From: a virus
Strand: one strand, 5' to 3'
Virus genome (UHGV): UHGV-0306641
DNA length: 64,000 bases
Both the position numbers and the translations under genes were made by a program. This document shows positions 1-64,000 of this stretch, in pieces (positions within the stretch are counted from its first letter, which is position 1; every line of letters starts with the position of its first letter). Below the pieces are notes generated by a model. That model saw only the letters and a list, made by a program, of their open reading frames with translations. It had not been told where the DNA came from and did no database searches.

Positions 1-3000
1 AGCAAAACTTTGTTCGCCAGATGGAGCTGATTAATGCCCGTCGAAAAGCGGCCCCAATCGACAAAATTAAAGTCAACCTCAACGCCCGTTGGCTTGACCG
101 TCGCCTGATTAAAGAATTTCTCGCCGAACAGGGTTATGACGCCTTCCGCTATACAAAGGATCTGGAAGTTGAGAATGGCTACCTGGTGTCGGCGGATGAT
201 TACGAGGGTAAAGACGGTATTTTTACCGGATATCAGCTGCGAACCGTCACCAGCAATAGCGGTGTAACTGAGTTTAAAAAGGCCAATAACAGCGATGGTT
301 TCCTCAACCAGCTGGAGAACTACCTTAACGGCGTGAAACCGCGCGGCCCGAAGGCGGGGGAATACCTTTCTCGCATAGCCAAGCTGGAAGGTAGCTTCAA
401 CGATTGGTTGCGATCACATCCTGACGTTGAGGGTGTTGTGAACGACTACAACGATGCTTTTAACAACTACATCCCGTTCGAACATTCCAGTGAGTCACTT
501 CACCTGGAAGGACTGTCTGGCAAGCGTATCCCATTAAGTTATCAGAACTCTGAGGTTCGCCGCCTTTCGGAAGATGGGCGCGGGATTATGGGCTTTGGTA
601 CCGGCCTGGGTAAAACGACGACGGCGCTTGCCCTTGAAGCATTCAACTACCAACACGGACGTTCAAAACGCACTGTTTTTGTTGTTCCAAAGGCGGTCTA
701 CCACAACTGGTACCACGAGGCGCGGGACTTCTACAGCCCGGAGGTCTTTGCGCAAATGTTGTTTGTCGGCATTGACGAGGTCCGTGGGGAAGATGGCGAG
801 ATTCAGACATCCCAGGTTCGCAACGAAAACAACGAGCCGATGACTGATCGTGACGGCAATCCGGTAATGCGTAATGTCATTAAGGATGCCGATAGCGCCA
901 CGATTCTGGAGCGAATGAACCGCATACCGGCGTCGAATTTCCGTAGCGTCATTATGACCAAAGAGCAGTTTGGCATGATCCCGCTGCGTGAAGAAACCAT
1001 AGAAGAGAACTCGGCACAGGCGCTCTATAACGCTATTGATATGGGGCGTACCGATCTTCTGAAAAGTAGTCATCGTGCTGAGCTGGCGAAGAACAAAATT
1101 AAGGACAAGGCCGCTGACACCGGCACAGCGAAAAAGCACCAGGTTCCTTACTTTGAGGACATGAATTTTGACAATGTGATCGCTGATGAAGGTCACAATT
1201 ACCGAAATTCACTGGCTGCTGGTCGAGAAACCGCGCAGCTGGCCTATTTGCCGAATCCTGCAGTCTCGCAAATCGCGCGCGACATGGCTGTAAAAAGCGC
1301 CTACCTGATGAAGAAATTCAACGGTCGCGGCGTAACCCTGTTAACAGCTACCCCACTGGTAAACAGCCCGTTAGATGCCTTCAACATGCTATCTCACGTC
1401 GTGCCGGTTGAAGAGTGGAAAGCCATGGGGATATTAACCCCTGATGACTTTGTTCGCGTATTTGGCGAAACCGCTAACGTGGTGGTGCAGAAGATATCCG
1501 GCGAGGTGGTTGATAAGCAGGGGCTGGTGGGCTTTAAGAACCTGGACGGCTTACGCGGTATTTTCCATCGCTGGACCACTCTCAAGACCGCTCAGGACGT
1601 CAAGGAAAGCGTCAAAATCCCCGACCTGAACGAAATCAACGTAGACGTGCCGCTAACGCAAGAGCAGGTCGATATCTACGAGGAATTGCGCCAGCGCGCG
1701 GCGAAGATCGGACAGAAAGACGTCATTGAACGCAATGAGGATGGCACGATTTCCATCACGCCGAACAATAACGATGACTTTATTTTCTCGGTGATCCGCG
1801 ACATGGATAAGCTGGTCATTGACCCTGATTTATATCGGTCGTCAATGACGTTTATCTTTCCCGAAGACCAACGCGAAAAGGTTATGGCTATTGCCGCCGG
1901 TCTTCCCGCTGCAGCTGGTGGGGTAGAGGCGGATGACGATGAGTCTGACACGGGCCTGGTGAGTACATTATCCAGTAAGGTGGTCGAAACCAAAGTTGGT
2001 ACCCGTGGGGATGCGGTCGAGCTGGTGGTTAGCGTAGACCTGGAAGCTGCAGTGCTTCAGGCCATCGCGAAGGAAGGGATCGACATGAAGACGGTCACAC
2101 ACCCGATCCCGCCGAAATATGCCGCTCTGATTGCCAACCTTAAAGCCGGACTGGTTAACGGTAAGCAAATCATCTTCATGGATGAGAAAAGCCAGCACGG
2201 TAAGCTACGCCGTATTTTGTCGCATGCGCTGGGTATGGATGAGAGTCAGATCGGGATCATCAATGCCACCAGCGTACAGCAAGCCACCGGCGTGAAGCTG
2301 AAAAAGGTTAAAAAGCCGGTCGAACCGACGGAAAAAGCCGACGGTACATACAAAGACGGTGCCTGGGAGAAGTATTACAGCGAGCTGGCAAAATATGAGG
2401 ACTACATTTCCGCGCTGAATGATATGTCGCTCACCGGCATGGAAGGGATCGCCGCTGATTATAACGAAGGGCGAACGCCGATCGTCATCTGCAACAAAAA
2501 GGCGGAAGTAGGGATTAACCTTCACAAAGGTACCACGGACATTCATCACCTGACGCTACCGTGGACCCCTGCCAGTATCAACCAGCGTAACGGGCGCGGC
2601 GCGCGCGTAGGTTCATCACAGGATAGCGTTAACGTCCATTACTACTGTGGCATAGGTTCATTTGACGAGTTCCGGTTAGGTACGCTGAAACGCAAGGGTA
2701 ATTGGATCGGCGAAATCATGACGTCTGATGCCTCAACGCTCAAGAACGGCGACATGGACGAAAATGACGATATTCAGCTGCTGCTGGCGGCGAACCAGGA
2801 TGAGCGTAAAGCGCGTCTTGAAGCGCAGCTTGCAGCTCGACGCGAAGCGGAACGCCGTAAAGCCGAAAAAGAAGCTGAGGTAGCGCTGGATGTATACCTG
2901 CGTTCGTCCATTGCGGCAAACGAAGATCCGACCGCGCTGGCTGACAATCTCAACGACCTGACCGCACAGCTCAGCACCCAGGAGGAAGCGGTAGAAGAGG

Positions 3001-4892
3001 CGCGCAACGAAGTTACGAAGGAGGAATCCGAATATAACAGCTGGGCGGAGAAACACGGTAAGAAAAGCGCTGATGTTTATCACGGTTCGTCACGACGCAA
3101 TGCCCGGACCATGCTGAAATATCAGATTGAGAAACTAACCGATCTGAAAGGCCAGGTTAAAACAGCTCGTAATACCCTGACGCGCAATAAAAACGCCGCC
3201 ACGATGTTGAAGCGCGCCAAAGGTGATCTGGAGCGTAGTATTGCTGCTGGTGTGATCGACATTGACCCGGATGTGTTGCTGAATCCGTCAAACTACATGA
3301 AAACGAATAGCGGTCGAGTGTTAAAAACCGACGCTTATTACACCATCAATACTGATACCTCACAGCAAGTGATTGTGCGCATTACTCGACTGTTACCGGA
3401 AAAACAGACGGTAGAAACTGAAATCACTTACACCTCAGTTTATCCGTACTCTACGTATCGCATCGGATCGAAGAGAGAAATGCCGGTGAGCGATATTATC
3501 AACCAGGTTGATGTTTCACTGGATACGGTAGAGGCAAGACGTCGGGCTGCTGAAGGCCTTACACCAGACAAGGTTGCCAGCATCCTTACCCGCGCGCAGT
3601 TTTACGATGCAGTGACGGAGAACGTCTTACGCGTGAGGGACGATTACTGGATGGCATACAATGACGGCAAGCTTGAGCTGGTCTATATCTTGCGTGGAGC
3701 GTTGCCGGATGATATCGCGCCAACGTCTTATGTTTACCCGGACAGTAGTGATGATGGCCTAAAACGTGCGCTGTTTGCATATAGCCGCAGCGGTTCGAAT
3801 ATGTATTCAGCAAGGCTCTTTTTCATTGCCGTGTTTGGTGAAAACTACACCGCTGAGCTGGAGGCCTTTGGCGAGCAGGGGACCGTAGAGGATGTATTGC
3901 CGGTGCTCAATGAATCAATCGCTAAGGCTGAGGCCATGTACAACGATTCACTGGCTGGAGCGTCTGATAGCGACATTCGCGCCCAGTTTAACGGCAACCA
4001 TGAGTCTGTCAGGGCTATGTGGAAACACCGAGTTTCAACGTCATCCCTATCTCAGCTACATGAGAAATTCTCAAATAAGAGTCAGCTGCAAAACATGTTC
4101 CTTCAACTGCGTGATGAGCGCCTGGTGGCAAAGCTGCAGGTCATGAAAGAGGGCAATGCAAAGTTAGCGCAAAAACTGTATGAGCAATTCTCTCGCCTGA
4201 GTGGTGCGCGGTCGCTGAAAGTAATCCGTGATCTGGCTGACTCATCCGTAGCCGACTTAATTAAACAGGTGAATAGCCATGATTCACTTCTGACGTCATC
4301 CCTCGCTGATTACCTTATGGCTGGGGTGCTGGTGGGGGCGTACTCCGAAAGCCGTATATCGGTAGAGGATTTCCTTAACGTTGATGTGGTACGCCGCCAC
4401 ATTGAAGGAATTAAATATAAATTACAGGAGATTAAATCCGGGCAATTTGAGCAATTTGCTTCATCATGGGAGGGCTATCTCTCTATGATGGCAGGAGAAA
4501 AAACCGTTGAAGAGATCGAAGCCGAAAAGCAGGAGCGGGAGGCAAAACAGGCGGAAGCAATTGAGTTTACCCAAGAGCAAACGGACGAGAAAGACTTCGG
4601 TTACAGCATTCAACAAAACTCTTTAAATCTGGAAGGAAAGCGCGTCTGGCGTCGTAGAACGTTCAAACTCAGCTATCCGGCTGGTGGCGCGCACGTTCTG
4701 TGTGATACGTCGGGACGGGCCACGCTCAAGAAAAAATCCGTGCGGGAAATGCTAAAAGAGAAATACGGTGCGACGTTCTGGAACTTTGAAGACGATCCGG
4801 TTGAAGGTAACGAGTTTACCCAGCCAGCATGGGTAGTCTCAAGCCGGTACGACAAAGCCGAAATCCAAGCCAGCATACAGGCCATCATTTAA
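1..4892 (+). CDS. Giant SNF2/DEAH helicase-domain protein, DarB-like (5' end lies outside the window; frame is open back to position 1)
   Basis: Walker A GFGTGLGKTTTAL, motif II DEGHNY, SNF2 motif III LLTATPLVNSPLD, C-terminal helicase motif QRNGRGARVG; continuous >1620 aa ORF; architecture resembles the helicase half of P1 DarB (from memory). Confidence 0.7.
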   Translation, partial: QNFVRQMELINARRKAAPIDKIKVNLNARWLDRRLIKEFLAEQGYDAFRYTKDLEVENGYLVSADDYEGKDGIFTGYQLRTVTSNSGVTEFKKANNSDGFLNQLENYLNGVKPRGPKAGEYLSRIAKLEGSFNDWLRSHPDVEGVVNDYNDAFNNYIPFEHSSESLHLEGLSGKRIPLSYQNSEVRRLSEDGRGIMGFGTGLGKTTTALALEAFNYQHGRSKRTVFVVPKAVYHNWYHEARDFYSPEVFAQMLFVGIDEVRGEDGEIQTSQVRNENNEPMTDRDGNPVMRNVIKDADSATILERMNRIPASNFRSVIMTKEQFGMIPLREETIEENSAQALYNAIDMGRTDLLKSSHRAELAKNKIKDKAADTGTAKKHQVPYFEDMNFDNVIADEGHNYRNSLAAGRETAQLAYLPNPAVSQIARDMAVKSAYLMKKFNGRGVTLLTATPLVNSPLDAFNMLSHVVPVEEWKAMGILTPDDFVRVFGETANVVVQKISGEVVDKQGLVGFKNLDGLRGIFHRWTTLKTAQDVKESVKIPDLNEINVDVPLTQEQVDIYEELRQRAAKIGQKDVIERNEDGTISITPNNNDDFIFSVIRDMDKLVIDPDLYRSSMTFIFPEDQREKVMAIAAGLPAAAGGVEADDDESDTGLVSTLSSKVVETKVGTRGDAVELVVSVDLEAAVLQAIAKEGIDMKTVTHPIPPKYAALIANLKAGLVNGKQIIFMDEKSQHGKLRRILSHALGMDESQIGIINATSVQQATGVKLKKVKKPVEPTEKADGTYKDGAWEKYYSELAKYEDYISALNDMSLTGMEGIAADYNEGRTPIVICNKKAEVGINLHKGTTDIHHLTLPWTPASINQRNGRGARVGSSQDSVNVHYYCGIGSFDEFRLGTLKRKGNWIGEIMTSDASTLKNGDMDENDDIQLLLAANQDERKARLEAQLAARREAERRKAEKEAEVALDVYLRSSIAANEDPTALADNLNDLTAQLSTQEEAVEEARNEVTKEESEYNSWAEKHGKKSADVYHGSSRRNARTMLKYQIEKLTDLKGQVKTARNTLTRNKNAATMLKRAKGDLERSIAAGVIDIDPDVLLNPSNYMKTNSGRVLKTDAYYTINTDTSQQVIVRITRLLPEKQTVETEITYTSVYPYSTYRIGSKREMPVSDIINQVDVSLDTVEARRRAAEGLTPDKVASILTRAQFYDAVTENVLRVRDDYWMAYNDGKLELVYILRGALPDDIAPTSYVYPDSSDDGLKRALFAYSRSGSNMYSARLFFIAVFGENYTAELEAFGEQGTVEDVLPVLNESIAKAEAMYNDSLAGASDSDIRAQFNGNHESVRAMWKHRVSTSSLSQLHEKFSNKSQLQNMFLQLRDERLVAKLQVMKEGNAKLAQKLYEQFSRLSGARSLKVIRDLADSSVADLIKQVNSHDSLLTSSLADYLMAGVLVGAYSESRISVEDFLNVDVVRRHIEGIKYKLQEIKSGQFEQFASSWEGYLSMMAGEKTVEEIEAEKQEREAKQAEAIEFTQEQTDEKDFGYSIQQNSLNLEGKRVWRRRTFKLSYPAGGAHVLCDTSGRATLKKKSVREMLKEKYGATFWNFEDDPVEGNEFTQPAWVVSSRYDKAEIQASIQAII

Positions 4893-4930
4893 TTTTTATG
4901 GAGAGGCCCAGGTGACTGGGCCAAAAAGAA

Positions 4931-5368
4931 ATGACGACATTAATCGACACCATTAAGCCGACAGAAGAGTACATAGAGTCAGTATTGCAGGAGCATGCGC
5001 TGTCAGGCCGCAGCGAAGAAGAGTTTACCGCAACATATCTGAAGGGGCTGGTTGAGCGCCTGAAAGCAGATGTTAAAACATACCGATCGTTCGGCCCATG
5101 GTGGCCCTCGCTCAAGGTCTTGCTATTGAAAGATGGTCATACTGACTTTGGGCAAATCGTTGATGGGGATGTGGCGGCGATTTACGCCATGAGCCGCCCC
5201 GCTCTGACGCTGGTGGCTGCGCACCTTTGTGCTGACGAAGTACTGGAGTCTGGTAATATTCACAGTGCTGTTCATTTTCTCAGTGTTATGCCGTCGGCGG
5301 ATGATACTGAGCCATACCAATACACCAGCTACGACGAGTCCATCGAAAAATTCAAACTGACCAGATAA
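4931..5368 (+). CDS. hypothetical protein (145 aa)
   Basis: intact ORF directly downstream of giant helicase gene, same strand. Confidence 0.5.
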   Translation: MTTLIDTIKPTEEYIESVLQEHALSGRSEEEFTATYLKGLVERLKADVKTYRSFGPWWPSLKVLLLKDGHTDFGQIVDGDVAAIYAMSRPALTLVAAHLCADEVLESGNIHSAVHFLSVMPSADDTEPYQYTSYDESIEKFKLTR

Positions 5369-5378
5369 AGGAGCATAC

Positions 5379-5648
5379 ATGTCAAAAGTCAGACCCCAAA
5401 CTGAGCGCCGGTTTTACACCTCGGACCAGTTGCGGGAAAAGGCTGCAGCTATGGGTTGTTGCTTGCGATTTGCACGGTCACAGGGGGTTTTCGAGTTGAC
5501 GATTGATAATCAGCAGGAAAAAAACTGGACGTGGGTAATGCGCCCAGGAAGCAATGAGCGGGTACGTCTGGTGCGAGAGTTGACGCGGGATGAGTGGGAT
5601 CTTGCGCTCGCGAACGCACGGGAAACACTTCTTAGTTTTTCAATCTGA
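5379..5648 (+). CDS. hypothetical protein (89 aa)
   Basis: ORF with AAGGAG RBS 7 nt upstream of ATG. Confidence 0.6.
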   Translation: MSKVRPQTERRFYTSDQLREKAAAMGCCLRFARSQGVFELTIDNQQEKNWTWVMRPGSNERVRLVRELTRDEWDLALANARETLLSFSI

Positions 5649-5799
5649 AGTTTTCTAACAGAAAAATACCTTGCTTTAAATATATTAAAGCCTTAGATTT
5701 TAATGGAGCAAAAGAAAGGCCCGGCTATGCCGGGCCTCACATTCACCTGTAGGTTTTCGCCGTCAAACTTAGGCCTACAGAGAACAACAGGACTATATC

Positions 5800-5967
5800 A
5801 TGAAAACATACGCGCAACGCGATTTTGTAAACCATCCTCAGCTTTCTGCGAAAAAAAACGATGTTTCCTCTCTGGAAAAGACCCTCATCGTATGGGGATC
5901 TCTGCTTCTTTCAACCTTCGGCGCGGCTTGGATTCTGAGTCTTATCTACCAATTCGCGATCCGTTGA
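5800..5967 (+). CDS. small membrane protein candidate (55 aa), not in supplied ORF track
   Basis: ATG with AGGA RBS; single predicted TM helix IVWGSLLLSTFGAAWILSLIYQF; ORF below the 60-aa track cutoff. Confidence 0.3.
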   Translation: MKTYAQRDFVNHPQLSAKKNDVSSLEKTLIVWGSLLLSTFGAAWILSLIYQFAIR

Positions 5968-6042
5968 ACAACCTCACCTAAGCCCACACAAAAACCGAAT
6001 AATATCATCGGGTTTTGTATTCTATTCGGCGTTTACATAGCT

Positions 6043-6081
6043 AACAGCCATAAGCTTGGCTGTTGCTATTGTGTTTTTTTT
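6043..6081 (+). terminator. weak hairpin plus distal T-run
   Basis: AACAGCCA/TGGCTGTT 8-bp stem, T8 run 9 nt downstream. Confidence 0.3.
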
Positions 6082-6176
6082 GAAACGCCGTGAGAATAAA
6101 TGTAATCATTCATTATCTCTTAGATAGATTGATATCTTTCGGGGTGTGATACTTCATTAAGCTTCATGGAAAGGGT

Positions 6177-6734
6177 ATGCGATTTTCATCGGAATGGCTT
6201 GAAGGATACAAAAAGAAGCGTCCAGTTCGCGCCGCCTCTTCTAACTCAGACTGGTTAAAAACAGTCGTTAAGGTTTCAGTTCATGCAGCGGCACTCGCGG
6301 CCCTGATAAAAAAACCAGAACTGCTTAAAGGCAACCAGGAACACTACGACCAAGTACAGATTTTTGATCGCATAGAACGGAAACACCCCGATCTCTACTC
6401 ACTTCTTCACGCGACCCCGAACGGCGGATATCGCACCAAAAAAAGCGCGGCGCAAATGCCAGCTGAAGGACAGAAAAAAGGCTATCCAGATATGTCTCTT
6501 GATAAGCCAGCCGGTATTTATCATGGGATGCGAGTAGAGCTTAAACATGGGAAGAAAAAGCCAACCAAAGAGCAGATTGAATGGCTCAATTTGCTGACAG
6601 ATCAAGGCTACTACTGCATCCTGGCATTTACACCGGATGAAGCCGTTGCAGAGTTGGTGGCTTACTCACAGCTTGCTGCCGGTGAGTCGATGCCAGAGCA
6701 CCAAAATAACAGCTACTGGAGGGCGGCGGCTTAA
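6177..6734 (+). CDS. VRR-NUC domain nuclease (PD-(D/E)xK fold)
   Basis: GYPDMSLDKPAGIYHGMRVELKHGKKKPTKEQIEWL matches VRR-NUC signature (D...ExK, Q..W). Confidence 0.7.
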   Translation: MRFSSEWLEGYKKKRPVRAASSNSDWLKTVVKVSVHAAALAALIKKPELLKGNQEHYDQVQIFDRIERKHPDLYSLLHATPNGGYRTKKSAAQMPAEGQKKGYPDMSLDKPAGIYHGMRVELKHGKKKPTKEQIEWLNLLTDQGYYCILAFTPDEAVAELVAYSQLAAGESMPEHQNNSYWRAAA

Positions 6735-6744
6735 ACGTAAGGCG

Positions 6745-7032
6745 ATGATAGTGAAGTCAGAAGTTGTGCTGGTGGCTTGTTGCCAGCGGTGTTTATTACA
6801 TAGCATGGTAGAGGATCGGGGTTACATGGACATTAATGACGTATACAACACACTCGAAAATAACCCCGAAATGATAGGCCAACGGGAAGGATCTGCCGAT
6901 TTTGTAACGTTTGAGCCAAGTGAAGCTGGGGAAGGGGGAATGTTTGTAGTCAATGATATGAATGGGGGGATGGCTCCTTTTGAACCATCTTTAGATGACC
7001 TACTTGCTGATAACTGGATGTGTCATGCGTAA
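6745..7032 (+). CDS. hypothetical protein (95 aa)
   Basis: ORF starting at internal ATG after upstream stop; start uncertain. Confidence 0.4.
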   Translation: MIVKSEVVLVACCQRCLLHSMVEDRGYMDINDVYNTLENNPEMIGQREGSADFVTFEPSEAGEGGMFVVNDMNGGMAPFEPSLDDLLADNWMCHA

Positions 7033-7318
7033 ACACTACTACAACCTGTCATTTGTCGGAGAAAAGGGGCATTTCAGGAGCGCGGTGCTCGCATTGGATC
7101 ATAATACTGTGACCATACCTGATATCAGTTTAGCCAAACAGTCGTTGGACATGGACGATTCGACCGGACTGATATCAGTTAGCTATCTTGGCCTCATGAC
7201 AGAGCATGAATACTTCCATGGGCTGGGGAAATCGAAGGTATGGCGTCGGTGGCTAAACGTCGCGGCATGGTTTGTACCGTTCCTGGTATTGGCACTGGTG
7301 CTATTACAACAGCGATAA
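7025..7318 (+). CDS. small protein with C-terminal TM helix (alt start 6995)
   Basis: hydrophobic C-terminus WLNVAAWFVPFLVLALVLL; followed by terminator. Confidence 0.4.
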   Translation: MRKHYYNLSFVGEKGHFRSAVLALDHNTVTIPDISLAKQSLDMDDSTGLISVSYLGLMTEHEYFHGLGKSKVWRRWLNVAAWFVPFLVLALVLLQQR

Positions 7319-7327
7319 GCGCATTAA

Positions 7328-7351
7328 GGGCTGCAGTGCGGCCCTTTTTTG
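7328..7351 (+). terminator. Rho-independent terminator
   Basis: GGGCTGC-agt-GCGGCCC stem then T7. Confidence 0.6.
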
Positions 7352-7430
7352 TGTTCGTTATTAATAGACTATTAGGAAATTACAGATTATTATTTGCCTT
7401 GTTAATACCATAAAATCTAACAAGGAATAT

Positions 7431-8741
7431 TTGAATATAATGTCTAATGCCGCAGAACAACTCACCACTCCTACCCGCATCACCGATGAGGTACTTCACC
7501 TGTCCTTTGTCGGCGTCTATAACCAGCTGAATCTGACATTACGCCGTATCAGCGGCGACGACCTCGACCGGCGCGCGTTGGAAACCAGCATCAGCATGAT
7601 CGAGCAGTTGCAGAGTGACGTTAACACGCGTCTGGATGATGAAACCAACGACTGTAACGCCCTTATTGAACAGCTTGAGGCAACGAAAAACCAGCTACTG
7701 GGGATGAACCTGTACAAAGTAGAGGTACAGGAAGAGGCGCTGGCTAAAGAAGACGAGCTGGAGGGGTTACGTCATGACGCCAAAATGAAGGCGCTTGAGC
7801 TGGAAAACGCAATTATTAATTTAAAGAGCCAGATTGAGTCATCAGCACAGGAATTAACAACGATGCAGCTGGCCTACAATTCATTGAAAGCGTCCTTTGA
7901 TACCTATAAGCGCTTACATCCAGAATCCATTCTCCGTGAGCGTGACGATCTGACAAAGCAAGTCTCCAGGTTGCGAGCAGAGCGCAAAGAAACAAATAAG
8001 AGACTTCAAACCATGCAGAGTAAGCTGAATATTGCCGACAAGGAAGTTGCTGCAGCCCGTTCTAGCCTGATCACCAAGCGTCAGGATATGGACCGGCTTC
8101 ATGCTTTGCATGAGAACCTGAAAAAGCGGGTGGATTTTCACGACGGTCGCGAACAAGTGAAGCTGCATACAGTTGTTACTGAGCAAGGGACTGAGCTTAA
8201 CCTGTATATCTACAACTTCCACTTTGGCCTTTTGGCGCGCAATAGCTACATAAAGGGGCATGTTATTGAACTGGCTGATTTTCATTTCCAGATCCGTACA
8301 GCCATGATGGTTGCGATGGACGTGGTGCCTGGTGTGTGGGGAAACCCTATCTACGAACGTCTGAGCGTATTTAAAAATGCTTGGGATTCTGCGATAGACG
8401 AAGAATTACATCAGCGGATCATGGTCCGGTTAGAAATGGACTTCCCGAAAATCCACAAGCGCGCACTGGATGCCATCGCAGCTGGCATTGACGAACTGAC
8501 ATTACCGGCAAAGGTGCTCTCAATCCTGAAAGGTGCTGGATTTAAGAACGTGCAGGCCATAGCGTCCGTACTACCGTTTGAGCTGGTGGATATTAAGGGG
8601 ATTGGAGAACAGACAGCGACGGAAATCACTAACGCGATAAATAGCTGGGCTATTCGCTGGTCGCGCGAGAATTGCGACATTGAGGCATACAAATCGAATG
8701 TGATCAGCAGCGCTAAACCAGCAAAAAGTAAGAGAAAATAA
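7431..8741 (+). CDS. coiled-coil protein with C-terminal helix-hairpin-helix motif (436 aa; TTG at 7431 or ATG at 7440)
   Basis: long heptad-rich N-terminus; C-terminal LVDIKGIGEQTATEI HhH-like motif. Confidence 0.65.
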   Translation: MNIMSNAAEQLTTPTRITDEVLHLSFVGVYNQLNLTLRRISGDDLDRRALETSISMIEQLQSDVNTRLDDETNDCNALIEQLEATKNQLLGMNLYKVEVQEEALAKEDELEGLRHDAKMKALELENAIINLKSQIESSAQELTTMQLAYNSLKASFDTYKRLHPESILRERDDLTKQVSRLRAERKETNKRLQTMQSKLNIADKEVAAARSSLITKRQDMDRLHALHENLKKRVDFHDGREQVKLHTVVTEQGTELNLYIYNFHFGLLARNSYIKGHVIELADFHFQIRTAMMVAMDVVPGVWGNPIYERLSVFKNAWDSAIDEELHQRIMVRLEMDFPKIHKRALDAIAAGIDELTLPAKVLSILKGAGFKNVQAIASVLPFELVDIKGIGEQTATEITNAINSWAIRWSRENCDIEAYKSNVISSAKPAKSKRK

Positions 8742-8833
8742 ATTAAAACCTTAGAATTACATTGATAAAGATTGGAGCAGTACGTAAAGTACGAGCGCGA
8801 CATTACGACATTTAACTAATTCCTTTTGCATGC

Positions 8834-8864
8834 AGGGCTGACCTTTTAATCAGCCCTTTTTTTT
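8834..8864 (+). terminator. Rho-independent terminator
   Basis: AGGGCTGA/TCAGCCCT 8-bp stem followed by T8. Confidence 0.75.
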
Positions 8865-8974
8865 ATTCTTTTTTCTCCAAAACGTATCAGGCGCGCTCAA
8901 AATTTGAGGTGACGTGATTACCTATACTTATATTTTCCTTAGAATTATGGGTAATGTTAAGCGGAGGAAATGGA

Positions 8975-9385
8975 ATGTCTGAACGTATAACCAGTGTCGA
9001 AGTTGCTGCAGTTATGCTGAAGTGCGGTCGTTACATGACGATTTCTGAAATCATGGCGGCACTCACCGAAGCCTATCCCGATCTTGAGAACGGGCATACA
9101 TCAGTCACGAACATCGTGCGCACCTTCATGAAATCACCGTCTGCCAGCTGCTTCTCTTTCCCCGGCGCGTATCCTCGCATGTATCTGCTTACTTCGGTTT
9201 CAGGCTATCTATTCAAGATCAGAGGTAACAGGCATGTATGCTACGACGATTTGCCGTTTCATAGCGGGAGTAAAAAGGATCAGGAAATAGAGAATAAAAA
9301 AAGCCAGGAGGTTTCCCGGCTGGCCTTTAATTTATTTAACAGCATTTGTCGTGAGCGGATCGCATCAGGTATTACTATCGTCTGA
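8975..9385 (+). CDS. hypothetical protein (136 aa)
   Basis: GGAGGA RBS 6 nt upstream of ATG. Confidence 0.6.
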   Translation: MSERITSVEVAAVMLKCGRYMTISEIMAALTEAYPDLENGHTSVTNIVRTFMKSPSASCFSFPGAYPRMYLLTSVSGYLFKIRGNRHVCYDDLPFHSGSKKDQEIENKKSQEVSRLAFNLFNSICRERIASGITIV

Positions 9386-9856
9386 AGGGCGGCTAAGCCT
9401 TGCGATTGCGCGTGGCGCACGTTCACTCTCCACCTGATAGGGCTTAGTTCCCGGTGTGCTGCTTTCCACTGGTTTAACAGGCGCAGCATCATTCGGTAGT
9501 GGGGCTGGCTCAGACGCCTTGCCCGGTACCAAAGCCTCAGACTCAACTGGGGCAACTCGGCTGTTTTGTTTCTTTGGCTGGTGGTCTGCCGCAACCATTC
9601 CCATCAATGACATAGCCATGCTGATAAAGCGCTCAGCGCGTTCGTTTTCCGGCAATGCCATCAGATCCTGACGTTCCATTAGTGCAACCAGAGCGCCCAG
9701 CCCCATTTTCTCCAGTGCATAACCGTAACGCAGACAATCCAGCATTAGCCGACGTTTAGCGGCGTTACTCTGCAGGCCATTGTATTCGTGTGCCAGCGCG
9801 TCAGTTAAGGGGCTGTACTCAGCCAGCCCGGTAATCTTGATGGTTTGTTTTGTCAT
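9365..9856 (-). CDS. ParR-like centromere-binding adaptor candidate (partner of ParM)
   Basis: small gene translationally coupled downstream of actin-like ATPase; disordered Pro/Ala-rich C-terminus; no direct motif proof. Confidence 0.45.
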   Translation of the reverse strand: MTKQTIKITGLAEYSPLTDALAHEYNGLQSNAAKRRLMLDCLRYGYALEKMGLGALVALMERQDLMALPENERAERFISMAMSLMGMVAADHQPKKQNSRVAPVESEALVPGKASEPAPLPNDAAPVKPVESSTPGTKPYQVESERAPRAIARLSRPSDDSNT

Positions 9857-10935
9857 TAATTCCGCTCGCTAAGTTCAGCCAGTATCTCGTCACGCACTGG
9901 GTCAAGTGCGAAGTAAACGCCGCGTACAATACTTGTTTCCGGGTATTCAGGGATGAATACCAAATCATGCCAATCGGCAGTGTAATCAGGCATGCCATGT
10001 AGACGACCACCAATATAGTTTGCACCACCACCTACCAGCAATAGTGCATCAATATCCAGCATGTTTCTGTGAACCTTGCGAATATCAGCACGGATAATCT
10101 CAGCCAGTTCGCTGGCGGCCTGACTGATAACGCCAGATACATCAATTCGCTTGCTGCGAGCTGATTCCAGGCGCGAACCAATGAACCCCTGACGAATTAT
10201 CGTATCAATGCTCTCGATGTTAAGGCTCTTGGCGTTAATGTTTTTCCCGCTGGTGGCCTCAAACTCCTGCAGTAGAGCATAAACGCGTTCAATCATACGA
10301 TGAATGCCGTTCTCAGTCGTTCGACGGCTAATAACCTGCAGATCTTTATCCACCACAGCCATATCACATGTGAAGCGCCCTAAATCAACAACCAGAATGC
10401 TTTCTGCCTGCAGCAATTCAGAAAAGTCAGCCTGAGCAGAAATAACGGCAGGAACAGCTTCAGGAAATACCTCAACGTGTGCAATACGGGGAGGTTGAAT
10501 GTCGGCATTGTAATTGCGAACGGGTATCAAAAGGTTGTCAGCTTTCGCCTTGGTACGGACACGATCGATCTTGCCAATGTCAGAGTAGAACTGGTTCACC
10601 GGCAGTGTTTCCGCAAGTATCACGTCAGCACCGTCAAGGCCTGCACGAACAAGAGCTTCATTAACTAATACGCGGTGTGCTGCGCTTACCTGATAATCAG
10701 GGTCGCAGGTATCAACCAGGTCAGTCCCTTTATTAACGACTACATAGCTGCGCTCACGACCGTTATCGGTGGTTAACCATGAGGATGATGTTTCACTGGC
10801 TAACGTTTGCTGGCTACCTGAGCGAACCAGGGACGGCGTTACATAAGTCTCCATCTTGCCATCGCGTTCAAAGGTCAGGGCCACATTACCGGAGCCTGCA
10901 TCCACTGCAACAAAAACGTAGTTTTTCTTACTCAT
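9856..10935 (-). CDS. parM: actin-like segregation ATPase, ParM/StbA family (start at MSKKNYVF; track extends to TTG 11031)
   Basis: phosphate-1 VAVDAGSGNV, phosphate-2 LVVDLGRFTCD, adenosine motif LLVGGGANYIGG. Confidence 0.75.
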   Translation of the reverse strand: MSKKNYVFVAVDAGSGNVALTFERDGKMETYVTPSLVRSGSQQTLASETSSSWLTTDNGRERSYVVVNKGTDLVDTCDPDYQVSAAHRVLVNEALVRAGLDGADVILAETLPVNQFYSDIGKIDRVRTKAKADNLLIPVRNYNADIQPPRIAHVEVFPEAVPAVISAQADFSELLQAESILVVDLGRFTCDMAVVDKDLQVISRRTTENGIHRMIERVYALLQEFEATSGKNINAKSLNIESIDTIIRQGFIGSRLESARSKRIDVSGVISQAASELAEIIRADIRKVHRNMLDIDALLLVGGGANYIGGRLHGMPDYTADWHDLVFIPEYPETSIVRGVYFALDPVRDEILAELSERN

Positions 10936-11046
10936 ATCCAAATTCCTATTAGCTAATTTCAAAGTAATAAATCGCAACTGGAATGTACCATAAAGCCTCA
11001 AAAAGTCCATATTAAAGGAACTATTTAGCAATCATATGGGCAATAA

Positions 11047-11068
11047 ATGTCCTTATTAAAAGGACATA
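11047..11068. promoter_or_regulatory. perfect palindrome ATGTCCTT-attaaa-AGGACAT in parM-pacA divergent region
   Basis: 8-bp inverted repeat, 6-bp spacer; candidate operator. Confidence 0.4.
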
Positions 11069-11071
11069 AAA

Positions 11072-11141
11072 TGATCAGTAAGCAGGGAGAAACCTACATG
11101 ATCAAATGAGTGATCAAAAAAAGTGATCATTTGCGTGATCA
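11072..11141. repeat. array of five perfect TGATCA hexamers (each a Dam GATC site); pac-like or parC-like
   Basis: TGATCA at 11072, 11099, 11111, 11124, 11136; last four phased at 12-13 bp. Confidence 0.7.
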
Positions 11142-11197
11142 CTCTAAAAACCAGACCGCCTATCCTCGCGGCAGAGTGGTTTTGGGCGGTAGGCGTA

Positions 11198-12427
11198 ATG
11201 GCAAAGATTGACTGGGATTGGCACAGGGAAAATTATAAAAAACATAAACTTGAGTCAGGTGTGACTTACAAGGAGTATGCCGAATACCATTCCTTAAACC
11301 CGAATACCGCACGCCGCGAACTGAGTAAAAAGGTGGGTGATGAGGGGCAGGCACCCACGGTCCCGTCGCGTGATCAGGATGATGATCTAACCATCAGGAG
11401 AAAGGGGAGAAAACTCAAGCATAGCAGTGCCTTAGAGGAAATTACCGGGCAGGGTGAACCCGGCGAAACACGCGCAGGCACGAAAAATAAAAAAAATAAT
11501 TCCAAAGGCACACGCGCCAAAATGATCAAACCAGTGCATGAGGGGGAAGTGATCCCACATGTACCGAAACAACGAGGTAAGGGTAAGCAATTCGAAACCG
11601 GCAACGAGGTGAATGTTGTCGCGAATACCAGAGGAAAGCCACGCGAGGTTGATCGTGATGCTGCTGTCTCATTGTTGGAAGCTGGCCTGGAAGAATGCGA
11701 GGCATCCACAGTTAAAACAGCTGTCGAGCATATGCAGCTGTTGTCGCGAACCACAGCCAGGGCAGTAGAGCTATTCGAAACTGAAATAGCCAATATGAAT
11801 ATCCCACGAGAAAAGGGTGACAAGGATGGTGATGACGATGCTCCGTCCGGGCCACACCCGCTGTTAAAGCTGACAAAACTCCTGATTGAAGTCGGCTACA
11901 GGATGGATGACCACGCTACCCGTATCAGTTCTATCCGTTCCTCACGAGAAAAGCTCAAGATTGACCGTGAAAAGCTGGGCGCAAAAGCGACCGAAGCACA
12001 GGTTATTGCCACCGCCTACCAGCTGCGTGATGAAAACGACTGGGATATAGCAGAAACCGCTGAGTACATCGAGCGTCATGGGGTAAAACTGCCGGATTCA
12101 ATCGCCTTGAGGCTGGCTAAGGAGATCAAGGAAGCAGAACCGCCAGTTAGTGACGTCAACGCTGTAGATGATGACCAACTGGAAGAAGAGGCCCGTAAAT
12201 ATCGTGAAGCGCAGGCCGGTAAAGAAGCCTTCCTGAAAGAGCGCCGGGAAACTATCGCCAGGATTGTAGACGAGGGCGGGTATGGCGATACGAACCATGA
12301 CGGTATCAGGCGCGAAGGGGAGCTAGACCCGGATGAAGAGGGCTTAGATCTCGATTACGAAGCGACCCGCGAGTTATACGGCGAAGGCGATGAGATCGCG
12401 ATAGCGCCCCCGGATGAGGACGAATAA
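11198..12427 (+). CDS. pacA: terminase small subunit PacA homolog
   Basis: N-terminus DWDWHRENY...SLNPNTARR and C-terminus IARIVDEGGYGD plus acidic tail align with P1 PacA (from memory); stop overlaps pacB start (TAATG). Confidence 0.8.
   Translation: MAKIDWDWHRENYKKHKLESGVTYKEYAEYHSLNPNTARRELSKKVGDEGQAPTVPSRDQDDDLTIRRKGRKLKHSSALEEITGQGEPGETRAGTKNKKNNSKGTRAKMIKPVHEGEVIPHVPKQRGKGKQFETGNEVNVVANTRGKPREVDRDAAVSLLEAGLEECEASTVKTAVEHMQLLSRTTARAVELFETEIANMNIPREKGDKDGDDDAPSGPHPLLKLTKLLIEVGYRMDDHATRISSIRSSREKLKIDREKLGAKATEAQVIATAYQLRDENDWDIAETAEYIERHGVKLPDSIALRLAKEIKEAEPPVSDVNAVDDDQLEEEARKYREAQAGKEAFLKERRETIARIVDEGGYGDTNHDGIRREGELDPDEEGLDLDYEATRELYGEGDEIAIAPPDEDE
11372..11655 (+). repeat. scattered TGATC(A/G/C/T) hexamers inside 5' part of pacA, at the position homologous to P1 pac
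   Basis: TGATCA 11372, TGATCT 11384, TGATCA 11523, TGATCC 11550, TGATCG 11650; the SRDQDDD coding segment aligns with the P1 PacA segment that encodes pac. Confidence 0.4.
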
Positions 12428-13938
12428 TGGCATCCGGGAAGAAGAAAATTAAATGTGTAACCTCTGATCCGCGCTGGCGTGAAATGGCTATCCGCTATCG
12501 CCATGACTGGGGGTTAGCGGTCGTTGAATTGTTCGGAATGCAACCGAGCTGGCAGCAGGATGAAATACTGCAGTCTGTCCAGCAGATAAAGAGCATGACA
12601 ACCGTTACTTCGGGGCATGGTACTGGTAAGTCATCCCTGACAGCCATGATGCTGATGATTTACATGATCCTGTACCCGGATGCGCGCGTCGTCATCATCG
12701 CGAACAAGATTGCGCAGGTAAAATCCGGCGTATTCAAGTACGTGAAAACCTTTTGGGCCAACGCCGTAAAACGTCATCCGTGGCTGCAGAACCACTTTGT
12801 TTTAACCGACACCATGTTTTATGAGAGAAGCCGGAAAGGGGTGTGGGAAGTTCTCTGTAAAGGCTATCGTCTGGGTAATGAGGAAGGGCTGGCAGGGGAA
12901 CACTCCAAACACTTACTGATCATCTTGGATGAGGCGTCCGGTATCTCTGATAAGGCGATCGGCATCCTGACCGGTGCGCTGACGGAAGCTGATAACCGCA
13001 TGCTTATGCTGTCCCAGCCAACGCGCCCGTCTGGTTACTTCTACGACTCTCACCACAGCCTGGCGAAGACTGAACATAACCCTAAAGGGATCTGGACGTC
13101 GATTGTCCTCAACTCTGAGGAATCACCGTTTGTAACAGACGACTTTATTGTCATGAAGCTGGCGGAATATGGCGGTCGTGACAGCATGGAATACAAAATC
13201 AAGGTACTGGGCCAGTTCCCGTCCGTGATTGATGGCTTCCTGTTGGGCCGCGATGCCTGTGAGCGCGCCCAGCGTCGTAAAGTGTACCTTGAGAAAAACT
13301 GGGGCTGGGTGGCGCTGGCTGACGTTGGGAACGGTCGTGACAAATCCGTCCTGAACATTATGAAGGTAAGCGGCTATCGTGAGAAACGTCGGTTCGTTCC
13401 GTTCGTTGTGCTTGAAATGCCGGGTACCATGAACCCTACAGAGTTCGGTGACTTTATTGCGAACGAATGTACTCAGGAGCGGTTCCCCAATATCACTATA
13501 GGCGTGGATAGTGACGGCGTAGGCTCAGCTACTGCCGATCAGCTGGAGCGCAGGGGGGTTAACGTTGTCCGTATCCGCTGGGGTAAACCTATGTTCGCCA
13601 AAACAGATAAGGACCGATTCGTAAGCCAGAGAGCCTATGCCAACATCGCAGCTCGTGACGCCATACAGACGGGACGTATGAGGCTGGACTCATCGCCAAA
13701 GACAGCAGAACAGGCTTCAAAGATACCTTGGAAGATAAACGAAGATGGGCGTGTGGCGATGATGAAAAAGGATTACATGCGGCAGAAGATGAATATCAAG
13801 TCGCCAGACCGTTGGGATACGTACTGTTTTTCAACGCTTATATCGTATCGCCCTGCAAATGATGACCTGGGTGGAGACATGGAAGAAACCCGCGCAGATG
13901 CACTGGCAGAACTGTCGAAATATGACGATGTGATTTAA
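12427..13938 (+). CDS. pacB: terminase large subunit PacB homolog
   Basis: Walker A SGHGTGKS, Walker B LLIILDEASG, C-terminal nuclease-like region; immediately follows pacA. Confidence 0.85.
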   Translation: MASGKKKIKCVTSDPRWREMAIRYRHDWGLAVVELFGMQPSWQQDEILQSVQQIKSMTTVTSGHGTGKSSLTAMMLMIYMILYPDARVVIIANKIAQVKSGVFKYVKTFWANAVKRHPWLQNHFVLTDTMFYERSRKGVWEVLCKGYRLGNEEGLAGEHSKHLLIILDEASGISDKAIGILTGALTEADNRMLMLSQPTRPSGYFYDSHHSLAKTEHNPKGIWTSIVLNSEESPFVTDDFIVMKLAEYGGRDSMEYKIKVLGQFPSVIDGFLLGRDACERAQRRKVYLEKNWGWVALADVGNGRDKSVLNIMKVSGYREKRRFVPFVVLEMPGTMNPTEFGDFIANECTQERFPNITIGVDSDGVGSATADQLERRGVNVVRIRWGKPMFAKTDKDRFVSQRAYANIAARDAIQTGRMRLDSSPKTAEQASKIPWKINEDGRVAMMKKDYMRQKMNIKSPDRWDTYCFSTLISYRPANDDLGGDMEETRADALAELSKYDDVI

Positions 13939-13968
13939 TGGCTGGGGGCTGGTGGCCCCCTGCCACTT

Positions 13969-15003
13969 TCAATCTTTCTTAGTCAGGATGTTAAAATTCT
14001 TACCGCGACGGCTGCGTGTATCTCCAAACATAGAACGCAGCTCTGAGATAGTAAGAATATTGTTATTGTCGGTCGCAAACTTCCTTTCAAGTAATTTACG
14101 GTCCTCTTCTGTAAGCAATTCAAGCTTACGCCTACCCGCCTCTATTGAGCGGTTAGCTTTTTCTATTTCAGCCTCTGTTTTTGCCTTTGCCAGCTTAGTT
14201 TTAGCCCGTCTTTCAAAGTGGGTAATACGGCTTAAAATTGATTGCTCAACGATAGTTTTTTGCGCAGCTTTGGCCTCTGCAATCTCTATTTGGTCAATGC
14301 CGTAAATATCCCCAACCGTAAATATTGAGCACTTCAATGGTTTTATAAGACTATACTTATTGAAATATTCTGTTTTAGGCTCAGTTGATATTTTAATGTC
14401 GTCCTTTGTCCATTGCGGGTGATAAATCATGACGCCATGAGTCCCGCAACGTGCGCGCGTACTCTCATTTTCACCTTTAAAAACAACATCTAAGACAGTA
14501 TCCTGATACCCACTGACACGGTATCGGAACTTGTGTCCTTCGGGGTATGCTTCAAATGTTTCCATTTCCTCAGTGAGCGCTTTAACGGCTTCATTTGTAT
14601 GAGGAAACTTTCTAAGTTTCTTTATTTGCTTTTCATATCTATTAAGCAAATCCTCGCGTGTATGAGTGCATGTTGTTGCAGCATTAAAAAAACCAATAGC
14701 TACGGACACTGGTTCAATTATTAACATTGGAACCGGTGAATATATAGCTGTCGATATGGCTATGCTTTTGTTTTTCTTCATCTCAGTAGCAAGTTCAGCA
14801 AACTTTTTCCACCGAATTTGTAAATCAACAGCTTTATTAAAAATAGCCTCATCGTTTGAAAATGCGATAGGACGAATCTTCTCGTCTTTGGCATTTCTGC
14901 TGTGACAGATGGCGAGTGAATCAACCAGTTGCATCCAGTCTTTTTTGGTCTGCAAAAACAACTTGTACTGCTGCTCAAACATCACGTCATTAAACGCTGG
15001 CAT
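13969..15003 (-). CDS. c1: C1-type immunity repressor homolog (divergent from P1 C1)
   Basis: FEQQYKLF, IRPIAFSNDEAI, IYSPVPML, AYPEGHKFRYRVSGYQDTVLDV align with P1 C1 segments (from memory); sits between pacB and lox-cre as in P1. Confidence 0.75.
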   Translation of the reverse strand: MPAFNDVMFEQQYKLFLQTKKDWMQLVDSLAICHSRNAKDEKIRPIAFSNDEAIFNKAVDLQIRWKKFAELATEMKKNKSIAISTAIYSPVPMLIIEPVSVAIGFFNAATTCTHTREDLLNRYEKQIKKLRKFPHTNEAVKALTEEMETFEAYPEGHKFRYRVSGYQDTVLDVVFKGENESTRARCGTHGVMIYHPQWTKDDIKISTEPKTEYFNKYSLIKPLKCSIFTVGDIYGIDQIEIAEAKAAQKTIVEQSILSRITHFERRAKTKLAKAKTEAEIEKANRSIEAGRRKLELLTEEDRKLLERKFATDNNNILTISELRSMFGDTRSRRGKNFNILTKKD

Positions 15004-15105
15004 TGTGTGATTGTCCTTTTGGTTGTACTAACACGTTCTTACCCACTTGCTACCCACATTGAAAGTAATCAACGAACACGATAAAGCCTTAGAAAGACAG
15101 CGATC

Positions 15106-15234
15106 TCAATAAAGCCATGCTTCCAGCACCTTATGCGTCACGTCGTCTGGCAGGTGATCACGCAAAATGATCACCAATCTGAGGTAACGACGACCAGGTA
15201 ACACAATGACCGACCTGAATCCCATCGCCCTCAT
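15106..15234 (-). CDS. small ORF (42 aa) upstream of c1, same strand; Coi-like by position only
   Basis: ATG...TGA ORF MRAMGFRSVIVLPGRRYLRLVIILRDHLPDDVTHKVLEAWLY; weak RBS. Confidence 0.25.
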   Translation of the reverse strand: MRAMGFRSVIVLPGRRYLRLVIILRDHLPDDVTHKVLEAWLY

Positions 15235-15349
15235 CCTGAGTTAGCTCATTCATGTGGCCTGTCATGAGTACATACTAAAGCAAACCTTTCCCTTTATATA
15301 TACTTTTGATTCTAAGCTCACTCACGTTTCAACCAAAATAGGCAAAAAA

Positions 15350-15383
15350 ATAACTATAGATAATGGGGGTTATATAAAGTTAC
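15350..15383. other. lox-like recombination site candidate (13-8-13)
   Basis: ATAACTATAGATA-ATGGGGGT-TATATAAAGTTAC; outer arms ATAACT/AAGTTA match loxP; 10/13 arm symmetry; 177 bp upstream of cre. Confidence 0.5.
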
Positions 15384-15559
15384 GTGCTATGATCAGCTCA
15401 ACGGGTTATCTTGGTGATCATTTTAGAGGCCTGTGAAAGATTGGGACCATTGGCGTTGCTGGTGGCCTTATTTTTTACGTAGCACGTCGTTTCTTAGAAA
15501 GTATGTATTTTGAATGAGGACGTTTTACACGGTTCTCGCGTTATCAAGGAGGTCATAAC

Positions 15560-16585
15560 TTGAACTATCCGAATATTATCAACATGAATTCGAGTTTTCC
15601 CGAGCTTACGGGGATCACTCCAGAGGAAGTTGCACAGAATCTACGCAAATTCATGGCGGATAAAGAGGCATATTCTGAAAATACGTTCAAAAAACTAACA
15701 TCGGTTGTCCGGGCGTGGGCTGTGTGGTGCCAGAAAAATCAGATCGCACCGCTGCCGATTATGCCCGATTGCGCCAGAGCTTATTTTCTGGAACTACATG
15801 AAGCCGGTGTTGCATCCACCAGCATCACCAATCATTTTGCGATGCTTAACATGTTGGCCCGAATTTGTGGGCTTCCTGATCTGAAAAACTGTACAGAAGT
15901 GCAGCTGGCGATGAAGAAAATTCGCCGCCAGTCCGTTCTTGGCGGAGAAAAGACCGGGCAGGCCGTCCCGTTCCGGCTCGCCGACCTGCAGTTAGCCAGC
16001 CATATTTTGTCCCAGTCCGACCGGCTTGCCGATTTGCGCAACCTCGCTTTTCTGTACGTAGCCTATAACTCCCTTCTTCGAATACAGGAGATCGCCCGAA
16101 TCCGGGTAAAAGACTTATCCGTTAACGATGAGCGGATAATCATGGATATTTCTCACACGAAAACAGTCGTGACCGCCGCAGGCGTCATCAAACATCTGAG
16201 TGTTCCAGCCAGTAATATGTTGAAAAAATGGCTAAATACTTCAGAGCTGATCAGCCATCCCGACGCGGTTGTGTTTTGTCGTGTATTTAAAAATGATCGG
16301 GTACAGATATCCGAAACACCGATGACGACACCTTCACTGGAAAAAATATTCCAAGATACCTGGCGGCTGCTGGGCAGACCATCACAAACCACCAACAAAG
16401 GAAGGTATGAAATGTGGTCTGGACATAGCGCCCGAGTCGGAGCTGCACAAGATATGGCTGAGCGCGGAGTGAGTATGGCGCAGATAATGCACGAAGGAAC
16501 ATGGTCAAAACCGGAGACAGTAATGCGCTATTTACGACGCCTGAAGAACGAAAACAGCGCCATGAGTGACATAATGGAAAGGTAG
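15560..16585 (+). CDS. cre: Cre-type tyrosine recombinase (TTG start, AAGGAGG RBS)
   Basis: extensive identity with P1 Cre: NLAFLYVAYNSLLRIQEIARIRVKDLS, WSGHSARVGAAQDMAERGVS, catalytic R/H/R/Y context. Confidence 0.9.
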   Translation: MNYPNIINMNSSFPELTGITPEEVAQNLRKFMADKEAYSENTFKKLTSVVRAWAVWCQKNQIAPLPIMPDCARAYFLELHEAGVASTSITNHFAMLNMLARICGLPDLKNCTEVQLAMKKIRRQSVLGGEKTGQAVPFRLADLQLASHILSQSDRLADLRNLAFLYVAYNSLLRIQEIARIRVKDLSVNDERIIMDISHTKTVVTAAGVIKHLSVPASNMLKKWLNTSELISHPDAVVFCRVFKNDRVQISETPMTTPSLEKIFQDTWRLLGRPSQTTNKGRYEMWSGHSARVGAAQDMAERGVSMAQIMHEGTWSKPETVMRYLRRLKNENSAMSDIMER

Positions 16586-16666
16586 ATACGCATCATTCTA
16601 AGGCTTTAATTTGTTGTAACGTGACTATTATTAGGACAAAATCGGACACGCGCCAAAGGAGGTGTT

Positions 16667-16987
16667 ATGTCGGATCTTGTCCTGCTTCACAGGCACTTTG
16701 TCATTGACCATTGCAAGCTTAGTTTTACTGCAGGCATCAAACATGGTCGTGCCGTGGTAGTTTTTGGCATAGCCACTCAATCCGAAGTAACCCCCCTCCT
16801 GACGCTTGAAAAAGAGTACCCGGACCGTAACGCCGCTTGTCAGTACGTACAGCGAGTGACAGAAACGGCAGCGCGCAAGTTGCTGGTTTACTACCAGAAC
16901 GAGCACCAACCATTAGTTGACCGCATCAATAACGTGTTTTCCGGGCCAATCCGACTGGAATATTCCAGCCGCCACAAACCAGCGTAA
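16667..16987 (+). CDS. hypothetical protein (106 aa), cra-position
   Basis: AAGGAGG RBS; directly downstream of cre as cra is in P1. Confidence 0.6.
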   Translation: MSDLVLLHRHFVIDHCKLSFTAGIKHGRAVVVFGIATQSEVTPLLTLEKEYPDRNAACQYVQRVTETAARKLLVYYQNEHQPLVDRINNVFSGPIRLEYSSRHKPA

Positions 16988-16990
16988 GAG

Positions 16991-17449
16991 ATGTGTATGT
17001 CCGTATCGTCAAACGTTGTGCGCCTGTTCGTCGCCGTCGCAAGCGCCCATGACATAAATGATCCAGTCGGCAACTTCAGCAATGGGTCTTATGTGGATTC
17101 ATACAGTGGATATTACTTCGGTCCTGACATTTTCCAGCACCCCAAGACATTAGCAACCTTGGTTAAGAACGGGGTGATCGAGTTTTGCCGCGACCAGGAG
17201 CATGGCGAGGTGATCCGGTTCGACGACCGGCGTGACGTTCTTGACGAGTTCCAGCGCGGGATATTAGACGCCGAGGCCGGTAATCCTGATGACGCGGAGG
17301 ACTCCACCAGCCCTTACGCCTACCTTGCCGGTAGAAAGTTCTTCAATCAGCGCCAGCGCTACGGAGGAATGGCGTACAGAGAGGACCAGGGACGCGTCTG
17401 TCATGGAATGGTGTGCGCTGACACTGGGGAACGATGGGAACAAGGGTGA
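16991..17449 (+). CDS. hypothetical protein (152 aa)
   Basis: intact ORF in operon. Confidence 0.5.
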   Translation: MCMSVSSNVVRLFVAVASAHDINDPVGNFSNGSYVDSYSGYYFGPDIFQHPKTLATLVKNGVIEFCRDQEHGEVIRFDDRRDVLDEFQRGILDAEAGNPDDAEDSTSPYAYLAGRKFFNQRQRYGGMAYREDQGRVCHGMVCADTGERWEQG

Positions 17450-17531
17450 TAGACAGAAAAAAGGGGGCCATTACAGCCCCCCTTCTTCATTGCGATTTAG
17501 CCTTTGAAAAAGCCACTGACAGGATAGCAAA

Positions 17532-18014
17532 TTGAACAACGCCTTCCCACAATTACAGATCTTTTCTTCTCCATACCCGGACGTTGCCGCCGCCATTATT
17601 GCGATCTATTGCGGTGAAAAGCGCGGCCTGACGCTTTCCCGACGGGATTTTACCGCCCTTCTGCCTGGCGTCAGCACCGATCACATTCGCAAAACGCTAC
17701 GCGACTTTCTTGAAAACAAGACGCTGGCCCGGAGCGGATGCCGGTACCGGCTCGCAGTTACTCCCGCCAGAATTATTGGCATGAAGCCGTACCGCCTTTA
17801 TCGCGTGGATTTACAGATTCTACGGCTCATACAGTCAAGAGGTGTCATCACGGCAAGCGACATGCTGCGGGTACACGGCGTGTCACGAACAATATTTCTG
17901 AGATCCGCCGCAAGGCTGAAAAAGCTGGGACTGATTGAGTCCTATCAAGACAAACCACTCCCGGCAGCATGCCGGTACTACAAATTTAAAACACAGGAAA
18001 ATATCCATGAGTAA
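17532..18014 (+). CDS. winged-helix DNA-binding protein candidate (TTG start)
   Basis: LQILRLIQSRGVITASDMLRVHGVSRTIFLRSAARLKKLGLIES resembles wHTH/MarR-type recognition unit. Confidence 0.5.
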   Translation: MNNAFPQLQIFSSPYPDVAAAIIAIYCGEKRGLTLSRRDFTALLPGVSTDHIRKTLRDFLENKTLARSGCRYRLAVTPARIIGMKPYRLYRVDLQILRLIQSRGVITASDMLRVHGVSRTIFLRSAARLKKLGLIESYQDKPLPAACRYYKFKTQENIHE

Positions 18015-18477
18015 ATTACAGATTTGCAAGATTGATGAAGGCGCAACGGTGCCAATGCTGGCTGGTGGCTCTACTTTCCCTATTGAGGCTACAGATATTC
18101 GCTTTGAGGCCGTCATCCGCAATGCCGGTAATCACGCAAAGGCGTACTGGCTGAAAACAGGGCTGGCGTTTAACGTCCCTGAAGGCCACGTTCTGAAGGT
18201 TTACTCTGCACCTGATATAGCAAGGGCTAACCATGCCAGACTTGCCGAATGCGTAGCGCTGGTGGAGCCTGGCGACCATTCAGAATTGACTCTGCGAATG
18301 GTGATCGACGATGGCGGTAAATCATTTGAGCCTAAGCCGGGGATGATTGTCGCCCGTGCCATGCTGGAAAAAATTGTCTGCCTGGAGCTGGAAGAAGTAG
18401 ACAGCTTTGATGCGCCAAAATCAGTAAAAAACACCAGCCAGCCCAAAGGGGATGTAACCGCAAAGGCTGGTAAATAA
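18007..18477 (+). CDS. dUTPase-fold protein (possibly non-catalytic)
   Basis: beta-rich pattern alignable by eye to E. coli Dut (LKTGLAF.VPEGHVLKVYS; PKPGMIVARAMLEKIV) but motif III degenerate. Confidence 0.45.
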   Translation: MSKLQICKIDEGATVPMLAGGSTFPIEATDIRFEAVIRNAGNHAKAYWLKTGLAFNVPEGHVLKVYSAPDIARANHARLAECVALVEPGDHSELTLRMVIDDGGKSFEPKPGMIVARAMLEKIVCLELEEVDSFDAPKSVKNTSQPKGDVTAKAGK

Positions 18478-18478
18478 C

Positions 18479-19153
18479 ATGGAATACATCATCGGCAAGG
18501 GGGTGAGTGTCTTCACCCTCGATGGCAACGAAATCGACCAGAGAAGTATCGACCTAGCCTTGTTTACCCTTACCGGCTTCACGCCCATTAATACCAATGG
18601 TGTTACGGTATGGGAGCGCGGTAGCGAGCGCTACTGGACGCCACCAGACACGCAGGTAGAGGACGCGGATAGCATATCTGATCATCTGAATGCGAAGGTA
18701 ATGGTACCGTCACAGGATGCCGGTTTCGCGCAACGGCTATTGCGCCTGGTGCCGATGGTGGTCAATCCGATCGTGTTTATTGAAGGTCGTTTGGTTGGTG
18801 GCTGGCAGGTCGAGAATAACCCGGAGCCAAGCACCGGCGACATTATGACAAACGGTCATCAATCCCATTCTTACCAGGACACAGTTTTACCCATGGCTAT
18901 TGCAATGGTGTTTCTGCAGGTACAGGGGTTGGGCCAACAAGCCTGGGTCTATATCGGGGAGCACGATGGCGCGCAGCCGGAGCTGCATTACGTGGTCCCT
19001 CACCCGCGCACCCTGGCATTGTTGGAAAGCACACCTTCATTCATCCGCGCGCCGGAACTTGATAAGTTCGCGGTAGTCGGTCCGTCGCCAGACTTTATAC
19101 AAGAAGCGTTTACGACCGCTAAGCTAAAGCAGGCCGCTCGCGTTCCTGAATAA
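18479..19153 (+). CDS. hypothetical protein (224 aa)
   Basis: intact ORF ending at bidirectional terminator. Confidence 0.6.
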   Translation: MEYIIGKGVSVFTLDGNEIDQRSIDLALFTLTGFTPINTNGVTVWERGSERYWTPPDTQVEDADSISDHLNAKVMVPSQDAGFAQRLLRLVPMVVNPIVFIEGRLVGGWQVENNPEPSTGDIMTNGHQSHSYQDTVLPMAIAMVFLQVQGLGQQAWVYIGEHDGAQPELHYVVPHPRTLALLESTPSFIRAPELDKFAVVGPSPDFIQEAFTTAKLKQAARVPE

Positions 19154-19161
19154 TCTCCGAC

Positions 19162-19186
19162 CGGCCCCCGTCAGGGGGCTGTTATT
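19162..19186. terminator. bidirectional Rho-independent terminator
   Basis: CGGCCCCC-gtca-GGGGGCTG stem between convergent genes; T-rich flank. Confidence 0.6.
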
Positions 19187-19617
19187 CACCCTTCGGCATC
19201 TTCCGCTAACAATTCAAGCATTGACGGTTTAGGGTTATCAGCCACGATCTGAGTTGGTGAGCTGCAGGCGTCTACTTCCGCCTCTTTTCGAGGCTTGCTG
19301 TCAGCATTCAACCACTGATGGATTAGCGCTGGCATCTGGCCCTTCGTTAAGTCGGGTTTAAACCATAAGCTGTAAGCCGTCCGGGAGCCACCAGCAGCTG
19401 CATATTCTGCGAAATTGACAATGTAGCCCTCTACCCCCTTCTTAAACTCAACGTCATCCATTTTATTACCATTTAACGCAACCATGCCTGAGTCCTGATA
19501 AATGATAACTTTGCGTGTGCCGCAATCGAAATTAAGCGCGCGTAAGCTGGTGGGTTGTCCTACTGTCGGGACAAAAATTAGTAATGCAGAAATTAAAAGC
19601 CATTTTATATTTTTCAT
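19186..19617 (-). CDS. secreted protein with signal peptide (143 aa)
   Basis: N-terminal MKNIKWLLISALLIFVPTVG signal-like; AGGGA RBS. Confidence 0.65.
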   Translation of the reverse strand: MKNIKWLLISALLIFVPTVGQPTSLRALNFDCGTRKVIIYQDSGMVALNGNKMDDVEFKKGVEGYIVNFAEYAAAGGSRTAYSLWFKPDLTKGQMPALIHQWLNADSKPRKEAEVDACSSPTQIVADNPKPSMLELLAEDAEG

Positions 19618-20059
19618 ATTTCCCTACCAGATCAAATAGCAATAAATATGCTTGCCCTCATATCTGGCGAGATAGGTTATAGGACTTTCCGCAATAACAG
19701 TAATTTTTTACGCAATAATCTTTAACGCAACAGCACCTGCCGAGCGCCATGTGACTATCTAATCCGCTCTACGACTTGTCGCACCCTGATTTGACATTGA
19801 ATTCTAAGGATTTACTTTATGTTTACTTGCTAATAACTGAGGGCAGTAAGCATGTTAGGGTAAAAACTCATTTGCTCACCTGCCCCCATGGAAAATAAAA
19901 TAGCAGCACGGTAACAATTACAAACGAGAGGAATATATGAAAATTAAAATCAAGCTTATTATCTTTACTTTCAAAATAAACTTACATATTGAGAGATTAT
20001 GCAATTAAATAAAAATGGGGGATTCGACCAGATGTGTCCTCCCCTATAGTTTCCGTATC

Positions 20060-20557
20060 CTACTTGTAGTAGTAGGCTATATTCATTGCCTTATAGAGTT
20101 CCTTAAATCTTTCTTCTCTATATAACGAAAGCCATTCCGTCCAATTACTTATTACGATCTTCCAGAGTGGTGAATCAAACAATGCAGATTGAGCCGGTAA
20201 TTGCTCTCCTGGTTGGAGGTATACCGCCTCAATCATTCTTACACAGCGTCCAAAATCATCAGGGTCAAGAGGGTAGGCAAATTCCGCCTCACAGCCTCCT
20301 GTCAATATGGATGCCATATATAGACTGCTAGCCCCAACATCATCACTGGCAAGCCATGCCTCCAGCCCTATTCCCTCCTTGCCTACTCCCTTCAGGACTA
20401 CAGCTGGCTTACGAGCGTACTCCGCCACAATTAAGTTCGCCGCTCCTATTATCGTGCTGTAACGGTTATCTGCAGTGAGGCCTGGAATCTGGCGGCACAG
20501 CTCCGTAGAAATGGCATTTATCAAAGCAATCTGATCTATCTGGTAGGTTTCGCTCAT
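20060..20557 (-). CDS. hypothetical protein (165 aa; start at MSETYQ with AGGAAG RBS)
   Basis: internal ATG with good RBS; longer track ORF overlaps upstream gene. Confidence 0.55.
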   Translation of the reverse strand: MSETYQIDQIALINAISTELCRQIPGLTADNRYSTIIGAANLIVAEYARKPAVVLKGVGKEGIGLEAWLASDDVGASSLYMASILTGGCEAEFAYPLDPDDFGRCVRMIEAVYLQPGEQLPAQSALFDSPLWKIVISNWTEWLSLYREERFKELYKAMNIAYYYK

Positions 20558-20579
20558 TGCTGTCTTCCTTGTAATGGAT

Positions 20580-21020
20580 TCAGGCGACCTGGTGGCAGGT
20601 AACGCCCATAGAACGGATAGCGGCGCACACGTCCGGGTTATCATCGAACGCGCACAAAATGTTTTCGGTGCCGATGTTCCTGATCCAGTCACGCTTAATT
20701 TCAGCTGGTGGGCGGTGCTCTTTCTCCCCACGCATAATCAGGCGGTCATAAGGGATCTGGTATCGTGATAACCAAGCAGCTGTTTCCGCATAGGCCACCT
20801 CTCCCCGGCTTGTAAGAATGAAAATCCTGTAATGTCTGCTCAGTGCCACCAGCAACGCGATATTCGCCATGATGGGAGTATCTTTCTCACACGCCAGGCT
20901 AAAACGGTCCCAGTTCGGCGCGTGGCTCATCATGTCCAGGCGAGGAATGAGATCCTCACGGTGGCGGTGGTCAGCCAACGTATTGTCCAGGTCAAACACC
21001 ACGATATCTGCAGTGGTCAC
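20580..21020 (-). CDS. HAD-superfamily phosphatase (nucleotidase-like), GTG start
   Basis: motif I FDLDNTL (DxDxT), AGGAG RBS. Confidence 0.65.
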   Translation of the reverse strand: MTTADIVVFDLDNTLADHRHREDLIPRLDMMSHAPNWDRFSLACEKDTPIMANIALLVALSRHYRIFILTSRGEVAYAETAAWLSRYQIPYDRLIMRGEKEHRPPAEIKRDWIRNIGTENILCAFDDNPDVCAAIRSMGVTCHQVA

Positions 21021-21158
21021 AAAAACACTCCTGTCATTCGTAAGTGAACAATAATAATCAATATGATTCTAAGGTATTTGTATTTATCGAATGGATAAAT
21101 TACAGCATTCCGTTTTATACTCTGAGAATACCATTAAATCTAAGGGTTTTTAAAAGGG

Positions 21159-21833
21159 TTGTTCATGCTTAGTACAGAGGATCGGGATGCACTCTACGAA
21201 AAACAGCGAATCGCAGCGCAACGGCAGCGCGAACGTCAGAAGACCAAGCTGGCTGACCCAGCTTATCGGCAACATCAACAGGAAAAACGGCAGGCGGCAG
21301 CACAACGATCCGCCGAAAAACGATTAGCCCGTATCCGTTCACCGGAGTATCAGGAAGCGCAGCGTGAAAAACAGCGCATTAAGCGACAGGAAACAGCACA
21401 GAAACCACGTACAGCACTTACCGTTACCAAAACCCGTAAAACCTCAACGCGAGGACTGAAAGGCAGAACCCCGACCGCAGACGAACGGCGCGTAATGAAT
21501 GCGTTAGCCAAACTCCCCTGCACCGCTTGCTGGCTGCATAAACACCACCAGCCAATTGTCAGCCTGCATCATGTAAATGGGCGCACTGCAGCTGGCGCGC
21601 ATATGGATGTTTTACCGTTGTGCCGGTGGCATCACCAGGACGCGGCCCCAAAAGCAGATCGCGAGCAATACCCGTGGCTGGTGCCGGTTCATGCCAGCGG
21701 CAATGTTGGCGGAAAGGCCGAATTTACGCGCCTGAACGCCTCCGAAGAAGATTTGCTACTCATGGCCTACGAACAGGCTGGAATAATCAGAGAGGTACAT
21801 GGTGTGCCACTCGTAAAAAGGAACGAACAATAA
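21159..21833 (+). CDS. Ref-like HNH endonuclease with basic disordered N-terminus
   Basis: CTACWLHKHHQ...LHHVNGR...PLCRWHHQ HNH/zinc motif; basic repeat-rich N-terminal 100 aa as in P1 Ref (from memory). Confidence 0.65.
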   Translation: MFMLSTEDRDALYEKQRIAAQRQRERQKTKLADPAYRQHQQEKRQAAAQRSAEKRLARIRSPEYQEAQREKQRIKRQETAQKPRTALTVTKTRKTSTRGLKGRTPTADERRVMNALAKLPCTACWLHKHHQPIVSLHHVNGRTAAGAHMDVLPLCRWHHQDAAPKADREQYPWLVPVHASGNVGGKAEFTRLNASEEDLLLMAYEQAGIIREVHGVPLVKRNEQ

Positions 21834-22621
21834 TGAGAATAAAACATTGCGCCACATCTGATCCACGTTGGGTGGAGCTGGTAGAGAAATATCAGAGTAA
21901 CTGGAATCAAGCGATGATAGACATCTTTGGTATGACACCTACAGATCAGCAAAAACTGGTGATAGAAAGAGCAAGCAAACCGGGTTCACATACAACGGTA
22001 ACAACCCCTAGTGGAATTGGTTGTAAACACCTCATAAGTGCTATTGCCATTCTCCTCGTAATTCTTTATCCCAATGGGCGAGTTATCATCCCATCAATGG
22101 ACGTTGCCGCCACCAAAAGCCAAATAATGAAGTACATGAAGCAACATTGGTATAAAGCGATTCAAAATCATCCATGGCTTGATATTTACTTTGACCTAAC
22201 GAGCAACGGAATCCATGAACGAAGCACCGACCGCCTTTGGTTTAGCAGTTTTAAAAGCGTCAGAAAGTATCCAGAAAGCATAGCTGGTGAATATGCCAAA
22301 CATCTGTTTTTCATTTGCCCTAATGCCAATAGCTTATCCGAAAAGATAATGGGAATTATCAATGCCTCATTGGTTGAAAGGGACAATGGAATACTGCTCA
22401 CAGGAATACCATCAGAACACCGTACTTACTTTTATCATAGCCACCATAGGCTATCAGGGGATCTATATTCAGCGATTCAATTGAGTGCCGAAGATTCTCC
22501 ACTCGTAACGCCGGAATACATAGAGATGAAAAGACGTGAACTTGGAGGACGCGACACAAACGCTTATCGGATGCAGGTCCTGGGCCTTTTCCCAAACGAA
22601 TCATCCACCAGCGATATATAG
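21833..22621 (+). CDS. degenerate paralog of terminase large-subunit N-terminal ATPase domain (mat-position gene)
   Basis: colinear with PacB residues 1-265 (SDPRW, FGM.P..QQ, YP..RV.I, HPWL, HSHH, K..VLG.FP) but Walker A becomes PSGIGCKH and Walker B LFFICPNANS; no nuclease domain; TAATG overlap with the preceding HNH gene. Confidence 0.7.
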   Translation: MRIKHCATSDPRWVELVEKYQSNWNQAMIDIFGMTPTDQQKLVIERASKPGSHTTVTTPSGIGCKHLISAIAILLVILYPNGRVIIPSMDVAATKSQIMKYMKQHWYKAIQNHPWLDIYFDLTSNGIHERSTDRLWFSSFKSVRKYPESIAGEYAKHLFFICPNANSLSEKIMGIINASLVERDNGILLTGIPSEHRTYFYHSHHRLSGDLYSAIQLSAEDSPLVTPEYIEMKRRELGGRDTNAYRMQVLGLFPNESSTSDI

Positions 22622-22629
22622 GTGTAACA

Positions 22630-22860
22630 GTGACAAGAACAGCAACGGAACGGGCCTTAAATCCCCACGGACACGTATATATACTGGATGGATTAACCAA
22701 ACTCCATATTTGTAAGATTTGCGGAACCTGTGAGCGCCGGAACGGACAATATTGGTGGGCTGGTAAGTGGAGTAAGACAGAGCCGCCGTGCGGCCTCAAC
22801 ACAGATGGACAACGGGACTGGCATAACAATGCAAACCCTGACAACGAAGACGAACCATGA
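22630..22860 (+). CDS. small Cys-rich protein (GTG start)
   Basis: HICKICGTCERR...PPCG zinc-ribbon-like. Confidence 0.35.
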   Translation: MTRTATERALNPHGHVYILDGLTKLHICKICGTCERRNGQYWWAGKWSKTEPPCGLNTDGQRDWHNNANPDNEDEP

Positions 22861-22903
22861 CCGGCTGCAGGACGATAAATAATTCCTTGACGCAAAAAAA
22901 ACA

Positions 22904-22925
22904 CAAAGTACAAACCGCATAAAAT
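22904..22925 (+). promoter_or_regulatory. conserved 19-bp element CAAAGTACAAACCGCATAA + CATAAA(-10-like), class II late-promoter candidate
   Basis: identical 19-mer also at 52615; CTCGCAGC box follows. Confidence 0.45.
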
Positions 22926-23013
22926 CCTCGCAGCTTTTGTGTTCCCTTGAGGGTACTTTTGACAATTTAACTTCCTGCTTTAGCGCGGTTGGGAACATCA
23001 ATAGCCAGTAAGG

Positions 23014-23035
23014 GGCCGCAATCGCGGCCTTTTTG
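23014..23035 (+). terminator. Rho-independent terminator/attenuator hairpin in leader
   Basis: GGCCGC-aatc-GCGGCC then T5. Confidence 0.6.
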
Positions 23036-23054
23036 CTTTCTGGAGGATAGAAAA

Positions 23055-23714
23055 TTGAGTCAAAAAATAGCTGTTTTCAGTCTCTCAACATCAACCCCGC
23101 TCTATGTCACCGCCATCTATAACGATGACAACAACCTGATAATGAGCACCCCGAAATCACTTCCCAACTCATTAAAACAACAACGAGTAAAGGTGATCCC
23201 CGCCGTCGAGAAGTTACTTAAAGCTGACTTTAAGGTGCTGGTGGATGAAACCAGTGGGACCATTGCGAGCGAAAGTGGCGCTCACCATGTTTCACTGAAG
23301 ACGCGACATACAGACTCGCGCGCTGCAGTTTTGGTCGGCATCGAGCGTTACAACGAATTGCGCCTCCAGAAAGCCATTTCTCTTCCAGAGAAAAACCCCG
23401 GCGCATATGAGATCCCGTCTTCTATCGTGGACATTGATTACAACGCCGCCGGTGACGAGGTATATCACATCAACTGGCAGGATATTCGACCCGAGCACCT
23501 GCTTACGATCATGTGCTGTTTTGCCACGGTATACCATCCTGTTACTTCTGCTGCGTATATCAAAGCCATGACCGGCTGCAGCGAAGAACGCGAGCAGCAC
23601 CCGCTATTACGCGTTTTCGGGAATCTCATTAAGCATCAGGAAGTGACCAGTGCAAACGCCGTACCGCCATCGCTAACCGGGAAGCGAATCAGTGATAACG
23701 AGGTCATTCTATGA
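23055..23714 (+). CDS. hypothetical protein (TTG start after GGAGGA RBS; alt ATG 23142)
   Basis: track ORF start at 22989 rejected because terminator hairpin lies inside it. Confidence 0.45.
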   Translation: MSQKIAVFSLSTSTPLYVTAIYNDDNNLIMSTPKSLPNSLKQQRVKVIPAVEKLLKADFKVLVDETSGTIASESGAHHVSLKTRHTDSRAAVLVGIERYNELRLQKAISLPEKNPGAYEIPSSIVDIDYNAAGDEVYHINWQDIRPEHLLTIMCCFATVYHPVTSAAYIKAMTGCSEEREQHPLLRVFGNLIKHQEVTSANAVPPSLTGKRISDNEVIL

Positions 23715-24040
23715 GTTACAACCGCCTGGATGACCGCACAATTGACGATCCTATCCTGCTGGCATTGTTTCATCAGGAAGTCATTGCACGGGCCACCAGC
23801 TACAGCGCCGACAACATCTCTTACACCATCAAGCCCGATGAGGTTTACCGTTCTGATTTGTCGGCGTTTCGCTGTTACGGCAATGAAGAATTACGCTGGG
23901 TATTCCGCCTGCTGGTGGGGCATGAATCTGAAACTGAAGCCATGCCGGTTGGCACAACGTTAACCGTGCCGCCGGTGGCCTGGATACGTGACCGGATGCG
24001 CGACTATGCGTCGGGAACGGTGGAGTTAATCAGTGGCTGA
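23711..24040 (+). CDS. hypothetical protein (109 aa)
   Basis: ATGA-coupled to neighbours. Confidence 0.55.
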   Translation: MSYNRLDDRTIDDPILLALFHQEVIARATSYSADNISYTIKPDEVYRSDLSAFRCYGNEELRWVFRLLVGHESETEAMPVGTTLTVPPVAWIRDRMRDYASGTVELISG

Positions 24041-25235
24041 TTTTCCCCGCGCCAGTAACGGTCGATATCAAACAGAAGGCCTAAGCGCTCGCGAGTTCGA
24101 ACGCCTATTCAACCAGATTGAGAAGGATAAGCGAAGCAAGCGCCGCGCCGCTCGCCGCACTCTGACGCCGTTTTCACTGAAGAACAAAACAGCCGAAGAT
24201 ATCCTCTCGCTTGGCAAGAAGAAAAAAGGCGGTACGTTCTTCACGGTCGAAGACCTGAAGGCATTTGAAAGTCGCCGCAAGGATATCCGACAGACGTTCA
24301 ATTCAGGCGTCGCCGGGATTACCTATGCCCAGCTCATAGCCGGAAGTGAAGCGATTGACGTTAAACGTGCTAACAACGCCGTAGACGACGGTTCCGGCAT
24401 TAAGCGCGCCGTGCCTTCATCATTGAAGCATAACGTCGTCACAGTCAGCGTGGAGGCTTCAGATCGATCCGAAGACCAGCATCACCGCGTAAAAGTACGC
24501 TTTGAGGAATGGGATTCACTGATTGATGAGCTGGGGGATGAGACTAGCGCGGTAAAAGTGACGAAAAAGCTGTGTGCCGGTCGCGTATCCTTCGATTGTG
24601 ATTGTGGTCGTCATCAATACTGGTATCGCTACATCGCGACCGCTGGTAACTTTGCCCTGGCACCACCAAAGGAATATGCCTTCCCCAAAATCCGTAACCC
24701 TAATCTCAAAGGGATCGCCTGTAAGCACGTGATCCACGCAATGACCCGACTCCAGTCGGCAAGCTGGCAATTGCGGATCGGTCAGGCCATGCTGCAGGCC
24801 GCTAAGCGTGTAGGGTTCGGTGACGACAAGCGGAGAACTACCAAACATTTCACTGAGGAAGACCGGAAAAGATTCAACAAGAACCGTAACTCACAGACTA
24901 ACCAGGGGGCGATGCGTCAGGAGTGGGATAAATACCAGCGCCGCCAGAAAGCGCTGGGTAATCAGATTGCGCGAGACAGTACAAAGCTACGTTCCCTCAG
25001 CGACAAACTACTAAAAGCCCGGAAAATGACGCAAAAACAACGGGCAAAGGCAGAAGAAAGTCAGCAAAAGCTTAAAGCCGAGCAGGATAAAAACAAGGTG
25101 CTGCAGCAGCAGCTCGCCGATCGTTTCAAGGTGGAACGCCAGGCGTTTATTGATGCGATGATAATGACTGGTGTATCACGTCAGGACGCCGAGAAGCGCT
25201 TCCTGGACTACGTGAAAAACAAAGGCAGGGGTTAA
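24033..25235 (+). CDS. SWIM zinc-finger protein with basic coiled-coil C-terminus
   Basis: CAGRVSFDCDCGRHQYWY...CKHVIHAM (CxCxnCxH SWIM signature). Confidence 0.6.
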   Translation: MADFPRASNGRYQTEGLSAREFERLFNQIEKDKRSKRRAARRTLTPFSLKNKTAEDILSLGKKKKGGTFFTVEDLKAFESRRKDIRQTFNSGVAGITYAQLIAGSEAIDVKRANNAVDDGSGIKRAVPSSLKHNVVTVSVEASDRSEDQHHRVKVRFEEWDSLIDELGDETSAVKVTKKLCAGRVSFDCDCGRHQYWYRYIATAGNFALAPPKEYAFPKIRNPNLKGIACKHVIHAMTRLQSASWQLRIGQAMLQAAKRVGFGDDKRRTTKHFTEEDRKRFNKNRNSQTNQGAMRQEWDKYQRRQKALGNQIARDSTKLRSLSDKLLKARKMTQKQRAKAEESQQKLKAEQDKNKVLQQQLADRFKVERQAFIDAMIMTGVSRQDAEKRFLDYVKNKGRG

Positions 25236-25241
25236 TACAAA

Positions 25242-25273
25242 AGCCCCCAACCTTTCGGTCAGGGGGCTATTTT
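25242..25273. terminator. bidirectional terminator
   Basis: AGCCCCC...GGGGGCT stem between convergent genes. Confidence 0.55.
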
Positions 25274-25691
25274 ACGCGTCCATGAATGAGCTTGCCGGAA
25301 TGTTAAAGCGCCGCGCAAGTGCTTTCATGTGATCCAGTGTTAATGAGCGAGTCCCGTTAAGGATACGGCTCACAAGCGATTTCTTACCAATCTCTTCCTC
25401 AAAATCACTCTGAGTCAGTTTGTGCTGGTCCATCAGGACACGCAGCAGGGCCACGCCGCTTGGTAACGCTGCAATACGCTCGTTGAACTCAGCCAACTCT
25501 TCCGCCTCATCTTCATACTGGGAAATTTTCGCAACCAGCATGTCCACCAGCGGATGATCTGGCTCGTGTTCAATCAGGTATTCAACCAGCGTCAGCGCGT
25601 CTTCATAGTCCTTACGAGAGGCATTGCCCCCCAGGAGGGGGACAATGCTAACCAGGCTGTTTGCCGCCTGGAGAGCATCGGTATACATCAT
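25272..25691 (-). CDS. higA: HigA antitoxin (HTH-XRE)
   Basis: near-colinear with E. coli K-12 HigA (VSRILNGTRSLTLDHMKALARRFNI). Confidence 0.9.
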   Translation of the reverse strand: MMYTDALQAANSLVSIVPLLGGNASRKDYEDALTLVEYLIEHEPDHPLVDMLVAKISQYEDEAEELAEFNERIAALPSGVALLRVLMDQHKLTQSDFEEEIGKKSLVSRILNGTRSLTLDHMKALARRFNIPASSFMDA

Positions 25692-25999
25692 TCTTTCGTT
25701 CTCCGGTAAAAATCTGTCAGCTTGTCGTATTCGGCATGTGTGGTTATGTGCTTTATGAAGATTTTCCCACGTTCAAAATCAGCAAAAAACATCACTCTCA
25801 AATTCCCGCCGCCTACATCGATCACCCACCACTTCTCCCGATATTTCATTCTGTCCAGCGAGGCAAATCGCTTCTTCATGTCGTCCGGTGAAGTGTAATT
25901 ATCTTTCTTCAAAGTCCGGTATACGCTTTCAAGTGCCGCTGCCTGATTGGGAAATTGCCTGGTGGCTGTATCGAAGGGAATCCTCGATACAACGTGCAT
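25688..25999 (-). CDS. higB: HigB mRNA interferase toxin
   Basis: FASLDRMKYREKWWVIDVGGGNLRVMFFADFERGKIFIKHITTHAEYD matches HigB; AAGGAG RBS; ATGA overlap with higA. Confidence 0.9.
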   Translation of the reverse strand: MHVVSRIPFDTATRQFPNQAAALESVYRTLKKDNYTSPDDMKKRFASLDRMKYREKWWVIDVGGGNLRVMFFADFERGKIFIKHITTHAEYDKLTDFYRRTKE

Positions 26000-26148
26000 C
26001 CTTATCTCCTTTCGTTTCCATCTTGGAAACATAGTATCTCACTATCCGAATGTTGACAAGATGGATACTAAAATAATTTATGCATCTGCAATTCACAATC
26101 TCCATACAGTGCTCACATCCGCAAATTAACCCGTCAGTGAGGCACAGA

Positions 26149-26910
26149 ATGGGCCGTTTTGATGAATGGCTTAACGACACAAAGCCGGTAACAGTCACAC
26201 CGGTTAGCTCTGCCGTTATCCAGCCAGAGGAAACAACCGAAGTCACCCCACCAGCAATTACCGATATGGATGAGCTGGTGGAGGTGGATATTGCTGCCCC
26301 GCAGCAGCCAGAAGAAACGCTTTTTGATGAGATAGGCTCAACAGAAAGCGCGCCGGTCGCAGCATTGCCAGGTGAACTGGCGACACGCGATCAGGACATA
26401 AGTCTGAAGCCGCGTTTTAAAGGTCACTCCCCGCTCAATTCGATGGTTCGCCTGGACTGGATGAAACTCATTGAACTGCACCCGGATAACTTTGACGCCC
26501 TGCTCTTTCGGCCTGACCCCGAGGATGTGGGCGAAGTTGACGAAGAAAGCGGCATTGAAGGCCCATCCTACACCGAACTGAACAACAATCAGCGTGACCT
26601 ACGCTATCTCGATCCGGTCCCGGTCAAAGTGCTGGATTGTCCTGATGAACGGGACTCATTTCAGGTCGTGGATTCTGACGGCGAACAGGATGGACTGAGT
26701 GACGAGCTTCAGTTACTACGTATAGCCGCAGAAAACGTGTCTATCGGCTCAATACTCACCTGGAATGAGGAAATGGCATCCGGGAAGCTGGCCCAGCGCT
26801 GGTGGTATGTACACCGCATTTACAGCTTTGGTACGCAGCACGTCGGATCGCTGTATTACTGCATTCCTGCACGAAACATGGATACAACTGAGGGAGGGAT
26901 CGTTAAATGA
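26149..26910 (+). CDS. acidic hypothetical protein (254 aa)
   Basis: start at MGRFDEW with GAGG RBS; first gene of plus-strand structural-like operon. Confidence 0.55.
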   Translation: MGRFDEWLNDTKPVTVTPVSSAVIQPEETTEVTPPAITDMDELVEVDIAAPQQPEETLFDEIGSTESAPVAALPGELATRDQDISLKPRFKGHSPLNSMVRLDWMKLIELHPDNFDALLFRPDPEDVGEVDEESGIEGPSYTELNNNQRDLRYLDPVPVKVLDCPDERDSFQVVDSDGEQDGLSDELQLLRIAAENVSIGSILTWNEEMASGKLAQRWWYVHRIYSFGTQHVGSLYYCIPARNMDTTEGGIVK

Positions 26911-27671
26911 GTAGAGAACTTTTAGCCAAAACGCGCCAGTGGAAAAAAACACGTACAGGAAAGTTCGAAATAACCGGATTTTCCGCGATCGATGAAGCTG
27001 TGGCGCGTGAAATTAATATAATTTTCAGCGACGTCGTAGTGACTCACCCCAGCAGGGGCCGTGAGCGGTTTGCAGAGTTCCTGAAGCGTAAGCCGGAAGA
27101 CCGCGTATTCGTGGGCAATTTTGATAACGTGGTTGAGTTTTTGGGCGCGGTTCGTCGCGCAGCTGCCGGACGCCGTAGCATTCCATCCGATAAAATCATT
27201 AACCGCGACGCCATGCCGTTTATCAACATTTCACGGACCTTTGACGCTGACTACGAAAATAACGACAACCAACGTCATCGGCGCGAGGTAGGAGACTTAA
27301 TGGCTGATGATGGCGAAACACCTATCGCTGAGGTGGACGCAATGCAGGTATTGCTAACCTACAACGTTACGTTGATTGCTGCCGAAAAATCTACTCTCAG
27401 CCTGATGTGTAACACCTTAGCGTCATCATTACGCTGGCGCGAATCCACCAGCTTTACGGCTATCGACTATCTGGTTAACGCAAAAACGGAAATTGATTGC
27501 TCCTTCCAGGATGCAAAGGCTATCGGTTACAGCGATTTATCTACGCCGATCACCGAAAACCGGATATTTGCAGCCCAGGCGACGTTAACGGTTATGGCAG
27601 ACATGCTAACCGCGTTCGAAGTTGATGCGAGCGAGGTTCGTATTCATACGTACAGCAGCACTCAGGGTTAG
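26907..27671 (+). CDS. virion/baseplate-module protein (254 aa)
   Basis: ATGA-coupled operon with spike-like gene. Confidence 0.55.
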   Translation: MSRELLAKTRQWKKTRTGKFEITGFSAIDEAVAREINIIFSDVVVTHPSRGRERFAEFLKRKPEDRVFVGNFDNVVEFLGAVRRAAAGRRSIPSDKIINRDAMPFINISRTFDADYENNDNQRHRREVGDLMADDGETPIAEVDAMQVLLTYNVTLIAAEKSTLSLMCNTLASSLRWRESTSFTAIDYLVNAKTEIDCSFQDAKAIGYSDLSTPITENRIFAAQATLTVMADMLTAFEVDASEVRIHTYSSTQG

Positions 27672-27673
27672 TT

Positions 27674-28654
27674 ATGGCTCAGTTACAGCAATACTTTCTT
27701 CAGTCGGCAACGCTTAACGATCAGGTCATCCCCCGAGAATGGATAAATTCGGTTCTCTACATTGAGAAAACAGCGCTTACCGGCCCCCTTCTACGCCTGG
27801 AAGTGAGGGATGCCACGGGTTCTATTGTTGACGAATACAAAGCGGCCTACGGCGCTAAGCTGGTGGTCGAAACGGGCGATCCCACCGGCGACCGCAAGAC
27901 GGTAAAAGAAACCTTTTTCGTTACGTCAGCACCAGCACAGGGTGATGTGGTCCAGATAACGGCGATCCTTGACGCTCTGAAGACAATCAAGACGCCCACC
28001 AGCGCGGCAAAACTGTTTTCAAACAGACAGCCAAGAGACATTCTCAAAGACTTTGCAGGTTCTTTAACCGTTGAGGCTGATACGTTTAAAAAGGCAGGTA
28101 CGTATCACCTAAATATGGGGGAAAAGCCGTCGCTGGTGCTCAGCCAAATAGCTGCCGATCATGGTGCTCTGGTGTGGATAGCGCGCGGTAAGTTTTACGT
28201 GAAAGAAATGGCGCGCTTAATCAAGACAAAAGCGGTGATGGTGTATGAGTCCAATAACCCCTCAGCTCAATACACGATCAGCCGTTCCGAGCATATCAAT
28301 CAGGATTTTGCCGCCACACAGGATAGCCAGTATCGCTTTGTGGGTTACTCAGAAACTGATGGGTATGTCGAAACTGGGGACGCCTCCCTGCCCGTTCGAT
28401 ACGTTTCTGATGCAGATATGTCCACGCTGAAGAACATGCAGCAGGTACTGGTACCGAAATTAGACATTGAGGTATCAGGTAACACAGATATCACTGCAGG
28501 CATGGTGATCGGTATCCAGATCCATCGCTACGACCAGAAAAACCAGGTAGATGAATCCCTCCCGAAAAACTTCATTGTCGAGCGAGTGGCGCATTACGAA
28601 GACCGCATATCGTATATCACGCGCATGATATTAGGAGTGCCATATATTGAGTAA
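27674..28654 (+). CDS. virion/baseplate-module protein (326 aa)
   Basis: operon context. Confidence 0.55.
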   Translation: MAQLQQYFLQSATLNDQVIPREWINSVLYIEKTALTGPLLRLEVRDATGSIVDEYKAAYGAKLVVETGDPTGDRKTVKETFFVTSAPAQGDVVQITAILDALKTIKTPTSAAKLFSNRQPRDILKDFAGSLTVEADTFKKAGTYHLNMGEKPSLVLSQIAADHGALVWIARGKFYVKEMARLIKTKAVMVYESNNPSAQYTISRSEHINQDFAATQDSQYRFVGYSETDGYVETGDASLPVRYVSDADMSTLKNMQQVLVPKLDIEVSGNTDITAGMVIGIQIHRYDQKNQVDESLPKNFIVERVAHYEDRISYITRMILGVPYIE

Positions 28655-29303
28655 GAAAAGAGCTGTCATTGTGGGAACCAAACACCCAGGCGGATTAATG
28701 CGCGCGCAAGTAAGGGTGTTGCCGGATTGGGTTGGCGTACCGGATGAATCGTTACCGTGGGCGGAATACATGATGCCCATAGGCAATGCTTTTACACCAA
28801 CTGTTACCGGCGATCTGGTATGGGTAGAGTTTCCATATACCGATGTACGAGGAAAGCCTGATACGCGACGACCATTGATTGTAGGCGCGGCCTCCGATTC
28901 GCCTGGCGGGGTTCCTAACGTTGCGCCTGAAGCGTCCGGGCAAGGTGCCGCGTGGGAGCCGCCGCCGGTTGATGGTGCGCCAGCGCGCCCACAATTCACA
29001 CCAAGTGAAGATTTTGTTGTGCATCGCAATAACGTTTTTGAGGTTCGTACAGCTGGTGGCGGGTATGAGATAGCCAATACCGCAGCTGGTACGCGCATAG
29101 GCATGAATGAGGCCGGTAAAGCCTACATTATCGGGCCTGGTGATATGGTCTTTGATGCTGGTGGAGACTTCATTGTAAAAGCTGGTGGAAAGATCAGCAT
29201 GGAATCTAAGGATAAAACAGAAATTAAGTCAGGCGCAGCAATGGACCTTACTGCATCTGGCAAGCTGAGCGGCAAAGCTTCTCAAGTTGATTTTTCAAAA
29301 TAA
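28647..29303 (+). CDS. baseplate spike/hub gpV-like protein candidate
   Basis: GDLVWVEFPYTDVRGKPDTRRPLIVGAASDSPGG resembles OB-fold region of P2 gpV/VgrG spikes. Confidence 0.45.
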   Translation: MSKKRAVIVGTKHPGGLMRAQVRVLPDWVGVPDESLPWAEYMMPIGNAFTPTVTGDLVWVEFPYTDVRGKPDTRRPLIVGAASDSPGGVPNVAPEASGQGAAWEPPPVDGAPARPQFTPSEDFVVHRNNVFEVRTAGGGYEIANTAAGTRIGMNEAGKAYIIGPGDMVFDAGGDFIVKAGGKISMESKDKTEIKSGAAMDLTASGKLSGKASQVDFSK

Positions 29304-29369
29304 ATAACATTAATTCTAAGGAACAATGTGATTTAATCTACCTGTCTTTATCAGGTAGGTAATCACAGG

Positions 29370-30278
29370 ATGAAATCTCCTTTCTTAAAAAACGTCTGTA
29401 TCTATCGCCTTTCGCGTGATTTTTCCCTGTCACGCGAGGCGTTTCACGAGCAATTAGCCCAGTTCGCTTTCACGCCTTGTGCAGCTCAGGATATGGCTAC
29501 GTCTGGTTGGGTAAACGTTACCCCGGAGACAATGGTTATTGAGCATGAAGGCTCTTACCTGATCTGCTATTGCAATGAAAGCAAGATACTCCCCACGCAT
29601 GTAGTCAACGAGGAAGTGGCGAAGCGTGTAAGCAAGGTAGAAACCACTCAAGGCCGTAAAGTTCGCCGCGCCGAACGTCTGGCCCTCAAAGATGAAGCAC
29701 TGATGGCTCTCATTCCGCGCGCATTCACCAAGCCTTCTATGCATTACGTCTGGATAGACCTGAACCTACAACGTGTGATCGTCGAAGCCGGTAGCGCCAG
29801 AACTGCAGAAAACATACTGGCCCTGTTACGTAAAACCATCGGTTCTCTGCCCGTTGTGCCGTTGATGATGGAAAACCCCATTGAGCTGACGATGACCGAT
29901 TGGCTCAAATCAAATCAGATGCCCGCAGGTTTCACTATCGGCTCTGATGCCGTGTTTAAAGCCATTCTGGAGGATGGCGGCGCACTCCGTGTCAGCAAGC
30001 AAGATCTGTTTAGCGATGAGATATCCACGCACCTGGAAGCCGGTAAGCTGGCGACCGCTGCAGGGCTGCACTGGCAGGACCGTATGTCGTTTCGACTGAT
30101 GGACGATATGACGATTAAAGCCATTAACTTCGCCGACGAGCTACGCGACCAAAATGACGATATCGATCGTGAAGACGCTCATTCCCGGCTGGTGGCTGAT
30201 TTCATACTTTTCTCAGGCGAGTTCAACGCCATGATGAGCGCTCTCACCGTTGCGCTGGGTGGCGTCTGTGAACGCTAA
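29370..30278 (+). CDS. rdgC: RdgC-family recombination-associated protein (P1 hrdC equivalent)
   Basis: near full-length colinearity with E. coli RdgC (LGSLPVVPLMMENPIELT, DELRDQNDDIDRED). Confidence 0.9.
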   Translation: MKSPFLKNVCIYRLSRDFSLSREAFHEQLAQFAFTPCAAQDMATSGWVNVTPETMVIEHEGSYLICYCNESKILPTHVVNEEVAKRVSKVETTQGRKVRRAERLALKDEALMALIPRAFTKPSMHYVWIDLNLQRVIVEAGSARTAENILALLRKTIGSLPVVPLMMENPIELTMTDWLKSNQMPAGFTIGSDAVFKAILEDGGALRVSKQDLFSDEISTHLEAGKLATAAGLHWQDRMSFRLMDDMTIKAINFADELRDQNDDIDREDAHSRLVADFILFSGEFNAMMSALTVALGGVCER

Positions 30279-32601
30279 CCACGTAATACGCCACCAGCTG
30301 ACCTATGGCTCAGTGTGTAGCGGCGTAGAGGCGGCAAGTCTGGCATGGGAACCGCTGGGCTTACGTCCTCTCTGGTTCGCTGAGATTGAAGAATTCCCTT
30401 CTATGGTACTGGCTGAGCGCTGGCCCCATGTCCCGAACCTGGGCGATATGACAACTATCGCCGATCGTATCCGCGCGGGTGAAGTTCCCGCTCCTGATGT
30501 GCTGGTGGGCGGTACCCCCTGCCAGGACTTTTCTCTTGCTGGCTTACGCGCTGGGATGAAGGGAAAGCGCGGTCAATTAACCCTCGCATTTGTTGAGTTA
30601 GCTAATGTCATTGACGATAAACGCGCCGAAGAAGGCAAGCCGCCTGTCATCATCGTCTGGGAAAACGTCCCTGGCGTCTACAGCGATAACAACAACGCTT
30701 TCGGAAACTTCCTCGCTGCACTGGCTGGAGAATTTGAAGCGTTTGAACCTGGCCCAAGACCTGCCCACGGAAAAACCTCTGACTACTGGGGCTGGAACAA
30801 AAAAACCAGCATACAGTTTCCAAAGTGGTCAAAGCACGGTTGTGTTATTGGAAGAAGTCGCCGCCTGGGATGGACAACCAAAGACGCTCAATATTTCGGA
30901 GTGGCACAACGACGCCGCCGTTGTTTCCTTGTGGCAAGTGCTCGAACGGACTTCGATCCCACGTCGGTATTTCTTGAGTCCGGCAGCGTGTGCAGGGATT
31001 CTGCACCGAGCCGCGAAGCGTGGTCGGTCGCTTCCTCCCTTACTCGAAATGGGGTTGGTGTCCGTGGCGCAGACGACAACCAAGCCCAAGCCCAGCACCT
31101 GATATGTATGGCGCATGGGCAAGCTGGCGCAGAAATCAACGATAACCTGTCACCTACCCTGACGTGTAACCATGAGCAGCCGATCATCTTCAGTGAGCAG
31201 TCTGTGAAGACATTCCGCATGGAGGCATTAGGCCAGTATTCAGAGTGCGACTTCGCCTCAACGATTAAAGCCCGCGACTTCAAAGAAGCGACTGATCTCG
31301 TGTTGAGCTTTCCGGCACAAATGACTAGCACACAATACGCCAGCGCAGATCCAGACGTCAGTCAGACTATTCAGGCACTAAACCCGACCGCCGTTTGCTA
31401 TCCCACCAGCGATAAGACAATCAGAATCGTGGTGCGTCGCATTACCCCCGTAGAAGCCGAGCGCTTACAGGGAATGCCTGACAATCACACCCTGATCCCC
31501 GTTCACAAGATGAAACGCCTTGTTGATGATGAAATCGCCTATCTGAAACACCATTGCCCGGACATTACGGACGATATGATTTTCAAGATGGCGAAGGATG
31601 GCCCGCGCCATAAAGCCATCGGCAACAGCATGGCGGTTCCAGTTATGCGCTGGCTGATGACGCGCATTCTTACTGAATTGCCGGTTAATGCACCACAGCA
31701 ATCCCCCTCTCCTGCAGCTAAAACCGTTGAAAAAATGACAAAGAAAAAACGCAAAACCTCTAAGGCGGTGAATACGTCGTCTTTTGTACGCCCGTTCCTC
31801 AAATGGCCCGGAGGGAAATATGCCCAGCTGGACCAGATCATACCGTTTATTGGAACGGGTAAGCGCCTCATTGAGCCGTTCGTCGGCGCTGGTTCGGTAT
31901 TCCTCAATGCTCAAGGATTTGAGCGGTACATTGGCGGGGATACCAGTGCAGACCTTATTGGCCTTTACCATGCACTGCAGCAAACCCCCGGCGCGCTGGT
32001 GGATAAAGCCAGGGCAATGTTTGATGGGTATAACTCCGAAAAGGGTTACTTCGACATTCGCGAGAAGTTCAATCGTATTCACTACACACCACTGGAGCGC
32101 GCTGCGGCGCTTCTTTACCTCAACCGCCATTCCTACAATGGCCTGATGCGTTACAACCTAAAGGGCGGGTTCAACTCATCCTACGGCAAGTATAAAGCCC
32201 CCTATTTCCCTGCAGATGAAATGGAGGCCTTTAGCAAGCTCTCCCCTTCATGCGAATTTCACTGCCAGTCCTTCGTTGACACTATTCGCCAGGCCGGTGA
32301 AGGCGATGTGCTGTTTTGCGATCCGCCTTATATGCCGTTACCGGGTAAGGAAGGTTTCACGACATACACCGGCACTACGTTCACAGACGAACACCAATGG
32401 CAGTTGCTCAATGAAATGGTTGCGGCCCACCAGCGAGGCGCGCGCGTAGTCGCTACGAACTCCAGCAACGAAAAACTGGTTGAGGCATACCGCAAAGCTG
32501 GCTTTAACGTGCGCGACCTGTTTGCGCGCCGCTCTATGTCTTGCAAAGGCGACTCTCGTGAAATCGCTATTGATATCGTGGCGACACTCGGCATTTCTTA
32601 A
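30250..32601 (+). CDS. dmt: bifunctional DNA methyltransferase: N-terminal C5-cytosine MTase + C-terminal Dam-like N6-adenine MTase (start uncertain 30250-30268)
   Basis: C5 motifs SVCSGVEA, GGTPCQDFSLAG; Dam motifs KWPGGK, DPPY; same fusion as P1 Dmt, follows hrdC as in P1. Confidence 0.85.
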   Translation: MRWVASVNANHVIRHQLTYGSVCSGVEAASLAWEPLGLRPLWFAEIEEFPSMVLAERWPHVPNLGDMTTIADRIRAGEVPAPDVLVGGTPCQDFSLAGLRAGMKGKRGQLTLAFVELANVIDDKRAEEGKPPVIIVWENVPGVYSDNNNAFGNFLAALAGEFEAFEPGPRPAHGKTSDYWGWNKKTSIQFPKWSKHGCVIGRSRRLGWTTKDAQYFGVAQRRRRCFLVASARTDFDPTSVFLESGSVCRDSAPSREAWSVASSLTRNGVGVRGADDNQAQAQHLICMAHGQAGAEINDNLSPTLTCNHEQPIIFSEQSVKTFRMEALGQYSECDFASTIKARDFKEATDLVLSFPAQMTSTQYASADPDVSQTIQALNPTAVCYPTSDKTIRIVVRRITPVEAERLQGMPDNHTLIPVHKMKRLVDDEIAYLKHHCPDITDDMIFKMAKDGPRHKAIGNSMAVPVMRWLMTRILTELPVNAPQQSPSPAAKTVEKMTKKKRKTSKAVNTSSFVRPFLKWPGGKYAQLDQIIPFIGTGKRLIEPFVGAGSVFLNAQGFERYIGGDTSADLIGLYHALQQTPGALVDKARAMFDGYNSEKGYFDIREKFNRIHYTPLERAAALLYLNRHSYNGLMRYNLKGGFNSSYGKYKAPYFPADEMEAFSKLSPSCEFHCQSFVDTIRQAGEGDVLFCDPPYMPLPGKEGFTTYTGTTFTDEHQWQLLNEMVAAHQRGARVVATNSSNEKLVEAYRKAGFNVRDLFARRSMSCKGDSREIAIDIVATLGIS

Positions 32602-32642
32602 AAGCATCTAATTTTCAACAAACTGTAGTTAAGGACTTTGAA

Positions 32643-33056
32643 ATGGATAAACAAGCTTTCGCAAGCAACTTAATCGTCAACGCAACGCCTATGACACGGC
32701 AGGCATACAATGACTTGCGTGGATGGAAACTCCCTGAAAATGGTGAGGATGAAGGCTATTTAGTGGAACAAATAGATTTTGGCCCTGTAGATAGTCATCT
32801 TACGTGGGTGCCCAAAGATGCGTTTGAACGTCATCATTTGCCAATGGGTGTTAATGCTGAGAATACGTTACCGTGGAAACTGCGAGTGCTGGCAGAAAAA
32901 ACGCAGCTGGAGCAACGATTAGCGGGACTGACAAAGTATCGCGAATCTGAACATTTCAGTTCTCTATCGTTCGCTCAACGATTATTGCTCATTGAGCAAC
33001 ACAGGTTGATGACTGAATATTCGAACGTGCTGCAAGTTCGACTTGATTCAAATTAA
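32643..33056 (+). CDS. hypothetical protein (137 aa)
   Basis: AAGGA RBS. Confidence 0.55.
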   Translation: MDKQAFASNLIVNATPMTRQAYNDLRGWKLPENGEDEGYLVEQIDFGPVDSHLTWVPKDAFERHHLPMGVNAENTLPWKLRVLAEKTQLEQRLAGLTKYRESEHFSSLSFAQRLLLIEQHRLMTEYSNVLQVRLDSN

Positions 33057-33746
33057 GTGTTTGTCATGACGCACGACGAACTAAACCAAATAGCCAAGCG
33101 TTGGCTGCTCAGGGCTGAAAGTGCAAAGGGACCGGGTTGTAAGGTCGCTTTCGTGGAAGTTGGAGCTGTAGGCGATACAGAGCGCGCTGACGCATGGGGT
33201 TATCGCTGGGGATGGCGCGGTGGTAGCGTGCTGGTGGAGGTTAAAGTATCCCGTTCTGACTTTTTACGGGATAAGCATAAGCCACACAGGAAAAGCGGTG
33301 GCATGGGAGATTACCGCTATTACATGTGTCCTGAAGGGATAATCAACATTAGTGACTTGCCGGACCGCTGGGGGCTTTTATGGGTTAACAAGCGGGGACA
33401 CGTCAAACTGATGGCTGGTCATATCTGCTGTCTCGTGGGTAACAGTTGGGGTGGAAACCGTGATCTCGCCTTCTTCTGGCAGCACGAGACGGATATGGAA
33501 GTTGAGCGCGGTCTTCTGGCCTACATGGTGTCCCGCGTGGGTGATCCTGATGCACTTCTGCAGGAGCAGCGAGGTTATTTGCGGCTTAATCAGAAACAGG
33601 CATCCCACATCATTGAATTGGAGAAAGGAGAGCGTCGTTATAGAAACGAGATTGCCAGGCTACGGCATACGCTGGAAAGAAACGGTTGGGAAGACCCTAG
33701 GACAAATACTACCGCAATCCCCCGTAAACTTGATCCCATACTCTGA
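33057..33746 (+). CDS. putative PD-(D/E)xK-like nuclease (GTG start)
   Basis: DAWGY...VLVEVKVSRSDF arrangement resembles D-(D/E)xK core; hypothesis only. Confidence 0.45.
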   Translation: MFVMTHDELNQIAKRWLLRAESAKGPGCKVAFVEVGAVGDTERADAWGYRWGWRGGSVLVEVKVSRSDFLRDKHKPHRKSGGMGDYRYYMCPEGIINISDLPDRWGLLWVNKRGHVKLMAGHICCLVGNSWGGNRDLAFFWQHETDMEVERGLLAYMVSRVGDPDALLQEQRGYLRLNQKQASHIIELEKGERRYRNEIARLRHTLERNGWEDPRTNTTAIPRKLDPIL

Positions 33747-33749
33747 AAA

Positions 33750-33777
33750 AGCAAAAAGGCCGCGTTAGTAACGGCCT
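33750..33777 (-). terminator. Rho-independent terminator for minus-strand par operon
   Basis: AGGCCG...CGGCCT stem; U-run on minus strand. Confidence 0.55.
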
Positions 33778-33817
33778 CTTTCACACAACATGCACATACA
33801 TTGGCAATGCTACGTAA

Positions 33818-34096
33818 TTACATTTTTGGAAACTCAAGCAACCAGTGATTTCTCTCGTTCTCAGGCATTTTCGAGTAAGCACACAATGCCGCTTTCAAAA
33901 CATCCGTATTTCCAAATCCTGTACGCAGAGCTTCTGCTTCCATAATATCAATGAACACCGGATTCAGGCGATACGTGCGCTGCACCGTTTTAGTGGTGTT
34001 GGGGCGCTTGTCACCTTCATTGATAAATCTGGAGACTTCGTAGTTTGAAGGTGCTTCCGTTGATTTTAAATCAACGCTTGGTGGTTTTAGCTTCAT
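33818..34096 (-). CDS. small partition protein partner candidate (ParG-like), downstream of parA
   Basis: 92-aa gene 3' of small Walker ParA in same operon. Confidence 0.45.
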   Translation of the reverse strand: MKLKPPSVDLKSTEAPSNYEVSRFINEGDKRPNTTKTVQRTYRLNPVFIDIMEAEALRTGFGNTDVLKAALCAYSKMPENERNHWLLEFPKM

Positions 34097-34186
34097 GAGT
34101 ACCTACCGTATATTCACTATGTACATACAACGCAATTACATTAAGGTAAATACATTGTATTGTCCATTTGTATTTACATCGTATTA
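34097..34186. repeat. AT-rich repeat cluster with TGTATTTACA / GTAAATACA / ATGTACATACAA motifs (centromere-like) between parA and its partner
   Basis: GTAAATACA 34147, TGTATTTAC 34170, ATGTACATACAACG 34119. Confidence 0.5.
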
Positions 34187-34849
34187 CTAGAGAATGCCAA
34201 TTTCTTGAGCCACCAGCTCGATTTGTGCCTTTGCTTTTCCAAGGCTATTACCGCGCGCTACATCATGAACACCGGCCCCTTCATTACATGCGCTTTCAAA
34301 AATATCGAGAGCCGCGAGGCGGTTTTTTAACGGTTGAATCCATACAGGATCTGAACGCAGGTACTTATCCAGCTCGATGGCATCTTTAACTTTGCTTGGC
34401 TTATTGGTTTCTATCCTGGTAAGAAGAACCCACGGGGATAATTTAGGGTTGGCGTTTTGAGCTTTACGCACTTTCTCGGTTACAGCTGTAAGCGTATTAC
34501 GTTCAAATTTAGATGATGGCTTAACCAGAGTGATAAGGATATCCGCAACGGTTAACGCACTACGGAACTCCTTGCTATCGTGACCGGCACAGTCAACAAG
34601 GACGTATTCAAACATAGCCGTCAGCTTTACGATCTCTTTACTGATCTCGCCATACGCCTCATAAACAGGAACAACGGGTAAGCCATTGCTTCTGCGGTCC
34701 TCTCCCCAGTTGACCATGTCCTGGTTTTTATCGGACTTCAGAATGCAGCACGTCTTTCCCTTGTTAACGAGCATTGACGCCGTATTAGCTGCAGTAGTGG
34801 ACTTCCCCACGCCGCCTTTATCCGACACATAAACAATCGACTTACCCAT
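34187..34849 (-). CDS. parA: small Walker-type partition ATPase ParA/ParF family
   Basis: deviant Walker A KGGVGKST; 220 aa. Confidence 0.85.
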   Translation of the reverse strand: MGKSIVYVSDKGGVGKSTTAANTASMLVNKGKTCCILKSDKNQDMVNWGEDRRSNGLPVVPVYEAYGEISKEIVKLTAMFEYVLVDCAGHDSKEFRSALTVADILITLVKPSSKFERNTLTAVTEKVRKAQNANPKLSPWVLLTRIETNKPSKVKDAIELDKYLRSDPVWIQPLKNRLAALDIFESACNEGAGVHDVARGNSLGKAKAQIELVAQEIGIL

Positions 34850-35060
34850 ATATCATCCCCATAGCGCACATAGTATTATCAATGTAATTACACTGTACAT
34901 GCGTGTAATGTTTGGCATATCCGCATGAAGTGTAATGCGTAACCAGCTCATGTCAATACTTTGTATTTACATTACTGACACCACAATGTAAATACATAGG
35001 CAATACACAACAGTAAATACACCAGACATACAACGCATTTACAACCAATCTAAGACGTAA
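34850..35060. repeat. second AT-rich repeat cluster of same family upstream of parA (candidate parS/operator)
   Basis: TTGTATTTACATTAC, AATGTAAATACATAGG, CAGTAAATACACC, CAATGTAATTACACTGTACATGCGTGTAATG. Confidence 0.5.
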
Positions 35061-35064
35061 AACC

Positions 35065-35091
35065 AAATCACAGACTCCCTATCCTCACCCC
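35065..35091 (+). promoter_or_regulatory. class I late-promoter-like element AAATCACAGACT-N3-TATCCT-aCCCC
   Basis: same 26-nt pattern at 57445 and 59575, invariant 9-bp spacing CAGACT to TATCCT; 31 nt upstream of ATG. Confidence 0.5.
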
Positions 35092-35115
35092 TGCGTAACC
35101 AACACAGGAGGCGTT

Positions 35116-35400
35116 ATGAGCGCAGCAGGAACTATTGATTCTGTTTGTTCTGGTCATGGTGGATTTCCAGCCCGGAAAACTGCAGAAGCAGAGCCATTCC
35201 TAACCATCAACGGAAAGCCGGTGCTGGTGGATGGAAACCTCTTCCCCGACCACTCAGACGGCAATTCCACTCACAGCGGCGTAGCGGTATCTACACGCCC
35301 ATGGTTCACCATAAACGGGAAACCTATCGCATGCGTTTCCGACCCCGTGTCGTGTGGCTCAGTGGTAGCAACCGGCGATGATTTCTTTCAGGTGGCATGA
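35116..35400 (+). CDS. PAAR-like spike-tip protein candidate
   Basis: repeated TINGKP(V/I) and HG/Cys-rich pattern reminiscent of PAAR-repeat proteins; AGGAGG RBS. Confidence 0.4.
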   Translation: MSAAGTIDSVCSGHGGFPARKTAEAEPFLTINGKPVLVDGNLFPDHSDGNSTHSGVAVSTRPWFTINGKPIACVSDPVSCGSVVATGDDFFQVA

Positions 35401-36179
35401 TGTTAGATAACGATAAACAAATTGATGCTTTCGGCATCCTGACGGCACAAGGCTCAGCAACCCCAGCGCCCATTATTAGTTACCGCAAAGCGACAGGCCT
35501 GTCTGACAGCCTAAAGAGTGCAGTTACCGCTCTTTACCTGGCTGACGTCACCTACCCTCCATCAATATCCGGGTACACGGATATGCTACCCAAATACATC
35601 AATACACTGGCTGCAGCAGCTGCGGAGGCCAGCCGGTTTATTGCAGCGATTCAGGGGTACACCACTCCATCGGATCTTCTGCAGATGAAAATCGGCTGGG
35701 AATGCCATGCAAAAGGCAACCGCTTAACGCCGGTACCGCCATTTGCGCTGGTGGAAGGGTTATGTGACACCGCCACCAGTGAAAGCATGAACGACGCACT
35801 GAATCATATTGAGCTAACGGCACTGTCCGATGCGATGACCATCATTAACGAAAAAATGCTTGCCGCCGCCGTTCCGCCCGGAGGCGAAGGAGAAGCAACT
35901 CCCCCGCCGGTACCGCCCAGCTTTACACCAGCTGAAATTGAAGCGCTGAAAGTTGCAACTGAAACGCTTTCCCCGCTGTTTTCGGTACTTGATGCCACCA
36001 GCACAGTAACCAGCGATTACACAGACCGGGTAAATAACTCTACGGCTGTAGCCACAAAATCACTGGCTAATGCCGTAGCCATAACACTGACGGTAGGGCT
36101 AACCGCCGATCCTGTTATGTCACAAGCCATAGCGTCAATCATGCCCCCCGGCGTTATAGACGCACTCAAAGAGGAATGA
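35397..36179 (+). CDS. hypothetical protein (260 aa)
   Basis: ATGA-coupled. Confidence 0.6.
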   Translation: MMLDNDKQIDAFGILTAQGSATPAPIISYRKATGLSDSLKSAVTALYLADVTYPPSISGYTDMLPKYINTLAAAAAEASRFIAAIQGYTTPSDLLQMKIGWECHAKGNRLTPVPPFALVEGLCDTATSESMNDALNHIELTALSDAMTIINEKMLAAAVPPGGEGEATPPPVPPSFTPAEIEALKVATETLSPLFSVLDATSTVTSDYTDRVNNSTAVATKSLANAVAITLTVGLTADPVMSQAIASIMPPGVIDALKEE

Positions 36180-36181
36180 AC

Positions 36182-36688
36182 ATGTTAAGTGCCTGGCGAA
36201 CGCCGGTTATAGCAGTCACGCTGGCCCTATTCAGTTACGTATTGATTAAGGGATATAACGCCTATTCAGATCACGTTAAGTACGTAAAAGGTCTGGAAAC
36301 CGACAACAAAACGCTGCAGGAAGACAACGACAACCTTGATGCCCAAAAACGCGGCCTGAGTGTCGCTCTCCAGCAACAGCAATCGCAAAACGAAGAGTTG
36401 CGGCTTGAACTGCAAAGGCGCGCCGACCTTCAGGCTGAAAGCGATAAGAAAGAGAGTGATCTGGAAGAACAGCTAAGCAAACAGAAACAGGAAACAGCAG
36501 ATGCAATTTCAAACCTTACTAAGCAGCTCCAGAAGGCGGGTCTTCGCAATTTGCGTCTTCCTGACAGTGTTATCAGGATGCAACGGGAACGCGCCGAGGA
36601 AGTCAACCGCAGAGCCAATAGTCGTTACAAAGGTAGTGAGCCTACCAAAGCAGGAAGCCAAAACGTACCTACCGTGCCTGATTCCTGA
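36182..36688 (+). CDS. i-spanin (Rz-like): N-terminal TM helix + periplasmic coiled coil
   Basis: TM VIAVTLALFSYVLI then heptad-rich region; contains embedded out-of-frame lipoprotein gene. Confidence 0.6.
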   Translation: MLSAWRTPVIAVTLALFSYVLIKGYNAYSDHVKYVKGLETDNKTLQEDNDNLDAQKRGLSVALQQQQSQNEELRLELQRRADLQAESDKKESDLEEQLSKQKQETADAISNLTKQLQKAGLRNLRLPDSVIRMQRERAEEVNRRANSRYKGSEPTKAGSQNVPTVPDS

Positions 36689-36803
36689 AGATACTCCCGA
36701 ATACCTGGAACTATACCCGGTGTATACGAGAGTGCTTTTTGATGCAATTGAGGAATGCAATTCGCGTAACGCAATCCGGTCCGATTACAACATGAAGCTA
36801 TGA
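36501..36803 (+). CDS. o-spanin (Rz1-like) lipoprotein, overlapped architecture
   Basis: signal peptide with lipobox LSGC; +1 frame overlapping 3' end of i-spanin and extending past it. Confidence 0.6.
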   Translation: MQFQTLLSSSRRRVFAICVFLTVLSGCNGNAPRKSTAEPIVVTKVVSLPKQEAKTYLPCLIPEDTPEYLELYPVYTRVLFDAIEECNSRNAIRSDYNMKL

Positions 36804-36826
36804 TGGTGTGATGATGGGTATTGGAA

Positions 36827-36851
36827 AGGCTGCGTTTGCGGCCTTTTTTTC
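36827..36851 (+). terminator. Rho-independent terminator
   Basis: AGGCTGC-gttt-GCGGCCT stem then T7. Confidence 0.65.
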
Positions 36852-36900
36852 TACCCGAGGTTTAACAAACATACAGCTAACCTTAGTGCTACACCATGAG

Positions 36901-36958
36901 ATCAACGCTGGCGGGTAATATCAACGCTAGCGGGTAAAAACCATCAACGCTGGCGGGT
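36901..36958. repeat. three RepA iterons (incA-like) immediately 3' of repA
   Basis: ATCAACGCT(G/A)GCGGGT x3 (reverse complement of the upstream iterons). Confidence 0.75.
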
Positions 36959-36960
36959 GC

Positions 36961-37845
36961 TCAGGTTATTTTCTTATCGCGGCTAAGAATGTTCAGGACA
37001 AAATCACCACGAACTTTTTCAATACTGTATTTGAGAAATCCGGCTTCAGATAATTGCTCAAGCGCCTTTTTAATGGTCGCATTTTGCGCCCCTTTATGGG
37101 ATGTAAGCTGTAAGCGATCACGCAATCTATCGAAACCAATACGATAAAAATTATCAGGCAATTCAACGAGGTAAAGGTATAGAGCCTGTGCTGACTCTTT
37201 TCTTGATAAGGTCTTCAGTACCTTCAGGTATAAGCGAGTCTTCCCGTCAACCTGATAGAGTGTATTCAGGTCGGGGTTTGGGCGAATAATGACCTCGTCC
37301 GTACCTTCGTCATAGTAAGAAGTCGTAACAAGGCCCATGTTGATATTGACCTTTTTACCCTCTACCGATGATGGTTTCACAAACTTAAAGCTGGTACGCT
37401 GAATACGGGTTAATGAATCGTTGAATCTCTTTCTAAGCTTTGAGTCAACGCGCTTAGTAGCAAGCCCACAACTCATTGCAAAGTCTATGAAATTCATGCG
37501 AACCGTGCCGTTTGCATCCAGGTGCTGATGTGCCAAAGTATCAACGATCCCCAGCCACACTTTGAAGTCGGTATCCATATCGAGCCTCGGACCATAAATA
37601 CTGACGCTTTCATAGCCTTCACCCGCCAGCGTTGATAGGCGGCAAAGTTCTTCAGTAGCATCAACGGTATGGCTACGTTTCATAGGATCAACACCGTCTT
37701 TCACCGTCGGAACAAACACACCCAGGCGCAGTAAAGACTTAGGCTGAATACTTTGTTTTGAGTTAGGAATCAGGTGGATAACTTCACCAGAAGTTTTGTC
37801 AACTTCCGTGATCAAAAGAGCTAAGCCATTGTTTTCTTTTTCCAT
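36961..37845 (-). CDS. repA: plasmid replication initiator RepA (P1 R-replicon type); alt TTG start 37863
   Basis: LLRLGVFVP, IYGPRLDMDTDFKVWLGIV, ESAQALYLYLVELPDN, TIKKALEQL...YSIEK align with P1 RepA. Confidence 0.85.
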   Translation of the reverse strand: MEKENNGLALLITEVDKTSGEVIHLIPNSKQSIQPKSLLRLGVFVPTVKDGVDPMKRSHTVDATEELCRLSTLAGEGYESVSIYGPRLDMDTDFKVWLGIVDTLAHQHLDANGTVRMNFIDFAMSCGLATKRVDSKLRKRFNDSLTRIQRTSFKFVKPSSVEGKKVNINMGLVTTSYYDEGTDEVIIRPNPDLNTLYQVDGKTRLYLKVLKTLSRKESAQALYLYLVELPDNFYRIGFDRLRDRLQLTSHKGAQNATIKKALEQLSEAGFLKYSIEKVRGDFVLNILSRDKKIT

Positions 37846-37884
37846 TCCATCTTCCGCAATCAATGTGGACTTTTTTAAGAGAAT

Positions 37885-37986
37885 ACCCGCTAGCGTTGAT
37901 GATTTCTACCCGCTAGCGTTGATAGTTTACCCTCTAACGCTGATGCGTAACCCGCCAGCGTTGACAATCTACCCGCTAGCGTTGAT
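37885..37986. repeat. five direct iterons (incC/origin-type) upstream of repA
   Basis: ACCCGCTAGCGTTGAT-like repeats at 37885, 37908, 37929, 37950, 37971 (21-23 bp period). Confidence 0.8.
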
Positions 37987-38128
37987 CCGATCAACCTGAG
38001 AGCCGCGATATACAAGGGCTGCGAGAGATCCTATTCTTTTATTAAACTTAGTTTGATCCTCTGTTGATCTTTTTATTTGATCTAATCAGTGAATAACTTA
38101 AGGAATTAGATAGTGACAGGGTGAATAA
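37984..38128. other. oriR-like region: six GATC sites (three as phased TTGATC(T/C) heptamers) plus two DnaA-box-like GTGAATAA sites
   Basis: GATC at 37984, 37989, 38027, 38055, 38066, 38079; AGTGAATAA 38088 and GGTGAATAA 38120 (8/9 to TGTGNATAA). Confidence 0.6.
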
Positions 38129-38160
38129 GTCCGAAATGCTTAGCGCCAAAAAAAGCCCCA

Positions 38161-38433
38161 TTAAGGGGCTAGATCTTCATCGGATAAATGCGCTTTACAC
38201 GCTGCCTTAAAGGTCAGGCAAGAACGGCTGCGTAACGCCGGTGCAAACGCCTTTAGCAATTCCTCTCTGTTAAAACCATCTGCAGCAAACAAAGATATCT
38301 TCTTCTCAATGCGTTCTTTGGCTTCAGAGAGCTTCACATCTTTGTTATTCCGTAAAAAGCGTAAGATGTAGTCGGCAATAATTCGAACCGGTTTAGTGAT
38401 ATCACACTCAGCGTGGAGGGACTGTGTATTCAC
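38161..38433 (-). CDS. hypothetical protein (90 aa)
   Basis: ORF coupled to upstream gene. Confidence 0.45.
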   Translation of the reverse strand: MNTQSLHAECDITKPVRIIADYILRFLRNNKDVKLSEAKERIEKKISLFAADGFNREELLKAFAPALRSRSCLTFKAACKAHLSDEDLAP

Positions 38434-39557
38434 TTTCTTACCTCCCAGCGACGAACGATTTCAATCCAGTTGGCACCCAGTGCGAACATCATGGTTTCAG
38501 CAACTGCATCGCCGATACTCATTACGGTGTCTCCTTCCTGCATGAACTGACGCATTTTGCTGCGAATCTCCCTTTCGTTATCTGCATCTGCGCGGCCTGT
38601 TAGACTTGGTTTAACTTCCCAAAATGAAGCGGCTAAAGGGTTAAATGTTACCTGTGGAGCAACGTCAGATACCCGGACAGCATATCCACCATCACGACGC
38701 TTAATGATCAGGTGAAGCATAAAACGCGGTACGTCAGCCCCAAGAGAAACCAGTTCATTGATTTCCAGTGCCTTAGCATGCTCAGAATTCAGATCATCCT
38801 GTTCCATTTTATCCATTGCTGAATGCAGCATGCCGTGCAACAGCCCCATATTTTCTGCGTTCTCTTTGTTGAACTGGGCATTGATTTCTTTAACGTGAAA
38901 ACCAACGTCCATTGCCAAAGCTTCGGTGTGAGCTGCTGCCACCAGCTGAAGTTGATTATGGCCTCCGCTGCTCAGGTAATCGAAACGGGCAGCGTTGCCA
39001 TAGGCCTCGTTAATTTTGTAGGCCTCACCTTGTGCTTTTTGAAGGATCTTTGTCTTCAATGTCTCTGGATGCCCTTGCCAACAATCAGCCATTTCAGGTG
39101 AGGCTAGGAACAACAAGTTCGCCTCTATGGTTTCATCCATCGCAAGTGCTTCATCATGGGCATATTCGAGTTCAATTAAACGACCTATTTCGTCGGCGTT
39201 ATCCCATGCGTCCTGCATCATTTGCGCATCCAACTTTATCGCCGCTACGTGCGCTCCTTCAATTTCTGCCGCGCGCCCTACTGCGTTCATCTGGTAGAAA
39301 AAATCCAACTGGTAGATATATGCCGCATTCTGCTCTCGCGTTAACAGAGGCGTTATTTTCTTGGCGTTCATTTCCAGCGCTTCGGCGTGGGCGTCCTCGT
39401 AGTCCTGAATCGCTGCATCAATACGGGTATGCACGTTCTTGCCATGGTGTACGCGCCAGAATGGGTATGAGCCGTTGTGACTGTTCTTAACACGAATAAA
39501 ATACTGGTTTCCACAGCGGGTATATTCTTTACCTTCCAGAGTAATGTGGTATTCCAT
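38430..39557 (-). CDS. hypothetical protein with four internal AHxEALxM(N/D) repeats (375 aa)
   Basis: AHAEALEMN, AHDEALAMD, AHTEALAMD, EHAKALEIN spaced ~50 aa. Confidence 0.6.
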   Translation of the reverse strand: MEYHITLEGKEYTRCGNQYFIRVKNSHNGSYPFWRVHHGKNVHTRIDAAIQDYEDAHAEALEMNAKKITPLLTREQNAAYIYQLDFFYQMNAVGRAAEIEGAHVAAIKLDAQMMQDAWDNADEIGRLIELEYAHDEALAMDETIEANLLFLASPEMADCWQGHPETLKTKILQKAQGEAYKINEAYGNAARFDYLSSGGHNQLQLVAAAHTEALAMDVGFHVKEINAQFNKENAENMGLLHGMLHSAMDKMEQDDLNSEHAKALEINELVSLGADVPRFMLHLIIKRRDGGYAVRVSDVAPQVTFNPLAASFWEVKPSLTGRADADNEREIRSKMRQFMQEGDTVMSIGDAVAETMMFALGANWIEIVRRWEVRK

Positions 39558-39683
39558 ATCGTCGCCAATGACACGGAGTAACTTAACCCCACGACCACGC
39601 AGATCAGAGTGATGCTTTGGAAGTCTGTTTCATAATCTGTTCCTGATTTCTCATCGTCGGCCGCGCCATGCCACCGACTCAAT

Positions 39684-39699
39684 GAGTAAATATTTACTC
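39684..39699. promoter_or_regulatory. perfect 16-bp palindrome GAGTAAATATTTACTC (operator candidate)
   Basis: identical copy 42 bp away; divergent intergenic region. Confidence 0.6.
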
Positions 39700-39725
39700 A
39701 ATTGTAATCAGTAGTCAATGGCAAA

Positions 39726-39741
39726 GAGTAAATATTTACTC
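39726..39741. promoter_or_regulatory. second copy of GAGTAAATATTTACTC palindrome
   Basis: exact repeat. Confidence 0.6.
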
Positions 39742-39793
39742 ATAGCCATTCGGCAGATATGATGTGATTAACCTAATTAGCCAGGACATGAGT

Positions 39794-40207
39794 ATGAAAG
39801 TAAATTATGTGAGGAAAGGTACCGGCACACGCACGACGATAGTTATACCCGATCATCTATGCCAGCTATGGTTAGCAACCACGCCTTCTGATGCAGTAAA
39901 ACGCGATACGCAGCGCATTAAAGAGCGCCTGGAGCAACTGGATGTACCCAGCGAAGGCGAACCATTCCAGCGCTTAGCAGAGTCTGCGCTGGTGGCTGAT
40001 ATTGAGGCATACCAGGCCCGTTTGCTTGCCTCCGGCGAGCAGATGAAGGTCCGTGTTATTGATGCCCTGTTAGCGTGGCTGCAGGGAGCTGTAGAGCCGA
40101 CCGCCAGCGTTAATGATGTGTTCAAAGCGATCGAGCAATTTAAGTCTATTCCGTGGGAAATTGAGGAATCATTCGAAAGCCTGGAGAAACAGCGCTATCC
40201 GGGTTGA
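39794..40207 (+). CDS. small DNA-binding protein candidate (possible ribbon-helix-helix), start MKVNYVRKG
   Basis: AGGACA RBS; beta-strand-like RTTIVIPDHL followed by helical region; first gene after twin palindromes. Confidence 0.45.
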   Translation: MKVNYVRKGTGTRTTIVIPDHLCQLWLATTPSDAVKRDTQRIKERLEQLDVPSEGEPFQRLAESALVADIEAYQARLLASGEQMKVRVIDALLAWLQGAVEPTASVNDVFKAIEQFKSIPWEIEESFESLEKQRYPG

Positions 40208-40293
40208 CCTTCGTCATTAAATAACGATGCATACAGTGACAATTAACGTAATGCGTTGCTATAAAAAACAAACGCTTCGTAACAGGATGAAAA

Positions 40294-40863
40294 ATGGCTA
40301 ACTGTATTCCGCTGGACCCAAAATTGCCCGCCAATTTTGACATTACTCCAAACGACAAACGATCTAAGAACCAGCTCGACACCTGGTGGGATCATCCTTA
40401 CTGCATCACCCATGACGGTGCATTCCTGGTGTACTGTCTGAATGGTGGAGCATGGGACCGCCCTACACTGTTTGGAAAAGCTGACACTTATGATGAGGCT
40501 TGCGAGCTGGCAGAAAAAAAACAGGCCGAGTGGGTAAAAACACGCGCACAACCGACGTTCTTGTACTCGACAGAACCACCGTTTGTCCTCATCCGACAGC
40601 CACAACGTCCAGACCACCAGCAGGTCATTGTGGGGGAGTTCGCCACAATGGAAGAAATGAATACGTTCTCGCTGGCGCAGGAAAATAACGAGACTGTAGA
40701 GGTTGTACCTACCCTCAACCATAATCACATGAGCCTGCCTCAACTTGCCTGGTACAGCAATGAGCTTGAGCTGTCTATCTCTAAGCTGGGTAATGAAGCA
40801 AACGCGCTACGTGAAGTACGGGAAATTGTGATTAAACGCATCCGCGAAGTGCAGAACGGATAA
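40294..40863 (+). CDS. hypothetical protein (189 aa)
   Basis: ORF with RBS. Confidence 0.6.
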   Translation: MANCIPLDPKLPANFDITPNDKRSKNQLDTWWDHPYCITHDGAFLVYCLNGGAWDRPTLFGKADTYDEACELAEKKQAEWVKTRAQPTFLYSTEPPFVLIRQPQRPDHQQVIVGEFATMEEMNTFSLAQENNETVEVVPTLNHNHMSLPQLAWYSNELELSISKLGNEANALREVREIVIKRIREVQNG

Positions 40864-40877
40864 AAGGGAATAAGAGA

Positions 40878-41219
40878 ATGGCAAAAATTCAATACCACCG
40901 TGACTGGGGTAATTACCTGGAAGTGTACGATCACGACTCAGTTGCAGAAATGAACGATCAGCTACTTCAGCACTGTGAAGAGACAATGGGGGCTAACTCT
41001 CCAGATATCGTCGTTGAATATCCGGTATATCTCCGTGATATCTATTCTGTGAAAGAACCAGGGAAATTAACTCGCATCGGCTACGTGAGCCTGGTTTTTG
41101 AAGACGCAGCCGACGGTTATGTTGTCCACCATTACACGCTCGACAAGAAAGAGCTTCCTAATGAATGGAGCGCCTTTAGTTTTTATGGCGGGGAATACGG
41201 ACTAAAACAAGCTCAGTAA
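40878..41219 (+). CDS. hypothetical protein (113 aa)
   Basis: ORF. Confidence 0.6.
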   Translation: MAKIQYHRDWGNYLEVYDHDSVAEMNDQLLQHCEETMGANSPDIVVEYPVYLRDIYSVKEPGKLTRIGYVSLVFEDAADGYVVHHYTLDKKELPNEWSAFSFYGGEYGLKQAQ

Positions 41220-41230
41220 AATTAGACGGA

Positions 41231-41521
41231 GTGATGGCATCAATGGCGGTAAGGCTATATTACAACTCAGCTGATATGCGAACGAGGGCCAGTGATGCCT
41301 GGCATACTGAATGGATCAGTAAAAGCGGTTTGAAAGCGCGACTTTGGACTGATAAGGCCATCTCAGATTTTCTCGGAAAACCTCAGAAAGCTGGTCCCAT
41401 TATGGCGTGGAAGCAAAAAGAAGTGCAGCAGGTTGAAAATACCACGGCGTTTCAAAACTGGATGGTGAAACGCCGTGCATGGTTAACCGCGCGAGGGAAA
41501 TTACCCGCAGATGATAGTTGA
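41231..41521 (+). CDS. hypothetical protein (96 aa)
   Basis: ORF with GGAG RBS. Confidence 0.55.
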   Translation: MMASMAVRLYYNSADMRTRASDAWHTEWISKSGLKARLWTDKAISDFLGKPQKAGPIMAWKQKEVQQVENTTAFQNWMVKRRAWLTARGKLPADDS

Positions 41522-41833
41522 CTGGCTACCGTCTTGTTTACGGCATTTTGGGCACCGGTTGTCGCAGAAATACGGAAAGCTGTTATCCAGCTCGTCCACC
41601 CAGCGCTTGTGATCGTAACAGTAGAAAACCTCCCACGGCAGGCCATACTCAAACATCCATTCCTGGACCTGCGCTGTCATAGGTATTGGCGGGATCGTGC
41701 TCTGGTTGGTGCTGTAGCAATTCAGGCGTTCTTCTGCCTCACGCAGCTGGCGTTCAAGGCTCGCTATTTGTTGACGCATCAGCCGCCGTTCTCTCAGCAT
41801 TTTGAAGTAAATGCTCTCGTCAGTTACTGCCAT
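41501..41833 (-). CDS. coiled-coil + C-terminal zinc-ribbon small protein, paralog A
   Basis: PWEVFYCYDHKRWVDEL...CPKCRK; start MAVTDE. Confidence 0.55.
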   Translation of the reverse strand: MAVTDESIYFKMLRERRLMRQQIASLERQLREAEERLNCYSTNQSTIPPIPMTAQVQEWMFEYGLPWEVFYCYDHKRWVDELDNSFPYFCDNRCPKCRKQDGSQSTIICG

Positions 41834-42116
41834 CTTCCCCCCTGCAGCCCGGACACGTCCCGTAGGTATCGTGCGGGAAGCTACTACACAACTCATCAAG
41901 CCAGCGTTCGTGTTCATAACACCAAAAAACCTCCCACGGAACCCTGTGCTTTTTCATCAGCGCCATAAGGTTTATTGGCATATCTGCCGGTTGGCGTTCT
42001 TCAGGAAGCAGTTGCCCGGAGAGTTGCCTTTCCATGCGGTCCAGCTGGCGTAAAAGTTCTGCATTATCTCTCTCCAGTTGCTCACATTTGGCCTGGAGTT
42101 CAGTTTTAGTTGGCAT
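41820..42116 (-). CDS. coiled-coil + C-terminal zinc-ribbon small protein, paralog B
   Basis: PWEVFWCYEHERWLDEL...CPGCRG; tandem duplicate of neighbour. Confidence 0.55.
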   Translation of the reverse strand: MPTKTELQAKCEQLERDNAELLRQLDRMERQLSGQLLPEERQPADMPINLMALMKKHRVPWEVFWCYEHERWLDELCSSFPHDTYGTCPGCRGEDGSN

Positions 42117-42123
42117 AATTCCC

Positions 42124-42510
42124 CTAAATTACGGGTAGCTCATCAGTTGCCGCATTTAATGCGGAGTTAATGAGGAATGTAACGACTCCCACGACCGTTA
42201 CATCATCAAGAGCATCCCCTTCAATAGCCTCGCCGTCGTCGGTTATCAGCGACCGCCCCAGTACGCGCGCAAAGTGAGTGCGACCACAGAATGAGATCAG
42301 CACCAAGTTGCTCTGTTTTGGCCTGAATGAGCGGTTAACAACGGCGTAGCCGGTCGATGTTTGTATGGTCAAACAGTTCGCGTCGTTCTGGCAGATATCG
42401 TCAACGGTAAGACGGCGTTCGACATAATCATTTGCTGGTGATGGAAAGCCCACGGGAATACCTCGCGCAATAGTACTGGTTATATATACAGTATTATTGC
42501 GCGAGAGCAT
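42124..42510 (-). CDS. humD: UmuD'-like protein (P1 HumD equivalent), S24 peptidase fold
   Basis: GFPSPANDYVERRL matches UmuD GFPSPAADYVEQRI; length 128 aa. Confidence 0.8.
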   Translation of the reverse strand: MLSRNNTVYITSTIARGIPVGFPSPANDYVERRLTVDDICQNDANCLTIQTSTGYAVVNRSFRPKQSNLVLISFCGRTHFARVLGRSLITDDGEAIEGDALDDVTVVGVVTFLINSALNAATDELPVI

Positions 42511-42524
42511 GGTGTCAATTCCTG

Positions 42525-42821
42525 TTATATGCGATATTTTTTGGTAATGTGCTCCATGGTGCGATCAATGACGTGTACAAGGCATTTTGCGTCCTGTGTA
42601 TCAGCCAGCTGAGGGTTGCCGTTCGTCACCTCATACTGTAGTGGTGCTTTGACAATGTTCAGTACATCGAGCGCGCGCTGCGGATCATCCTCATGAATCA
42701 TCAGCTCCGCCAGCTCCAGTTGCTGTGTAGCGATCAGGTTGGTAATTTCCTGCTGGTGGCCCACCAGCATTTGCTGCAGCCGGTGCGCATGACGCGCCAG
42801 CAATTCTTCGCGCTTGCTCAT
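42525..42821 (-). CDS. hypothetical protein (start MSKREELL)
   Basis: ORF. Confidence 0.45.
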   Translation of the reverse strand: MSKREELLARHAHRLQQMLVGHQQEITNLIATQQLELAELMIHEDDPQRALDVLNIVKAPLQYEVTNGNPQLADTQDAKCLVHVIDRTMEHITKKYRI

Positions 42822-42822
42822 C

Positions 42823-43722
42823 TTATTTATCCTCTCCGCAGCCACACCAGTAATGCTTATTTCCAGCACAACGTAATACATGGGCATTTCTGCCGCATCG
42901 AGGGCAACTGATTAATTCGCCTTCGGACTGTATTTCTTCACGAGTTGGTGTAGCTTCTTTCTGAGGGTCCGCCAGAAAAGCAAGGCACATACTGGCCCAG
43001 GTATCTTTAGCGTAATCTGATGCCTCGATATCCTTGCGTGAAGTAACTCGCCATTGTCCATTCTCGTTCAATCGTCGGAATATTTTGGTACCGATATTTT
43101 CGATCTCAGGTACGTGTTTAAGGCAAAGACGGCGCTGCAGTAACGCCTCCCCTGCAGCTATGTTGGCATAGGCCCATGGATTAAAATAACGCGTCGAACG
43201 CAACCCATCAGCTTCCGGTCTTGCCATAGATACGCGCTGCGGTTTCACTCCTGACCTCTCAAGTACCTCAGCCAAATGCCTGCCCAACCCCTCTTCCGCA
43301 ATAACAACATGCCAGACATTTTGTTTAATCCGGGACAGTACCTCTTCTTCGGTCAGATGCTCACCAATATCAACCACAATAAAGCGTCTTTCGTTCATTT
43401 CTCCAGATACGCGGAAAAGAGAAAAGTTGATACCTGAAAGGCTACTGCTATAGCTACAGCAAGCTACTAGCTGTGAAGTAGCCCAATCAAAATTGACCAC
43501 GGATGTATTGCTCTGCTTTGCCTTGTTAAGTTCAGTTTCGGTGTATAACGGCATCCATAAATTATCTGAGCCGCACGGTACCACTCCACTCTTTATTAAT
43601 GTGCTGCTTAATTTTGCTCTCAGTTGCTGTGTATTCTGGTATTTAATTGCTGTATCAAATAGTGCGTTTACCAGGTCCCGATAAAGATGCGGTGGTAACG
43701 GGTATAAGTCTGAGTTAGGCAT
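42823..43722 (-). CDS. hypothetical protein with C-terminal Cys4 zinc ribbon (299 aa)
   Basis: CPRCGRNAHVLRCAGNKHYWCGCG. Confidence 0.6.
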   Translation of the reverse strand: MPNSDLYPLPPHLYRDLVNALFDTAIKYQNTQQLRAKLSSTLIKSGVVPCGSDNLWMPLYTETELNKAKQSNTSVVNFDWATSQLVACCSYSSSLSGINFSLFRVSGEMNERRFIVVDIGEHLTEEEVLSRIKQNVWHVVIAEEGLGRHLAEVLERSGVKPQRVSMARPEADGLRSTRYFNPWAYANIAAGEALLQRRLCLKHVPEIENIGTKIFRRLNENGQWRVTSRKDIEASDYAKDTWASMCLAFLADPQKEATPTREEIQSEGELISCPRCGRNAHVLRCAGNKHYWCGCGEDK

Positions 43723-44023
43723 TGATATTCACCTTTATTGCAAACACCTTCACCGGCTCGGCACCAAAGTGAGGATGAGTTATTGTCTCTATGTCATAGC
43801 CGTCATACGGAACAACTATGCGCCGATCCGCGTCGTCTTTGCGTGGATAGCCCCTGGTAATAATCAGGCGGTCATATGAGCGGCCTACCAGCCGTTTAGT
43901 CCAATAGTCATTACACAAACGGTACTCTTTGGGTTTTTCTCCACGCTTCATCGCGTCAAAGTATTCGCCGTTTACCGCCAGTTGGAGATCAGCCATTCTT
44001 TTTATTCCGGTGATAGGTAGCAC
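43715..44023 (-). CDS. ASCH-domain protein
   Basis: GEKPKEYR (GxKxxExR ASCH motif). Confidence 0.6.
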   Translation of the reverse strand: MLPITGIKRMADLQLAVNGEYFDAMKRGEKPKEYRLCNDYWTKRLVGRSYDRLIITRGYPRKDDADRRIVVPYDGYDIETITHPHFGAEPVKVFAIKVNINA

Positions 44024-44222
44024 GTAACAGATTGATAATTTCCTCTACGACTATCCAGATAACAAATATAGGAATAGGCGCAAACCAAAATAAACCTAAT
44101 AAAAAAGCTTCACGTGGATTTCTTTCAAGACCGCATTCATCATCACGCTTTAGCGAATAGAAATACACACCAGCAAACCCCAGCAGGTAAACAATCAGAG
44201 AAGTTAAAAAATTATTATCCAT
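43989..44222 (-). CDS. small two-TM membrane protein (77 aa)
   Basis: two hydrophobic helices. Confidence 0.45.
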   Translation of the reverse strand: MDNNFLTSLIVYLLGFAGVYFYSLKRDDECGLERNPREAFLLGLFWFAPIPIFVIWIVVEEIINLLRATYHRNKKNG

Positions 44223-44226
44223 TAGT

Positions 44227-44433
44227 TTATTTCCTGTGTCCTACGGTCATTATTTTTAATTCCAGTTCCGCACTACGGCGTTCCTGAAGTTCATCAAGCG
44301 CGTAGCAAATATCTGCAATCTCACGACTGCAAAGCATATGGTGGCTGTAATTTCTAATATGCTTTAACTCGTTAATGCGCTCGTCTGTTATATAGTCACT
44401 GTTTACTGCCAGGCGCAGGTTCGCCACCAGCAA
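44227..44433 (-). CDS. hypothetical protein (68 aa)
   Basis: ORF in operon. Confidence 0.35.
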   Translation of the reverse strand: MLVANLRLAVNSDYITDERINELKHIRNYSHHMLCSREIADICYALDELQERRSAELELKIMTVGHRK

Positions 44434-44451
44434 CCTCCTTATCCATGTGTT

Positions 44452-45186
44452 TTAGTAAATTCTCGTACCGTTGGTGCCGTCGCTGCCAATCCCAAGATGC
44501 AGCTCCATACCTGGTGTGATTTCTTCTTGCTTCAAACCCGGTATTTGATGGGTGTGGCCTCCTCCTAACTCCCAAATCATGACTCTACTACCACAACATT
44601 TTTCACACCCTACAACTCCCTGTGTATGTGCTCCTGGGGGAAAACCATGATTGCAAGCCGCGCGGCGAAAAGCATTGAGTTCGGCTCTCTCTGAGGTGGT
44701 CAGTGGAGACTCTACCGCAACCGCTTTCACAGGATGATTGGCATTGGTGCAGCCCTTACCGCAAATCGTACATTCAGCAACCATCACCGGCTCTGGCTGC
44801 TTATCCGTTATCAAATCAACGTTATCCGTTATGATCGGCTGTCCAAGCATCGCTTTAAAGGCAGCAATGCCAGCATCATGTTCTGCTCGTTGTTCCGGCG
44901 TCATAGCGTCAAGCTCGGCGTTGTATTCTGCACGGCGCTGTAGAGCATCCAGTATTAGTGACGTTTTAACCCCTTTACCAAACCGTAACCCAGGCTCCAG
45001 AAATACAGGGCATGGCAGCTTTTCAGGGTATGAATTTGTTGATCGGGGTGCAGCCTCCAGCGATGCCAGCGCGATACGCGCCAGATCTTCGGCTTCTTCT
45101 GCTGGCAGCACAACGTTGCTACCAGGTCCATATGTTTCGCGCCACGATTGGATTTTTAGCAGGCGTTCTCTGGTAATAGTGGTCAT
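44452..45186 (-). CDS. hypothetical Cys-rich protein (244 aa)
   Basis: ORF. Confidence 0.6.
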   Translation of the reverse strand: MTTITRERLLKIQSWRETYGPGSNVVLPAEEAEDLARIALASLEAAPRSTNSYPEKLPCPVFLEPGLRFGKGVKTSLILDALQRRAEYNAELDAMTPEQRAEHDAGIAAFKAMLGQPIITDNVDLITDKQPEPVMVAECTICGKGCTNANHPVKAVAVESPLTTSERAELNAFRRAACNHGFPPGAHTQGVVGCEKCCGSRVMIWELGGGHTHQIPGLKQEEITPGMELHLGIGSDGTNGTRIY

Positions 45187-46133
45187 TTTGCATCCCCTTT
45201 AATCATGGCGGCGCGGCTGTTCCATGCTGATTTCAAATTTTCTTTAAACCCAAATTCAACATGAGATGAAGCCCCGCATTCAGTACAGGTAATAACATCA
45301 CCACCAAAATGCGGATCGTTATCTTGCTCAATGGTGAGTTGACGCGCTTTACCGCCACAAAATGGGCATGGCATAAGCCCATTTGCTGAATCCGGTACTA
45401 CTGGCGCTGGTGGCATACCAGCATTTGGGTGTAATGCCCGGATGCCATCAGCTATCTCTGCTAACGTGTCGGAATAGTCGCGCTGTGCGTCATTGCCAAA
45501 TTCAAACGAACCTGTGTCGTTATCCTGGCGTCCGTGCTCGTTGTCGTAGGATTCGCGTTGCTGGTCTACCCAATTAGCGGCGGCTTCTATGCCATCACGA
45601 TAGAACGAAACAGTAGGCAACACCTTGTAAGGCTCGCTTACAGGTTTAGCTGTAGGTGTATTTTTGTGGTTGTTCCATGATCCTACTTCATCATCAACTT
45701 TTCCCTGAAGCATGGCGGCGCGGCGGATTTCGCTCTCCAGTTCTTCAGCCCAATCTTGCCACTCCTCCGGCAATCCGTTTTTACTGCTGGCTACGTGATT
45801 AGCCAGTTTATAGAGTTCATCATTCATTACCGGCGCAGGCTGGGGGGCTGTGTAAACGATGCGCCCTGTACCACCGGCGCTAACAACGCTCTCGTAAATC
45901 TCTTTAGTGGTGTCGTACCAATCATCGTTAATTAGTTGGTAAATCGGATCAGAGCGGTCAGCATCGCGACGTTGCTGCAGCTCCACCAGCGCAATGAGCG
46001 TGAGGGACTGAAGGGCATGTTGAACTTTATTCCCCTCGTTGGCGTGGTGCTCTACGCCACTTTTGCGTATCTCTATCAGATCCGTTAGGGCTTCATCGTC
46101 CAAACTATCCGGCGTAATTGGCTGTAGTTCCAT
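45183..46133 (-). CDS. protein with C-terminal Lar-like CPFCGG zinc ribbon
   Basis: MPCPFCGGKARQ...CTECGA resembles Lar/restriction-alleviation family ribbon. Confidence 0.55.
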   Translation of the reverse strand: MELQPITPDSLDDEALTDLIEIRKSGVEHHANEGNKVQHALQSLTLIALVELQQRRDADRSDPIYQLINDDWYDTTKEIYESVVSAGGTGRIVYTAPQPAPVMNDELYKLANHVASSKNGLPEEWQDWAEELESEIRRAAMLQGKVDDEVGSWNNHKNTPTAKPVSEPYKVLPTVSFYRDGIEAAANWVDQQRESYDNEHGRQDNDTGSFEFGNDAQRDYSDTLAEIADGIRALHPNAGMPPAPVVPDSANGLMPCPFCGGKARQLTIEQDNDPHFGGDVITCTECGASSHVEFGFKENLKSAWNSRAAMIKGDAK

Positions 46134-46426
46134 TATTTATCCTCCTGCATTTGCGGTCCATACACCGGAAACATGCGTACAATATTCACTTTTGAAAACG
46201 GGAAAAGCTGGTCATACGGGTAGTTTGCTGGGAGTGAATCTTCGTTAACCCACATAAGTGGCTCGGCTGTTAAAGCTGCCAGTGTGATTTCAGCCAGGCG
46301 AAGATGAATTCTTGCAATCTCAGAGTTGCCCGGTAATCGGGTTACGGCCCCCTCCAGCACTTCAATATTTTTTCGCGCCTGTTCAATCAACTGCTCTTTG
46401 GTAAATTCTCTGGTAATAATTGTCAT
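46133..46426 (-). CDS. hypothetical protein (97 aa)
   Basis: ORF. Confidence 0.5.
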   Translation of the reverse strand: MTIITREFTKEQLIEQARKNIEVLEGAVTRLPGNSEIARIHLRLAEITLAALTAEPLMWVNEDSLPANYPYDQLFPFSKVNIVRMFPVYGPQMQEDK

Positions 46427-46629
46427 GGGTTAGTCCTTGAAATTTTATGACCTGGTGCGAAAGCTCGTGTCCTGTCTTTGCTGATACGCCAGCCATGTGA
46501 CCGCGCCTCTTTAGCGCAGCTGGACCACGACGAACCAATGTACTCGCCAAAATCAGGGCTTCCCCATTCCTTTGCTGTGCATTCCTCACAGTCACAATGA
46601 AGATGAACGGTGTAATTTGCAGCTATCAT
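46423..46629 (-). CDS. small zinc-binding protein (68 aa)
   Basis: HCDCEEC motif. Confidence 0.45.
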   Translation of the reverse strand: MIAANYTVHLHCDCEECTAKEWGSPDFGEYIGSSWSSCAKEARSHGWRISKDRTRAFAPGHKISRTNP

Positions 46630-46630
46630 C

Positions 46631-47065
46631 TCACTCCCCCTTCACGCCAATGCCAGCGGCGGCAAGTGCTTCACGAAACGCACCAACAACTGCACAGGTG
46701 TTAAACATGTCATCGTTGATGCTGCCATCATCGTTACGGTAATCGGATGGTAATTTAACGGTCACCGTCCGCGCCCCCAGTTCTGCTATGCGCTGGCGAA
46801 GTGCGGCAATTTCCATCTCGGCGGCGTCGGCATAATGGATGTTTGCATGCTCTTTCAGGTGGTTACAGGCCATCATGAAGCCGCGATGATGCTCACGATT
46901 AGCTCGGCAAATTCCCTCTTCAATACGCTTCTCTGCGTCCTCCAGAGCGCCAATAATCACCTCAAATTCATCCCAGCGAATGATTGGCGCGTAAACATCA
47001 CCAGAGCCGCGCTTCAGCCTGATATCTGAAATAATCGACTGAGCCTTTTTTTTGAGTGCTGTCAT
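46631..47065 (-). CDS. hypothetical protein ending LAAAGIGVKGE
   Basis: shares 3' 30-bp repeat with gene at 47483. Confidence 0.55.
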   Translation of the reverse strand: MTALKKKAQSIISDIRLKRGSGDVYAPIIRWDEFEVIIGALEDAEKRIEEGICRANREHHRGFMMACNHLKEHANIHYADAAEMEIAALRQRIAELGARTVTVKLPSDYRNDDGSINDDMFNTCAVVGAFREALAAAGIGVKGE

Positions 47066-47250
47066 TGGGATTTCCCCTTACTCAGTTTCCGGCGACATGC
47101 GGCGCAGTCGTCAGAACTTTCGAAAGTGTCTGGTTCGCGGTCATGACCGAAGTACATCCAGCGACCACAGATGCTGGTAGCTTCATTCTCAGCGAAGAAA
47201 TGGTGTTTATTGGCGTTAACCGGCCTGGCCCATCCTGCTTTTTTGCTCAT
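47062..47250 (-). CDS. small Cys protein (62 aa)
   Basis: ORF. Confidence 0.4.
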   Translation of the reverse strand: MSKKAGWARPVNANKHHFFAENEATSICGRWMYFGHDREPDTFESSDDCAACRRKLSKGKSQ

Positions 47251-47501
47251 GATGCAGCTCCTTCAGTTTTCTTTTCGTCGACGCTCCAGGCTGTAGCCAG
47301 TGCATGCGTCACGTGATAAAACGAATGCTTGACCTTCACAGAGAAAGTTTCTCCAGTAGCCGAAACTGTCTCGATGGTCGTTAGCTCGCCGCCGCTTTCG
47401 TGGTCTGGATAGAACTGTGTAACCAAGTTGGTTTCGACAATCACCGAATCATCAGCCGTGTTCATTTTTAGTCTCATGACACTCAATTCCCCTTCACGCA
47501 A
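47247..47501 (-). CDS. hypothetical protein (84 aa)
   Basis: ORF. Confidence 0.45.
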   Translation of the reverse strand: MREGELSVMRLKMNTADDSVIVETNLVTQFYPDHESGGELTTIETVSATGETFSVKVKHSFYHVTHALATAWSVDEKKTEGAAS

Positions 47502-48109
47502 ATGCCAGCGGCGGCAAGCACTTTGCTAACTAGAACCTTGTAAGCGTTTTGAGCACGTACAGCGTCAACGGACCGCCATTTCTCTACATCTGGCAATTCA
47601 ACTTCCGCCGCCAGCTCCCGCGTTTCCATTTCATCCGGTACTACAGGCGCTGGTACGTCTTCCCATTCACGGATGACTGCCGCAAGTTTCTCGGCGTCAG
47701 ATGCGGAAATATCACCATCAATAAACATCACTGGCTTACCCTTATTCGCCTCCAGTTCTGCTATGCGCTCCTCATAGCGGGCACCAATGGAAACGGCTTT
47801 TTTAAATGCCTTGAACCATCTTGCTGAATCCTGCTTTGCTGCTTCCCGCTCATCCAGCATCGCAAGAACGTCCGGGTCGCTAACATCAACGATAGTGACG
47901 CGGGATTGTTCATAATGGTCATCCGCGATACTGCGGCCTTCTGCGTAGTGGCATCCCGTATCGTCATAGGTCGCCCCTGTACACCCATAAGTGATGCGGC
48001 TGGCAGACATACGCTGTACAGTCATTTCCGCGCCGCAAATGTGGCATTTCGGCACGGGTTTTGGTGAATAGCGCTCACGTAAAGCAGTTAAGTCGGTCAT
48101 CTGGCTCAT
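47483..48109 (-). CDS. hypothetical zinc-ribbon protein ending LAAAGICVKGN
   Basis: CHICGAEM...GCTGATYDDTGCH; shared C-terminal module. Confidence 0.55.
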   Translation of the reverse strand: MSQMTDLTALRERYSPKPVPKCHICGAEMTVQRMSASRITYGCTGATYDDTGCHYAEGRSIADDHYEQSRVTIVDVSDPDVLAMLDEREAAKQDSARWFKAFKKAVSIGARYEERIAELEANKGKPVMFIDGDISASDAEKLAAVIREWEDVPAPVVPDEMETRELAAEVELPDVEKWRSVDAVRAQNAYKVLVSKVLAAAGICVKGN

Positions 48110-48378
48110 AAACGTTTCTTTGCCTCAAATTGAAATTGGTCTTCCTCTTCCGCTTCGTGGCGATCACGTTCGCTGCAAAGGAAGTCATATTCCGTCTGGA
48201 TTTCTGCAGGCCAGGCGTCAGTGTTCTGACCGTATTCTTCCTGAATGGCGGAGATACGCTTTACACACTCGCGGTACGGGTTTTTGATGGGATTTGCTGG
48301 GGTAAGCATGGAAAATAGTTCGTCCAGGCTTCCGGCCCCCTTAATGCTGGCGATCAGCTGTTCAGCGACTTTAGCCAT
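48106..48378 (-). CDS. hypothetical protein (90 aa)
   Basis: ORF. Confidence 0.5.
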   Translation of the reverse strand: MAKVAEQLIASIKGAGSLDELFSMLTPANPIKNPYRECVKRISAIQEEYGQNTDAWPAEIQTEYDFLCSERDRHEAEEEDQFQFEAKKRL

Positions 48379-49075
48379 GGTTAGCCTCCCTGGTAGCGAG
48401 GAAGGTGGTCATCGACTTTTCGATCATCGGCGCAGCACGGTACCGGCTGATACCCCACACAATAGCGAATAGAATCCATTGGAAATGGCTGGTATACGTC
48501 TTATAGGAAATGTCAGCGCACAATTCCCATATATCTACACAGACAGGCCAGTCAGCTTCATAAACGGCGTTATATGCCAATACATCGTTATTGAAATCCT
48601 CACGGCACAGCTCGCGAACGATTTCACGAATACGGGATTTGTCACTGTCTGGTTCGTCGTCTTCGTCGCTCCAATCAACGTCTGGCTCGTTTTCGTCGTC
48701 TTCAAAATATGTGCTTAGCAATTCCTTCAAGGATGAGCAAAATTCGTCATGATCATATGACTTAGCAAGCAGCTCACGAGCGGAACAACCGGCACCAGCC
48801 TCAAGTTTTTCAGACCAATAATGCGTGTTAATCTCCAGCGTATTGCGCGCAAAAAAATCAAACATGTCGTAGGTACGGGTAAACGTCCAGGTCCCCATAT
48901 CGCCGCAGATAGTCAGATAGCCAGGCCATGTAATGAGATCGAAGTAATAGCAGTTGGTCCCCGGTTGTTGGAAACGGATGTGACGATAAACGCCGTCCTC
49001 TTTCAGAATGGTCATTTGATGGTTACAAACATCCCGAACAAATTGGCTTAAAGTGTCGCGCTGTTTCAGTTTCAT
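48371..49075 (-). CDS. hypothetical acidic protein (234 aa)
   Basis: ORF. Confidence 0.55.
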   Translation of the reverse strand: MKLKQRDTLSQFVRDVCNHQMTILKEDGVYRHIRFQQPGTNCYYFDLITWPGYLTICGDMGTWTFTRTYDMFDFFARNTLEINTHYWSEKLEAGAGCSARELLAKSYDHDEFCSSLKELLSTYFEDDENEPDVDWSDEDDEPDSDKSRIREIVRELCREDFNNDVLAYNAVYEADWPVCVDIWELCADISYKTYTSHFQWILFAIVWGISRYRAAPMIEKSMTTFLATREANHG

Positions 49076-49665
49076 TGTGTTGCATCCTTGCGAATTGACT
49101 GCAGGTAAGCTTTTAACGGCTCAGAATCACCATGACCTACACCTACACTGTCGGCTCCGAGGGGCCATGAAGCTCTTTCCGTTCCACCAGGGAAACGGAA
49201 ATAAACGACGATCTCTTTTTTGAAGTTTTGGTGTGCTGTGACGTCGGAAATGCCGGGAAATTTAGCGATCGCTTTTTCAATGGCTTCCAGCTCTGCGGCC
49301 TTTATGCGCTGACGCTCCGTTTCAGCATCAATGAGGTAATTCATCCAGCGCGCCTGGCATTCAGCGTCACAGTAAGCGGTGTCGCCATCCCACACGCGGC
49401 CCTCAGTTTCGTTATCAACGTGACACTGGCAATATGCGCATTCTTGCCACCAGCCAAACTCTTCAACCAGTGCGTAGCCTGGCACTTTCCCCAGCTCTGC
49501 ATATTTGTCTGCTCCGGGCATGCGTTTGCACGATATACCGCTAAACTCTTCTTCCAGCTCTTGAGCACCTTCACGTCGTGCCACAACATTGCTGGTGGCA
49601 AACCGGACAATGCCGTATTCATCACCCTGAATATGGAATGCTTTTAATATCTGCTTTTCCGTCAT
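49072..49665 (-). CDS. hypothetical Cys-rich protein (197 aa)
   Basis: CAYCQCH...CDAEC. Confidence 0.55.
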   Translation of the reverse strand: MTEKQILKAFHIQGDEYGIVRFATSNVVARREGAQELEEEFSGISCKRMPGADKYAELGKVPGYALVEEFGWWQECAYCQCHVDNETEGRVWDGDTAYCDAECQARWMNYLIDAETERQRIKAAELEAIEKAIAKFPGISDVTAHQNFKKEIVVYFRFPGGTERASWPLGADSVGVGHGDSEPLKAYLQSIRKDATQ

Positions 49666-49676
49666 GGTATTAGTCC

Positions 49677-50030
49677 TTATTTCGTTTGCATTCTGAGCAA
49701 TTTAAAGCCGATGTTGCATGTTTCACACCGGGCAGACATTGAGCCTGAGCGGGACTGTTTGAGGCTGTATTTTTTGCATTGGGGGCAAGTCACCTCAGTT
49801 ATCCGTATAGCCATGAGGCGATTGATTTCGTCGCGCATTTGAGGCGATTTAGAGCGGCGCTTCTTGCGTGGCGGGGCTATACCCAGCGCTTTAAGCGTCT
49901 GGTTGTATTCTCTACGAATCCAGTTGCCGCCTGGTTCATCGGCAAGGCCGTCACCAATCATGTCACCCAGTTTGATTAACTGTTTTTGAAGGTATTTTTT
50001 GGTTTCTTCGTTTAGGTTGCTGGTACTCAT
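49677..50030 (-). CDS. zinc-ribbon protein (117 aa)
   Basis: CPQCK...CETC. Confidence 0.5.
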   Translation of the reverse strand: MSTSNLNEETKKYLQKQLIKLGDMIGDGLADEPGGNWIRREYNQTLKALGIAPPRKKRRSKSPQMRDEINRLMAIRITEVTCPQCKKYSLKQSRSGSMSARCETCNIGFKLLRMQTK

Positions 50031-50662
50031 CGCGATCCCTCGCAGGTGTAGTTTTTGCAGCCTTCAAAGTCATAGGGATTCAGCTGCCAGCTAATACGCC
50101 CACAAAACGGGCAGTTCCAGCGAGTTTTGCCAGTGTTCTGGCGTTTATTCTTGCGCTTCAGGTGCGCCGGTACGCGCAACCCGGCTCCCTGAGTCATCTT
50201 GCGACGGTTAAGAAGGTTGATGTTGAAAGTGCGACGCTTTGCGGCATCCGCGACGGAGAACGGCAACCACACAAGGCCTTCGCTGTCTTCCCGCGCCGTT
50301 GTGTAGGTAGCTGCTTTGCTAAAATCAGTCGTTGGTAATGAGCCGTCTGCCAGCCAGTACACATCATTGCCGTCCCACTCTCCTTTAACGAATGCGACGT
50401 AGGCGTGGCAACCGTCCACCAGCGTTGTTTTGCCTGGAATATGCTGGTGGTCAACATGCCATACAGTCAGAGCGTCAATGCAGTCTGCAGACACTGGCAG
50501 GTCAATATCCCTGCCGTGCTCCCATGCTGATTGTGCTGAATGCAGAGTGTATACATGCGCTGAGTCAACATTGGTGCTGTAACCCTGTCCATTGGCGCAA
50601 TGAAAGGACATATTGGTTCCGGTTGTATCGCGCAGGCATGCCATATAAAAGCGATCGCTCAT
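50027..50662 (-). CDS. protein with C-terminal Lar-like CPFCG ribbon (211 aa)
   Basis: WNCPFCGRISWQ...CKNYTCEG. Confidence 0.55.
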   Translation of the reverse strand: MSDRFYMACLRDTTGTNMSFHCANGQGYSTNVDSAHVYTLHSAQSAWEHGRDIDLPVSADCIDALTVWHVDHQHIPGKTTLVDGCHAYVAFVKGEWDGNDVYWLADGSLPTTDFSKAATYTTAREDSEGLVWLPFSVADAAKRRTFNINLLNRRKMTQGAGLRVPAHLKRKNKRQNTGKTRWNCPFCGRISWQLNPYDFEGCKNYTCEGSR

Positions 50663-50958
50663 AGCGCGGCCTCCGGGCTAATGCCTTTCGGCGCAACTTT
50701 TAGCTTTAACACGACGGGGCCGTCGCGAAAGTTACCATCGACGATCCCGTCAAGCTCCTGGATCTCCTGCTTAGTCAGGTTGTGCATTTTTGCAATGCAG
50801 TAATTCCCTTTAAGAACTCCCACACCTGTCGCGCGGCAGGACGTTGAGCCATAGCTGTAACCGTGCTTATCTAGCCATTTCTGGCATTCGTTCCACGCTT
50901 TGAAATCACCAATACCACTGAAAACCTTCTTAAACATTTTCAGCCCCCTTGTTATCAA
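50659..50958 (-). CDS. hypothetical protein (99 aa)
   Basis: ORF. Confidence 0.45.
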   Translation of the reverse strand: MITRGLKMFKKVFSGIGDFKAWNECQKWLDKHGYSYGSTSCRATGVGVLKGNYCIAKMHNLTKQEIQELDGIVDGNFRDGPVVLKLKVAPKGISPEAAL

Positions 50959-51142
50959 TGGGGCGAATGGTGTCCAGCTTCAGCCGACGCTTTGTGTTCG
51001 GCGCGCCGATACGACGCCCGGTAAACTTGTCGTATGTTTCTCTTGGGCCAGCGCACCAGGTAGTTGCTGTTTCACGCAACTTGATACGCTTATCTCCATC
51101 TTTGGTAACGACTTCGCCGGTATGGGTTTTAGGCTGGCTCAT
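50930..51142 (-). CDS. hypothetical basic protein (70 aa)
   Basis: ORF. Confidence 0.4.
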   Translation of the reverse strand: MSQPKTHTGEVVTKDGDKRIKLRETATTWCAGPRETYDKFTGRRIGAPNTKRRLKLDTIRPIDNKGAENV

Positions 51143-51654
51143 GCCTTACGCTCCTGTAACTTCAAGACCTGCTTGCGATGTTCCTCACTCTGCGGAACCC
51201 CTGTGAAGTTGACTGCAATGAAATATTCGATCCGGTCTTTTGTCGTTGCGTCATCAAGAATTACTGCTGTAAGTGTCGGACGACCAAAGGACAATTGTTC
51301 TGCCCTAGAAAACTCAAACCAGAATATTTCCTCATCACCAATAACAATTGGGATCTCATTGTTGATGAACATTTTGAGCGTTGTCAGACGCTGTTTACCG
51401 TCTACAACTTCAATGTAAGGGCCGTCAGAAGCATCCCAATCAGGTGCTTTTGCTAGTGCCACACTTCCAATCGGGAAACCTGATATCAAAACACGCAGAA
51501 AAGTTTGTTGTTCTTCTTCGCCCCAAACATATTCGCGCTGATACTCAGCGCCGAAATTAAGTACGCCTCGGCGAATCCAGTCGATATACATATCGATTGG
51601 GTATTCTCCGGTTCGCGCACGAAATACTTCAGCTTCACGAATACGGTTGCTCAT
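51139..51654 (-). CDS. DUF262/ParB-like nuclease-domain protein (stand-alone, 171 aa)
   Basis: VVDGKQRLTTLKMFIN matches DGQQR(L/I)T(T/S) signature of DUF262 (GmrSD N-domain family). Confidence 0.6.
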   Translation of the reverse strand: MSNRIREAEVFRARTGEYPIDMYIDWIRRGVLNFGAEYQREYVWGEEEQQTFLRVLISGFPIGSVALAKAPDWDASDGPYIEVVDGKQRLTTLKMFINNEIPIVIGDEEIFWFEFSRAEQLSFGRPTLTAVILDDATTKDRIEYFIAVNFTGVPQSEEHRKQVLKLQERKA

Positions 51655-51887
51655 TCCGCTTCCCCTTCTTTAATTTTCCGCACCATTTCAGTCCACATAG
51701 GGGCCAGTATTTCTATCGCTTTCTCTTTGCTACCAGCTGGGCCTTCGAGCTGCGCGCGGTAATGGTCGTATGGACATTTAATGCCACCTCTATTCCAACC
51801 AAACTGATCAGCTTTCAGTGCGAACTCAGGGGTATTGCCGCAAGCTGGGCATTTAGGTAACGATTTTTGTATTTCTCCGACGTTCAT
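51651..51887 (-). CDS. Lar-like zinc-ribbon small protein (78 aa)
   Basis: LPKCPACGNTPEF...CPYDH. Confidence 0.45.
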   Translation of the reverse strand: MNVGEIQKSLPKCPACGNTPEFALKADQFGWNRGGIKCPYDHYRAQLEGPAGSKEKAIEILAPMWTEMVRKIKEGEAE

Positions 51888-51933
51888 CCTGCTTTTTCCT
51901 TATGCAAATTTGTGGCTCTGAAGCGCGTCGTTG

Positions 51934-52125
51934 TTACGATCTCTTCTGTTTTCTGCGTCCACTTTTTCGGTAACTGCTACTGCCATACACCAGCGCTAAA
52001 AGGCTCGACGCCATGGCTATTTTTCCCGCTGTTTCTGTTCCCCACTCCGCCCCCCACGCCAGGGCTATCACCAACCCCCAGCAGAGAAACGCCAGGCCAA
52101 CAAACAGCGCCCGGACCAGCCTCAT
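51934..52125 (-). CDS. small membrane protein (63 aa)
   Basis: two hydrophobic segments, basic C-terminus. Confidence 0.35.
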   Translation of the reverse strand: MRLVRALFVGLAFLCWGLVIALAWGAEWGTETAGKIAMASSLLALVYGSSSYRKSGRRKQKRS

Positions 52126-52562
52126 TTTTTAGGCCTGAAGACCTGACTCATTTCCTCTCCGCCGGTTTCAATCAGGATCTGCTTTAGCCCTTTTGATGCG
52201 GAGCCTTTGCCGCGTTCCTCCAGAAAATCGACGGCTTTTTTCGGTAGGTAGAAGGTCTTGGATACGGGGGTATCAATCTTTCTTGGCGCGCCCACGCGGG
52301 GATAGCAAACCGCTTTGATGATTTCTTTGTTATTGGCGCTGGTGGGCATGTCGAGAATTATCTTCCCGGCACGTTTAAGGATGATGCGATCCGCTAACTG
52401 CCGCGTTTCCTCTTCCTCTGTCAGAAGTTCATGCAACCGGGCATCAATAAGCCGACGTGAGTCCGTCTGGTAGTTATGGCTGGTCGCCCCAGTTTTGTAT
52501 GAAAAAAAAATCTCGTAAGCCACGGCAATTCCCTGTTGGATAATTTCAGAGTAAAGATACAT
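52122..52562 (-). CDS. hypothetical protein (146 aa), first gene of minus-strand early operon
   Basis: ORF. Confidence 0.5.
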   Translation of the reverse strand: MYLYSEIIQQGIAVAYEIFFSYKTGATSHNYQTDSRRLIDARLHELLTEEEETRQLADRIILKRAGKIILDMPTSANNKEIIKAVCYPRVGAPRKIDTPVSKTFYLPKKAVDFLEERGKGSASKGLKQILIETGGEEMSQVFRPKK

Positions 52563-52614
52563 GTAAATCTAACAAAAATAAATTAAATCTATGGTATTTT
52601 TTGAAGTGGGTTAA

Positions 52615-52634
52615 CAAAGTACAAACCGCATAAT
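52615..52634 (+). promoter_or_regulatory. class II late-promoter candidate CAAAGTACAAACCGCATAAT
   Basis: 19/19 identical to element at 22904; CATAAT -10-like; 55 nt upstream of structural gene. Confidence 0.5.
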
Positions 52635-52688
52635 CTCTACGCGTCAAAAGTAACTCTCGCAGCCGCGCCCTAAGATAAGGGCTAAATT

Positions 52689-54440
52689 GTGAGCAAAGAT
52701 ATTTCGCCTGCCCGCGCGCGAATGGATGAAATCAACCAACGCGCCGCGCGTGTCGCAGCATTCACCGTTGATATTCAAAAAAAGAATGGCGTCACCATTA
52801 CCGATCCTAACGAGCTGGCTCAGGCTTCACTGGATGCGGCATTACGTGATCCGATGTTTGAAGGTGTTGACCCACGCTTTGTGAAGCGTGTCGCGAGCGC
52901 GTGGACGTCGGCGATGATCGAGCACCAGCAACGTACCGGTGATTTGCCATCACCAGACCTGCTGGCAAACGCGCAATATTGCTGTGAAAACCTGATGTTG
53001 GAAGCCGCATCTGACAAACATGAAGGTGTTGGTCGCGCGATGTTTGAATCAGCTGCAGCTGATATGCGTACCTCTGATGGTGTTTTACGTCTGGCCCAGT
53101 TCGTAGCGCTTATCCTGCCGGTATCTTTGGGTGCAGCAACGTCTGACGCATGTACTTTCGTACCGTGCGATCGTGATAAAGCCAATATTTACGAACTGCT
53201 TAACGTCGCAGGGACGGAGTTCGGCTCATTCAAGGTCGGTGACGAGCTGCACATGCAAGCCGCCGGTATGTATTCGCAACTCAAGCGTTACTACATCTTC
53301 CCCGCAGATCTTCAGCCAGATGGTACGAAGAAAACCTTCAACTTTGGAATTAAAGCAGTTGAAGGGAAAGATATGGCTATCCGTGCCGGTCGCACGAAGC
53401 TGATCATTAACCGCCGTCAATCTAAAGCTGATGACGGCGACGGCAACCTGTATTTCAACGATAAAGATGCTAACGGGACGGCATTCTCCGCCACCTGTAA
53501 AGTTGCTTATGACAAAGGTACGGTCGCTGTCACCTTCACTGAAGCACCTGCAGCGGGTACTGAATTAGCGATTCAGCTGGAAATCAACATCGAAAAAGCG
53601 CCAGAGCTTATTCCTGTGATTAACCAGTCCATGCGTGAATGGCAGGTTAGCCCTTCTCAGTATGTTGTTGCATCCGAGCACACTGTCATGTCTGCATCTG
53701 ATGCCAGCCGTGAATTTGGCCTCAACATGCAGTCGATCCAGTTTACTGCAATGCGTAACTGGCTCTCCCATGAGCAGGACATGATGCGTCTGCGCCTAAT
53801 GGCGTTTTTCTGTATCGAAAAATACGACTTTGACGTAGCGCTGCCGGAAGCTCAGCAATATGAATCCTGGGTTGGCCTGCTTCGCCATCGTGTGAATGAA
53901 ATGAGCACGGCGATGGTCAATAAAACCCGTAAATCCGGCATTCGTGGCGGTTTTGCTGGTGGTGAGGCTGCGAACTTTATTAAGTCTCTCCCGCCGCAGT
54001 ATTTCTCCCAGGACCCGAACTACGTTGAAAGCCCTCACGTCCAGTACATCGGTACGCTGTTTGGCTACATCCGTATTTTTGAAGTCCCGACCGCTGTTTG
54101 TGACCAGTTCGTAAAAGATGGCTATGACTTCAATTCAAATGAAGTTATTTTCTACGGTCGCGGTAACAGCATTGGTGAAGCAGGTCTTATCACCGGTGAT
54201 GCCGTGCCTGCCATTCCTTATATCCACGAAACCAATCCTTCTTTGGTGAACCGCACCACTATGTGGGGATCTGCGCTTAACGAGATCCATCCGCGTAAAG
54301 GTGAAGCCTATTTCTGCAAGCTGCAGCTGACCAACGCCAAAGTTGGCGCATTCAACATGCTGAACGGAAAGAAAATCGAAGCAGGTCAACCGACTGAGCC
54401 TGAAGTGCCGGAAGTGGCTGACGCCAAATCCACCAAATAA
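52689..54440 (+). CDS. virion structural protein (583 aa; GTG start)
   Basis: first gene of tail module under conserved promoter element. Confidence 0.6.
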   Translation: MSKDISPARARMDEINQRAARVAAFTVDIQKKNGVTITDPNELAQASLDAALRDPMFEGVDPRFVKRVASAWTSAMIEHQQRTGDLPSPDLLANAQYCCENLMLEAASDKHEGVGRAMFESAAADMRTSDGVLRLAQFVALILPVSLGAATSDACTFVPCDRDKANIYELLNVAGTEFGSFKVGDELHMQAAGMYSQLKRYYIFPADLQPDGTKKTFNFGIKAVEGKDMAIRAGRTKLIINRRQSKADDGDGNLYFNDKDANGTAFSATCKVAYDKGTVAVTFTEAPAAGTELAIQLEINIEKAPELIPVINQSMREWQVSPSQYVVASEHTVMSASDASREFGLNMQSIQFTAMRNWLSHEQDMMRLRLMAFFCIEKYDFDVALPEAQQYESWVGLLRHRVNEMSTAMVNKTRKSGIRGGFAGGEAANFIKSLPPQYFSQDPNYVESPHVQYIGTLFGYIRIFEVPTAVCDQFVKDGYDFNSNEVIFYGRGNSIGEAGLITGDAVPAIPYIHETNPSLVNRTTMWGSALNEIHPRKGEAYFCKLQLTNAKVGAFNMLNGKKIEAGQPTEPEVPEVADAKSTK

Positions 54441-54446
54441 TTGCAA

Positions 54447-54471
54447 AGCGGCATCTGAACGGGTGCCGCTA
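54447..54471 (+). other. intergenic hairpin without U-tract (possible attenuator/processing site)
   Basis: AGCGGCA...TGCCGCT 7-bp stem. Confidence 0.3.
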
Positions 54472-54485
54472 ACAGGATTCTGAAC

Positions 54486-56072
54486 ATGAAACAAATTCCT
54501 TTTGCAGTTGGTCAGGCATCCGGTATCGCGATCATGCCGGTTAATGCTGATGCGACCAACACCAATACGTCAGGCGGTGCTTCTGTTTTCGCTGGGTTAG
54601 TAATTTCCCGCCGTGGCAAGCCAGGCGTAGTATTACGCGTTACTGCAAATAACTATCAGTCGGTGCTGGGCGCGGCTATCCATCCGCGTCAGGGGGCTAT
54701 GTTTGAGCCATTGCGTCACGTCGAACGTGCGACAAAAGGCGGTGATGGTTATGTCGTTCGCGTGTGCGCGCCAGACATGAAAATCCCGATGCTGGCCCTT
54801 ACGCTAAATGCGGAAACAAAAGCGTTCACCGCGACAGCATCCACCATGAACGTTGGGGCGCTCCCTGCCCTGCCTGATGGCGCTCACGCGCTGATTTACA
54901 TTGATGATGGTGATGCCTCTACCTCTCGTGCAATTAACTTACATGAGGATGAGACTTCCGAAGGCTTATTCATTCTGGAGCTGCAGGAAACTGATGCTGC
55001 AGGTACCGTCACTATTCTGGAATCGCACCAGGTATCCTTTGATCCTGATGGTATTACCGACATGGGGACCCCGGCATTCATTGCTACGGCTCTGGAAAAT
55101 GGTTCCACGCGATTACGTGCGCTGGTGGCGGATGATGCACATGAAGCTATCTCTCAGCTTCAGGGAGAATTGACGCCGGTTAAAGCAATACCGTTTGTTG
55201 GCGGTAGTGATGGTGATTTTTCGACGATTAAGGCTGCTGATTATCAAAAAGCGCTGACAGTCCTGAAAAAATCGATGTTTAGCTTTACTGCAGTCCTCTC
55301 ACTCGGTTGTTACGACCCCACAGTGATTGCGGATCTGGATAAATTTTCCCAAGATATTCGGGTTGATATGTTCTATGACCTGAAGGGCGCACAAACAGCC
55401 GCGTTAGCTATCACTGAAGCGAAGTCACACGGCCTCGGTGGATCTCACCAATCATGTCGCTATTACTTCCCGTATTCCTGCCGCGATGTATTCACTGGCG
55501 CAAATGTTGTATTCGGGATCTCCTGTGAGGCGTTTATTGCTAAGGCTAAAGGCGTTGCGCTGGTCCCGGATGTTGGTGGCTGGCATTACGCACCTGCAGG
55601 GACTTCGCGGGGCATCATTAGTCGTCAGAACATCAAGCCTATCCCTAATCTGGATGAGATTGATCTCGAAGAGTTCGTTAAAGCCCGAATCAACACGGTT
55701 GCGATGAATGAAGCCGGTGATCTTTATATTGACGATTACCTGACGACTATCACCAAAAACAACTACCTGCGTCTGCAGCCTATTAGCTCGTTGATGAACG
55801 CAATTGCGCGCGGTTTTTACCAGGTTGCTGAGGCTGCAAAACATGAGCCTGATGGCGTTACGGCAACGGTATTGACGTCGGGTATGACAGATTTGCTTGA
55901 GCGATTTGTTGCCGCTGAAGCACTGGTAAAACCTCGCGATACAAGCCAGGGCGAGTCCCCTTTCACCCTGTCACTGACCCAAAAAGACATTGACCTGTGG
56001 GAACTGGAATGGGCTGTTTGCCCGACGGGTTCGTCACGTCGAATTGTCGGTAAACCGATGCTCTTGCGCTAA
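54486..56072 (+). CDS. tail sheath protein candidate (528 aa)
   Basis: size, position before tube-like gene and tape measure; C-terminal GDLYIDDY segment resembles sheath-family conserved region. Confidence 0.5.
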   Translation: MKQIPFAVGQASGIAIMPVNADATNTNTSGGASVFAGLVISRRGKPGVVLRVTANNYQSVLGAAIHPRQGAMFEPLRHVERATKGGDGYVVRVCAPDMKIPMLALTLNAETKAFTATASTMNVGALPALPDGAHALIYIDDGDASTSRAINLHEDETSEGLFILELQETDAAGTVTILESHQVSFDPDGITDMGTPAFIATALENGSTRLRALVADDAHEAISQLQGELTPVKAIPFVGGSDGDFSTIKAADYQKALTVLKKSMFSFTAVLSLGCYDPTVIADLDKFSQDIRVDMFYDLKGAQTAALAITEAKSHGLGGSHQSCRYYFPYSCRDVFTGANVVFGISCEAFIAKAKGVALVPDVGGWHYAPAGTSRGIISRQNIKPIPNLDEIDLEEFVKARINTVAMNEAGDLYIDDYLTTITKNNYLRLQPISSLMNAIARGFYQVAEAAKHEPDGVTATVLTSGMTDLLERFVAAEALVKPRDTSQGESPFTLSLTQKDIDLWELEWAVCPTGSSRRIVGKPMLLR

Positions 56073-56082
56073 GGAAAAAGAG

Positions 56083-56793
56083 ATGCTGAATAAACGTAAT
56101 ATGAACCATAGCCTACTGCTCCAGGCCGGTTTTTCCGTGGATACCACTGCTGAAGAACAAGCCATGCTTGAAAACAATACTAATAAGAACAAGCCTGTCA
56201 AAAAAGATGGCGATAAAGAAATGGCTATGATGGAAGCGGTAGAGCGCCGCTACAACGAGGACCGTCGTAGTGTTGCGGCGTCTATGCTTGTGGACTGGGC
56301 CAACGACGGCGAACCAACCTGGCTTGATTTTAGTGCGTTGGCTATTTCCCTGGCTGACCTGCCTGATCTGGAAGACGACAGCGCCGACTATACCGACGAA
56401 CAGGTTGATGCTTACAACGATGCGCTGTCTGACCTGGCCTACGCAGCTATTGCACTCGGTGCAGACCAGGAAGACGTCACTAGTATGATCGACGATGAAG
56501 ATGATGACGCTGCAGCTGCTGTCTACGATGCTATTAATGACATTGATGACAGCGATGAAGCTATTTCTCAATACACTATCGCCGGTGATGACGATGACGC
56601 TATGTTTGAAGCGCCGAAAATTAAGGTTGTTCGCGACGGAAAAGTAAAACTGATCCGTAAACGCATTCGTAAACTGCGCCGAACCTCCAAACAAAAAGCG
56701 GCCTTGAAAAAAGCACGTCGTAAAGCGCAAACCTCCACGGCAAAACTACACCGCCGTAAATCCATGAAGCTCCGCCAAAAGCGCGGAATGTAA
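56083..56793 (+). CDS. acidic protein with strongly basic C-terminal tail (236 aa)
   Basis: AAGGA RBS; KRIRKLRRTSKQKAALKKARRKAQ tail. Confidence 0.6.
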   Translation: MLNKRNMNHSLLLQAGFSVDTTAEEQAMLENNTNKNKPVKKDGDKEMAMMEAVERRYNEDRRSVAASMLVDWANDGEPTWLDFSALAISLADLPDLEDDSADYTDEQVDAYNDALSDLAYAAIALGADQEDVTSMIDDEDDDAAAAVYDAINDIDDSDEAISQYTIAGDDDDAMFEAPKIKVVRDGKVKLIRKRIRKLRRTSKQKAALKKARRKAQTSTAKLHRRKSMKLRQKRGM

Positions 56794-56802
56794 TGAGCCT
56801 GA

Positions 56803-56830
56803 GCCACCAGCAACTTGCTGGTGGCTTTTT
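56803..56830 (+). terminator. Rho-independent terminator
   Basis: GCCACCAGC-aactt-GCTGGTGGC then T5. Confidence 0.75.
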
Positions 56831-56844
56831 AGGGAGCCTTCACA

Positions 56845-57435
56845 ATGATTTGTGGCGCGATAATGCCAGATGGCGTAAGCCCCTTCCTGAAAGTCTTTAT
56901 TACGTCAGAAACGCATATGGTTGTGGGCTATATAGGCCAGGGTAGCAGTGCTGAACTGCAATCCATGTGGGAATCACCGTTCGGTAACGACAGCTTAGGG
57001 GGTATGGCGGGGGCTGTCAGTTCTGCAGCCGGTAAAGTGGCTTCAACCGCTCAGGCTATGTCAGACCAGACAACCAAATCGACCTTCAATAGCCTGCTGA
57101 TATGGGAAGGCCAGACACCACCGACGTTTAACCTTGTCATTGATCTGATGGCTACAATGGATGCGAAGGTGGAGGTAAATGATGCTATTTCCACCTTGCT
57201 GCAGATGGAATCGCCGGAGCTGGCAGCAATGGCAGCTACAGGACGCCGACCCACACCAGTTATTCTGGATATCGGTCGCAGACTGAAACTGATGGATGTT
57301 GTGATTCAGAACGTCAGCTATCAGCTCGATGTTCCGAAAACAGCCCAAGGCTACTATACGCATAATACCGTTACACTGCAGTGCTCTGGTATGGCTGTAC
57401 AAAACCAGTCTGACATTCCCTACATGTTTATCTGA
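56845..57435 (+). CDS. hypothetical structural protein (196 aa)
   Basis: GGGAG RBS. Confidence 0.55.
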   Translation: MICGAIMPDGVSPFLKVFITSETHMVVGYIGQGSSAELQSMWESPFGNDSLGGMAGAVSSAAGKVASTAQAMSDQTTKSTFNSLLIWEGQTPPTFNLVIDLMATMDAKVEVNDAISTLLQMESPELAAMAATGRRPTPVILDIGRRLKLMDVVIQNVSYQLDVPKTAQGYYTHNTVTLQCSGMAVQNQSDIPYMFI

Positions 57436-57444
57436 TCCTTTCGT

Positions 57445-57471
57445 AAATCACAGACTACTTATCCTACCCCC
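57445..57471 (+). promoter_or_regulatory. class I late-promoter-like element AAATCACAGACTACTTATCCTACCCCC
   Basis: conserved with 35065 and 59575. Confidence 0.5.
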
Positions 57472-57514
57472 AGTGCAATTTTGGCACTGCCACTGTTTCA
57501 ACTGAGGGGTATTT

Positions 57515-58006
57515 ATGTCTGGATTTTCCAACACCAAAGCCGATATGGGCTTTCTCAAAAAACGCCTTAATCAGAGCCTTGCCGCCGGTGAAAAACTGGT
57601 TGGCTCTGAGTTTTGGATGCGCATCAAGGGTTATGACAATTTGTCTATTCTTGTTCGTACAGCCCAAATTCCTGAAATGACCCGTGAAGACGTGGAAGAT
57701 TTCGCGCCGAGTGGCATGAAAATTAACCAACATGGGCCTATTCGTAACTCTGGCGAAATTCAGGTGACGTGCGCAGAAACTATCAAAGGCGATGTGTTTA
57801 AAGCCGTGCGTCAAATGGTTTATGGCAAAGAGTATGTCGATATCGAGCTTCAGGCAGCTGCAGAATCTAACAGTGGTTCAGATGGCGGTATCACTCGCAA
57901 ATTGCTGCATTGTAAGGTCTACAGTGACGCCATTGATTTCGGTTCAGAAGACGTGACTACTGTTGTGCGCCCTACCCTACGTATCGTTTACAACTGGGCT
58001 GAATAA
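57515..58006 (+). CDS. tail tube protein candidate (163 aa)
   Basis: size/position after sheath candidate; GAGGGG RBS. Confidence 0.4.
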   Translation: MSGFSNTKADMGFLKKRLNQSLAAGEKLVGSEFWMRIKGYDNLSILVRTAQIPEMTREDVEDFAPSGMKINQHGPIRNSGEIQVTCAETIKGDVFKAVRQMVYGKEYVDIELQAAAESNSGSDGGITRKLLHCKVYSDAIDFGSEDVTTVVRPTLRIVYNWAE

Positions 58007-58008
58007 TT

Positions 58009-58560
58009 ATGACGCCAGTCGATATGCTGGAAGGCGTTAAAAAGCGCTTTCAGCCGCTTCTCGCGGATGATGAGACATTGCTTAAAACCCTGTTACGTCA
58101 AGCGTTGACGACTTATCAGGATAAGGCTGGCGTAATAGGCCGAGTTCAGATAAGCAAGCAGGATGGCGTCAGCCTGAAGCTACCAGAAGATTATCTGGCA
58201 TTAATCCATGTCACAGATAGTCGCGGTGGCCTGGTGTATGCCGACCCCTACCCTGACTCCATCAGACTGGATTTGGATGGCTGCGAACGTTATCCACTGA
58301 CAATGGCGTATTTGCTCAACCTGAGAGATCGTGATTTCGAAAAATGGGTTATACCGGATGACATTATCGGGAGCCTGGAAGACTATCTGGAGGCGCTTAT
58401 TGCGATTAAAAACACGGAGAGACTCCGCATTGTAGCCATCGCCGGGAAACTGGATACCAGTGGATACCCTGATGAAATTACTCTGCAGCAGCGCAAGCAA
58501 GAGCTGGAGCTGCAAATGTCGGCGAACAGAGCGATTATCCCTGGCGCAACCATACTGTAA
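58009..58560 (+). CDS. hypothetical tail-module protein (183 aa)
   Basis: ORF. Confidence 0.6.
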   Translation: MTPVDMLEGVKKRFQPLLADDETLLKTLLRQALTTYQDKAGVIGRVQISKQDGVSLKLPEDYLALIHVTDSRGGLVYADPYPDSIRLDLDGCERYPLTMAYLLNLRDRDFEKWVIPDDIIGSLEDYLEALIAIKNTERLRIVAIAGKLDTSGYPDEITLQQRKQELELQMSANRAIIPGATIL

Positions 58561-58614
58561 CGCGTGGATCAGTGCTGCATAGTTTGCAGCACTCCACCAG
58601 CTCACGAGGTGATT

Positions 58615-59316
58615 ATGGGTTTTTTTGATGGGCTGGCGAATAACATCACTGGTGGTGCCAGTGCTAAATCTATCGGCAGTAACCTCCTTTCCAACATTCT
58701 TGACCGGGCCACATCGATCACCAGCGGAAAATCAGTTTCGTTCGGTGGCATGCCTGCGGAGCTATCGAACGCTAAATCAATTCTGCAGGCTGCGATGCGT
58801 ATTCGTTATGCACAGGGCTGGCAATGGACGGTTGAAGCTGATGGGATGCCCGGAATTGATATGTACGCAAAAGACGTCACATTTGGTTTTGGCAACATTG
58901 AAACCGAGTCAAAAATTATCGGGGGTATTGAATTTAATAAACCGACTCATCGGACTGCGGGAAACCTTACGATGACCGTTCGTGATAACGAGAACGGTGA
59001 TCTGTATAAATGGTTCGATCAGCGTCGTGCTAAGGTCATCAACAATGACGGTACCATCAACCTCCCCCCTTCCTATCTTATGAATATTCGACTGTACAGG
59101 GTATCTCAGGACGGTCAACGAACACTGGCTGAAGAAGCTGCAATGATCCCTACCACGCTGGGGGAAGTCACCTGGTCGCGTGATCAAGTGACAGAGTTCA
59201 TGTCATACCCTCTGTCATTTGTTAAAGGTTCGTCTATTAACAAAGGGTTTAGTGGGCTTGCAGGCAGCGCCATATCTGGGCTGACCAGTAAAATCGGGAG
59301 TGGAATATCCTTCTAA
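58615..59316 (+). CDS. hypothetical tail-module protein (234 aa)
   Basis: start MGFFDG with GAGGTG RBS. Confidence 0.55.
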   Translation: MGFFDGLANNITGGASAKSIGSNLLSNILDRATSITSGKSVSFGGMPAELSNAKSILQAAMRIRYAQGWQWTVEADGMPGIDMYAKDVTFGFGNIETESKIIGGIEFNKPTHRTAGNLTMTVRDNENGDLYKWFDQRRAKVINNDGTINLPPSYLMNIRLYRVSQDGQRTLAEEAAMIPTTLGEVTWSRDQVTEFMSYPLSFVKGSSINKGFSGLAGSAISGLTSKIGSGISF

Positions 59317-59329
59317 ACGTAAATGCAGT

Positions 59330-59530
59330 GTATGTACTTGATGTTATGTCATTGGATATGCGATGTAATATCAATGTACATACAAATATGTAATTACGAC
59401 GTACATGCAATGTGTGTTCGTTGTGCCGCATAAGTGCGACACTGTATTTACAAATAAGTATTTACTGTGTATGTGCGTATGGTTAACGATGTGAATATGT
59501 TGTATTTACTTAATCGTATTATCATTGTAT
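59330..59530. repeat. third AT-rich repeat cluster of the TGTATTTAC / ATGTACATACAA family, inside the tail module
   Basis: CTGTATTTACAAATAAGTATTTACTG, TTGTATTTACTTAATCG, CATTGTATTTACGTTG, CAATGTACATACAAATATGTAATTACG. Confidence 0.55.
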
Positions 59531-59574
59531 TTACGTTGTGTTGTCTTTTATTGGCGAAGAGAATGCGCCATAAC

Positions 59575-59600
59575 GAAAACACAGACTGCATATCCTACTC
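59575..59600 (+). promoter_or_regulatory. class I late-promoter-like element AAACACAGACTGCATATCCTACTC
   Basis: conserved with 35065 and 57445; 32 nt upstream of ATG. Confidence 0.5.
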
Positions 59601-59626
59601 AGCATCACTTCATTGCTGGGGCAAAC

Positions 59627-60445
59627 ATGAAAATTCCTGATTTCCCATTACCATCCCAACCAAGAACAGAGATCCAATTCCGCATGCCAACGGTGGATGA
59701 CGCTATGTTGTATAGCGACAGTCTGCCAGACCAAGAGGAAGCCACGACAACAAAATACCTCAACGCCATGCAAGCTGGGGAGGTAAACGATAGCGCCCTC
59801 TGGACGGCTCAGGATCGTCGTACTGCTCTTTGGTGGATTTACATCAATTCCCGCACGGATACAGTCTCCACGTACCCCTATGTCTGCCAGCACTGCGGAG
59901 AAACTCATTTCTATGATTTCGACCTGAGAGAGCTTTCTGAAAATGCAGAATTGCTGACAGAGGTTCCAGAACGTCGCGTAATGGTACCGGTTCAAGGTGT
60001 TCCGACTGAATGGACATTAAAACCATTGGATGGTCGGGGAATTTGTATGCTTGAAAAGCTACGCTTCATGCTTCCTGAAGAAACCGACCCTGAATACAAA
60101 AATGCTGAGCGTCGAATGCGTCTGGCTGAAATTGCCTTGAATACGGCTCTTGATGACGACCCGGATGATTACGAAGCTGCAGCAAATCGCCGTTATGACT
60201 TGATCGCAAGCATGGCTACAGATACCGAATTTGTACCGTTAGTTGCCAAAATTCACTTAATGCAACGCGAGCTACGGCATGGCCTGGACGTGAGCATTGA
60301 GCGCGGTGTTGTGTCCCTTGTTCTCCCTCCGCATAGCTGTGAAGCCGAAGGTAAGGAGGGCAAAGCAACTCGATTGCTGGTTCCCTTTCGGAATAGCTCA
60401 TTCATTCCAAACTTTAAATCTGAGTGGCTGGTTAACCGTTATTAA
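59627..60445 (+). CDS. tail assembly chaperone candidate (272 aa)
   Basis: position immediately upstream of tape measure; overlapping alternative-frame ORF ends at sit start. Confidence 0.5.
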   Translation: MKIPDFPLPSQPRTEIQFRMPTVDDAMLYSDSLPDQEEATTTKYLNAMQAGEVNDSALWTAQDRRTALWWIYINSRTDTVSTYPYVCQHCGETHFYDFDLRELSENAELLTEVPERRVMVPVQGVPTEWTLKPLDGRGICMLEKLRFMLPEETDPEYKNAERRMRLAEIALNTALDDDPDDYEAAANRRYDLIASMATDTEFVPLVAKIHLMQRELRHGLDVSIERGVVSLVLPPHSCEAEGKEGKATRLLVPFRNSSFIPNFKSEWLVNRY

Positions 60446-60559
60446 CAACCTCACGCTTTACGGCTATCAGCCGGTAAGCGACGTAGAGCGACTGCCGGAA
60501 TGGAGAGCACTGGAAATGAATAAAGCGCTGCAGGATAAGTACAAACCCAAGAGGTCTTA

Positions 60560-63500
60560 ATGATGGTTAAAAAGGATCGGTTAAGCATCATTGATGCCAT
60601 CGAGAAAGCCAGCGAAGCCGAATTAGGAGAGTTAGCTAAGATCTCCCAGGCGTTACAAAACTTAGCCCCAGCAAATGAGCGTGGACCTGTAGATGGAGAG
60701 TCGAATGGTTCAACTCTGGTTGTTAGTCGCCGACTGAAGCAACGCACAAATGTCCCTGGCCCTAAAAATTCAAGACCGCCACAGGCCGAAAAAGCAGATA
60801 TAAAAAGCCCACAAACAGCCAGAAAAGAACAAAAAAGAACTTATGAAAGGGACTTTAGCGAAAGGTCGGAATCTGGTGGCGAAAAAATACGTACAGAAAG
60901 GACCAAAAAGGCCATTAATGGAGTTAACGAAGGGCGTGAGCGTCGAACATACGCGGATGTTCTGACGGCTAATGGTCAGAAACTGGCGCGGAAGAGGGGG
61001 CCAAAACCATCCAGTGAACGGCGTCAGCAGCATTCGCGAGAAACCAGGGCAGGTGAAGAAAGCAATAATTCACCAAATCGTGATGCATCCGGGCGCTTTG
61101 TTTCCCGCGACAAAGTTGAAGAGACAAGTCGAGTTCGCCAGCAAAAGTTAGGGCTGAAGGAACAGGAAAAGTTACAGGGTGGCTTTTTCAATCGGCTGGG
61201 CAACATGCTCAAGAGTAACAGTGAAAAGGATTCAAAGCTGAATGCTGACGGCGCGGAGTTGGTGGGTGGTGCTGCCGTTGGTGGACCTGTATGGATGCTG
61301 GGCAGGGGAATGTTTGATCTCGGCAAGAGCGTTAGCGATAACGTTGTATCCCTGCAGCAATGGGTAAGCGACAAAAAAGAAGGTAAAGAGCTGAGTGAAC
61401 CTACACCAGCGAAGAAATATCCCGATGTAGTGACCCAGCCATTACCTCCACCAAAAATGGGCAGTAAATCTTCAGCGGAAACATTCAGCAAAGGTGCTCA
61501 GGAAAAAGGGATTCAGGCTACTCAAGAGCAAACGCAGGTTATTGCAGCCAATGATGAACGAATCATTGAAGGCCTGGACGAAATCAGGGAAGAAATTAAG
61601 CGCAGCGGTAAAGGCGCAGCTGGTGGTGGGTTAGGTGGATGGTTCGGCGATCGCTTCGGTAGAAAAGGGAGAAGAGGGCGGTTAGGTCATATCGGACGAG
61701 GTGACGCATCTCTGCCTGAAAAAGCCCGTAAAAAGGTACGTAAACCCCGAAATGGCAGCTTAGGTAAGCTGAAGGCAGTAATGACAAGCGCCAATGTGCT
61801 GAAAGGTGCTGGTGGTGTTGCTGCAGGCGGTGCTCTCGTTGCTACTGGGGCTAAAGTCGCAACGGATGTTGTTGCCAAACCTGTAGCGGAGAAAGTGACG
61901 ACAAAAGCCGTTGAAGCTGCAGCTAAACCTGTTGCAGCTAAGGTCGTTGCGCCTATAGCAGAAGAGGCTGGCGAGGCTGCAGCCAAAACAGGGGCGCTCA
62001 AAGCTGGCGGCAAACTTGGCGCAAAGACTGCATTGAAGGCGATCCCGCTTCTCGGTACCGCGCTTAGCATTGGCTGGGATGCCTATGACGGGGCCACTGA
62101 TGAAGAAGGGCAGAGGGCAGCATTTAACGTCGCAGATGGCAAAGAAGTCAGCGCCCGACAAAAGACAGCGTTTACCGCCGCGAACGTACTCAATATGGGG
62201 GGGCTGGTATCTGGTGGTGCTGGCTTACTCGCTTCCGGCGCGCGCATGTTCGGTATGGACAGCGTTGCCGATGCGTTGACCTTCGATACTGAGAGTATTG
62301 CGAAAGGCCTTGATTCCGGTATGGCGACGGTCGGCGATGCCATATCAAAAGTGACGTCATCCTATGAGGATAAGGGCAACGAAATAACCAAAGCCGTATC
62401 TGATGGTACCGATAAAACTGTTAATGCAATTAACCGGTTAGGTACCCAAATGCAGGGGGGCGAATGGGGCAAAGATAACGTTGGTGCTGCAGGTAAATCT
62501 GTTTCAGATTACGAGTCAGTTCAGACCAATGACATAGGCGCAGACCTGAATATAGGCGGGAAAAACGCTAAAGTTCGATCATTCCGCAACAACAACTTTG
62601 GAAACCTGAACTACGTCGGGCAAGAAGGTGCGAGGCTCGAAGATCCGAACAGTAAAGGTGAAGCGAGGTTCGCTAAATTCAATACGCCGGAGGAAGGATT
62701 CAGGGCTTTGGCGCACCAGCTCACCCTGTACTCAAATGGGAAGTCGAAGGCAACCGGCGGTAAAAAACTCAATTCCGTAGAAGACATTATCAAAGTCTAT
62801 GCGCCGGAGAGCGAAAACAGCACGAAGGACTATATCAGCGCACTTTCCAAAAAAATGGGCGTGGAGTCTGGACAGCAGCTGGATATGACTAACCCGGATG
62901 TAATGACCCAGTTAATCCGTGGTATTGCTACGATCGAAGGAGGTAATCCACAGGTTACTGATCAGTTCATTAAAGACTCAATTGGCACACATGAAAACGG
63001 TAAATGGGTTGGCGGTAAATTTAGCAATGAGTCTCTGAAAGTAGTCAATGAAGCCCGCGCCAGCAAAGGCCTGGCTCCAGTAGCGGAAAATTCCCTCTAT
63101 AGCACTGGCAGCAAAGTAATAACAACCGCGCCAAAAGGCGTAGTTTCTCCGTCACCAGCTCCAATCGCGACACCTGCAGCTGTCGCTGACATCCCGGCTA
63201 AAGTGGACAAAGTTGTTCAGGAACAACTGAATGAACACGGCGTTCGAGGGATGACAAAGAACCGACCGGAAGAGGGAGTATCGCAGCCTAAATCAGCGAT
63301 TAAATCCAGTGAAGAGGTTGCAAAAGCATTAGCTGAAAAGGCGGCGTCAGGCTCCGCCGGTATATGGGATAAGACAAAATCTGCAGCTGCAACGGGGGCC
63401 AGTGCGGTAATGGCTGCACCAGGTAAACTCGATGCCGCGCTGCAGGAGAAGATGACGGAGTATAACGTCAGGGGAATGGCGAAGAATCGTCCTTCAGCTG

Positions 63501-64000
63501 GGCTATCACTTCCCGCCGGTGCAACGATGCCATCCTCGCTTGAAGTTGCTGCACTACCGGCAGCTGAAATTGCGCGCCGAGGCAGGGATGCCGCTAATCG
63601 CCAAAACACGCAGGCAACTACCACTGTGTCGGCGTCCGGGCGTCCAGCTGCAGGCGCAGCTCCCAGTGCTACTTCTAGCATTCCGAGAGTAACCGCGCGC
63701 GATGCTGCAGTACCAGAAGAAAGCATGTTTGAGAAAGCGATGGGGGGTGCTGTTGACGGTTTAAAAGCTGTTGGTGCCTCCATCCTTCCGGCAGTTAGTG
63801 ACACGCTAAATCAGACCGTTAGCGGCTTCAGTGGTAATCAGATCGTTGGTGATGCGCTAAATGCTGCAGGTATGTCTGATCCAACCATTCAGCGCGCTAT
63901 AGCTCCTATCACCGACAAGGTAGGTACTTGGCTTGATAGTGGCGTCAGTTCACTCACTGATGCTTCGACTTCTCTATTAACGAAGGACCAGACGGCTCAG
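60560..64000 (+). CDS. tape measure protein with internal lysozyme/transglycosylase-like segment (Sit-like); 3' end beyond window
   Basis: >1140-aa open frame from ATG 60560 to window end (absent from ORF track for lack of a stop); Gly/Ala-rich repeats; FRNNNFGNLNYVGQEGAR...RGIATIEGG segment; P1 Sit is a ~1140-aa tape measure with transglycosylase domain (from memory). Confidence 0.75.
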   Translation, partial: MMVKKDRLSIIDAIEKASEAELGELAKISQALQNLAPANERGPVDGESNGSTLVVSRRLKQRTNVPGPKNSRPPQAEKADIKSPQTARKEQKRTYERDFSERSESGGEKIRTERTKKAINGVNEGRERRTYADVLTANGQKLARKRGPKPSSERRQQHSRETRAGEESNNSPNRDASGRFVSRDKVEETSRVRQQKLGLKEQEKLQGGFFNRLGNMLKSNSEKDSKLNADGAELVGGAAVGGPVWMLGRGMFDLGKSVSDNVVSLQQWVSDKKEGKELSEPTPAKKYPDVVTQPLPPPKMGSKSSAETFSKGAQEKGIQATQEQTQVIAANDERIIEGLDEIREEIKRSGKGAAGGGLGGWFGDRFGRKGRRGRLGHIGRGDASLPEKARKKVRKPRNGSLGKLKAVMTSANVLKGAGGVAAGGALVATGAKVATDVVAKPVAEKVTTKAVEAAAKPVAAKVVAPIAEEAGEAAAKTGALKAGGKLGAKTALKAIPLLGTALSIGWDAYDGATDEEGQRAAFNVADGKEVSARQKTAFTAANVLNMGGLVSGGAGLLASGARMFGMDSVADALTFDTESIAKGLDSGMATVGDAISKVTSSYEDKGNEITKAVSDGTDKTVNAINRLGTQMQGGEWGKDNVGAAGKSVSDYESVQTNDIGADLNIGGKNAKVRSFRNNNFGNLNYVGQEGARLEDPNSKGEARFAKFNTPEEGFRALAHQLTLYSNGKSKATGGKKLNSVEDIIKVYAPESENSTKDYISALSKKMGVESGQQLDMTNPDVMTQLIRGIATIEGGNPQVTDQFIKDSIGTHENGKWVGGKFSNESLKVVNEARASKGLAPVAENSLYSTGSKVITTAPKGVVSPSPAPIATPAAVADIPAKVDKVVQEQLNEHGVRGMTKNRPEEGVSQPKSAIKSSEEVAKALAEKAASGSAGIWDKTKSAAATGASAVMAAPGKLDAALQEKMTEYNVRGMAKNRPSAGLSLPAGATMPSSLEVAALPAAEIARRGRDAANRQNTQATTTVSASGRPAAGAAPSATSSIPRVTARDAAVPEESMFEKAMGGAVDGLKAVGASILPAVSDTLNQTVSGFSGNQIVGDALNAAGMSDPTIQRAIAPITDKVGTWLDSGVSSLTDASTSLLTKDQTAQ

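Follow-up and report, generated by a model that had tools for sequence, protein, structure and literature searches.

Does a short sequence that recurs ahead of several operons of a phage genome serve as its late promoter, and if so, which factor reads it? The question arises from the DNA analysed here, a stretch of 64,000 nucleotides (the window), in which three copies of AAATCACAGACT-N3-TATCCT had been proposed to be late promoters with an upstream box and a −10 hexamer but without a −35 element. Its sequence identifies the window as a D6/P1-like Citrobacter phage-plasmid; phage D6 (MF356679) and the D6-like plasmid prophages were reportedly treated by Gilcrease & Casjens in 2018. We consider it highly probable that the repeated motif acts as late-gene promoter in a P1-like Citrobacter plasmid-prophage of the D6 lineage, an estimate that extends to the whole explanation, including the Lpa cascade described below.

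Three strong copies of a promoter-like motif

When the pattern AAATCACAGACTNNNTATCCT was searched with up to three mismatches, exactly three matches were retrieved from the window, all on the plus strand: two without mismatch (35065 and 57445) and one with a single mismatch (59576; its start had been placed at 59575). The copies are real, as chance would yield 0.04 matches and three were reached in none of 100 shuffles. The spacing is invariant, with CAGACT, three nucleotides and TATCCT in every copy, and the distance to the operon starts, predicted to be 31–50 nt, amounts to 30, 49 and 30 nt when counted from the last base of the hexamer up to the start codon. The best −35 match reaches only two to three positions out of six at a spacer of 16–18 nt, the TG of an extended −10 is absent at −15/−14 from all three copies, and a consensus sigma-70 scan found no plus-strand promoter upstream of these three operons. 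The copies also have in common the flanks cgtAAA... and ...TATCCTaCCCC, and their likeness fades within a few bases outside the 21-mer.

The genes served are those anticipated from the open reading frames, namely a PAAR/spanin-like operon, a tube gene and a tape-measure operon (table 1). The upfC product matches the Pfam family PAAR_motif (PF05488) at 35 bits (cut-off 27), the LysC (Rz1-like) match of the mlp ORF, at 18.8 bits, stays under its Pfam cut-off (27), and the sit-like gene extends past the end of the window.

Table 1. Promoters, operons and regulatory features located in the window.
Feature	Position	Strand	Sequence features or evidence
Lpa-family late-promoter activator gene, 143 aa, candidate box reader	8954..9385	+	Pfam PF25716 BPP1_LPA, 86.8 bits (cut-off 35); phrog_1704
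ATTCTAAGG word, candidate C1-type operator	8937..8945	−	between lpa promoter region and lpa ATG
C1-type prophage repressor homologue	13969..15003	−	29% identity to D6 C1, E = 7e-37
Probable late promoter, pacA-pacB (terminase)	11146..11166	+	degenerate box AAAAACCAGACC, spacer gcc, −10 TATCCT; ATG at 11198, 31 nt on; weak matrix score, 9.1
Late promoter, mat-26-25	22905..22925	+	variant box AAAGTACAAACC, spacer gca, −10 TAAAAT; matrix score 13.1
Late promoter, genes 7-24-6-5 (tail/baseplate)	26090..26110	+	box AATTCACAATCT, spacer cca, −10 TACAGT; D6-only matrix, scores 18.5 and 17.6
Late promoter, upfC (PAAR)-upfB-ppfA-mlp	35065..35085	+	box AAATCACAGACT, spacer ccc, −10 TATCCT; ATG at 35116, 30 nt on
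Late promoter, 23 (major capsid)-22 (sheath)-21-pmgG	52616..52636	+	variant box AAAGTACAAACC, spacer gca, −10 TAATCT; matrix score 12.2
Late promoter, bplB-pmgC-tub	57445..57465	+	box AAATCACAGACT, spacer act, −10 TATCCT; ATG at 57515, 49 nt on
Late promoter, pmgB-sit	59576..59596	+	box AAAACACAGACT, spacer gca, −10 TATCCT; ATG at 59627, 30 nt on
Operon of 35065 promoter: upfC (PAAR), upfB, ppfA-position ORF, mlp/Rz1-like ORF	35116..36803	+	tblastn with P1 proteins
Operon of 57445 promoter: bplB, pmgC, tub (tail tube)	57515..59316	+	tblastn with P1 proteins, 45–55% identity
Operon of 59576 promoter: pmgB, then sit-like tape-measure/transglycosylase gene	59627..64000	+	tblastn with P1 proteins; relative plasmid annotation

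A family of at least seven sites

The original prediction, with its family of three, was an undercount. Four more sites (11146, 22905, 26090 and 52616) bring the window to at least seven of the same architecture. All are on the plus strand, and each stands 30–63 nt ahead of the opening gene of its own late operon; the seven operons so identified carry packaging, head, tail and lysis-associated genes. With a weight matrix built from D6 sites only, the top four matches in the window, at 17.3–23.8 bits, are the three strong copies and 26090, all located 30–49 nt upstream of co-oriented late genes; single shuffles can reach about 20–21 bits, but the mean is only 0.4 matches of at least 15 bits per shuffle. 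The sites at 11146, 22905 and 52616 rest on orthology rather than on score, because their matrix scores (9.1–13.1) fall within the shuffled range.

Orthologous sites were found in the following arrangement. The 35065 site corresponds to D6 56918(−) and Pantoea 80806(−), the 59576 site to D6 45511(−), where AAATCACACACTcccTATCCT is almost identical to the window copies, and the 26090 site to D6 67413(−), the two members of this last pair beginning with ATGGGCCGTTTTG; the true start of gene 7 is probably the ATG at 26149, versus 26080 for the ORF-caller. The sites at 22905 and 52616 are an exact 20-bp duplicate of one another: the former has its counterparts ahead of mat in Pantoea (91680−), with the same variant box, and in D6, with AAATCACAAACT, and the latter at the Pantoea capsid promoter (78612−), whose box is identical, and at D6 gp23, with AAATCACAAAGT. 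The orthologues of 11146 likewise follow TGATCA repeats and read AAATTACAGACTccaTACCAT in L012 and Pantoea and AAAAAACAGACCgcaTACCAT in L014. The 57445 promoter is lineage-specific, the pmgG-bplB gap being merely 8–10 bp in D6 and Pantoea.

Geometry and conservation of the element

Across 31 sites, the consensus reads AAAtnACAnACT-N3-TAnnnT, that is, an asymmetric 12-bp box separated by exactly 3 bp from the hexamer. In the matrix derived from these sites, A1, A8, the −10 A and the final T of the −10 are invariant, and A2, A3, A6, C7 and C11 nearly so; the element has neither a −35 nor an extended −10. If the hexamer occupies −12 to −7, the box would span about −27 to −16, with its centre near −21.5, the same place as the ‘−22 region’ of P1. 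The label ‘Class I activator-type’ given to these promoters is thus a misnomer, since a box at such a place, as in P1, lies in the spacer between the −35 and −10 positions and not upstream of −35.

Nor is the upstream element specific to this genome, as had been suggested: the box is common to D6 and other D6-like phage-plasmids, which on comparative sequence grounds makes it the D6-lineage promoter box. An equivalent architecture is found ahead of the orthologous late operons of phage D6, a complete Citrobacter relative and a Pantoea relative. A degenerate pattern, composed after the sites had been seen, gave observed counts against shuffle means of 6 versus 0.69 for the window, 11 versus 0.89 for the Citrobacter relative, 12 versus 1.28 for D6 and 8 versus 0.68 for Pantoea, whereas the box was not enriched in P1, used as control (3 versus 1.35). 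Operons with sites in several lineages comprise gp23, mat, gene 7, upfC, pmgB and pacA, together with lydA, ddrB, R/S and prt outside the window, and these sites correspond to the annotated P1 promoters LP23, LPmat, LPsit, LPpac, LPdar, LPs and LPpro.

Among relatives of about 95% identity, changes within the element are confined to the N3 spacer and one inner −10 position. Variation at the 57445 site is limited to act → aat in the spacer and TATCCT → TATTCT, the box and TA...T of the 35065 site are unchanged in close relatives, and heavy divergence is seen in the DNA ahead of the pmgB promoter (59576). The reading of these sites as late promoters that combine an upstream box with a −10 but no −35 therefore holds on the points that sequence can test, the motif standing ahead of seven out of seven late operons identified in the window and being kept at orthologous late operons in D6 and the Citrobacter and Pantoea relatives.

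A candidate activator and a proposed cascade

The late promoters are probably triggered by a phage-encoded Lpa-type activator. In P1, Lpa binds DNA in a sequence-specific manner and acts at −22, SspA being its co-activator (PMC3152322, PMC1891329). The window encodes a member of this family (table 1), with 38% identity to D6 orf4 and 23% to P1 Lpa. Its AlphaFold2 model (mean pLDDT 78.5) displays a winged-helix N-terminal domain and a long C-terminal helix; the winged-helix matches of this model in Foldseek have E-values of at least 0.02, none reaching 0.001. Two classes of putative recognition helix are seen across 50 family members, P1-type RDVYLRLK and D6-type (V/I)(T/S/N)N(I/V)xRxF, which match the two box classes; as evidence of covariation this link is weak, because it represents one evolutionary split between the P1 and D6 clades.

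The window also carries a C1-type repressor homologue, whose syntenic orthologues belong to PF27008 (Phage_P7_repressor_C1). The word ATTCTAAGG occurs in six exact copies against 0.32 expected, all intergenic and adjoining early-type genes, and the Pantoea plasmid, L012 and L014 all retain CCTTAGAAT ahead of lpa. Analogy to Olpa of P1 makes ATTCTAAGG a candidate operator that may hold lpa off in the prophage.

From these elements, we propose that the C1-type repressor silences the lpa homologue in the prophage state, probably via ATTCTAAGG, and that induction would lead to production of the Lpa-like protein, whose winged-helix domain would bind the box. Host sigma-70 RNA polymerase might then be recruited through polymerase-bound host SspA, in the way reported for P1 Lpa, and this recruitment would substitute for the absent −35 contact. 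The late operons of the window, at least seven in number, would be turned on together, along with some five more on the rest of the replicon, as judged from relatives (holin/lysis, ddrB, peptidoglycan hydrolase, portal gene and tail fibres).

Weighing other explanations

One other explanation keeps the promoters but assigns their reading to another phage factor, such as an unrecognised sigma-like protein or the pmgS homologue, with a different role for Lpa in this lineage. The pmgS homologue (7431–8741), just upstream of lpa, matches RNA_pol_A_CTD at 27.4 bits (cut-off 23.8), as it does in several lineages, and the box differs completely from that of P1. However, P1 PmgS gives no such match, the pmgS family is annotated in PHROG as head morphogenesis, and no sigma-factor homologue was found among the P1-homologous genes of the window, whereas the Lpa family is conserved alongside the promoter architecture in every lineage examined; we thus regard this possibility as unlikely.

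A role of the box as operator, by which C1, a secondary immunity repressor or a partition protein would silence weak constitutive −10-only promoters, is very improbable. Although the box overlaps the core promoter, a common place for repressor binding, and two of the three strong copies adjoin TGTAAATAC-like repeat arrays in the neighbourhood of a ParA-type gene, it keeps a 3-bp phase and an orientation to the −10 that are fixed at 31 sites, as is typical of a promoter element, and TATCCT-type hexamers would, lacking both −35 and extended −10, be very poor constitutive promoters. Moreover, ATTCTAAGG is a better fit to the C1-operator role, because it is this different word that is found at lpa and the early-type genes, and in P1 an activator site occupies the corresponding position (PMC3152322, PMC10695390). 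Least credible of all, and hardly to be entertained, is a recently duplicated cassette or chance repeat with no regulatory role. The identical TATCCT and few flanking bases of the three copies and the lineage-specific bplB copy would agree with it, but both the chance expectation and the abrupt end of similarity around the 21-mer speak against it, and it is already contradicted by conservation of the motif across lineages, box and spacing recurring in four other genomes at over 25 additional sites, each of them upstream of late genes and in their orientation. Activator-dependent late promoters read by the Lpa homologue thus remain our preferred explanation.

Comparison with known systems

P1 has 11 late promoters (PMC10695390), annotated in the reference used here (NC_005856) as LPs, LPsit, LP23, LPpac and others. 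Like those of the window, they combine a sigma-70 −10 of the form TAnnnT (even TATCCT in LPlyz) with a conserved box near −22 and no −35. They serve the same late operons and depend on a replicon-encoded activator of the same Pfam family, the gene of which lies in the pacA/c1 region behind a probable repressor operator. In contrast, P1 uses AAGTGACTT-N4-TAnnnT, whose box is a 9-bp inverted repeat (AAGTnACTT), where the window has the asymmetric 12-mer and N3, and the common GACT core stands 5 bp from the hexamer in P1 and 3 bp in the window. The P1 binding mode is therefore not simply transferable, since the window box has no inverted repeat and lies 2 bp nearer the −10. Neither genome is enriched for the other's box, and the Lpa proteins, merely 23% identical, differ in their putative recognition helices. 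At the divergent pair LP26/LPpmgL, P1 has one palindromic box, whereas D6 has two back-to-back boxes, 19191(−) and 19215(+).

D6 itself, whose GenBank record contains no annotated promoters, shares box and spacing with the window at orthologous late operons and has an Lpa of the same recognition-helix class. The window lineage differs from it by its two box flavours (AAATCACAGACT and AAAGTACAAACC), by the additional promoter before bplB and by the insertion of a ParM/StbA cassette that separates pacA from lpa, so that pacA has a promoter of its own.

More distant parallels exist. In T4, middle promoters associate a MotA box, centred at −30, with a sigma-70 −10 and no −35, and are activated by ‘sigma appropriation’ involving AsiA. 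There too, a phage activator provides the upstream promoter contact, and it is assisted by a second protein, in P1 host SspA (PMC7515715), which is bound to region 4 of sigma-70. The MotA box differs in sequence and position, however, the proteins are unrelated, and the co-factor is AsiA in T4 but a host protein in P1. Class I/II CAP-type activation likewise recruits sigma-70 RNA polymerase through an activator, but class I sites lie at −61.5 or farther upstream, and those of class II overlap −35 (−41.5), whereas the window box lies between −35 and −10. The sequence described here is a new variant of a regulatory design already known, and not a new kind of system.

Identity and gene order of the element

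Megablast of the promoter regions against a phage collection returned no match, and the identity of the window came from protein searches and a plasmid collection. Plasmids of approximately 85–95 kb from Citrobacter freundii and C. portucalensis, typed as non-mobilizable in that collection, match the window at approximately 95% identity, and a 583-aa ORF displays 61% identity to the major capsid protein of D6 and 43.5% to P1 gp23. P1 proteins mapped onto the window reveal a gene order of the P1/D6 type: darB, pmgM, pmgS; an Lpa-like ORF; pacA, pacB; cre; mat, 26, 25; 7, 24, 6, 5; hrdC, dmt; upfC (PAAR), upfB, mlp; repA; 23, 22, 21, pmgG; bplB, pmgC, tub; pmgB, sit. Rfam and tRNA scans of the window gave no matches.

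Seven probable late promoter sites in the window

The window carries seven sites of like architecture (a 12-bp box, a 3-bp spacer and a −10 hexamer TAnnnT), where the original prediction had counted three. All are on the + strand, each precedes one of the seven late operons identified, and they lie 30–63 nt before the first start codon, that of pacA, mat, gene 7, upfC, gene 23, bplB or pmgB.

A pattern scan of the window for AAATCACAGACT-N3-TATCCT with up to three mismatches recovered three copies, all on the + strand, whereas 0.04 matches are expected by chance and none of 100 shuffles reached three. Read directly, the copies at 35065 and 57445 are exact and had been placed correctly; the third, AAAACACAGACT, has one mismatch and starts at 59576, not at 59575. 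The constant spacing between box and hexamer is borne out, being identical in all three, and the predicted 31–50 nt to the operon start agrees with the 30, 49 and 30 nt measured from the end of the hexamer. The operons guessed downstream (PAAR-like/spanin, tube-like and tape-measure) also largely match the P1-protein mapping, which gives PAAR/Rz1-like, bplB-pmgC-tub and pmgB-sit, respectively. An exact-21-mer scan of IMG/VR retrieved only three contigs, two close relatives of the window and one unrelated, and a two-mismatch scan with CACAGACTNNNTANNNT was uninformative (17 matches versus 12.5 expected).

A weight matrix trained on the nine first-found D6 sites alone placed these three copies and a new site, 5′ of the gene 7 homologue, as its top four in the window, at 17.3–23.8 bits, a range to be read against the approximately 20–21 bits that single shuffled sequences reach and the approximately 0.4 matches of at least 15 bits expected per shuffle. 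The start called for gene 7 by the ORF caller (26080) would place the new promoter within the gene; the true start is probably ATG 26149, which gives ATGGGCCGTTTTG as in D6.

Reading of the upstream regions revealed an exact 20-bp duplicate, ACAAAGTACAAACCGCATAA, before mat and gp23. Considered as a separate second promoter family, the two copies proved on realignment to have the same order of box, 3-bp spacer and hexamer (AAAGTACAAACC-gca-TAAAAT or TAATCT), and in the complete Citrobacter relative NZ_CP114569 the promoter of R carries an intermediate box, AAAGTACAGACT. Owing to this shared architecture and the intermediate box, they were merged into the family. Their scores are 12–13 bits only, within the range of shuffled sequences, and both sites rest on exact duplication and orthology rather than on score. 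An identical AAAGTACAAACC box precedes the capsid and mat genes of a Pantoea agglomerans phage-plasmid.

The pacA site is degenerate in the window, and clear counterparts occupy the same context elsewhere (AAATTACAGACTccaTACCAT in the Pantoea plasmid and in lineage L012; AAAAAACAGACCgcaTACCAT in lineage L014). In the window, a ParM/StbA-type partition cassette, which with its partner ORF spans 9365–11031 on the minus strand, is inserted between lpa and pacA, two genes that overlap in D6 and in the Klebsiella relative L013; the insertion would account for the separate late promoter of pacA. Within 72 bp immediately 5′ of this promoter, TGATCA (Dam GATC) hexamers occur five times, an arrangement also seen in the Pantoea plasmid, L012 and L014. 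The cluster, reminiscent of the TGATCA repeats in the P1 pac site, may belong to a pac site or place the pac promoter under Dam-sensitive control.

The bplB promoter falls within an 80-bp intergenic segment that is absent from D6 (48798–48807) and from the Pantoea plasmid (73810–73821), where the pmgG-bplB gap is 8–10 bp. Accordingly, this promoter is a gain specific to the Citrobacter lineage.

Two further motif-like matches were recorded. One, antisense inside dmt with a score of about 12, is probably due to chance; the other, inside the sit homologue of NZ_CP114569 and approximately 190 bp before pmgA (score 16.3), could be an internal promoter. The window also holds arrays of TGTA(A/C)(A/T)TAC-like words in both orientations (30 matches with at most one mismatch, versus 12.3 expected). 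They adjoin a small ParA-type ATPase gene and its partner, and one lies in the 310-bp tub-pmgB gap; two lie directly 5′ of the promoters at 35065 and 59576. They may be centromere or operator arrays.

Coordinates of promoter sites and associated features (window positions unless another element is named)
Feature	Position	Strand	Remarks
pmgS homologue	7431–8741	+	directly 5′ of lpa; annotated in D6 as putative scaffolding protein
ATTCTAAGG copy	8749–8757	−	
ATTCTAAGG copy	8937–8945	−	
Lpa homologue (lpa)	8954–9385	+	143 aa
Partner ORF of partition cassette	9365–9856		
ParM/StbA-type partition cassette	9856–11031	−	PF06406
TGATCA cluster	11071–11142		
pacA site	11146	+	AAAAACCAGACC-gcc-TATCCT; 31 nt before ATG 11198; 9.1 bits
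C1-repressor homologue	13969–15003	−	
ATTCTAAGG copy	16595–16603		
ATTCTAAGG copy	19801–19809		
ATTCTAAGG copy	21066–21074		
ACAAAGTACAAACCGCATAA copy, mat	22903	+	
Gene 7 site	26090	+	found with D6-only matrix
ATTCTAAGG copy	29313–29321		
Motif-like match in dmt	31582	−	
Partner of ParA-type gene	33818–34096	−	
TGTA(A/C)(A/T)TAC-like array	34120–34178	both	
ParA-type ATPase gene	34187–34849	−	
TGTA(A/C)(A/T)TAC-like array	34880–35045	both	
upfC site	35065	+	start codon 35116
ACAAAGTACAAACCGCATAA copy, gp23	52614	+	
Capsid protein homologue	52689–54440		
Intergenic segment with bplB promoter	57436–57514		
bplB site	57445	+	start codon 57515
TGTA(A/C)(A/T)TAC-like array	59375–59535	both	
pmgB site	59576	+	start codon 59627
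Motif-like match in sit homologue, NZ_CP114569	75618	+	outside window
Late-type box upstream of lpa, L013	9949–9969	+	AAAGAACAACCCtcgTACCAT
Late-type box upstream of lpa, D6 (L003)	about 4580–4610	−	TTTTAACATTCTcatTATCAT
Divergent darB/orf16 boxes, D6	19191; 19215	−; +	

Promoter anatomy

A σ70-type −10 hexamer, TAnnnT, is present at all seven sites. As predicted, no −35 hexamer accompanies it: with a spacer of 16–18 nt, the best match to TTGACA is 2–3 of 6 positions at each of the seven, and a consensus scan found no + strand σ70 promoter before these operons. An extended −10 TG at −15/−14 is likewise absent, the bases before the hexamer being ccc, act, gca, cca, gca, gca and gcc. If the hexamer is taken as −12 to −7, the box occupies −27 to −16 (centre −21.5) at all sites, followed by exactly 3 bp. 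Class I activators bind upstream of the −35 region and contact the α-CTD. This label, applied in the original prediction, does not suit the geometry of the box, all the more so as a matrix of 31 sites from five lineages reveals no conservation further 5′.

Conservation across lineages

The upstream sequence had been thought specific to this element, yet the same box core occurs at orthologous late genes of D6, of the Citrobacter relative and of the Pantoea plasmid. In D6, the core AAATCACAnACT-N3-(T/C)AnnnT lies directly 5′ of, and co-oriented with, late genes: orf16 (peptidoglycan hydrolase), portal, ddrB, lydA, R/S tail fibre, pmgB, gp23, gene 7, mat, darB and upfC. At pmgB, the D6 sequence, AAATCACACACTcccTATCCT, hardly differs from the window copies. 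NZ_CP114569 has extra sites before the holin gene, ddrB, the peptidoglycan hydrolase gene, the portal gene and R. A degenerate pattern, composed once the sites were known, matched six times in the window (shuffle mean 0.69), 11 times in the Citrobacter relative (0.89), 12 times in D6 (1.28), eight times in the Pantoea plasmid (0.68) and three times in P1, the control (1.35).

The 31-site matrix yields the consensus AAAtnACAnACT-N3-TAnnnT, in which A1 and A8, along with the second (A) and sixth (T) bases of the −10, are invariant, and A2, A3, A6, C7 and C11 nearly so. Among relatives approximately 95% identical, changes in the element are confined to the spacer (act to aat, gca to gcc) and an inner −10 base (TATCCT to TATTCT), whereas the sequence 5′ of the pmgB promoter has strongly diverged. 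Late-type boxes are also found upstream of lpa in L013 and D6, where lpa and pacA are contiguous, which suggests positive autoregulation of lpa in these elements. A conserved 5′-terminal hairpin in the late leaders was considered and rejected, as folding energies in 40 leaders from five genomes were no lower than those of random 40-mers (mean z-score −0.2, p = 0.15).

A candidate activator and its proposed control

An Lpa-like activator had been postulated for the replicon, and one was indeed found: the product of lpa matches PF25716 (BPP1_LPA, ‘Late promoter-activating protein’) at 86.8 bits (cut-off 35) as well as phrog_1704 (E = 3e-25), with 38% identity to D6 orf4 and 23% to P1 Lpa. A profile search for the family retrieved 78 members, and an alignment of 50 sequences was used for structure modelling. 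The resulting AlphaFold2 model (mean pLDDT 78.5; 82–91 for residues 10–85) replaced a first one built from eight close homologues, which was unusable (mean pLDDT 55). It comprises three helices, then a β-hairpin, then a long C-terminal helix. A Foldseek comparison with the PDB placed only winged-helix DNA-binding domains at the top (Fur, PerR, MarR-type, PadR-type and forkhead), aligned over approximately 70 residues at 2–3.5 Å with E-values of 0.02 or weaker. The predicted fold is thus likely a winged helix.

In winged-helix domains, the third helix is usually the recognition helix. Across the 50 Lpa-family proteins, this helix falls into two sharply separate classes, a P1-type RDVYLRLK(A/S)I and a D6-type (V/I)(T/S/N)N(I/V)xRxF. 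The helix classes parallel the box classes, which is consistent with Lpa reading the box, yet amounts to a single evolutionary split. Two box flavours are seen in the window lineage: AAATCACAGACT with TATCCT at the tail and PAAR/spanin-like operons, and AAAGTACAAACC, conserved between the Citrobacter and Pantoea elements, at gp23 and mat. We propose, with a confidence slightly short of even, that Lpa proteins fall into two or more natural specificity classes without cross-reaction, that the asymmetric 12-bp box, 3 bp from the −10, is what the D6 class reads, and that the flavours could set different strength or timing for tail or lysis-associated versus head genes. If this is true, the 9-bp inverted repeat taken to define Lpa sites in P1 would not be a general requirement, and Lpa may contact its site beside RNA polymerase as a monomer or in an asymmetric manner.

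A repressor that would control this activator can be proposed. A C1 homologue (29% identity to D6 C1, E = 7e-37), the syntenic orthologues of which carry PF27008, is encoded in the window. The word ATTCTAAGG has six exact copies in the window versus 0.32 expected, all intergenic and beside early-type genes; its neighbours are lpa, a ref-like region and hrdC-dmt. In extended form, the word reads approximately ATTCTAAGGnTTTAAT. The lpa ATG follows one copy at a distance of 8 nt, and three other lineages, namely the Pantoea plasmid, L012 and L014, all retain CCTTAGAAT 5′ of lpa. In the D6 lineage, ATTCTAAGG may act as a C1-type operator, and we infer, by analogy with the Olpa operator of P1, that C1 represses lpa.

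The present sequence analysis supplies the promoter family, the Lpa gene and the conservation of both; P1 biology, combined with the sequence, suggests how they may act. Upon induction, C1 would leave the lpa promoter and Lpa would be made. Its winged-helix domain would bind the 12-bp box at −27 to −16 and, through RNA-polymerase-bound SspA, recruit σ70 holoenzyme to weak promoters that have a −10 only. Packaging, head, tail and lysis-associated operons would then fire together.

Other readings of the box were weighed. A repressor operator is unlikely, given that the phase and orientation of the box are fixed relative to the −10 and that a different word marks early genes. The promoters might be read by another phage factor, such as the pmgS homologue, the C-terminus of which (residues 347–403) matches Pfam RNA_pol_A_CTD (PF03118) at 27.4 bits (cut-off 23.8). 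The RefSeq names of pmgS orthologues follow this match, P1 PmgS shows no match to RNA_pol_A_CTD, and nothing positively supports such a role. Finally, a duplicated cassette or a chance repeat is contradicted by the cross-lineage data. We consider reading of the box by Lpa the most probable interpretation.

Implications

These results would extend the P1 late-transcription scheme, in which C1 represses lpa and Lpa activates late promoters, to the phage-plasmids of the D6 lineage, which are common in Citrobacter, Salmonella, Klebsiella, Pantoea and E. coli, some of them with resistance genes. AAAtnACAnACT-N3-TAnnnT can serve as a consensus for the annotation of late operons in records that currently have no such promoters annotated, and gene starts can be corrected, as for gene 7 (26149). 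A second box specificity with a distinct recognition helix also offers a natural comparison for the replacement of −35 recognition by Lpa/SspA, a process for which our searches found no structure, and may provide an orthogonal activator–promoter pair for engineering.

Comparison with P1

In P1, Lpa recognises DNA sequence-specifically and presumably contacts SspA on RNA polymerase (PMC1891329); it binds a conserved sequence centred at −22, host SspA being the co-activator (PMC3152322), and its binding site is the 9-bp inverted repeat (PMC10695390). In its GenBank record, P1 has 11 annotated late promoters, each a 9-bp ‘−22 region’, a 4-bp spacer and a −10 hexamer, from which we extracted the consensus aAC-AAGTGACTT-N4-TAnnnT. 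The P1 box occupies −25 to −17 and the window box (−27 to −16) the same place. However, the P1 box is an inverted repeat, AAGTnACTT, whereas that of the window is not self-complementary, and the GACT core common to both lies 3 bp from the hexamer in the window versus 5 bp in P1. No intergenic copy of the P1-type 9-bp box was found in the window, where it matches four times at two mismatches, never before a late operon. The divergent P1 promoters LP26 and LPpmgL have one palindromic box in common, whereas the divergent darB/orf16 promoters of D6 use two separate boxes, in keeping with an asymmetric site.

The D6 GenBank record has no promoters annotated, and text searches of the searchable literature gave no relevant match for the D6 box; the D6 genome paper lies outside that scope, and an earlier description is possible. 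Late promoters in D6-like phages with an Lpa gene are what a specialist would expect. This is not a new kind of regulatory system: the design is that of the P1 late promoters, from which the window departs in its box, which is asymmetric, in its spacing and in the correspondingly different class of Lpa.

Follow-up and report, generated by a model that had tools for sequence, protein, structure and literature searches.

The interval between positions 45183 and 51887 of the window (the whole 64,000-nt stretch of DNA that was analyzed) belongs to a P1/D6-type Citrobacter phage-plasmid and is an ordinary operon of accessory genes that are swapped as cassettes. Taken as a whole, it is probably best explained as a mosaic operon of interchangeable cassettes that includes three conflict-relevant items. 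The window encodes Rep3, ParA, and ParM, and its capsid protein shares 61% identity with that of phage D6 and 43.5% identity with P1 gp23. The closest relatives, non-mobilizable Citrobacter plasmids of ~85 kb, carry capsid, tail, and RepB genes. The operon is flanked by the major-capsid gene and the Rep3/RepB replicon; phage D6 has only two small genes at the matching capsid-side position.

Genes in this region are tightly packed on the minus strand from 52562 to 41501 and number ~27, rather than the 35 that a preliminary description had assigned to the operon. The four ORFs named in that description lie on the minus strand at the coordinates it gave, and the CPxCG and DGKQRLTT motifs are located as it reported. 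The interval would constitute the promoter-proximal part of this long leftward operon. Its designation as "early" was not borne out: the only promoter-like signal is weak, a sigma-70-like match (52567-52540), and a search for matches to the P1 C1 operator found none. PHROGs of unknown function take in nearly every gene. The packed small genes, 4-nt overlaps (13 of 26 junctions), Ead/Ea22 members, strong cassette mosaicism, and scarcity of predicted functions resemble lambdoid ea/nin-type accessory regions; however, the block described here resides in a P1/D6-type phage-plasmid and adjoins the capsid gene.

The first gene of the operon is a 146-aa ORF (52122-52562; phrog_7830, E 5e-32). Translation probably starts at ~52523, because sister plasmids L001 and L002 annotate 402-bp genes that encode a 133-aa version. 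Next are a 63-aa small hydrophobic protein (51934-52125) with a sub-threshold, holin-like Pfam match and no PHROG, the 78-aa protein (51651-51887), and the 171-aa DUF262 protein (51139-51654). These are followed by a 70-aa protein (50930-51142; phrog_1226, E 2e-25; no Pfam or PADLOC match) and a 99-aa ORF (50659-50958) that lacks family matches. The latter is probably a 92-aa protein with a start at 50937; sister plasmids annotate 279-bp genes for this ORF. Farther downstream are proteins of 234 aa (48371-49075; phrog_4657, E 2e-63) and 90 aa (48106-48378; no Pfam or PHROG matches), an 84-aa protein (47247-47501; phrog_5994, E 2e-44) whose translation was compared with ST64B Sb34 and is homologous to it, a 144-aa protein whose coiled coil resembles the C-terminus of Ead/Ea22 (46631-47065; phrog_1138, with a sub-threshold Ead_Ea22 match of 19.6 bits), and a 97-aa protein without Cys (46133-46426; phrog_20840/660).

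Stretches homologous to sister plasmids are discontinuous, and gene boundaries mark the ends of the blocks. In L002 and in Hafnia contig L016, both of which retain the 78-aa gene, an unrelated 133-aa ORF takes exactly the place of the DUF262 ORF. The preliminary description had treated the DUF262 and 78-aa genes as a translationally adjacent pair. Their 4-nt overlap is real, but half of the operon's junctions are alike, and the pairing is not conserved: the 78-aa family has as downstream neighbors a 133-aa ORF, DUF977, a methylase fragment, or a 135-aa ORF. The exact swap, the varied neighbors, and the generic overlaps argue that the DUF262 gene is an independent cassette and not the partner of the 78-aa gene.

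Six-frame translation of the window revealed five CPxCG motifs, compared with 0.5 +/- 0.7 in mononucleotide shuffles, and four of the five occur in genes of this one operon; thus, their clustering exceeds chance. The motifs include CPFCG at residues 256-260 of a 316-aa protein, CPFCG at residues 184-188 of a 211-aa protein, and CPACG at residues 13-17 of the 78-aa protein. All three proteins had been described as Lar-like, a designation that holds for the 316-aa protein, extends to the 78-aa protein as a distant look-alike, and fails for the 211-aa protein. The broader "Lar/Ral family" grouping was rejected: the two do not belong to a single sequence family, and Pfam yielded no match of the Ral type.

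Five additional proteins within the interval contain Cys knuckles, short of the six or more small zinc-ribbon proteins originally proposed, and only one of them has a clean 4-Cys ribbon. This 117-aa protein (49677-50030) carries the ribbon at its C-terminus (CPQC...CETC) and yields only sub-threshold matches to generic zinc-ribbon profiles. The other four are a 197-aa protein (49072-49665; phrog_8514, E 4.5e-26) with a central CxxCxC...C...C cluster that is FCS/FLZ-like at a sub-threshold level (zf-FLZ, 20.5 bits, under the cut-off of 23.4); a 208-aa Ead/Ea22-like protein (47483-48109; PF13935, 66.6 bits, cut-off 27) with an N-terminal CxxC...C...C knuckle, whose gene shares 84% nucleotide identity with ST64B sb32 across 241 nt; a 62-aa protein with C...CxxC (47062-47250; phrog_2358, E 7e-29); and a 68-aa protein with an HxHCxCxxC...C cluster (46423-46629; phrog_926, E 1e-28). 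More Cys-knuckle proteins lie just outside the interval. These include a 244-aa mosaic protein (44452-45186) with CTIC...C and CEKCC knuckles, in which phrog_2960, phrog_60, and phrog_3323 each match a different segment, a 299-aa protein (42823-43722), and two proteins at 41501-42116. The remaining zinc ribbons are heterogeneous small modules from unrelated families. The proposal that ribbons on different N-termini form a family of inhibitors is correct with regard to in-frame fusions and swaps, but not with regard to a common type of ribbon.

Searches with the Pfam Lar and DUF262 HMMs, which the preliminary description had suggested, gave a passing DUF262 match for the 171-aa protein and a Lar match for the 316-aa protein (45183-46133) only. 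Indeed, this is the sole member of the proposed Lar trio that passes any Lar HMM. Residues 253-308 account for the match, with 32.7 bits to PF14354 (Lar_restr_allev; cut-off 28.6) and 42.2 bits to TIGR03655 (anti_R_Lar; cut-off 39.6), scores that lie a few bits over threshold for a 56-residue domain in a non-canonical fusion. The protein also matches phrog_599 and phrog_38103, both designated Lar-like. Like Lar, the restriction alleviation protein of the Rac prophage, residues 253-308 form a CPFCG...CxxCG four-Cys ribbon followed by A-W-N-x-R. However, Lar is a small stand-alone protein, whereas the domain here occupies the C-terminal 25% of a chimera whose N-terminal module of ~240 aa is phrog_12449-like. 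The Lar module is encoded by ~45183-45413. Positions 45211-45413 match only a 178-aa Lar gene in L024 (94.6%), while 45403-46406 match L002, in which the C-terminus of the protein is unrelated. The comparison indicates that the Lar module is joined in frame onto an N-terminal module that bears other C-termini in sister plasmids. A true Lar ribbon domain would have recombined recently onto the C-terminus of this unrelated 240-aa module.

The 211-aa protein (50027-50662) contains a C-terminal CPFCG...CxxxxC ribbon and matches phrog_2457 across its full length (E 5.5e-92). Homologues occur in 162 phage records, and the family alignment (A4) keeps C184, C187, G188, and C202. We rejected this protein as a Lar: it matches no Lar HMM, and hhalign aligns its family to Lar with a probability of 10% over 17 columns that cover only the knuckle. 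It has the first knuckle in common with Lar and nothing more.

The 78-aa protein appears to be a divergent mini-protein with a Lar fold. It contains a CCCH ribbon (C13, C16, C38, and H42) and a C-terminal helix with W65; the family alignment (A2) keeps C13-P14-x-C16, C38-P39-x-x-H42, and W65. The protein does not match Lar HMMs in Pfam, PHROG, or TIGRFAM-type profiles, but sub-threshold Lar matches were obtained for 4 of 15 family members (best E 0.0014), and hhalign gave a weak, full-length profile match between the family and Lar (probability 22%, P 9e-4, 63 columns). In BFVD searches with the AF2 model (pLDDT 88.9), structures named restriction alleviation or Lar ranked 1, 2, 4, 9, and 11 (E 0.012-0.11, TM 0.49-0.59). 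The predicted structure thus has a strand-ribbon-helix layout in common with Lar, and its top matches among viral structures carry Lar annotations. In contrast to Lar, the 78-aa protein has CPxxH in place of the second CxxC and lacks the W-N-x-R signature. These comparisons suggest a distant Lar-like protein whose membership in the Lar family is unproven.

Assignment of the 171-aa protein to DUF262 was upheld. PF03235 (DUF262/GmrSD_N) matches with 71.4 bits (cut-off 33.2), phrog_1583 matches at positions 9-176 of 417, and PDB profile matches include BrxU (7p9k) and SspE (6jiv). The NTPase motifs YQRxxVW (38-44), DGKQR (85-89, within DGKQRLTT at 85-92), and FxxxNFxGVPQSxxH (145-159) are all present and invariant in the family alignment (A5). 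The AF2 model (pLDDT 90.6) matches the folds of ParB-CTP, Noc, BrxU, and Srx. Because every NTPase motif is kept, the protein is probably an active NTP-binding switch or enzyme that acts in trans and not a dead decoy.

The type IV enzymes GmrSD, BrxU, and SspE (DUF262 plus DUF1524) have the same N-terminal ParB/Srx NTPase domain, with QRxxxW, DGxQR, and FxxxN motifs as defined in PMC12065111. However, the protein described here ends at residue 171, lacks the middle helical (ParBDB) domain, and belongs to a family encoded by phages, including virulent ones. As the preliminary description had noted, a DUF1524/HNH nuclease is neither fused nor adjacent in the window; the flanking 78-, 70-, and 99-aa ORFs gave no relevant Pfam or PADLOC matches. 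Among PADLOC profiles, the strongest match is to the Menshen sensor NsnA (ParB-DUF262 plus ParBDB; 48.6 bits, positions 44-190 of the 385-position profile), of which only the N-terminal half is represented, and no genes for the NsnB ATPase or NsnC effector are nearby. The stand-alone form is not unusual: the ~170-aa family comprises 94 clusters and is found in 298 phage records, both temperate and T4-like. The same architecture, with 37-68% identity, occurs in Salmonella phage ST64B Sb33, Slopekvirus/Karamvirus-type T4-like phages, and Erwinia phage Hena1. The 171-aa protein belongs to this Sb33 family without structural difference. In ST64B, sb34 immediately precedes the DUF262 gene sb33, but no conserved neighbor of the family emerged among the contexts examined. 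The literature searched contained neither a paper characterizing the mini-DUF262 family nor a reported function for Sb33-type proteins. Short single-domain ParB-CTPase-fold proteins of phages (PMC12704722) and ParB-fold activators of phage T-dioxygenases (PMC13229309) likewise have a ParB/Srx fold without a DNA-binding domain. Both represent the PF02195 ParBc branch, whereas the 171-aa protein is a member of the DUF262 branch (PF03235). The activators additionally possess a C-terminal dimerization domain and a conserved partner gene; the 171-aa protein has no such conserved partner.

Could the block be a coordinated anti-restriction island, in which Lar-derived ribbons on varied N-termini serve as modular inhibitors and the 78-aa protein works with DUF262? 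The enrichment of CPxCG ribbons, the in-frame exchange of C-terminal ribbons among diverse N-termini, and the presence of one true Lar domain plus one Lar-like fold are consistent with such a view, as is Klebsiella phage ST405-OXA48phi1.2, in which a 78-aa homologue lies directly upstream of another member of the ParB superfamily, one that has a ParB HTH domain. However, we consider it unlikely: the 211-aa ribbon is not Lar and the other ribbons match different or no families, DUF262 is swapped out in two relatives that keep the 78-aa gene, the 78-aa family occurs in 6 phage records versus 298 for DUF262 and has varied downstream neighbors, and the overlap is generic to the operon. Superinfection exclusion by the prophage, in which DUF262, like its counterparts in GmrSD, SspE, and NsnA, would sense modified or foreign DNA and an unrecognized effector would be encoded elsewhere, appears quite improbable. 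Phage-plasmids often carry defense genes, NsnA heads the PADLOC matches (with weaker ones to PD-T4-2_A, HEC-05/06, and SspE), and one phage record names a homologue "DefenseFinder protein". Also described is a type IV system of two genes in which the GmrS-like protein is separate (PMC12373910). However, no ParBDB, DUF1524, HNH, NsnB, or NsnC partner lies beside the gene here or in the contexts examined, and the protein has no DNA-binding domain. Moreover, many strictly virulent T4-like phages have this family among their core genes, and prophage-type defense is less expected in such phages.

Least probable is a role in DNA metabolism, with the mini-DUF262 activating or regulating, in an NTP-dependent manner, an enzyme that modifies or processes DNA and the ribbons serving as DNA-binding or regulatory proteins in replication and recombination. 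Precedents are the phage ParB-fold proteins without a DNA-binding domain that activate partner 5mYOX enzymes (PMC13229309) and the short single-domain proteins of PMC12704722. In addition, the DUF262 family is found in Slopekvirus-type phages such as KP27, which reportedly carry an unknown DNA modification (PMC5219037), and phrog_2457 homologues adjoin Gam, primase, and methyltransferase genes in Vibrio phages. Against this, no enzyme neighbor is conserved among the contexts examined, the DUF262 family also occurs in phages without known modification, and sister plasmids dispense with the gene.

We therefore favor the mosaic accessory operon. Its cassettes would be drawn from an enterobacterial phage accessory-gene pool that includes Ead/Ea22, Sb34-like, phrog_2457, and other genes, with whole genes and in-frame domains swapped at start/stop overlaps. 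A counter-defense role is plausible for part of the operon; applied to the whole block, that label would draw on 2-3 of its ~19 genes. Because of its homology to Rac Lar, the Lar domain of the 316-aa protein most likely alleviates type IA (EcoKI-like) restriction and favors modification of incoming DNA, and the fold predicted for the 78-aa protein suggests that it may do something Lar-like against another target. The most likely role of the 171-aa protein would be a counter-defense or host-takeover function directed against nucleic-acid conflict systems.

The interval 45183-51887 belongs to a co-oriented operon of accessory genes that is packed by overlap and in which cassettes and domains are replaced at the gene boundaries as the operon evolves. 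Approximately 27 minus-strand genes run head to tail from 52562 down to ~41501; of the 26 junctions, 13 overlap by 4 nt, and the majority of the others measure -1 or -8. All of the ORFs named in the preliminary description are present on the minus strand with the boundaries assigned to them there. Nearly all genes of the operon fall in PHROGs families without known function; the 208-aa protein (47483-48109) belongs to the Ead/Ea22 family (PF13935, 66.6 bits against a cut-off of 27). Judged by annotation of the sister plasmids from Citrobacter, two ORFs likely begin at internal start codons: 52122-52562 at ~52523 (133 aa) and 50659-50958 at ~50937 (92 aa). The former start would place promoter-like hexamers at 52567-52540, the single, weak sigma-70-like match, ahead of the first gene instead of within it. 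Promoter and terminator scans gave results at or below shuffle expectation, and a search for P1 C1 operators, aimed at repressor control and early timing, returned zero matches.

The operon resides in a P1/D6-type phage-plasmid. A 583-aa ORF (52689-54440) exhibits 61% identity to the major capsid protein of Escherichia phage D6 and 43.5% identity to P1 gp23. The window also encodes a Rep3-type initiator (36961-37863), two different partition ATPases in the one element, of the ParM/StbA and ParA types (9856-11031 and 34187-34849), and a giant 1623-aa protein with SNF2-related and Helicase_C domains (21-4892), possibly an injected protein of the P1 type that resembles DarB and serves in anti-restriction or as a helicase. 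At the DNA level, the interval is closest to ~85-kb non-mobilizable plasmids of Citrobacter freundii and C. portucalensis that encode capsid, tail, and baseplate proteins together with RepB; they are 92-94% identical to the interval, covering only 53-72% of it. Within the phage collection, no sequenced phage shares more with the interval than a 241-nt Ead/Ea22 fragment. In phage D6 (9975-10842), only two small genes lie upstream of the capsid gene, at the slot that corresponds to 41501-52562 of the window. The accessory operon is thus lineage-specific, the slot holding two small genes in D6 versus ~11 kb in the Citrobacter phage-plasmids.

Clustering of ribbon knuckles in this operon is real. 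Six-frame translation of the 64-kb window contains five CPxCG motifs compared to 0.5 ± 0.7 in shuffled sequences, and four of the five (42906, 45368, 50113, and 51851) fall in operon genes. At least six small zinc-ribbon proteins had been proposed besides the three likened to Lar. Five further Cys-knuckle proteins (68, 62, 208, 197, and 117 aa) do lie inside the interval, with more just outside; the 117-aa protein is the sole clean four-Cys ribbon (CPQC...CETC) among the five. Those beyond the interval, on its downstream side, include a 299-aa ORF (42823-43722) with CPRCG...C.C at its end and a pair of small paralogous ORFs (41820-42116 and 41501-41917) that share the motif PWEVF(W/Y)CY(E/D)H(E/K)RW(L/V)DEL and a CPxC tail. 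The two paralogs overlap by 98 nt as called, which indicates that one of their starts is probably miscalled. A nearby 102-aa ORF (43715-44023) has counterparts in the sister plasmids annotated as 'ASCH domain-containing protein'; it has no Pfam match at E ≤ 0.1.

Three proteins of the interval were originally grouped as Lar-like, and the three proved to differ. The 316-aa protein (45183-46133) is a member of the Lar family: residues 253-308 score 32.7 bits with PF14354 (cut-off 28.6) and 42.2 bits with TIGR03655 (cut-off 39.6), and the protein matches phrog_599 and phrog_38103, both annotated 'Lar-like'. Relatives of its Lar domain form a tight family with the pattern CPFCGG...GGDVI.C..CGASSHVEFG.KENL..WN.R. 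The protein is a recent chimera. The Lar module (nt 45211-45413) has a single match, a 'Lar family' gene of 178 aa on a different Citrobacter plasmid (L024, 2392-2928), with 94.6% identity. For the upstream segment (45403-46406), the match is to sister plasmid L002, in which the same ~240 N-terminal residues run into an unrelated helical C-terminus (5763-6743); the counterpart in sister plasmid L001 (5905-6429) is truncated. By these matches, to L024 for the Lar module and to L002 for the N-terminal part, ribbon modules are exchanged in frame, which bears out for this gene the idea that the ribbons are modular.

For the 78-aa protein (51651-51887), none of Pfam, NCBIfam, and PHROGs yielded a Lar match at E ≤ 0.1. 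Its profile, searched exhaustively against 1.8 billion representatives, returned just 19 relatives, and the protein is detectable in six phage records, compared to 298 for the DUF262 protein encoded beside it. The family alignment preserves C13-P14-x-C16, C38-P39-x-x-H42, G52, and W65, which describe a CCCH ribbon with a helix after it; CCCH stands in place of the CCCC of Lar, and W-N-x-R is absent. Four of 15 family members give sub-threshold Lar_restr_allev matches (best E 0.0014), and hhalign aligns the family to Lar over the whole domain (63 columns), weakly (probability 22%, P 9e-4). The AlphaFold (AF2) model (pLDDT 88.9) consists of three strands and a long C-terminal helix. When this model was compared with predicted viral structures in BFVD, ranks 1, 2, 4, 9, and 11 were proteins named 'restriction alleviation protein (Lar)' (E 0.012-0.11, probability 0.87-0.99, TM 0.48-0.59). 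We read the 78-aa protein as a distant Lar-like fold and as no more than a candidate member of the Lar family.

By contrast with the 316-aa protein, the third protein (211 aa; 50027-50662) carries an unrelated ribbon. It corresponds over its full length to phrog_2457 (E 5.5e-92) and has homologs in 162 phage records, with Stx phages, many Vibrio phages, and Pseudomonas F116 among them. The CxxCG...C...C at its C-terminus is conserved, and the protein stops at the second knuckle. Lar matches were absent in Pfam, PHROGs, and NCBIfam, and hhalign against the Lar profile gave a probability of 10%, its alignment limited to 17 knuckle columns; by these comparisons the protein is not a Lar. When the 78-aa and 211-aa proteins were each compared with the 316-aa protein by BLASTP, the CPxCG knuckle alone aligned, and the comparison was uninformative. 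Lar and Ral, which had been treated as one family, are functional analogs and not one sequence family. Among 20 operon proteins searched with Pfam at E ≤ 0.1, none matched the Ral model.

The 171-aa protein, mini-DUF262 (51139-51654), was correctly assigned to DUF262: it scores 71.4 bits with GmrSD_N (PF03235; cut-off 33.2). The motifs QRxxxW, DGxQR, and FxxxN define DUF262 (PMC12065111), and mini-DUF262 contains all three, as YQREYVW (38-44), DGKQR (85-89), and FIAVNFTGVPQSEEH (145-159). Across 24 diverse members of the family, residues Y38-Q39-R40...W44, D85-G86-K87-Q88-R89, and F145...N149 vary little or not at all. A single-sequence search of the PDB returned spurious matches only; with the family profile, BrxU (7p9k, E 5e-6), two further DUF262 structures, and SspE were found. 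Foldseek matched the AF2 model (pLDDT 90.6) to CTP-bound ParB (7bm8), Noc, PadC, BrxU (7p9k), sulfiredoxin, and KorB. Among viral structures, it matched many GmrSD_N proteins with E values down to 3e-12, several of them stand-alone proteins of 141-185 aa. The protein is thus predicted to adopt the ParB/Srx NTPase fold. Its best match among defense-system HMMs is Menshen NsnA, limited to profile positions 44-190 of 385 in the N-terminal half, and its match to phrog_1583 spans positions 9-176 of 417. Confinement of both matches to the N-terminal part indicates that mini-DUF262 is the ParB-DUF262 NTPase domain alone, lacking both the ParBDB DNA-binding domain and a nuclease.

A stand-alone DUF262 protein had been considered unusual. 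In phages it is not: tblastn identified mini-DUF262 in 298 phage records (254 at ≥80% coverage), and the family comprises 94 clusters at 90% identity with conserved lengths, almost all 160-190 aa. Similarity extends over the full length, which delineates a family of stand-alone phage DUF262 proteins of ~170 aa. Members include Sb33 of the temperate Salmonella phage ST64B (67.5% identity) and proteins of ~145-kb Klebsiella and Erwinia phages such as Hena1; they are abundant in ~175-kb T4-like phages of Klebsiella, Enterobacter, Cronobacter, Citrobacter, and Escherichia. A literature search for the function of this family found nothing specific.

Does mini-DUF262 function together with the adjoining 78-aa protein, as had been suggested? 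The two genes are not a conserved pair. Their 4-nt overlap is the default junction of the operon and hence does not constitute evidence of a pair. In L002 and in a Hafnia contig (L016), homology to the window reaches 51142/51144 and picks up again at 51647/51649. Between these breakpoints, an unrelated 133-aa ORF exactly takes the place of the DUF262 ORF, one gene for another, with the 78-aa gene kept. The replaced slot (window 51143-51646; 11575-11964 in L002) is bounded by breakpoints that coincide exactly with overlapping start and stop codons, and the event is a precise gene-cassette exchange. Identification of the 133-aa replacement as a DUF550-like dNTP pyrophosphohydrolase was rejected, as it is without Pfam support. 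No conserved partner gene of DUF262 was found in ST64B, a T4-like Klebsiella phage, or Buttiauxella, Serratia, and metagenomic contigs. Each of these contexts has its own upstream neighbors: Sb34 in ST64B, small ORFs without relationship in the T4-like phage, and other unrelated ORFs in Buttiauxella, in Serratia, and in a metagenomic contig. Genes downstream of 78-aa family members vary likewise. The sequence features of the region are real, and their interpretation as a coordinated island was over-extended: the operon contains one Lar, one distant Lar-like fold, one unrelated ribbon, and a DUF262 gene in a swappable slot.

We noticed two further arrangements of these genes. The ST64B neighbors sb34, sb33 (DUF262), and sb32 (Ead/Ea22) all have homologs in the operon (47247-47501, 51139-51654, and 47483-48109, respectively), where their order differs and they are not adjacent. 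In Klebsiella phage ST405-OXA48phi1.2 (3004-4003), a 73-aa homolog of the 78-aa protein overlaps the start of a gene for a ParB-HTH protein of 261 aa that contains a DGRQR motif. Together with the present operon, this makes two cases in which a gene of the ParB superfamily directly follows the mini-protein gene. As a regular partner of the 78-aa family such a gene was dismissed, because the case is isolated and the five other contexts examined lack it.

Rac Lar alleviates type IA restriction and promotes modification. By analogy, the Lar module of the 316-aa protein would, as the element arrives in a new host, alleviate restriction of the EcoKI type (type IA) and favor modification; lambda Ral acts on HsdM in a manner analogous to this proposed action (reviewed in PMC12707154). 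The 78-aa protein could be a diverged relative that acts on a different target. With regard to mini-DUF262, retention of all NTPase motifs and their strong conservation argue for an NTP-dependent switch or enzyme that acts in trans and not for an inert mimic. GmrSD-family enzymes are intertwined homodimers, BrxU requires dimerization (10.1101/2024.01.29.577857), and a separate GmrS-like subunit takes part in at least one type IV system (PMC12373910). These precedents make interference with, or substitution into, DUF262 immune complexes a reasonable candidate mechanism. We consider it rather improbable that the stand-alone ~170-aa DUF262 proteins, which besides this operon and ST64B occur in hundreds of virulent phages of the T4-like and Hena1-like kinds, are a previously unrecognized class of phage counter-defense, with the 78-aa CCCH family as a second new anti-restriction family. 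In that reading, mini-DUF262, as an NTP-bound ParB/Srx domain, would poison the DUF262-based immune sensors GmrSD, BrxU, SspE, Menshen NsnA, PD-T4-2, and Dazbog. Poisoning could occur through competition for DNA or NTP ligand or through non-productive heterodimers, a route suggested by the intertwined homodimers of BrxU and SspE and the dimerization requirement of BrxU.

Three alternative roles may be envisaged for mini-DUF262. It may be a prophage defense sensor that works with an unrecognized effector. Known systems built around the domain differ from it in composition: GmrSD-type type IV restriction enzymes contain DUF1524/HNH, whereas mini-DUF262 ends at residue 171, and the ABC-ATPase NsnB and effector NsnC of Menshen (NsnABC) are absent among its neighbors. 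HMMs matched no nuclease in the adjoining 78-, 70-, and 99-aa ORFs, in agreement with the initial view that the DUF1524 partner is missing. Alternatively, mini-DUF262 may activate a DNA-modifying enzyme, for which there is a precedent (PMC13229309), or act as an NTP-regulated nickase, an activity discussed for phage ParB domains (PMC5512222).

The region is a typical mosaic accessory operon, and its analysis documents that phage-plasmids of the P1/D6 type cleanly swap both cassettes and domains. Only the mini-DUF262 family provides a lead of wider interest, being strongly conserved, with catalytic motifs kept, in both temperate and virulent enterobacterial phages. If mini-DUF262 does antagonize DUF262-based immunity, it would represent a mechanistically new class of anti-defense and would shed light on the means by which phages withstand systems of the GmrSD, BrxU, and Menshen types.
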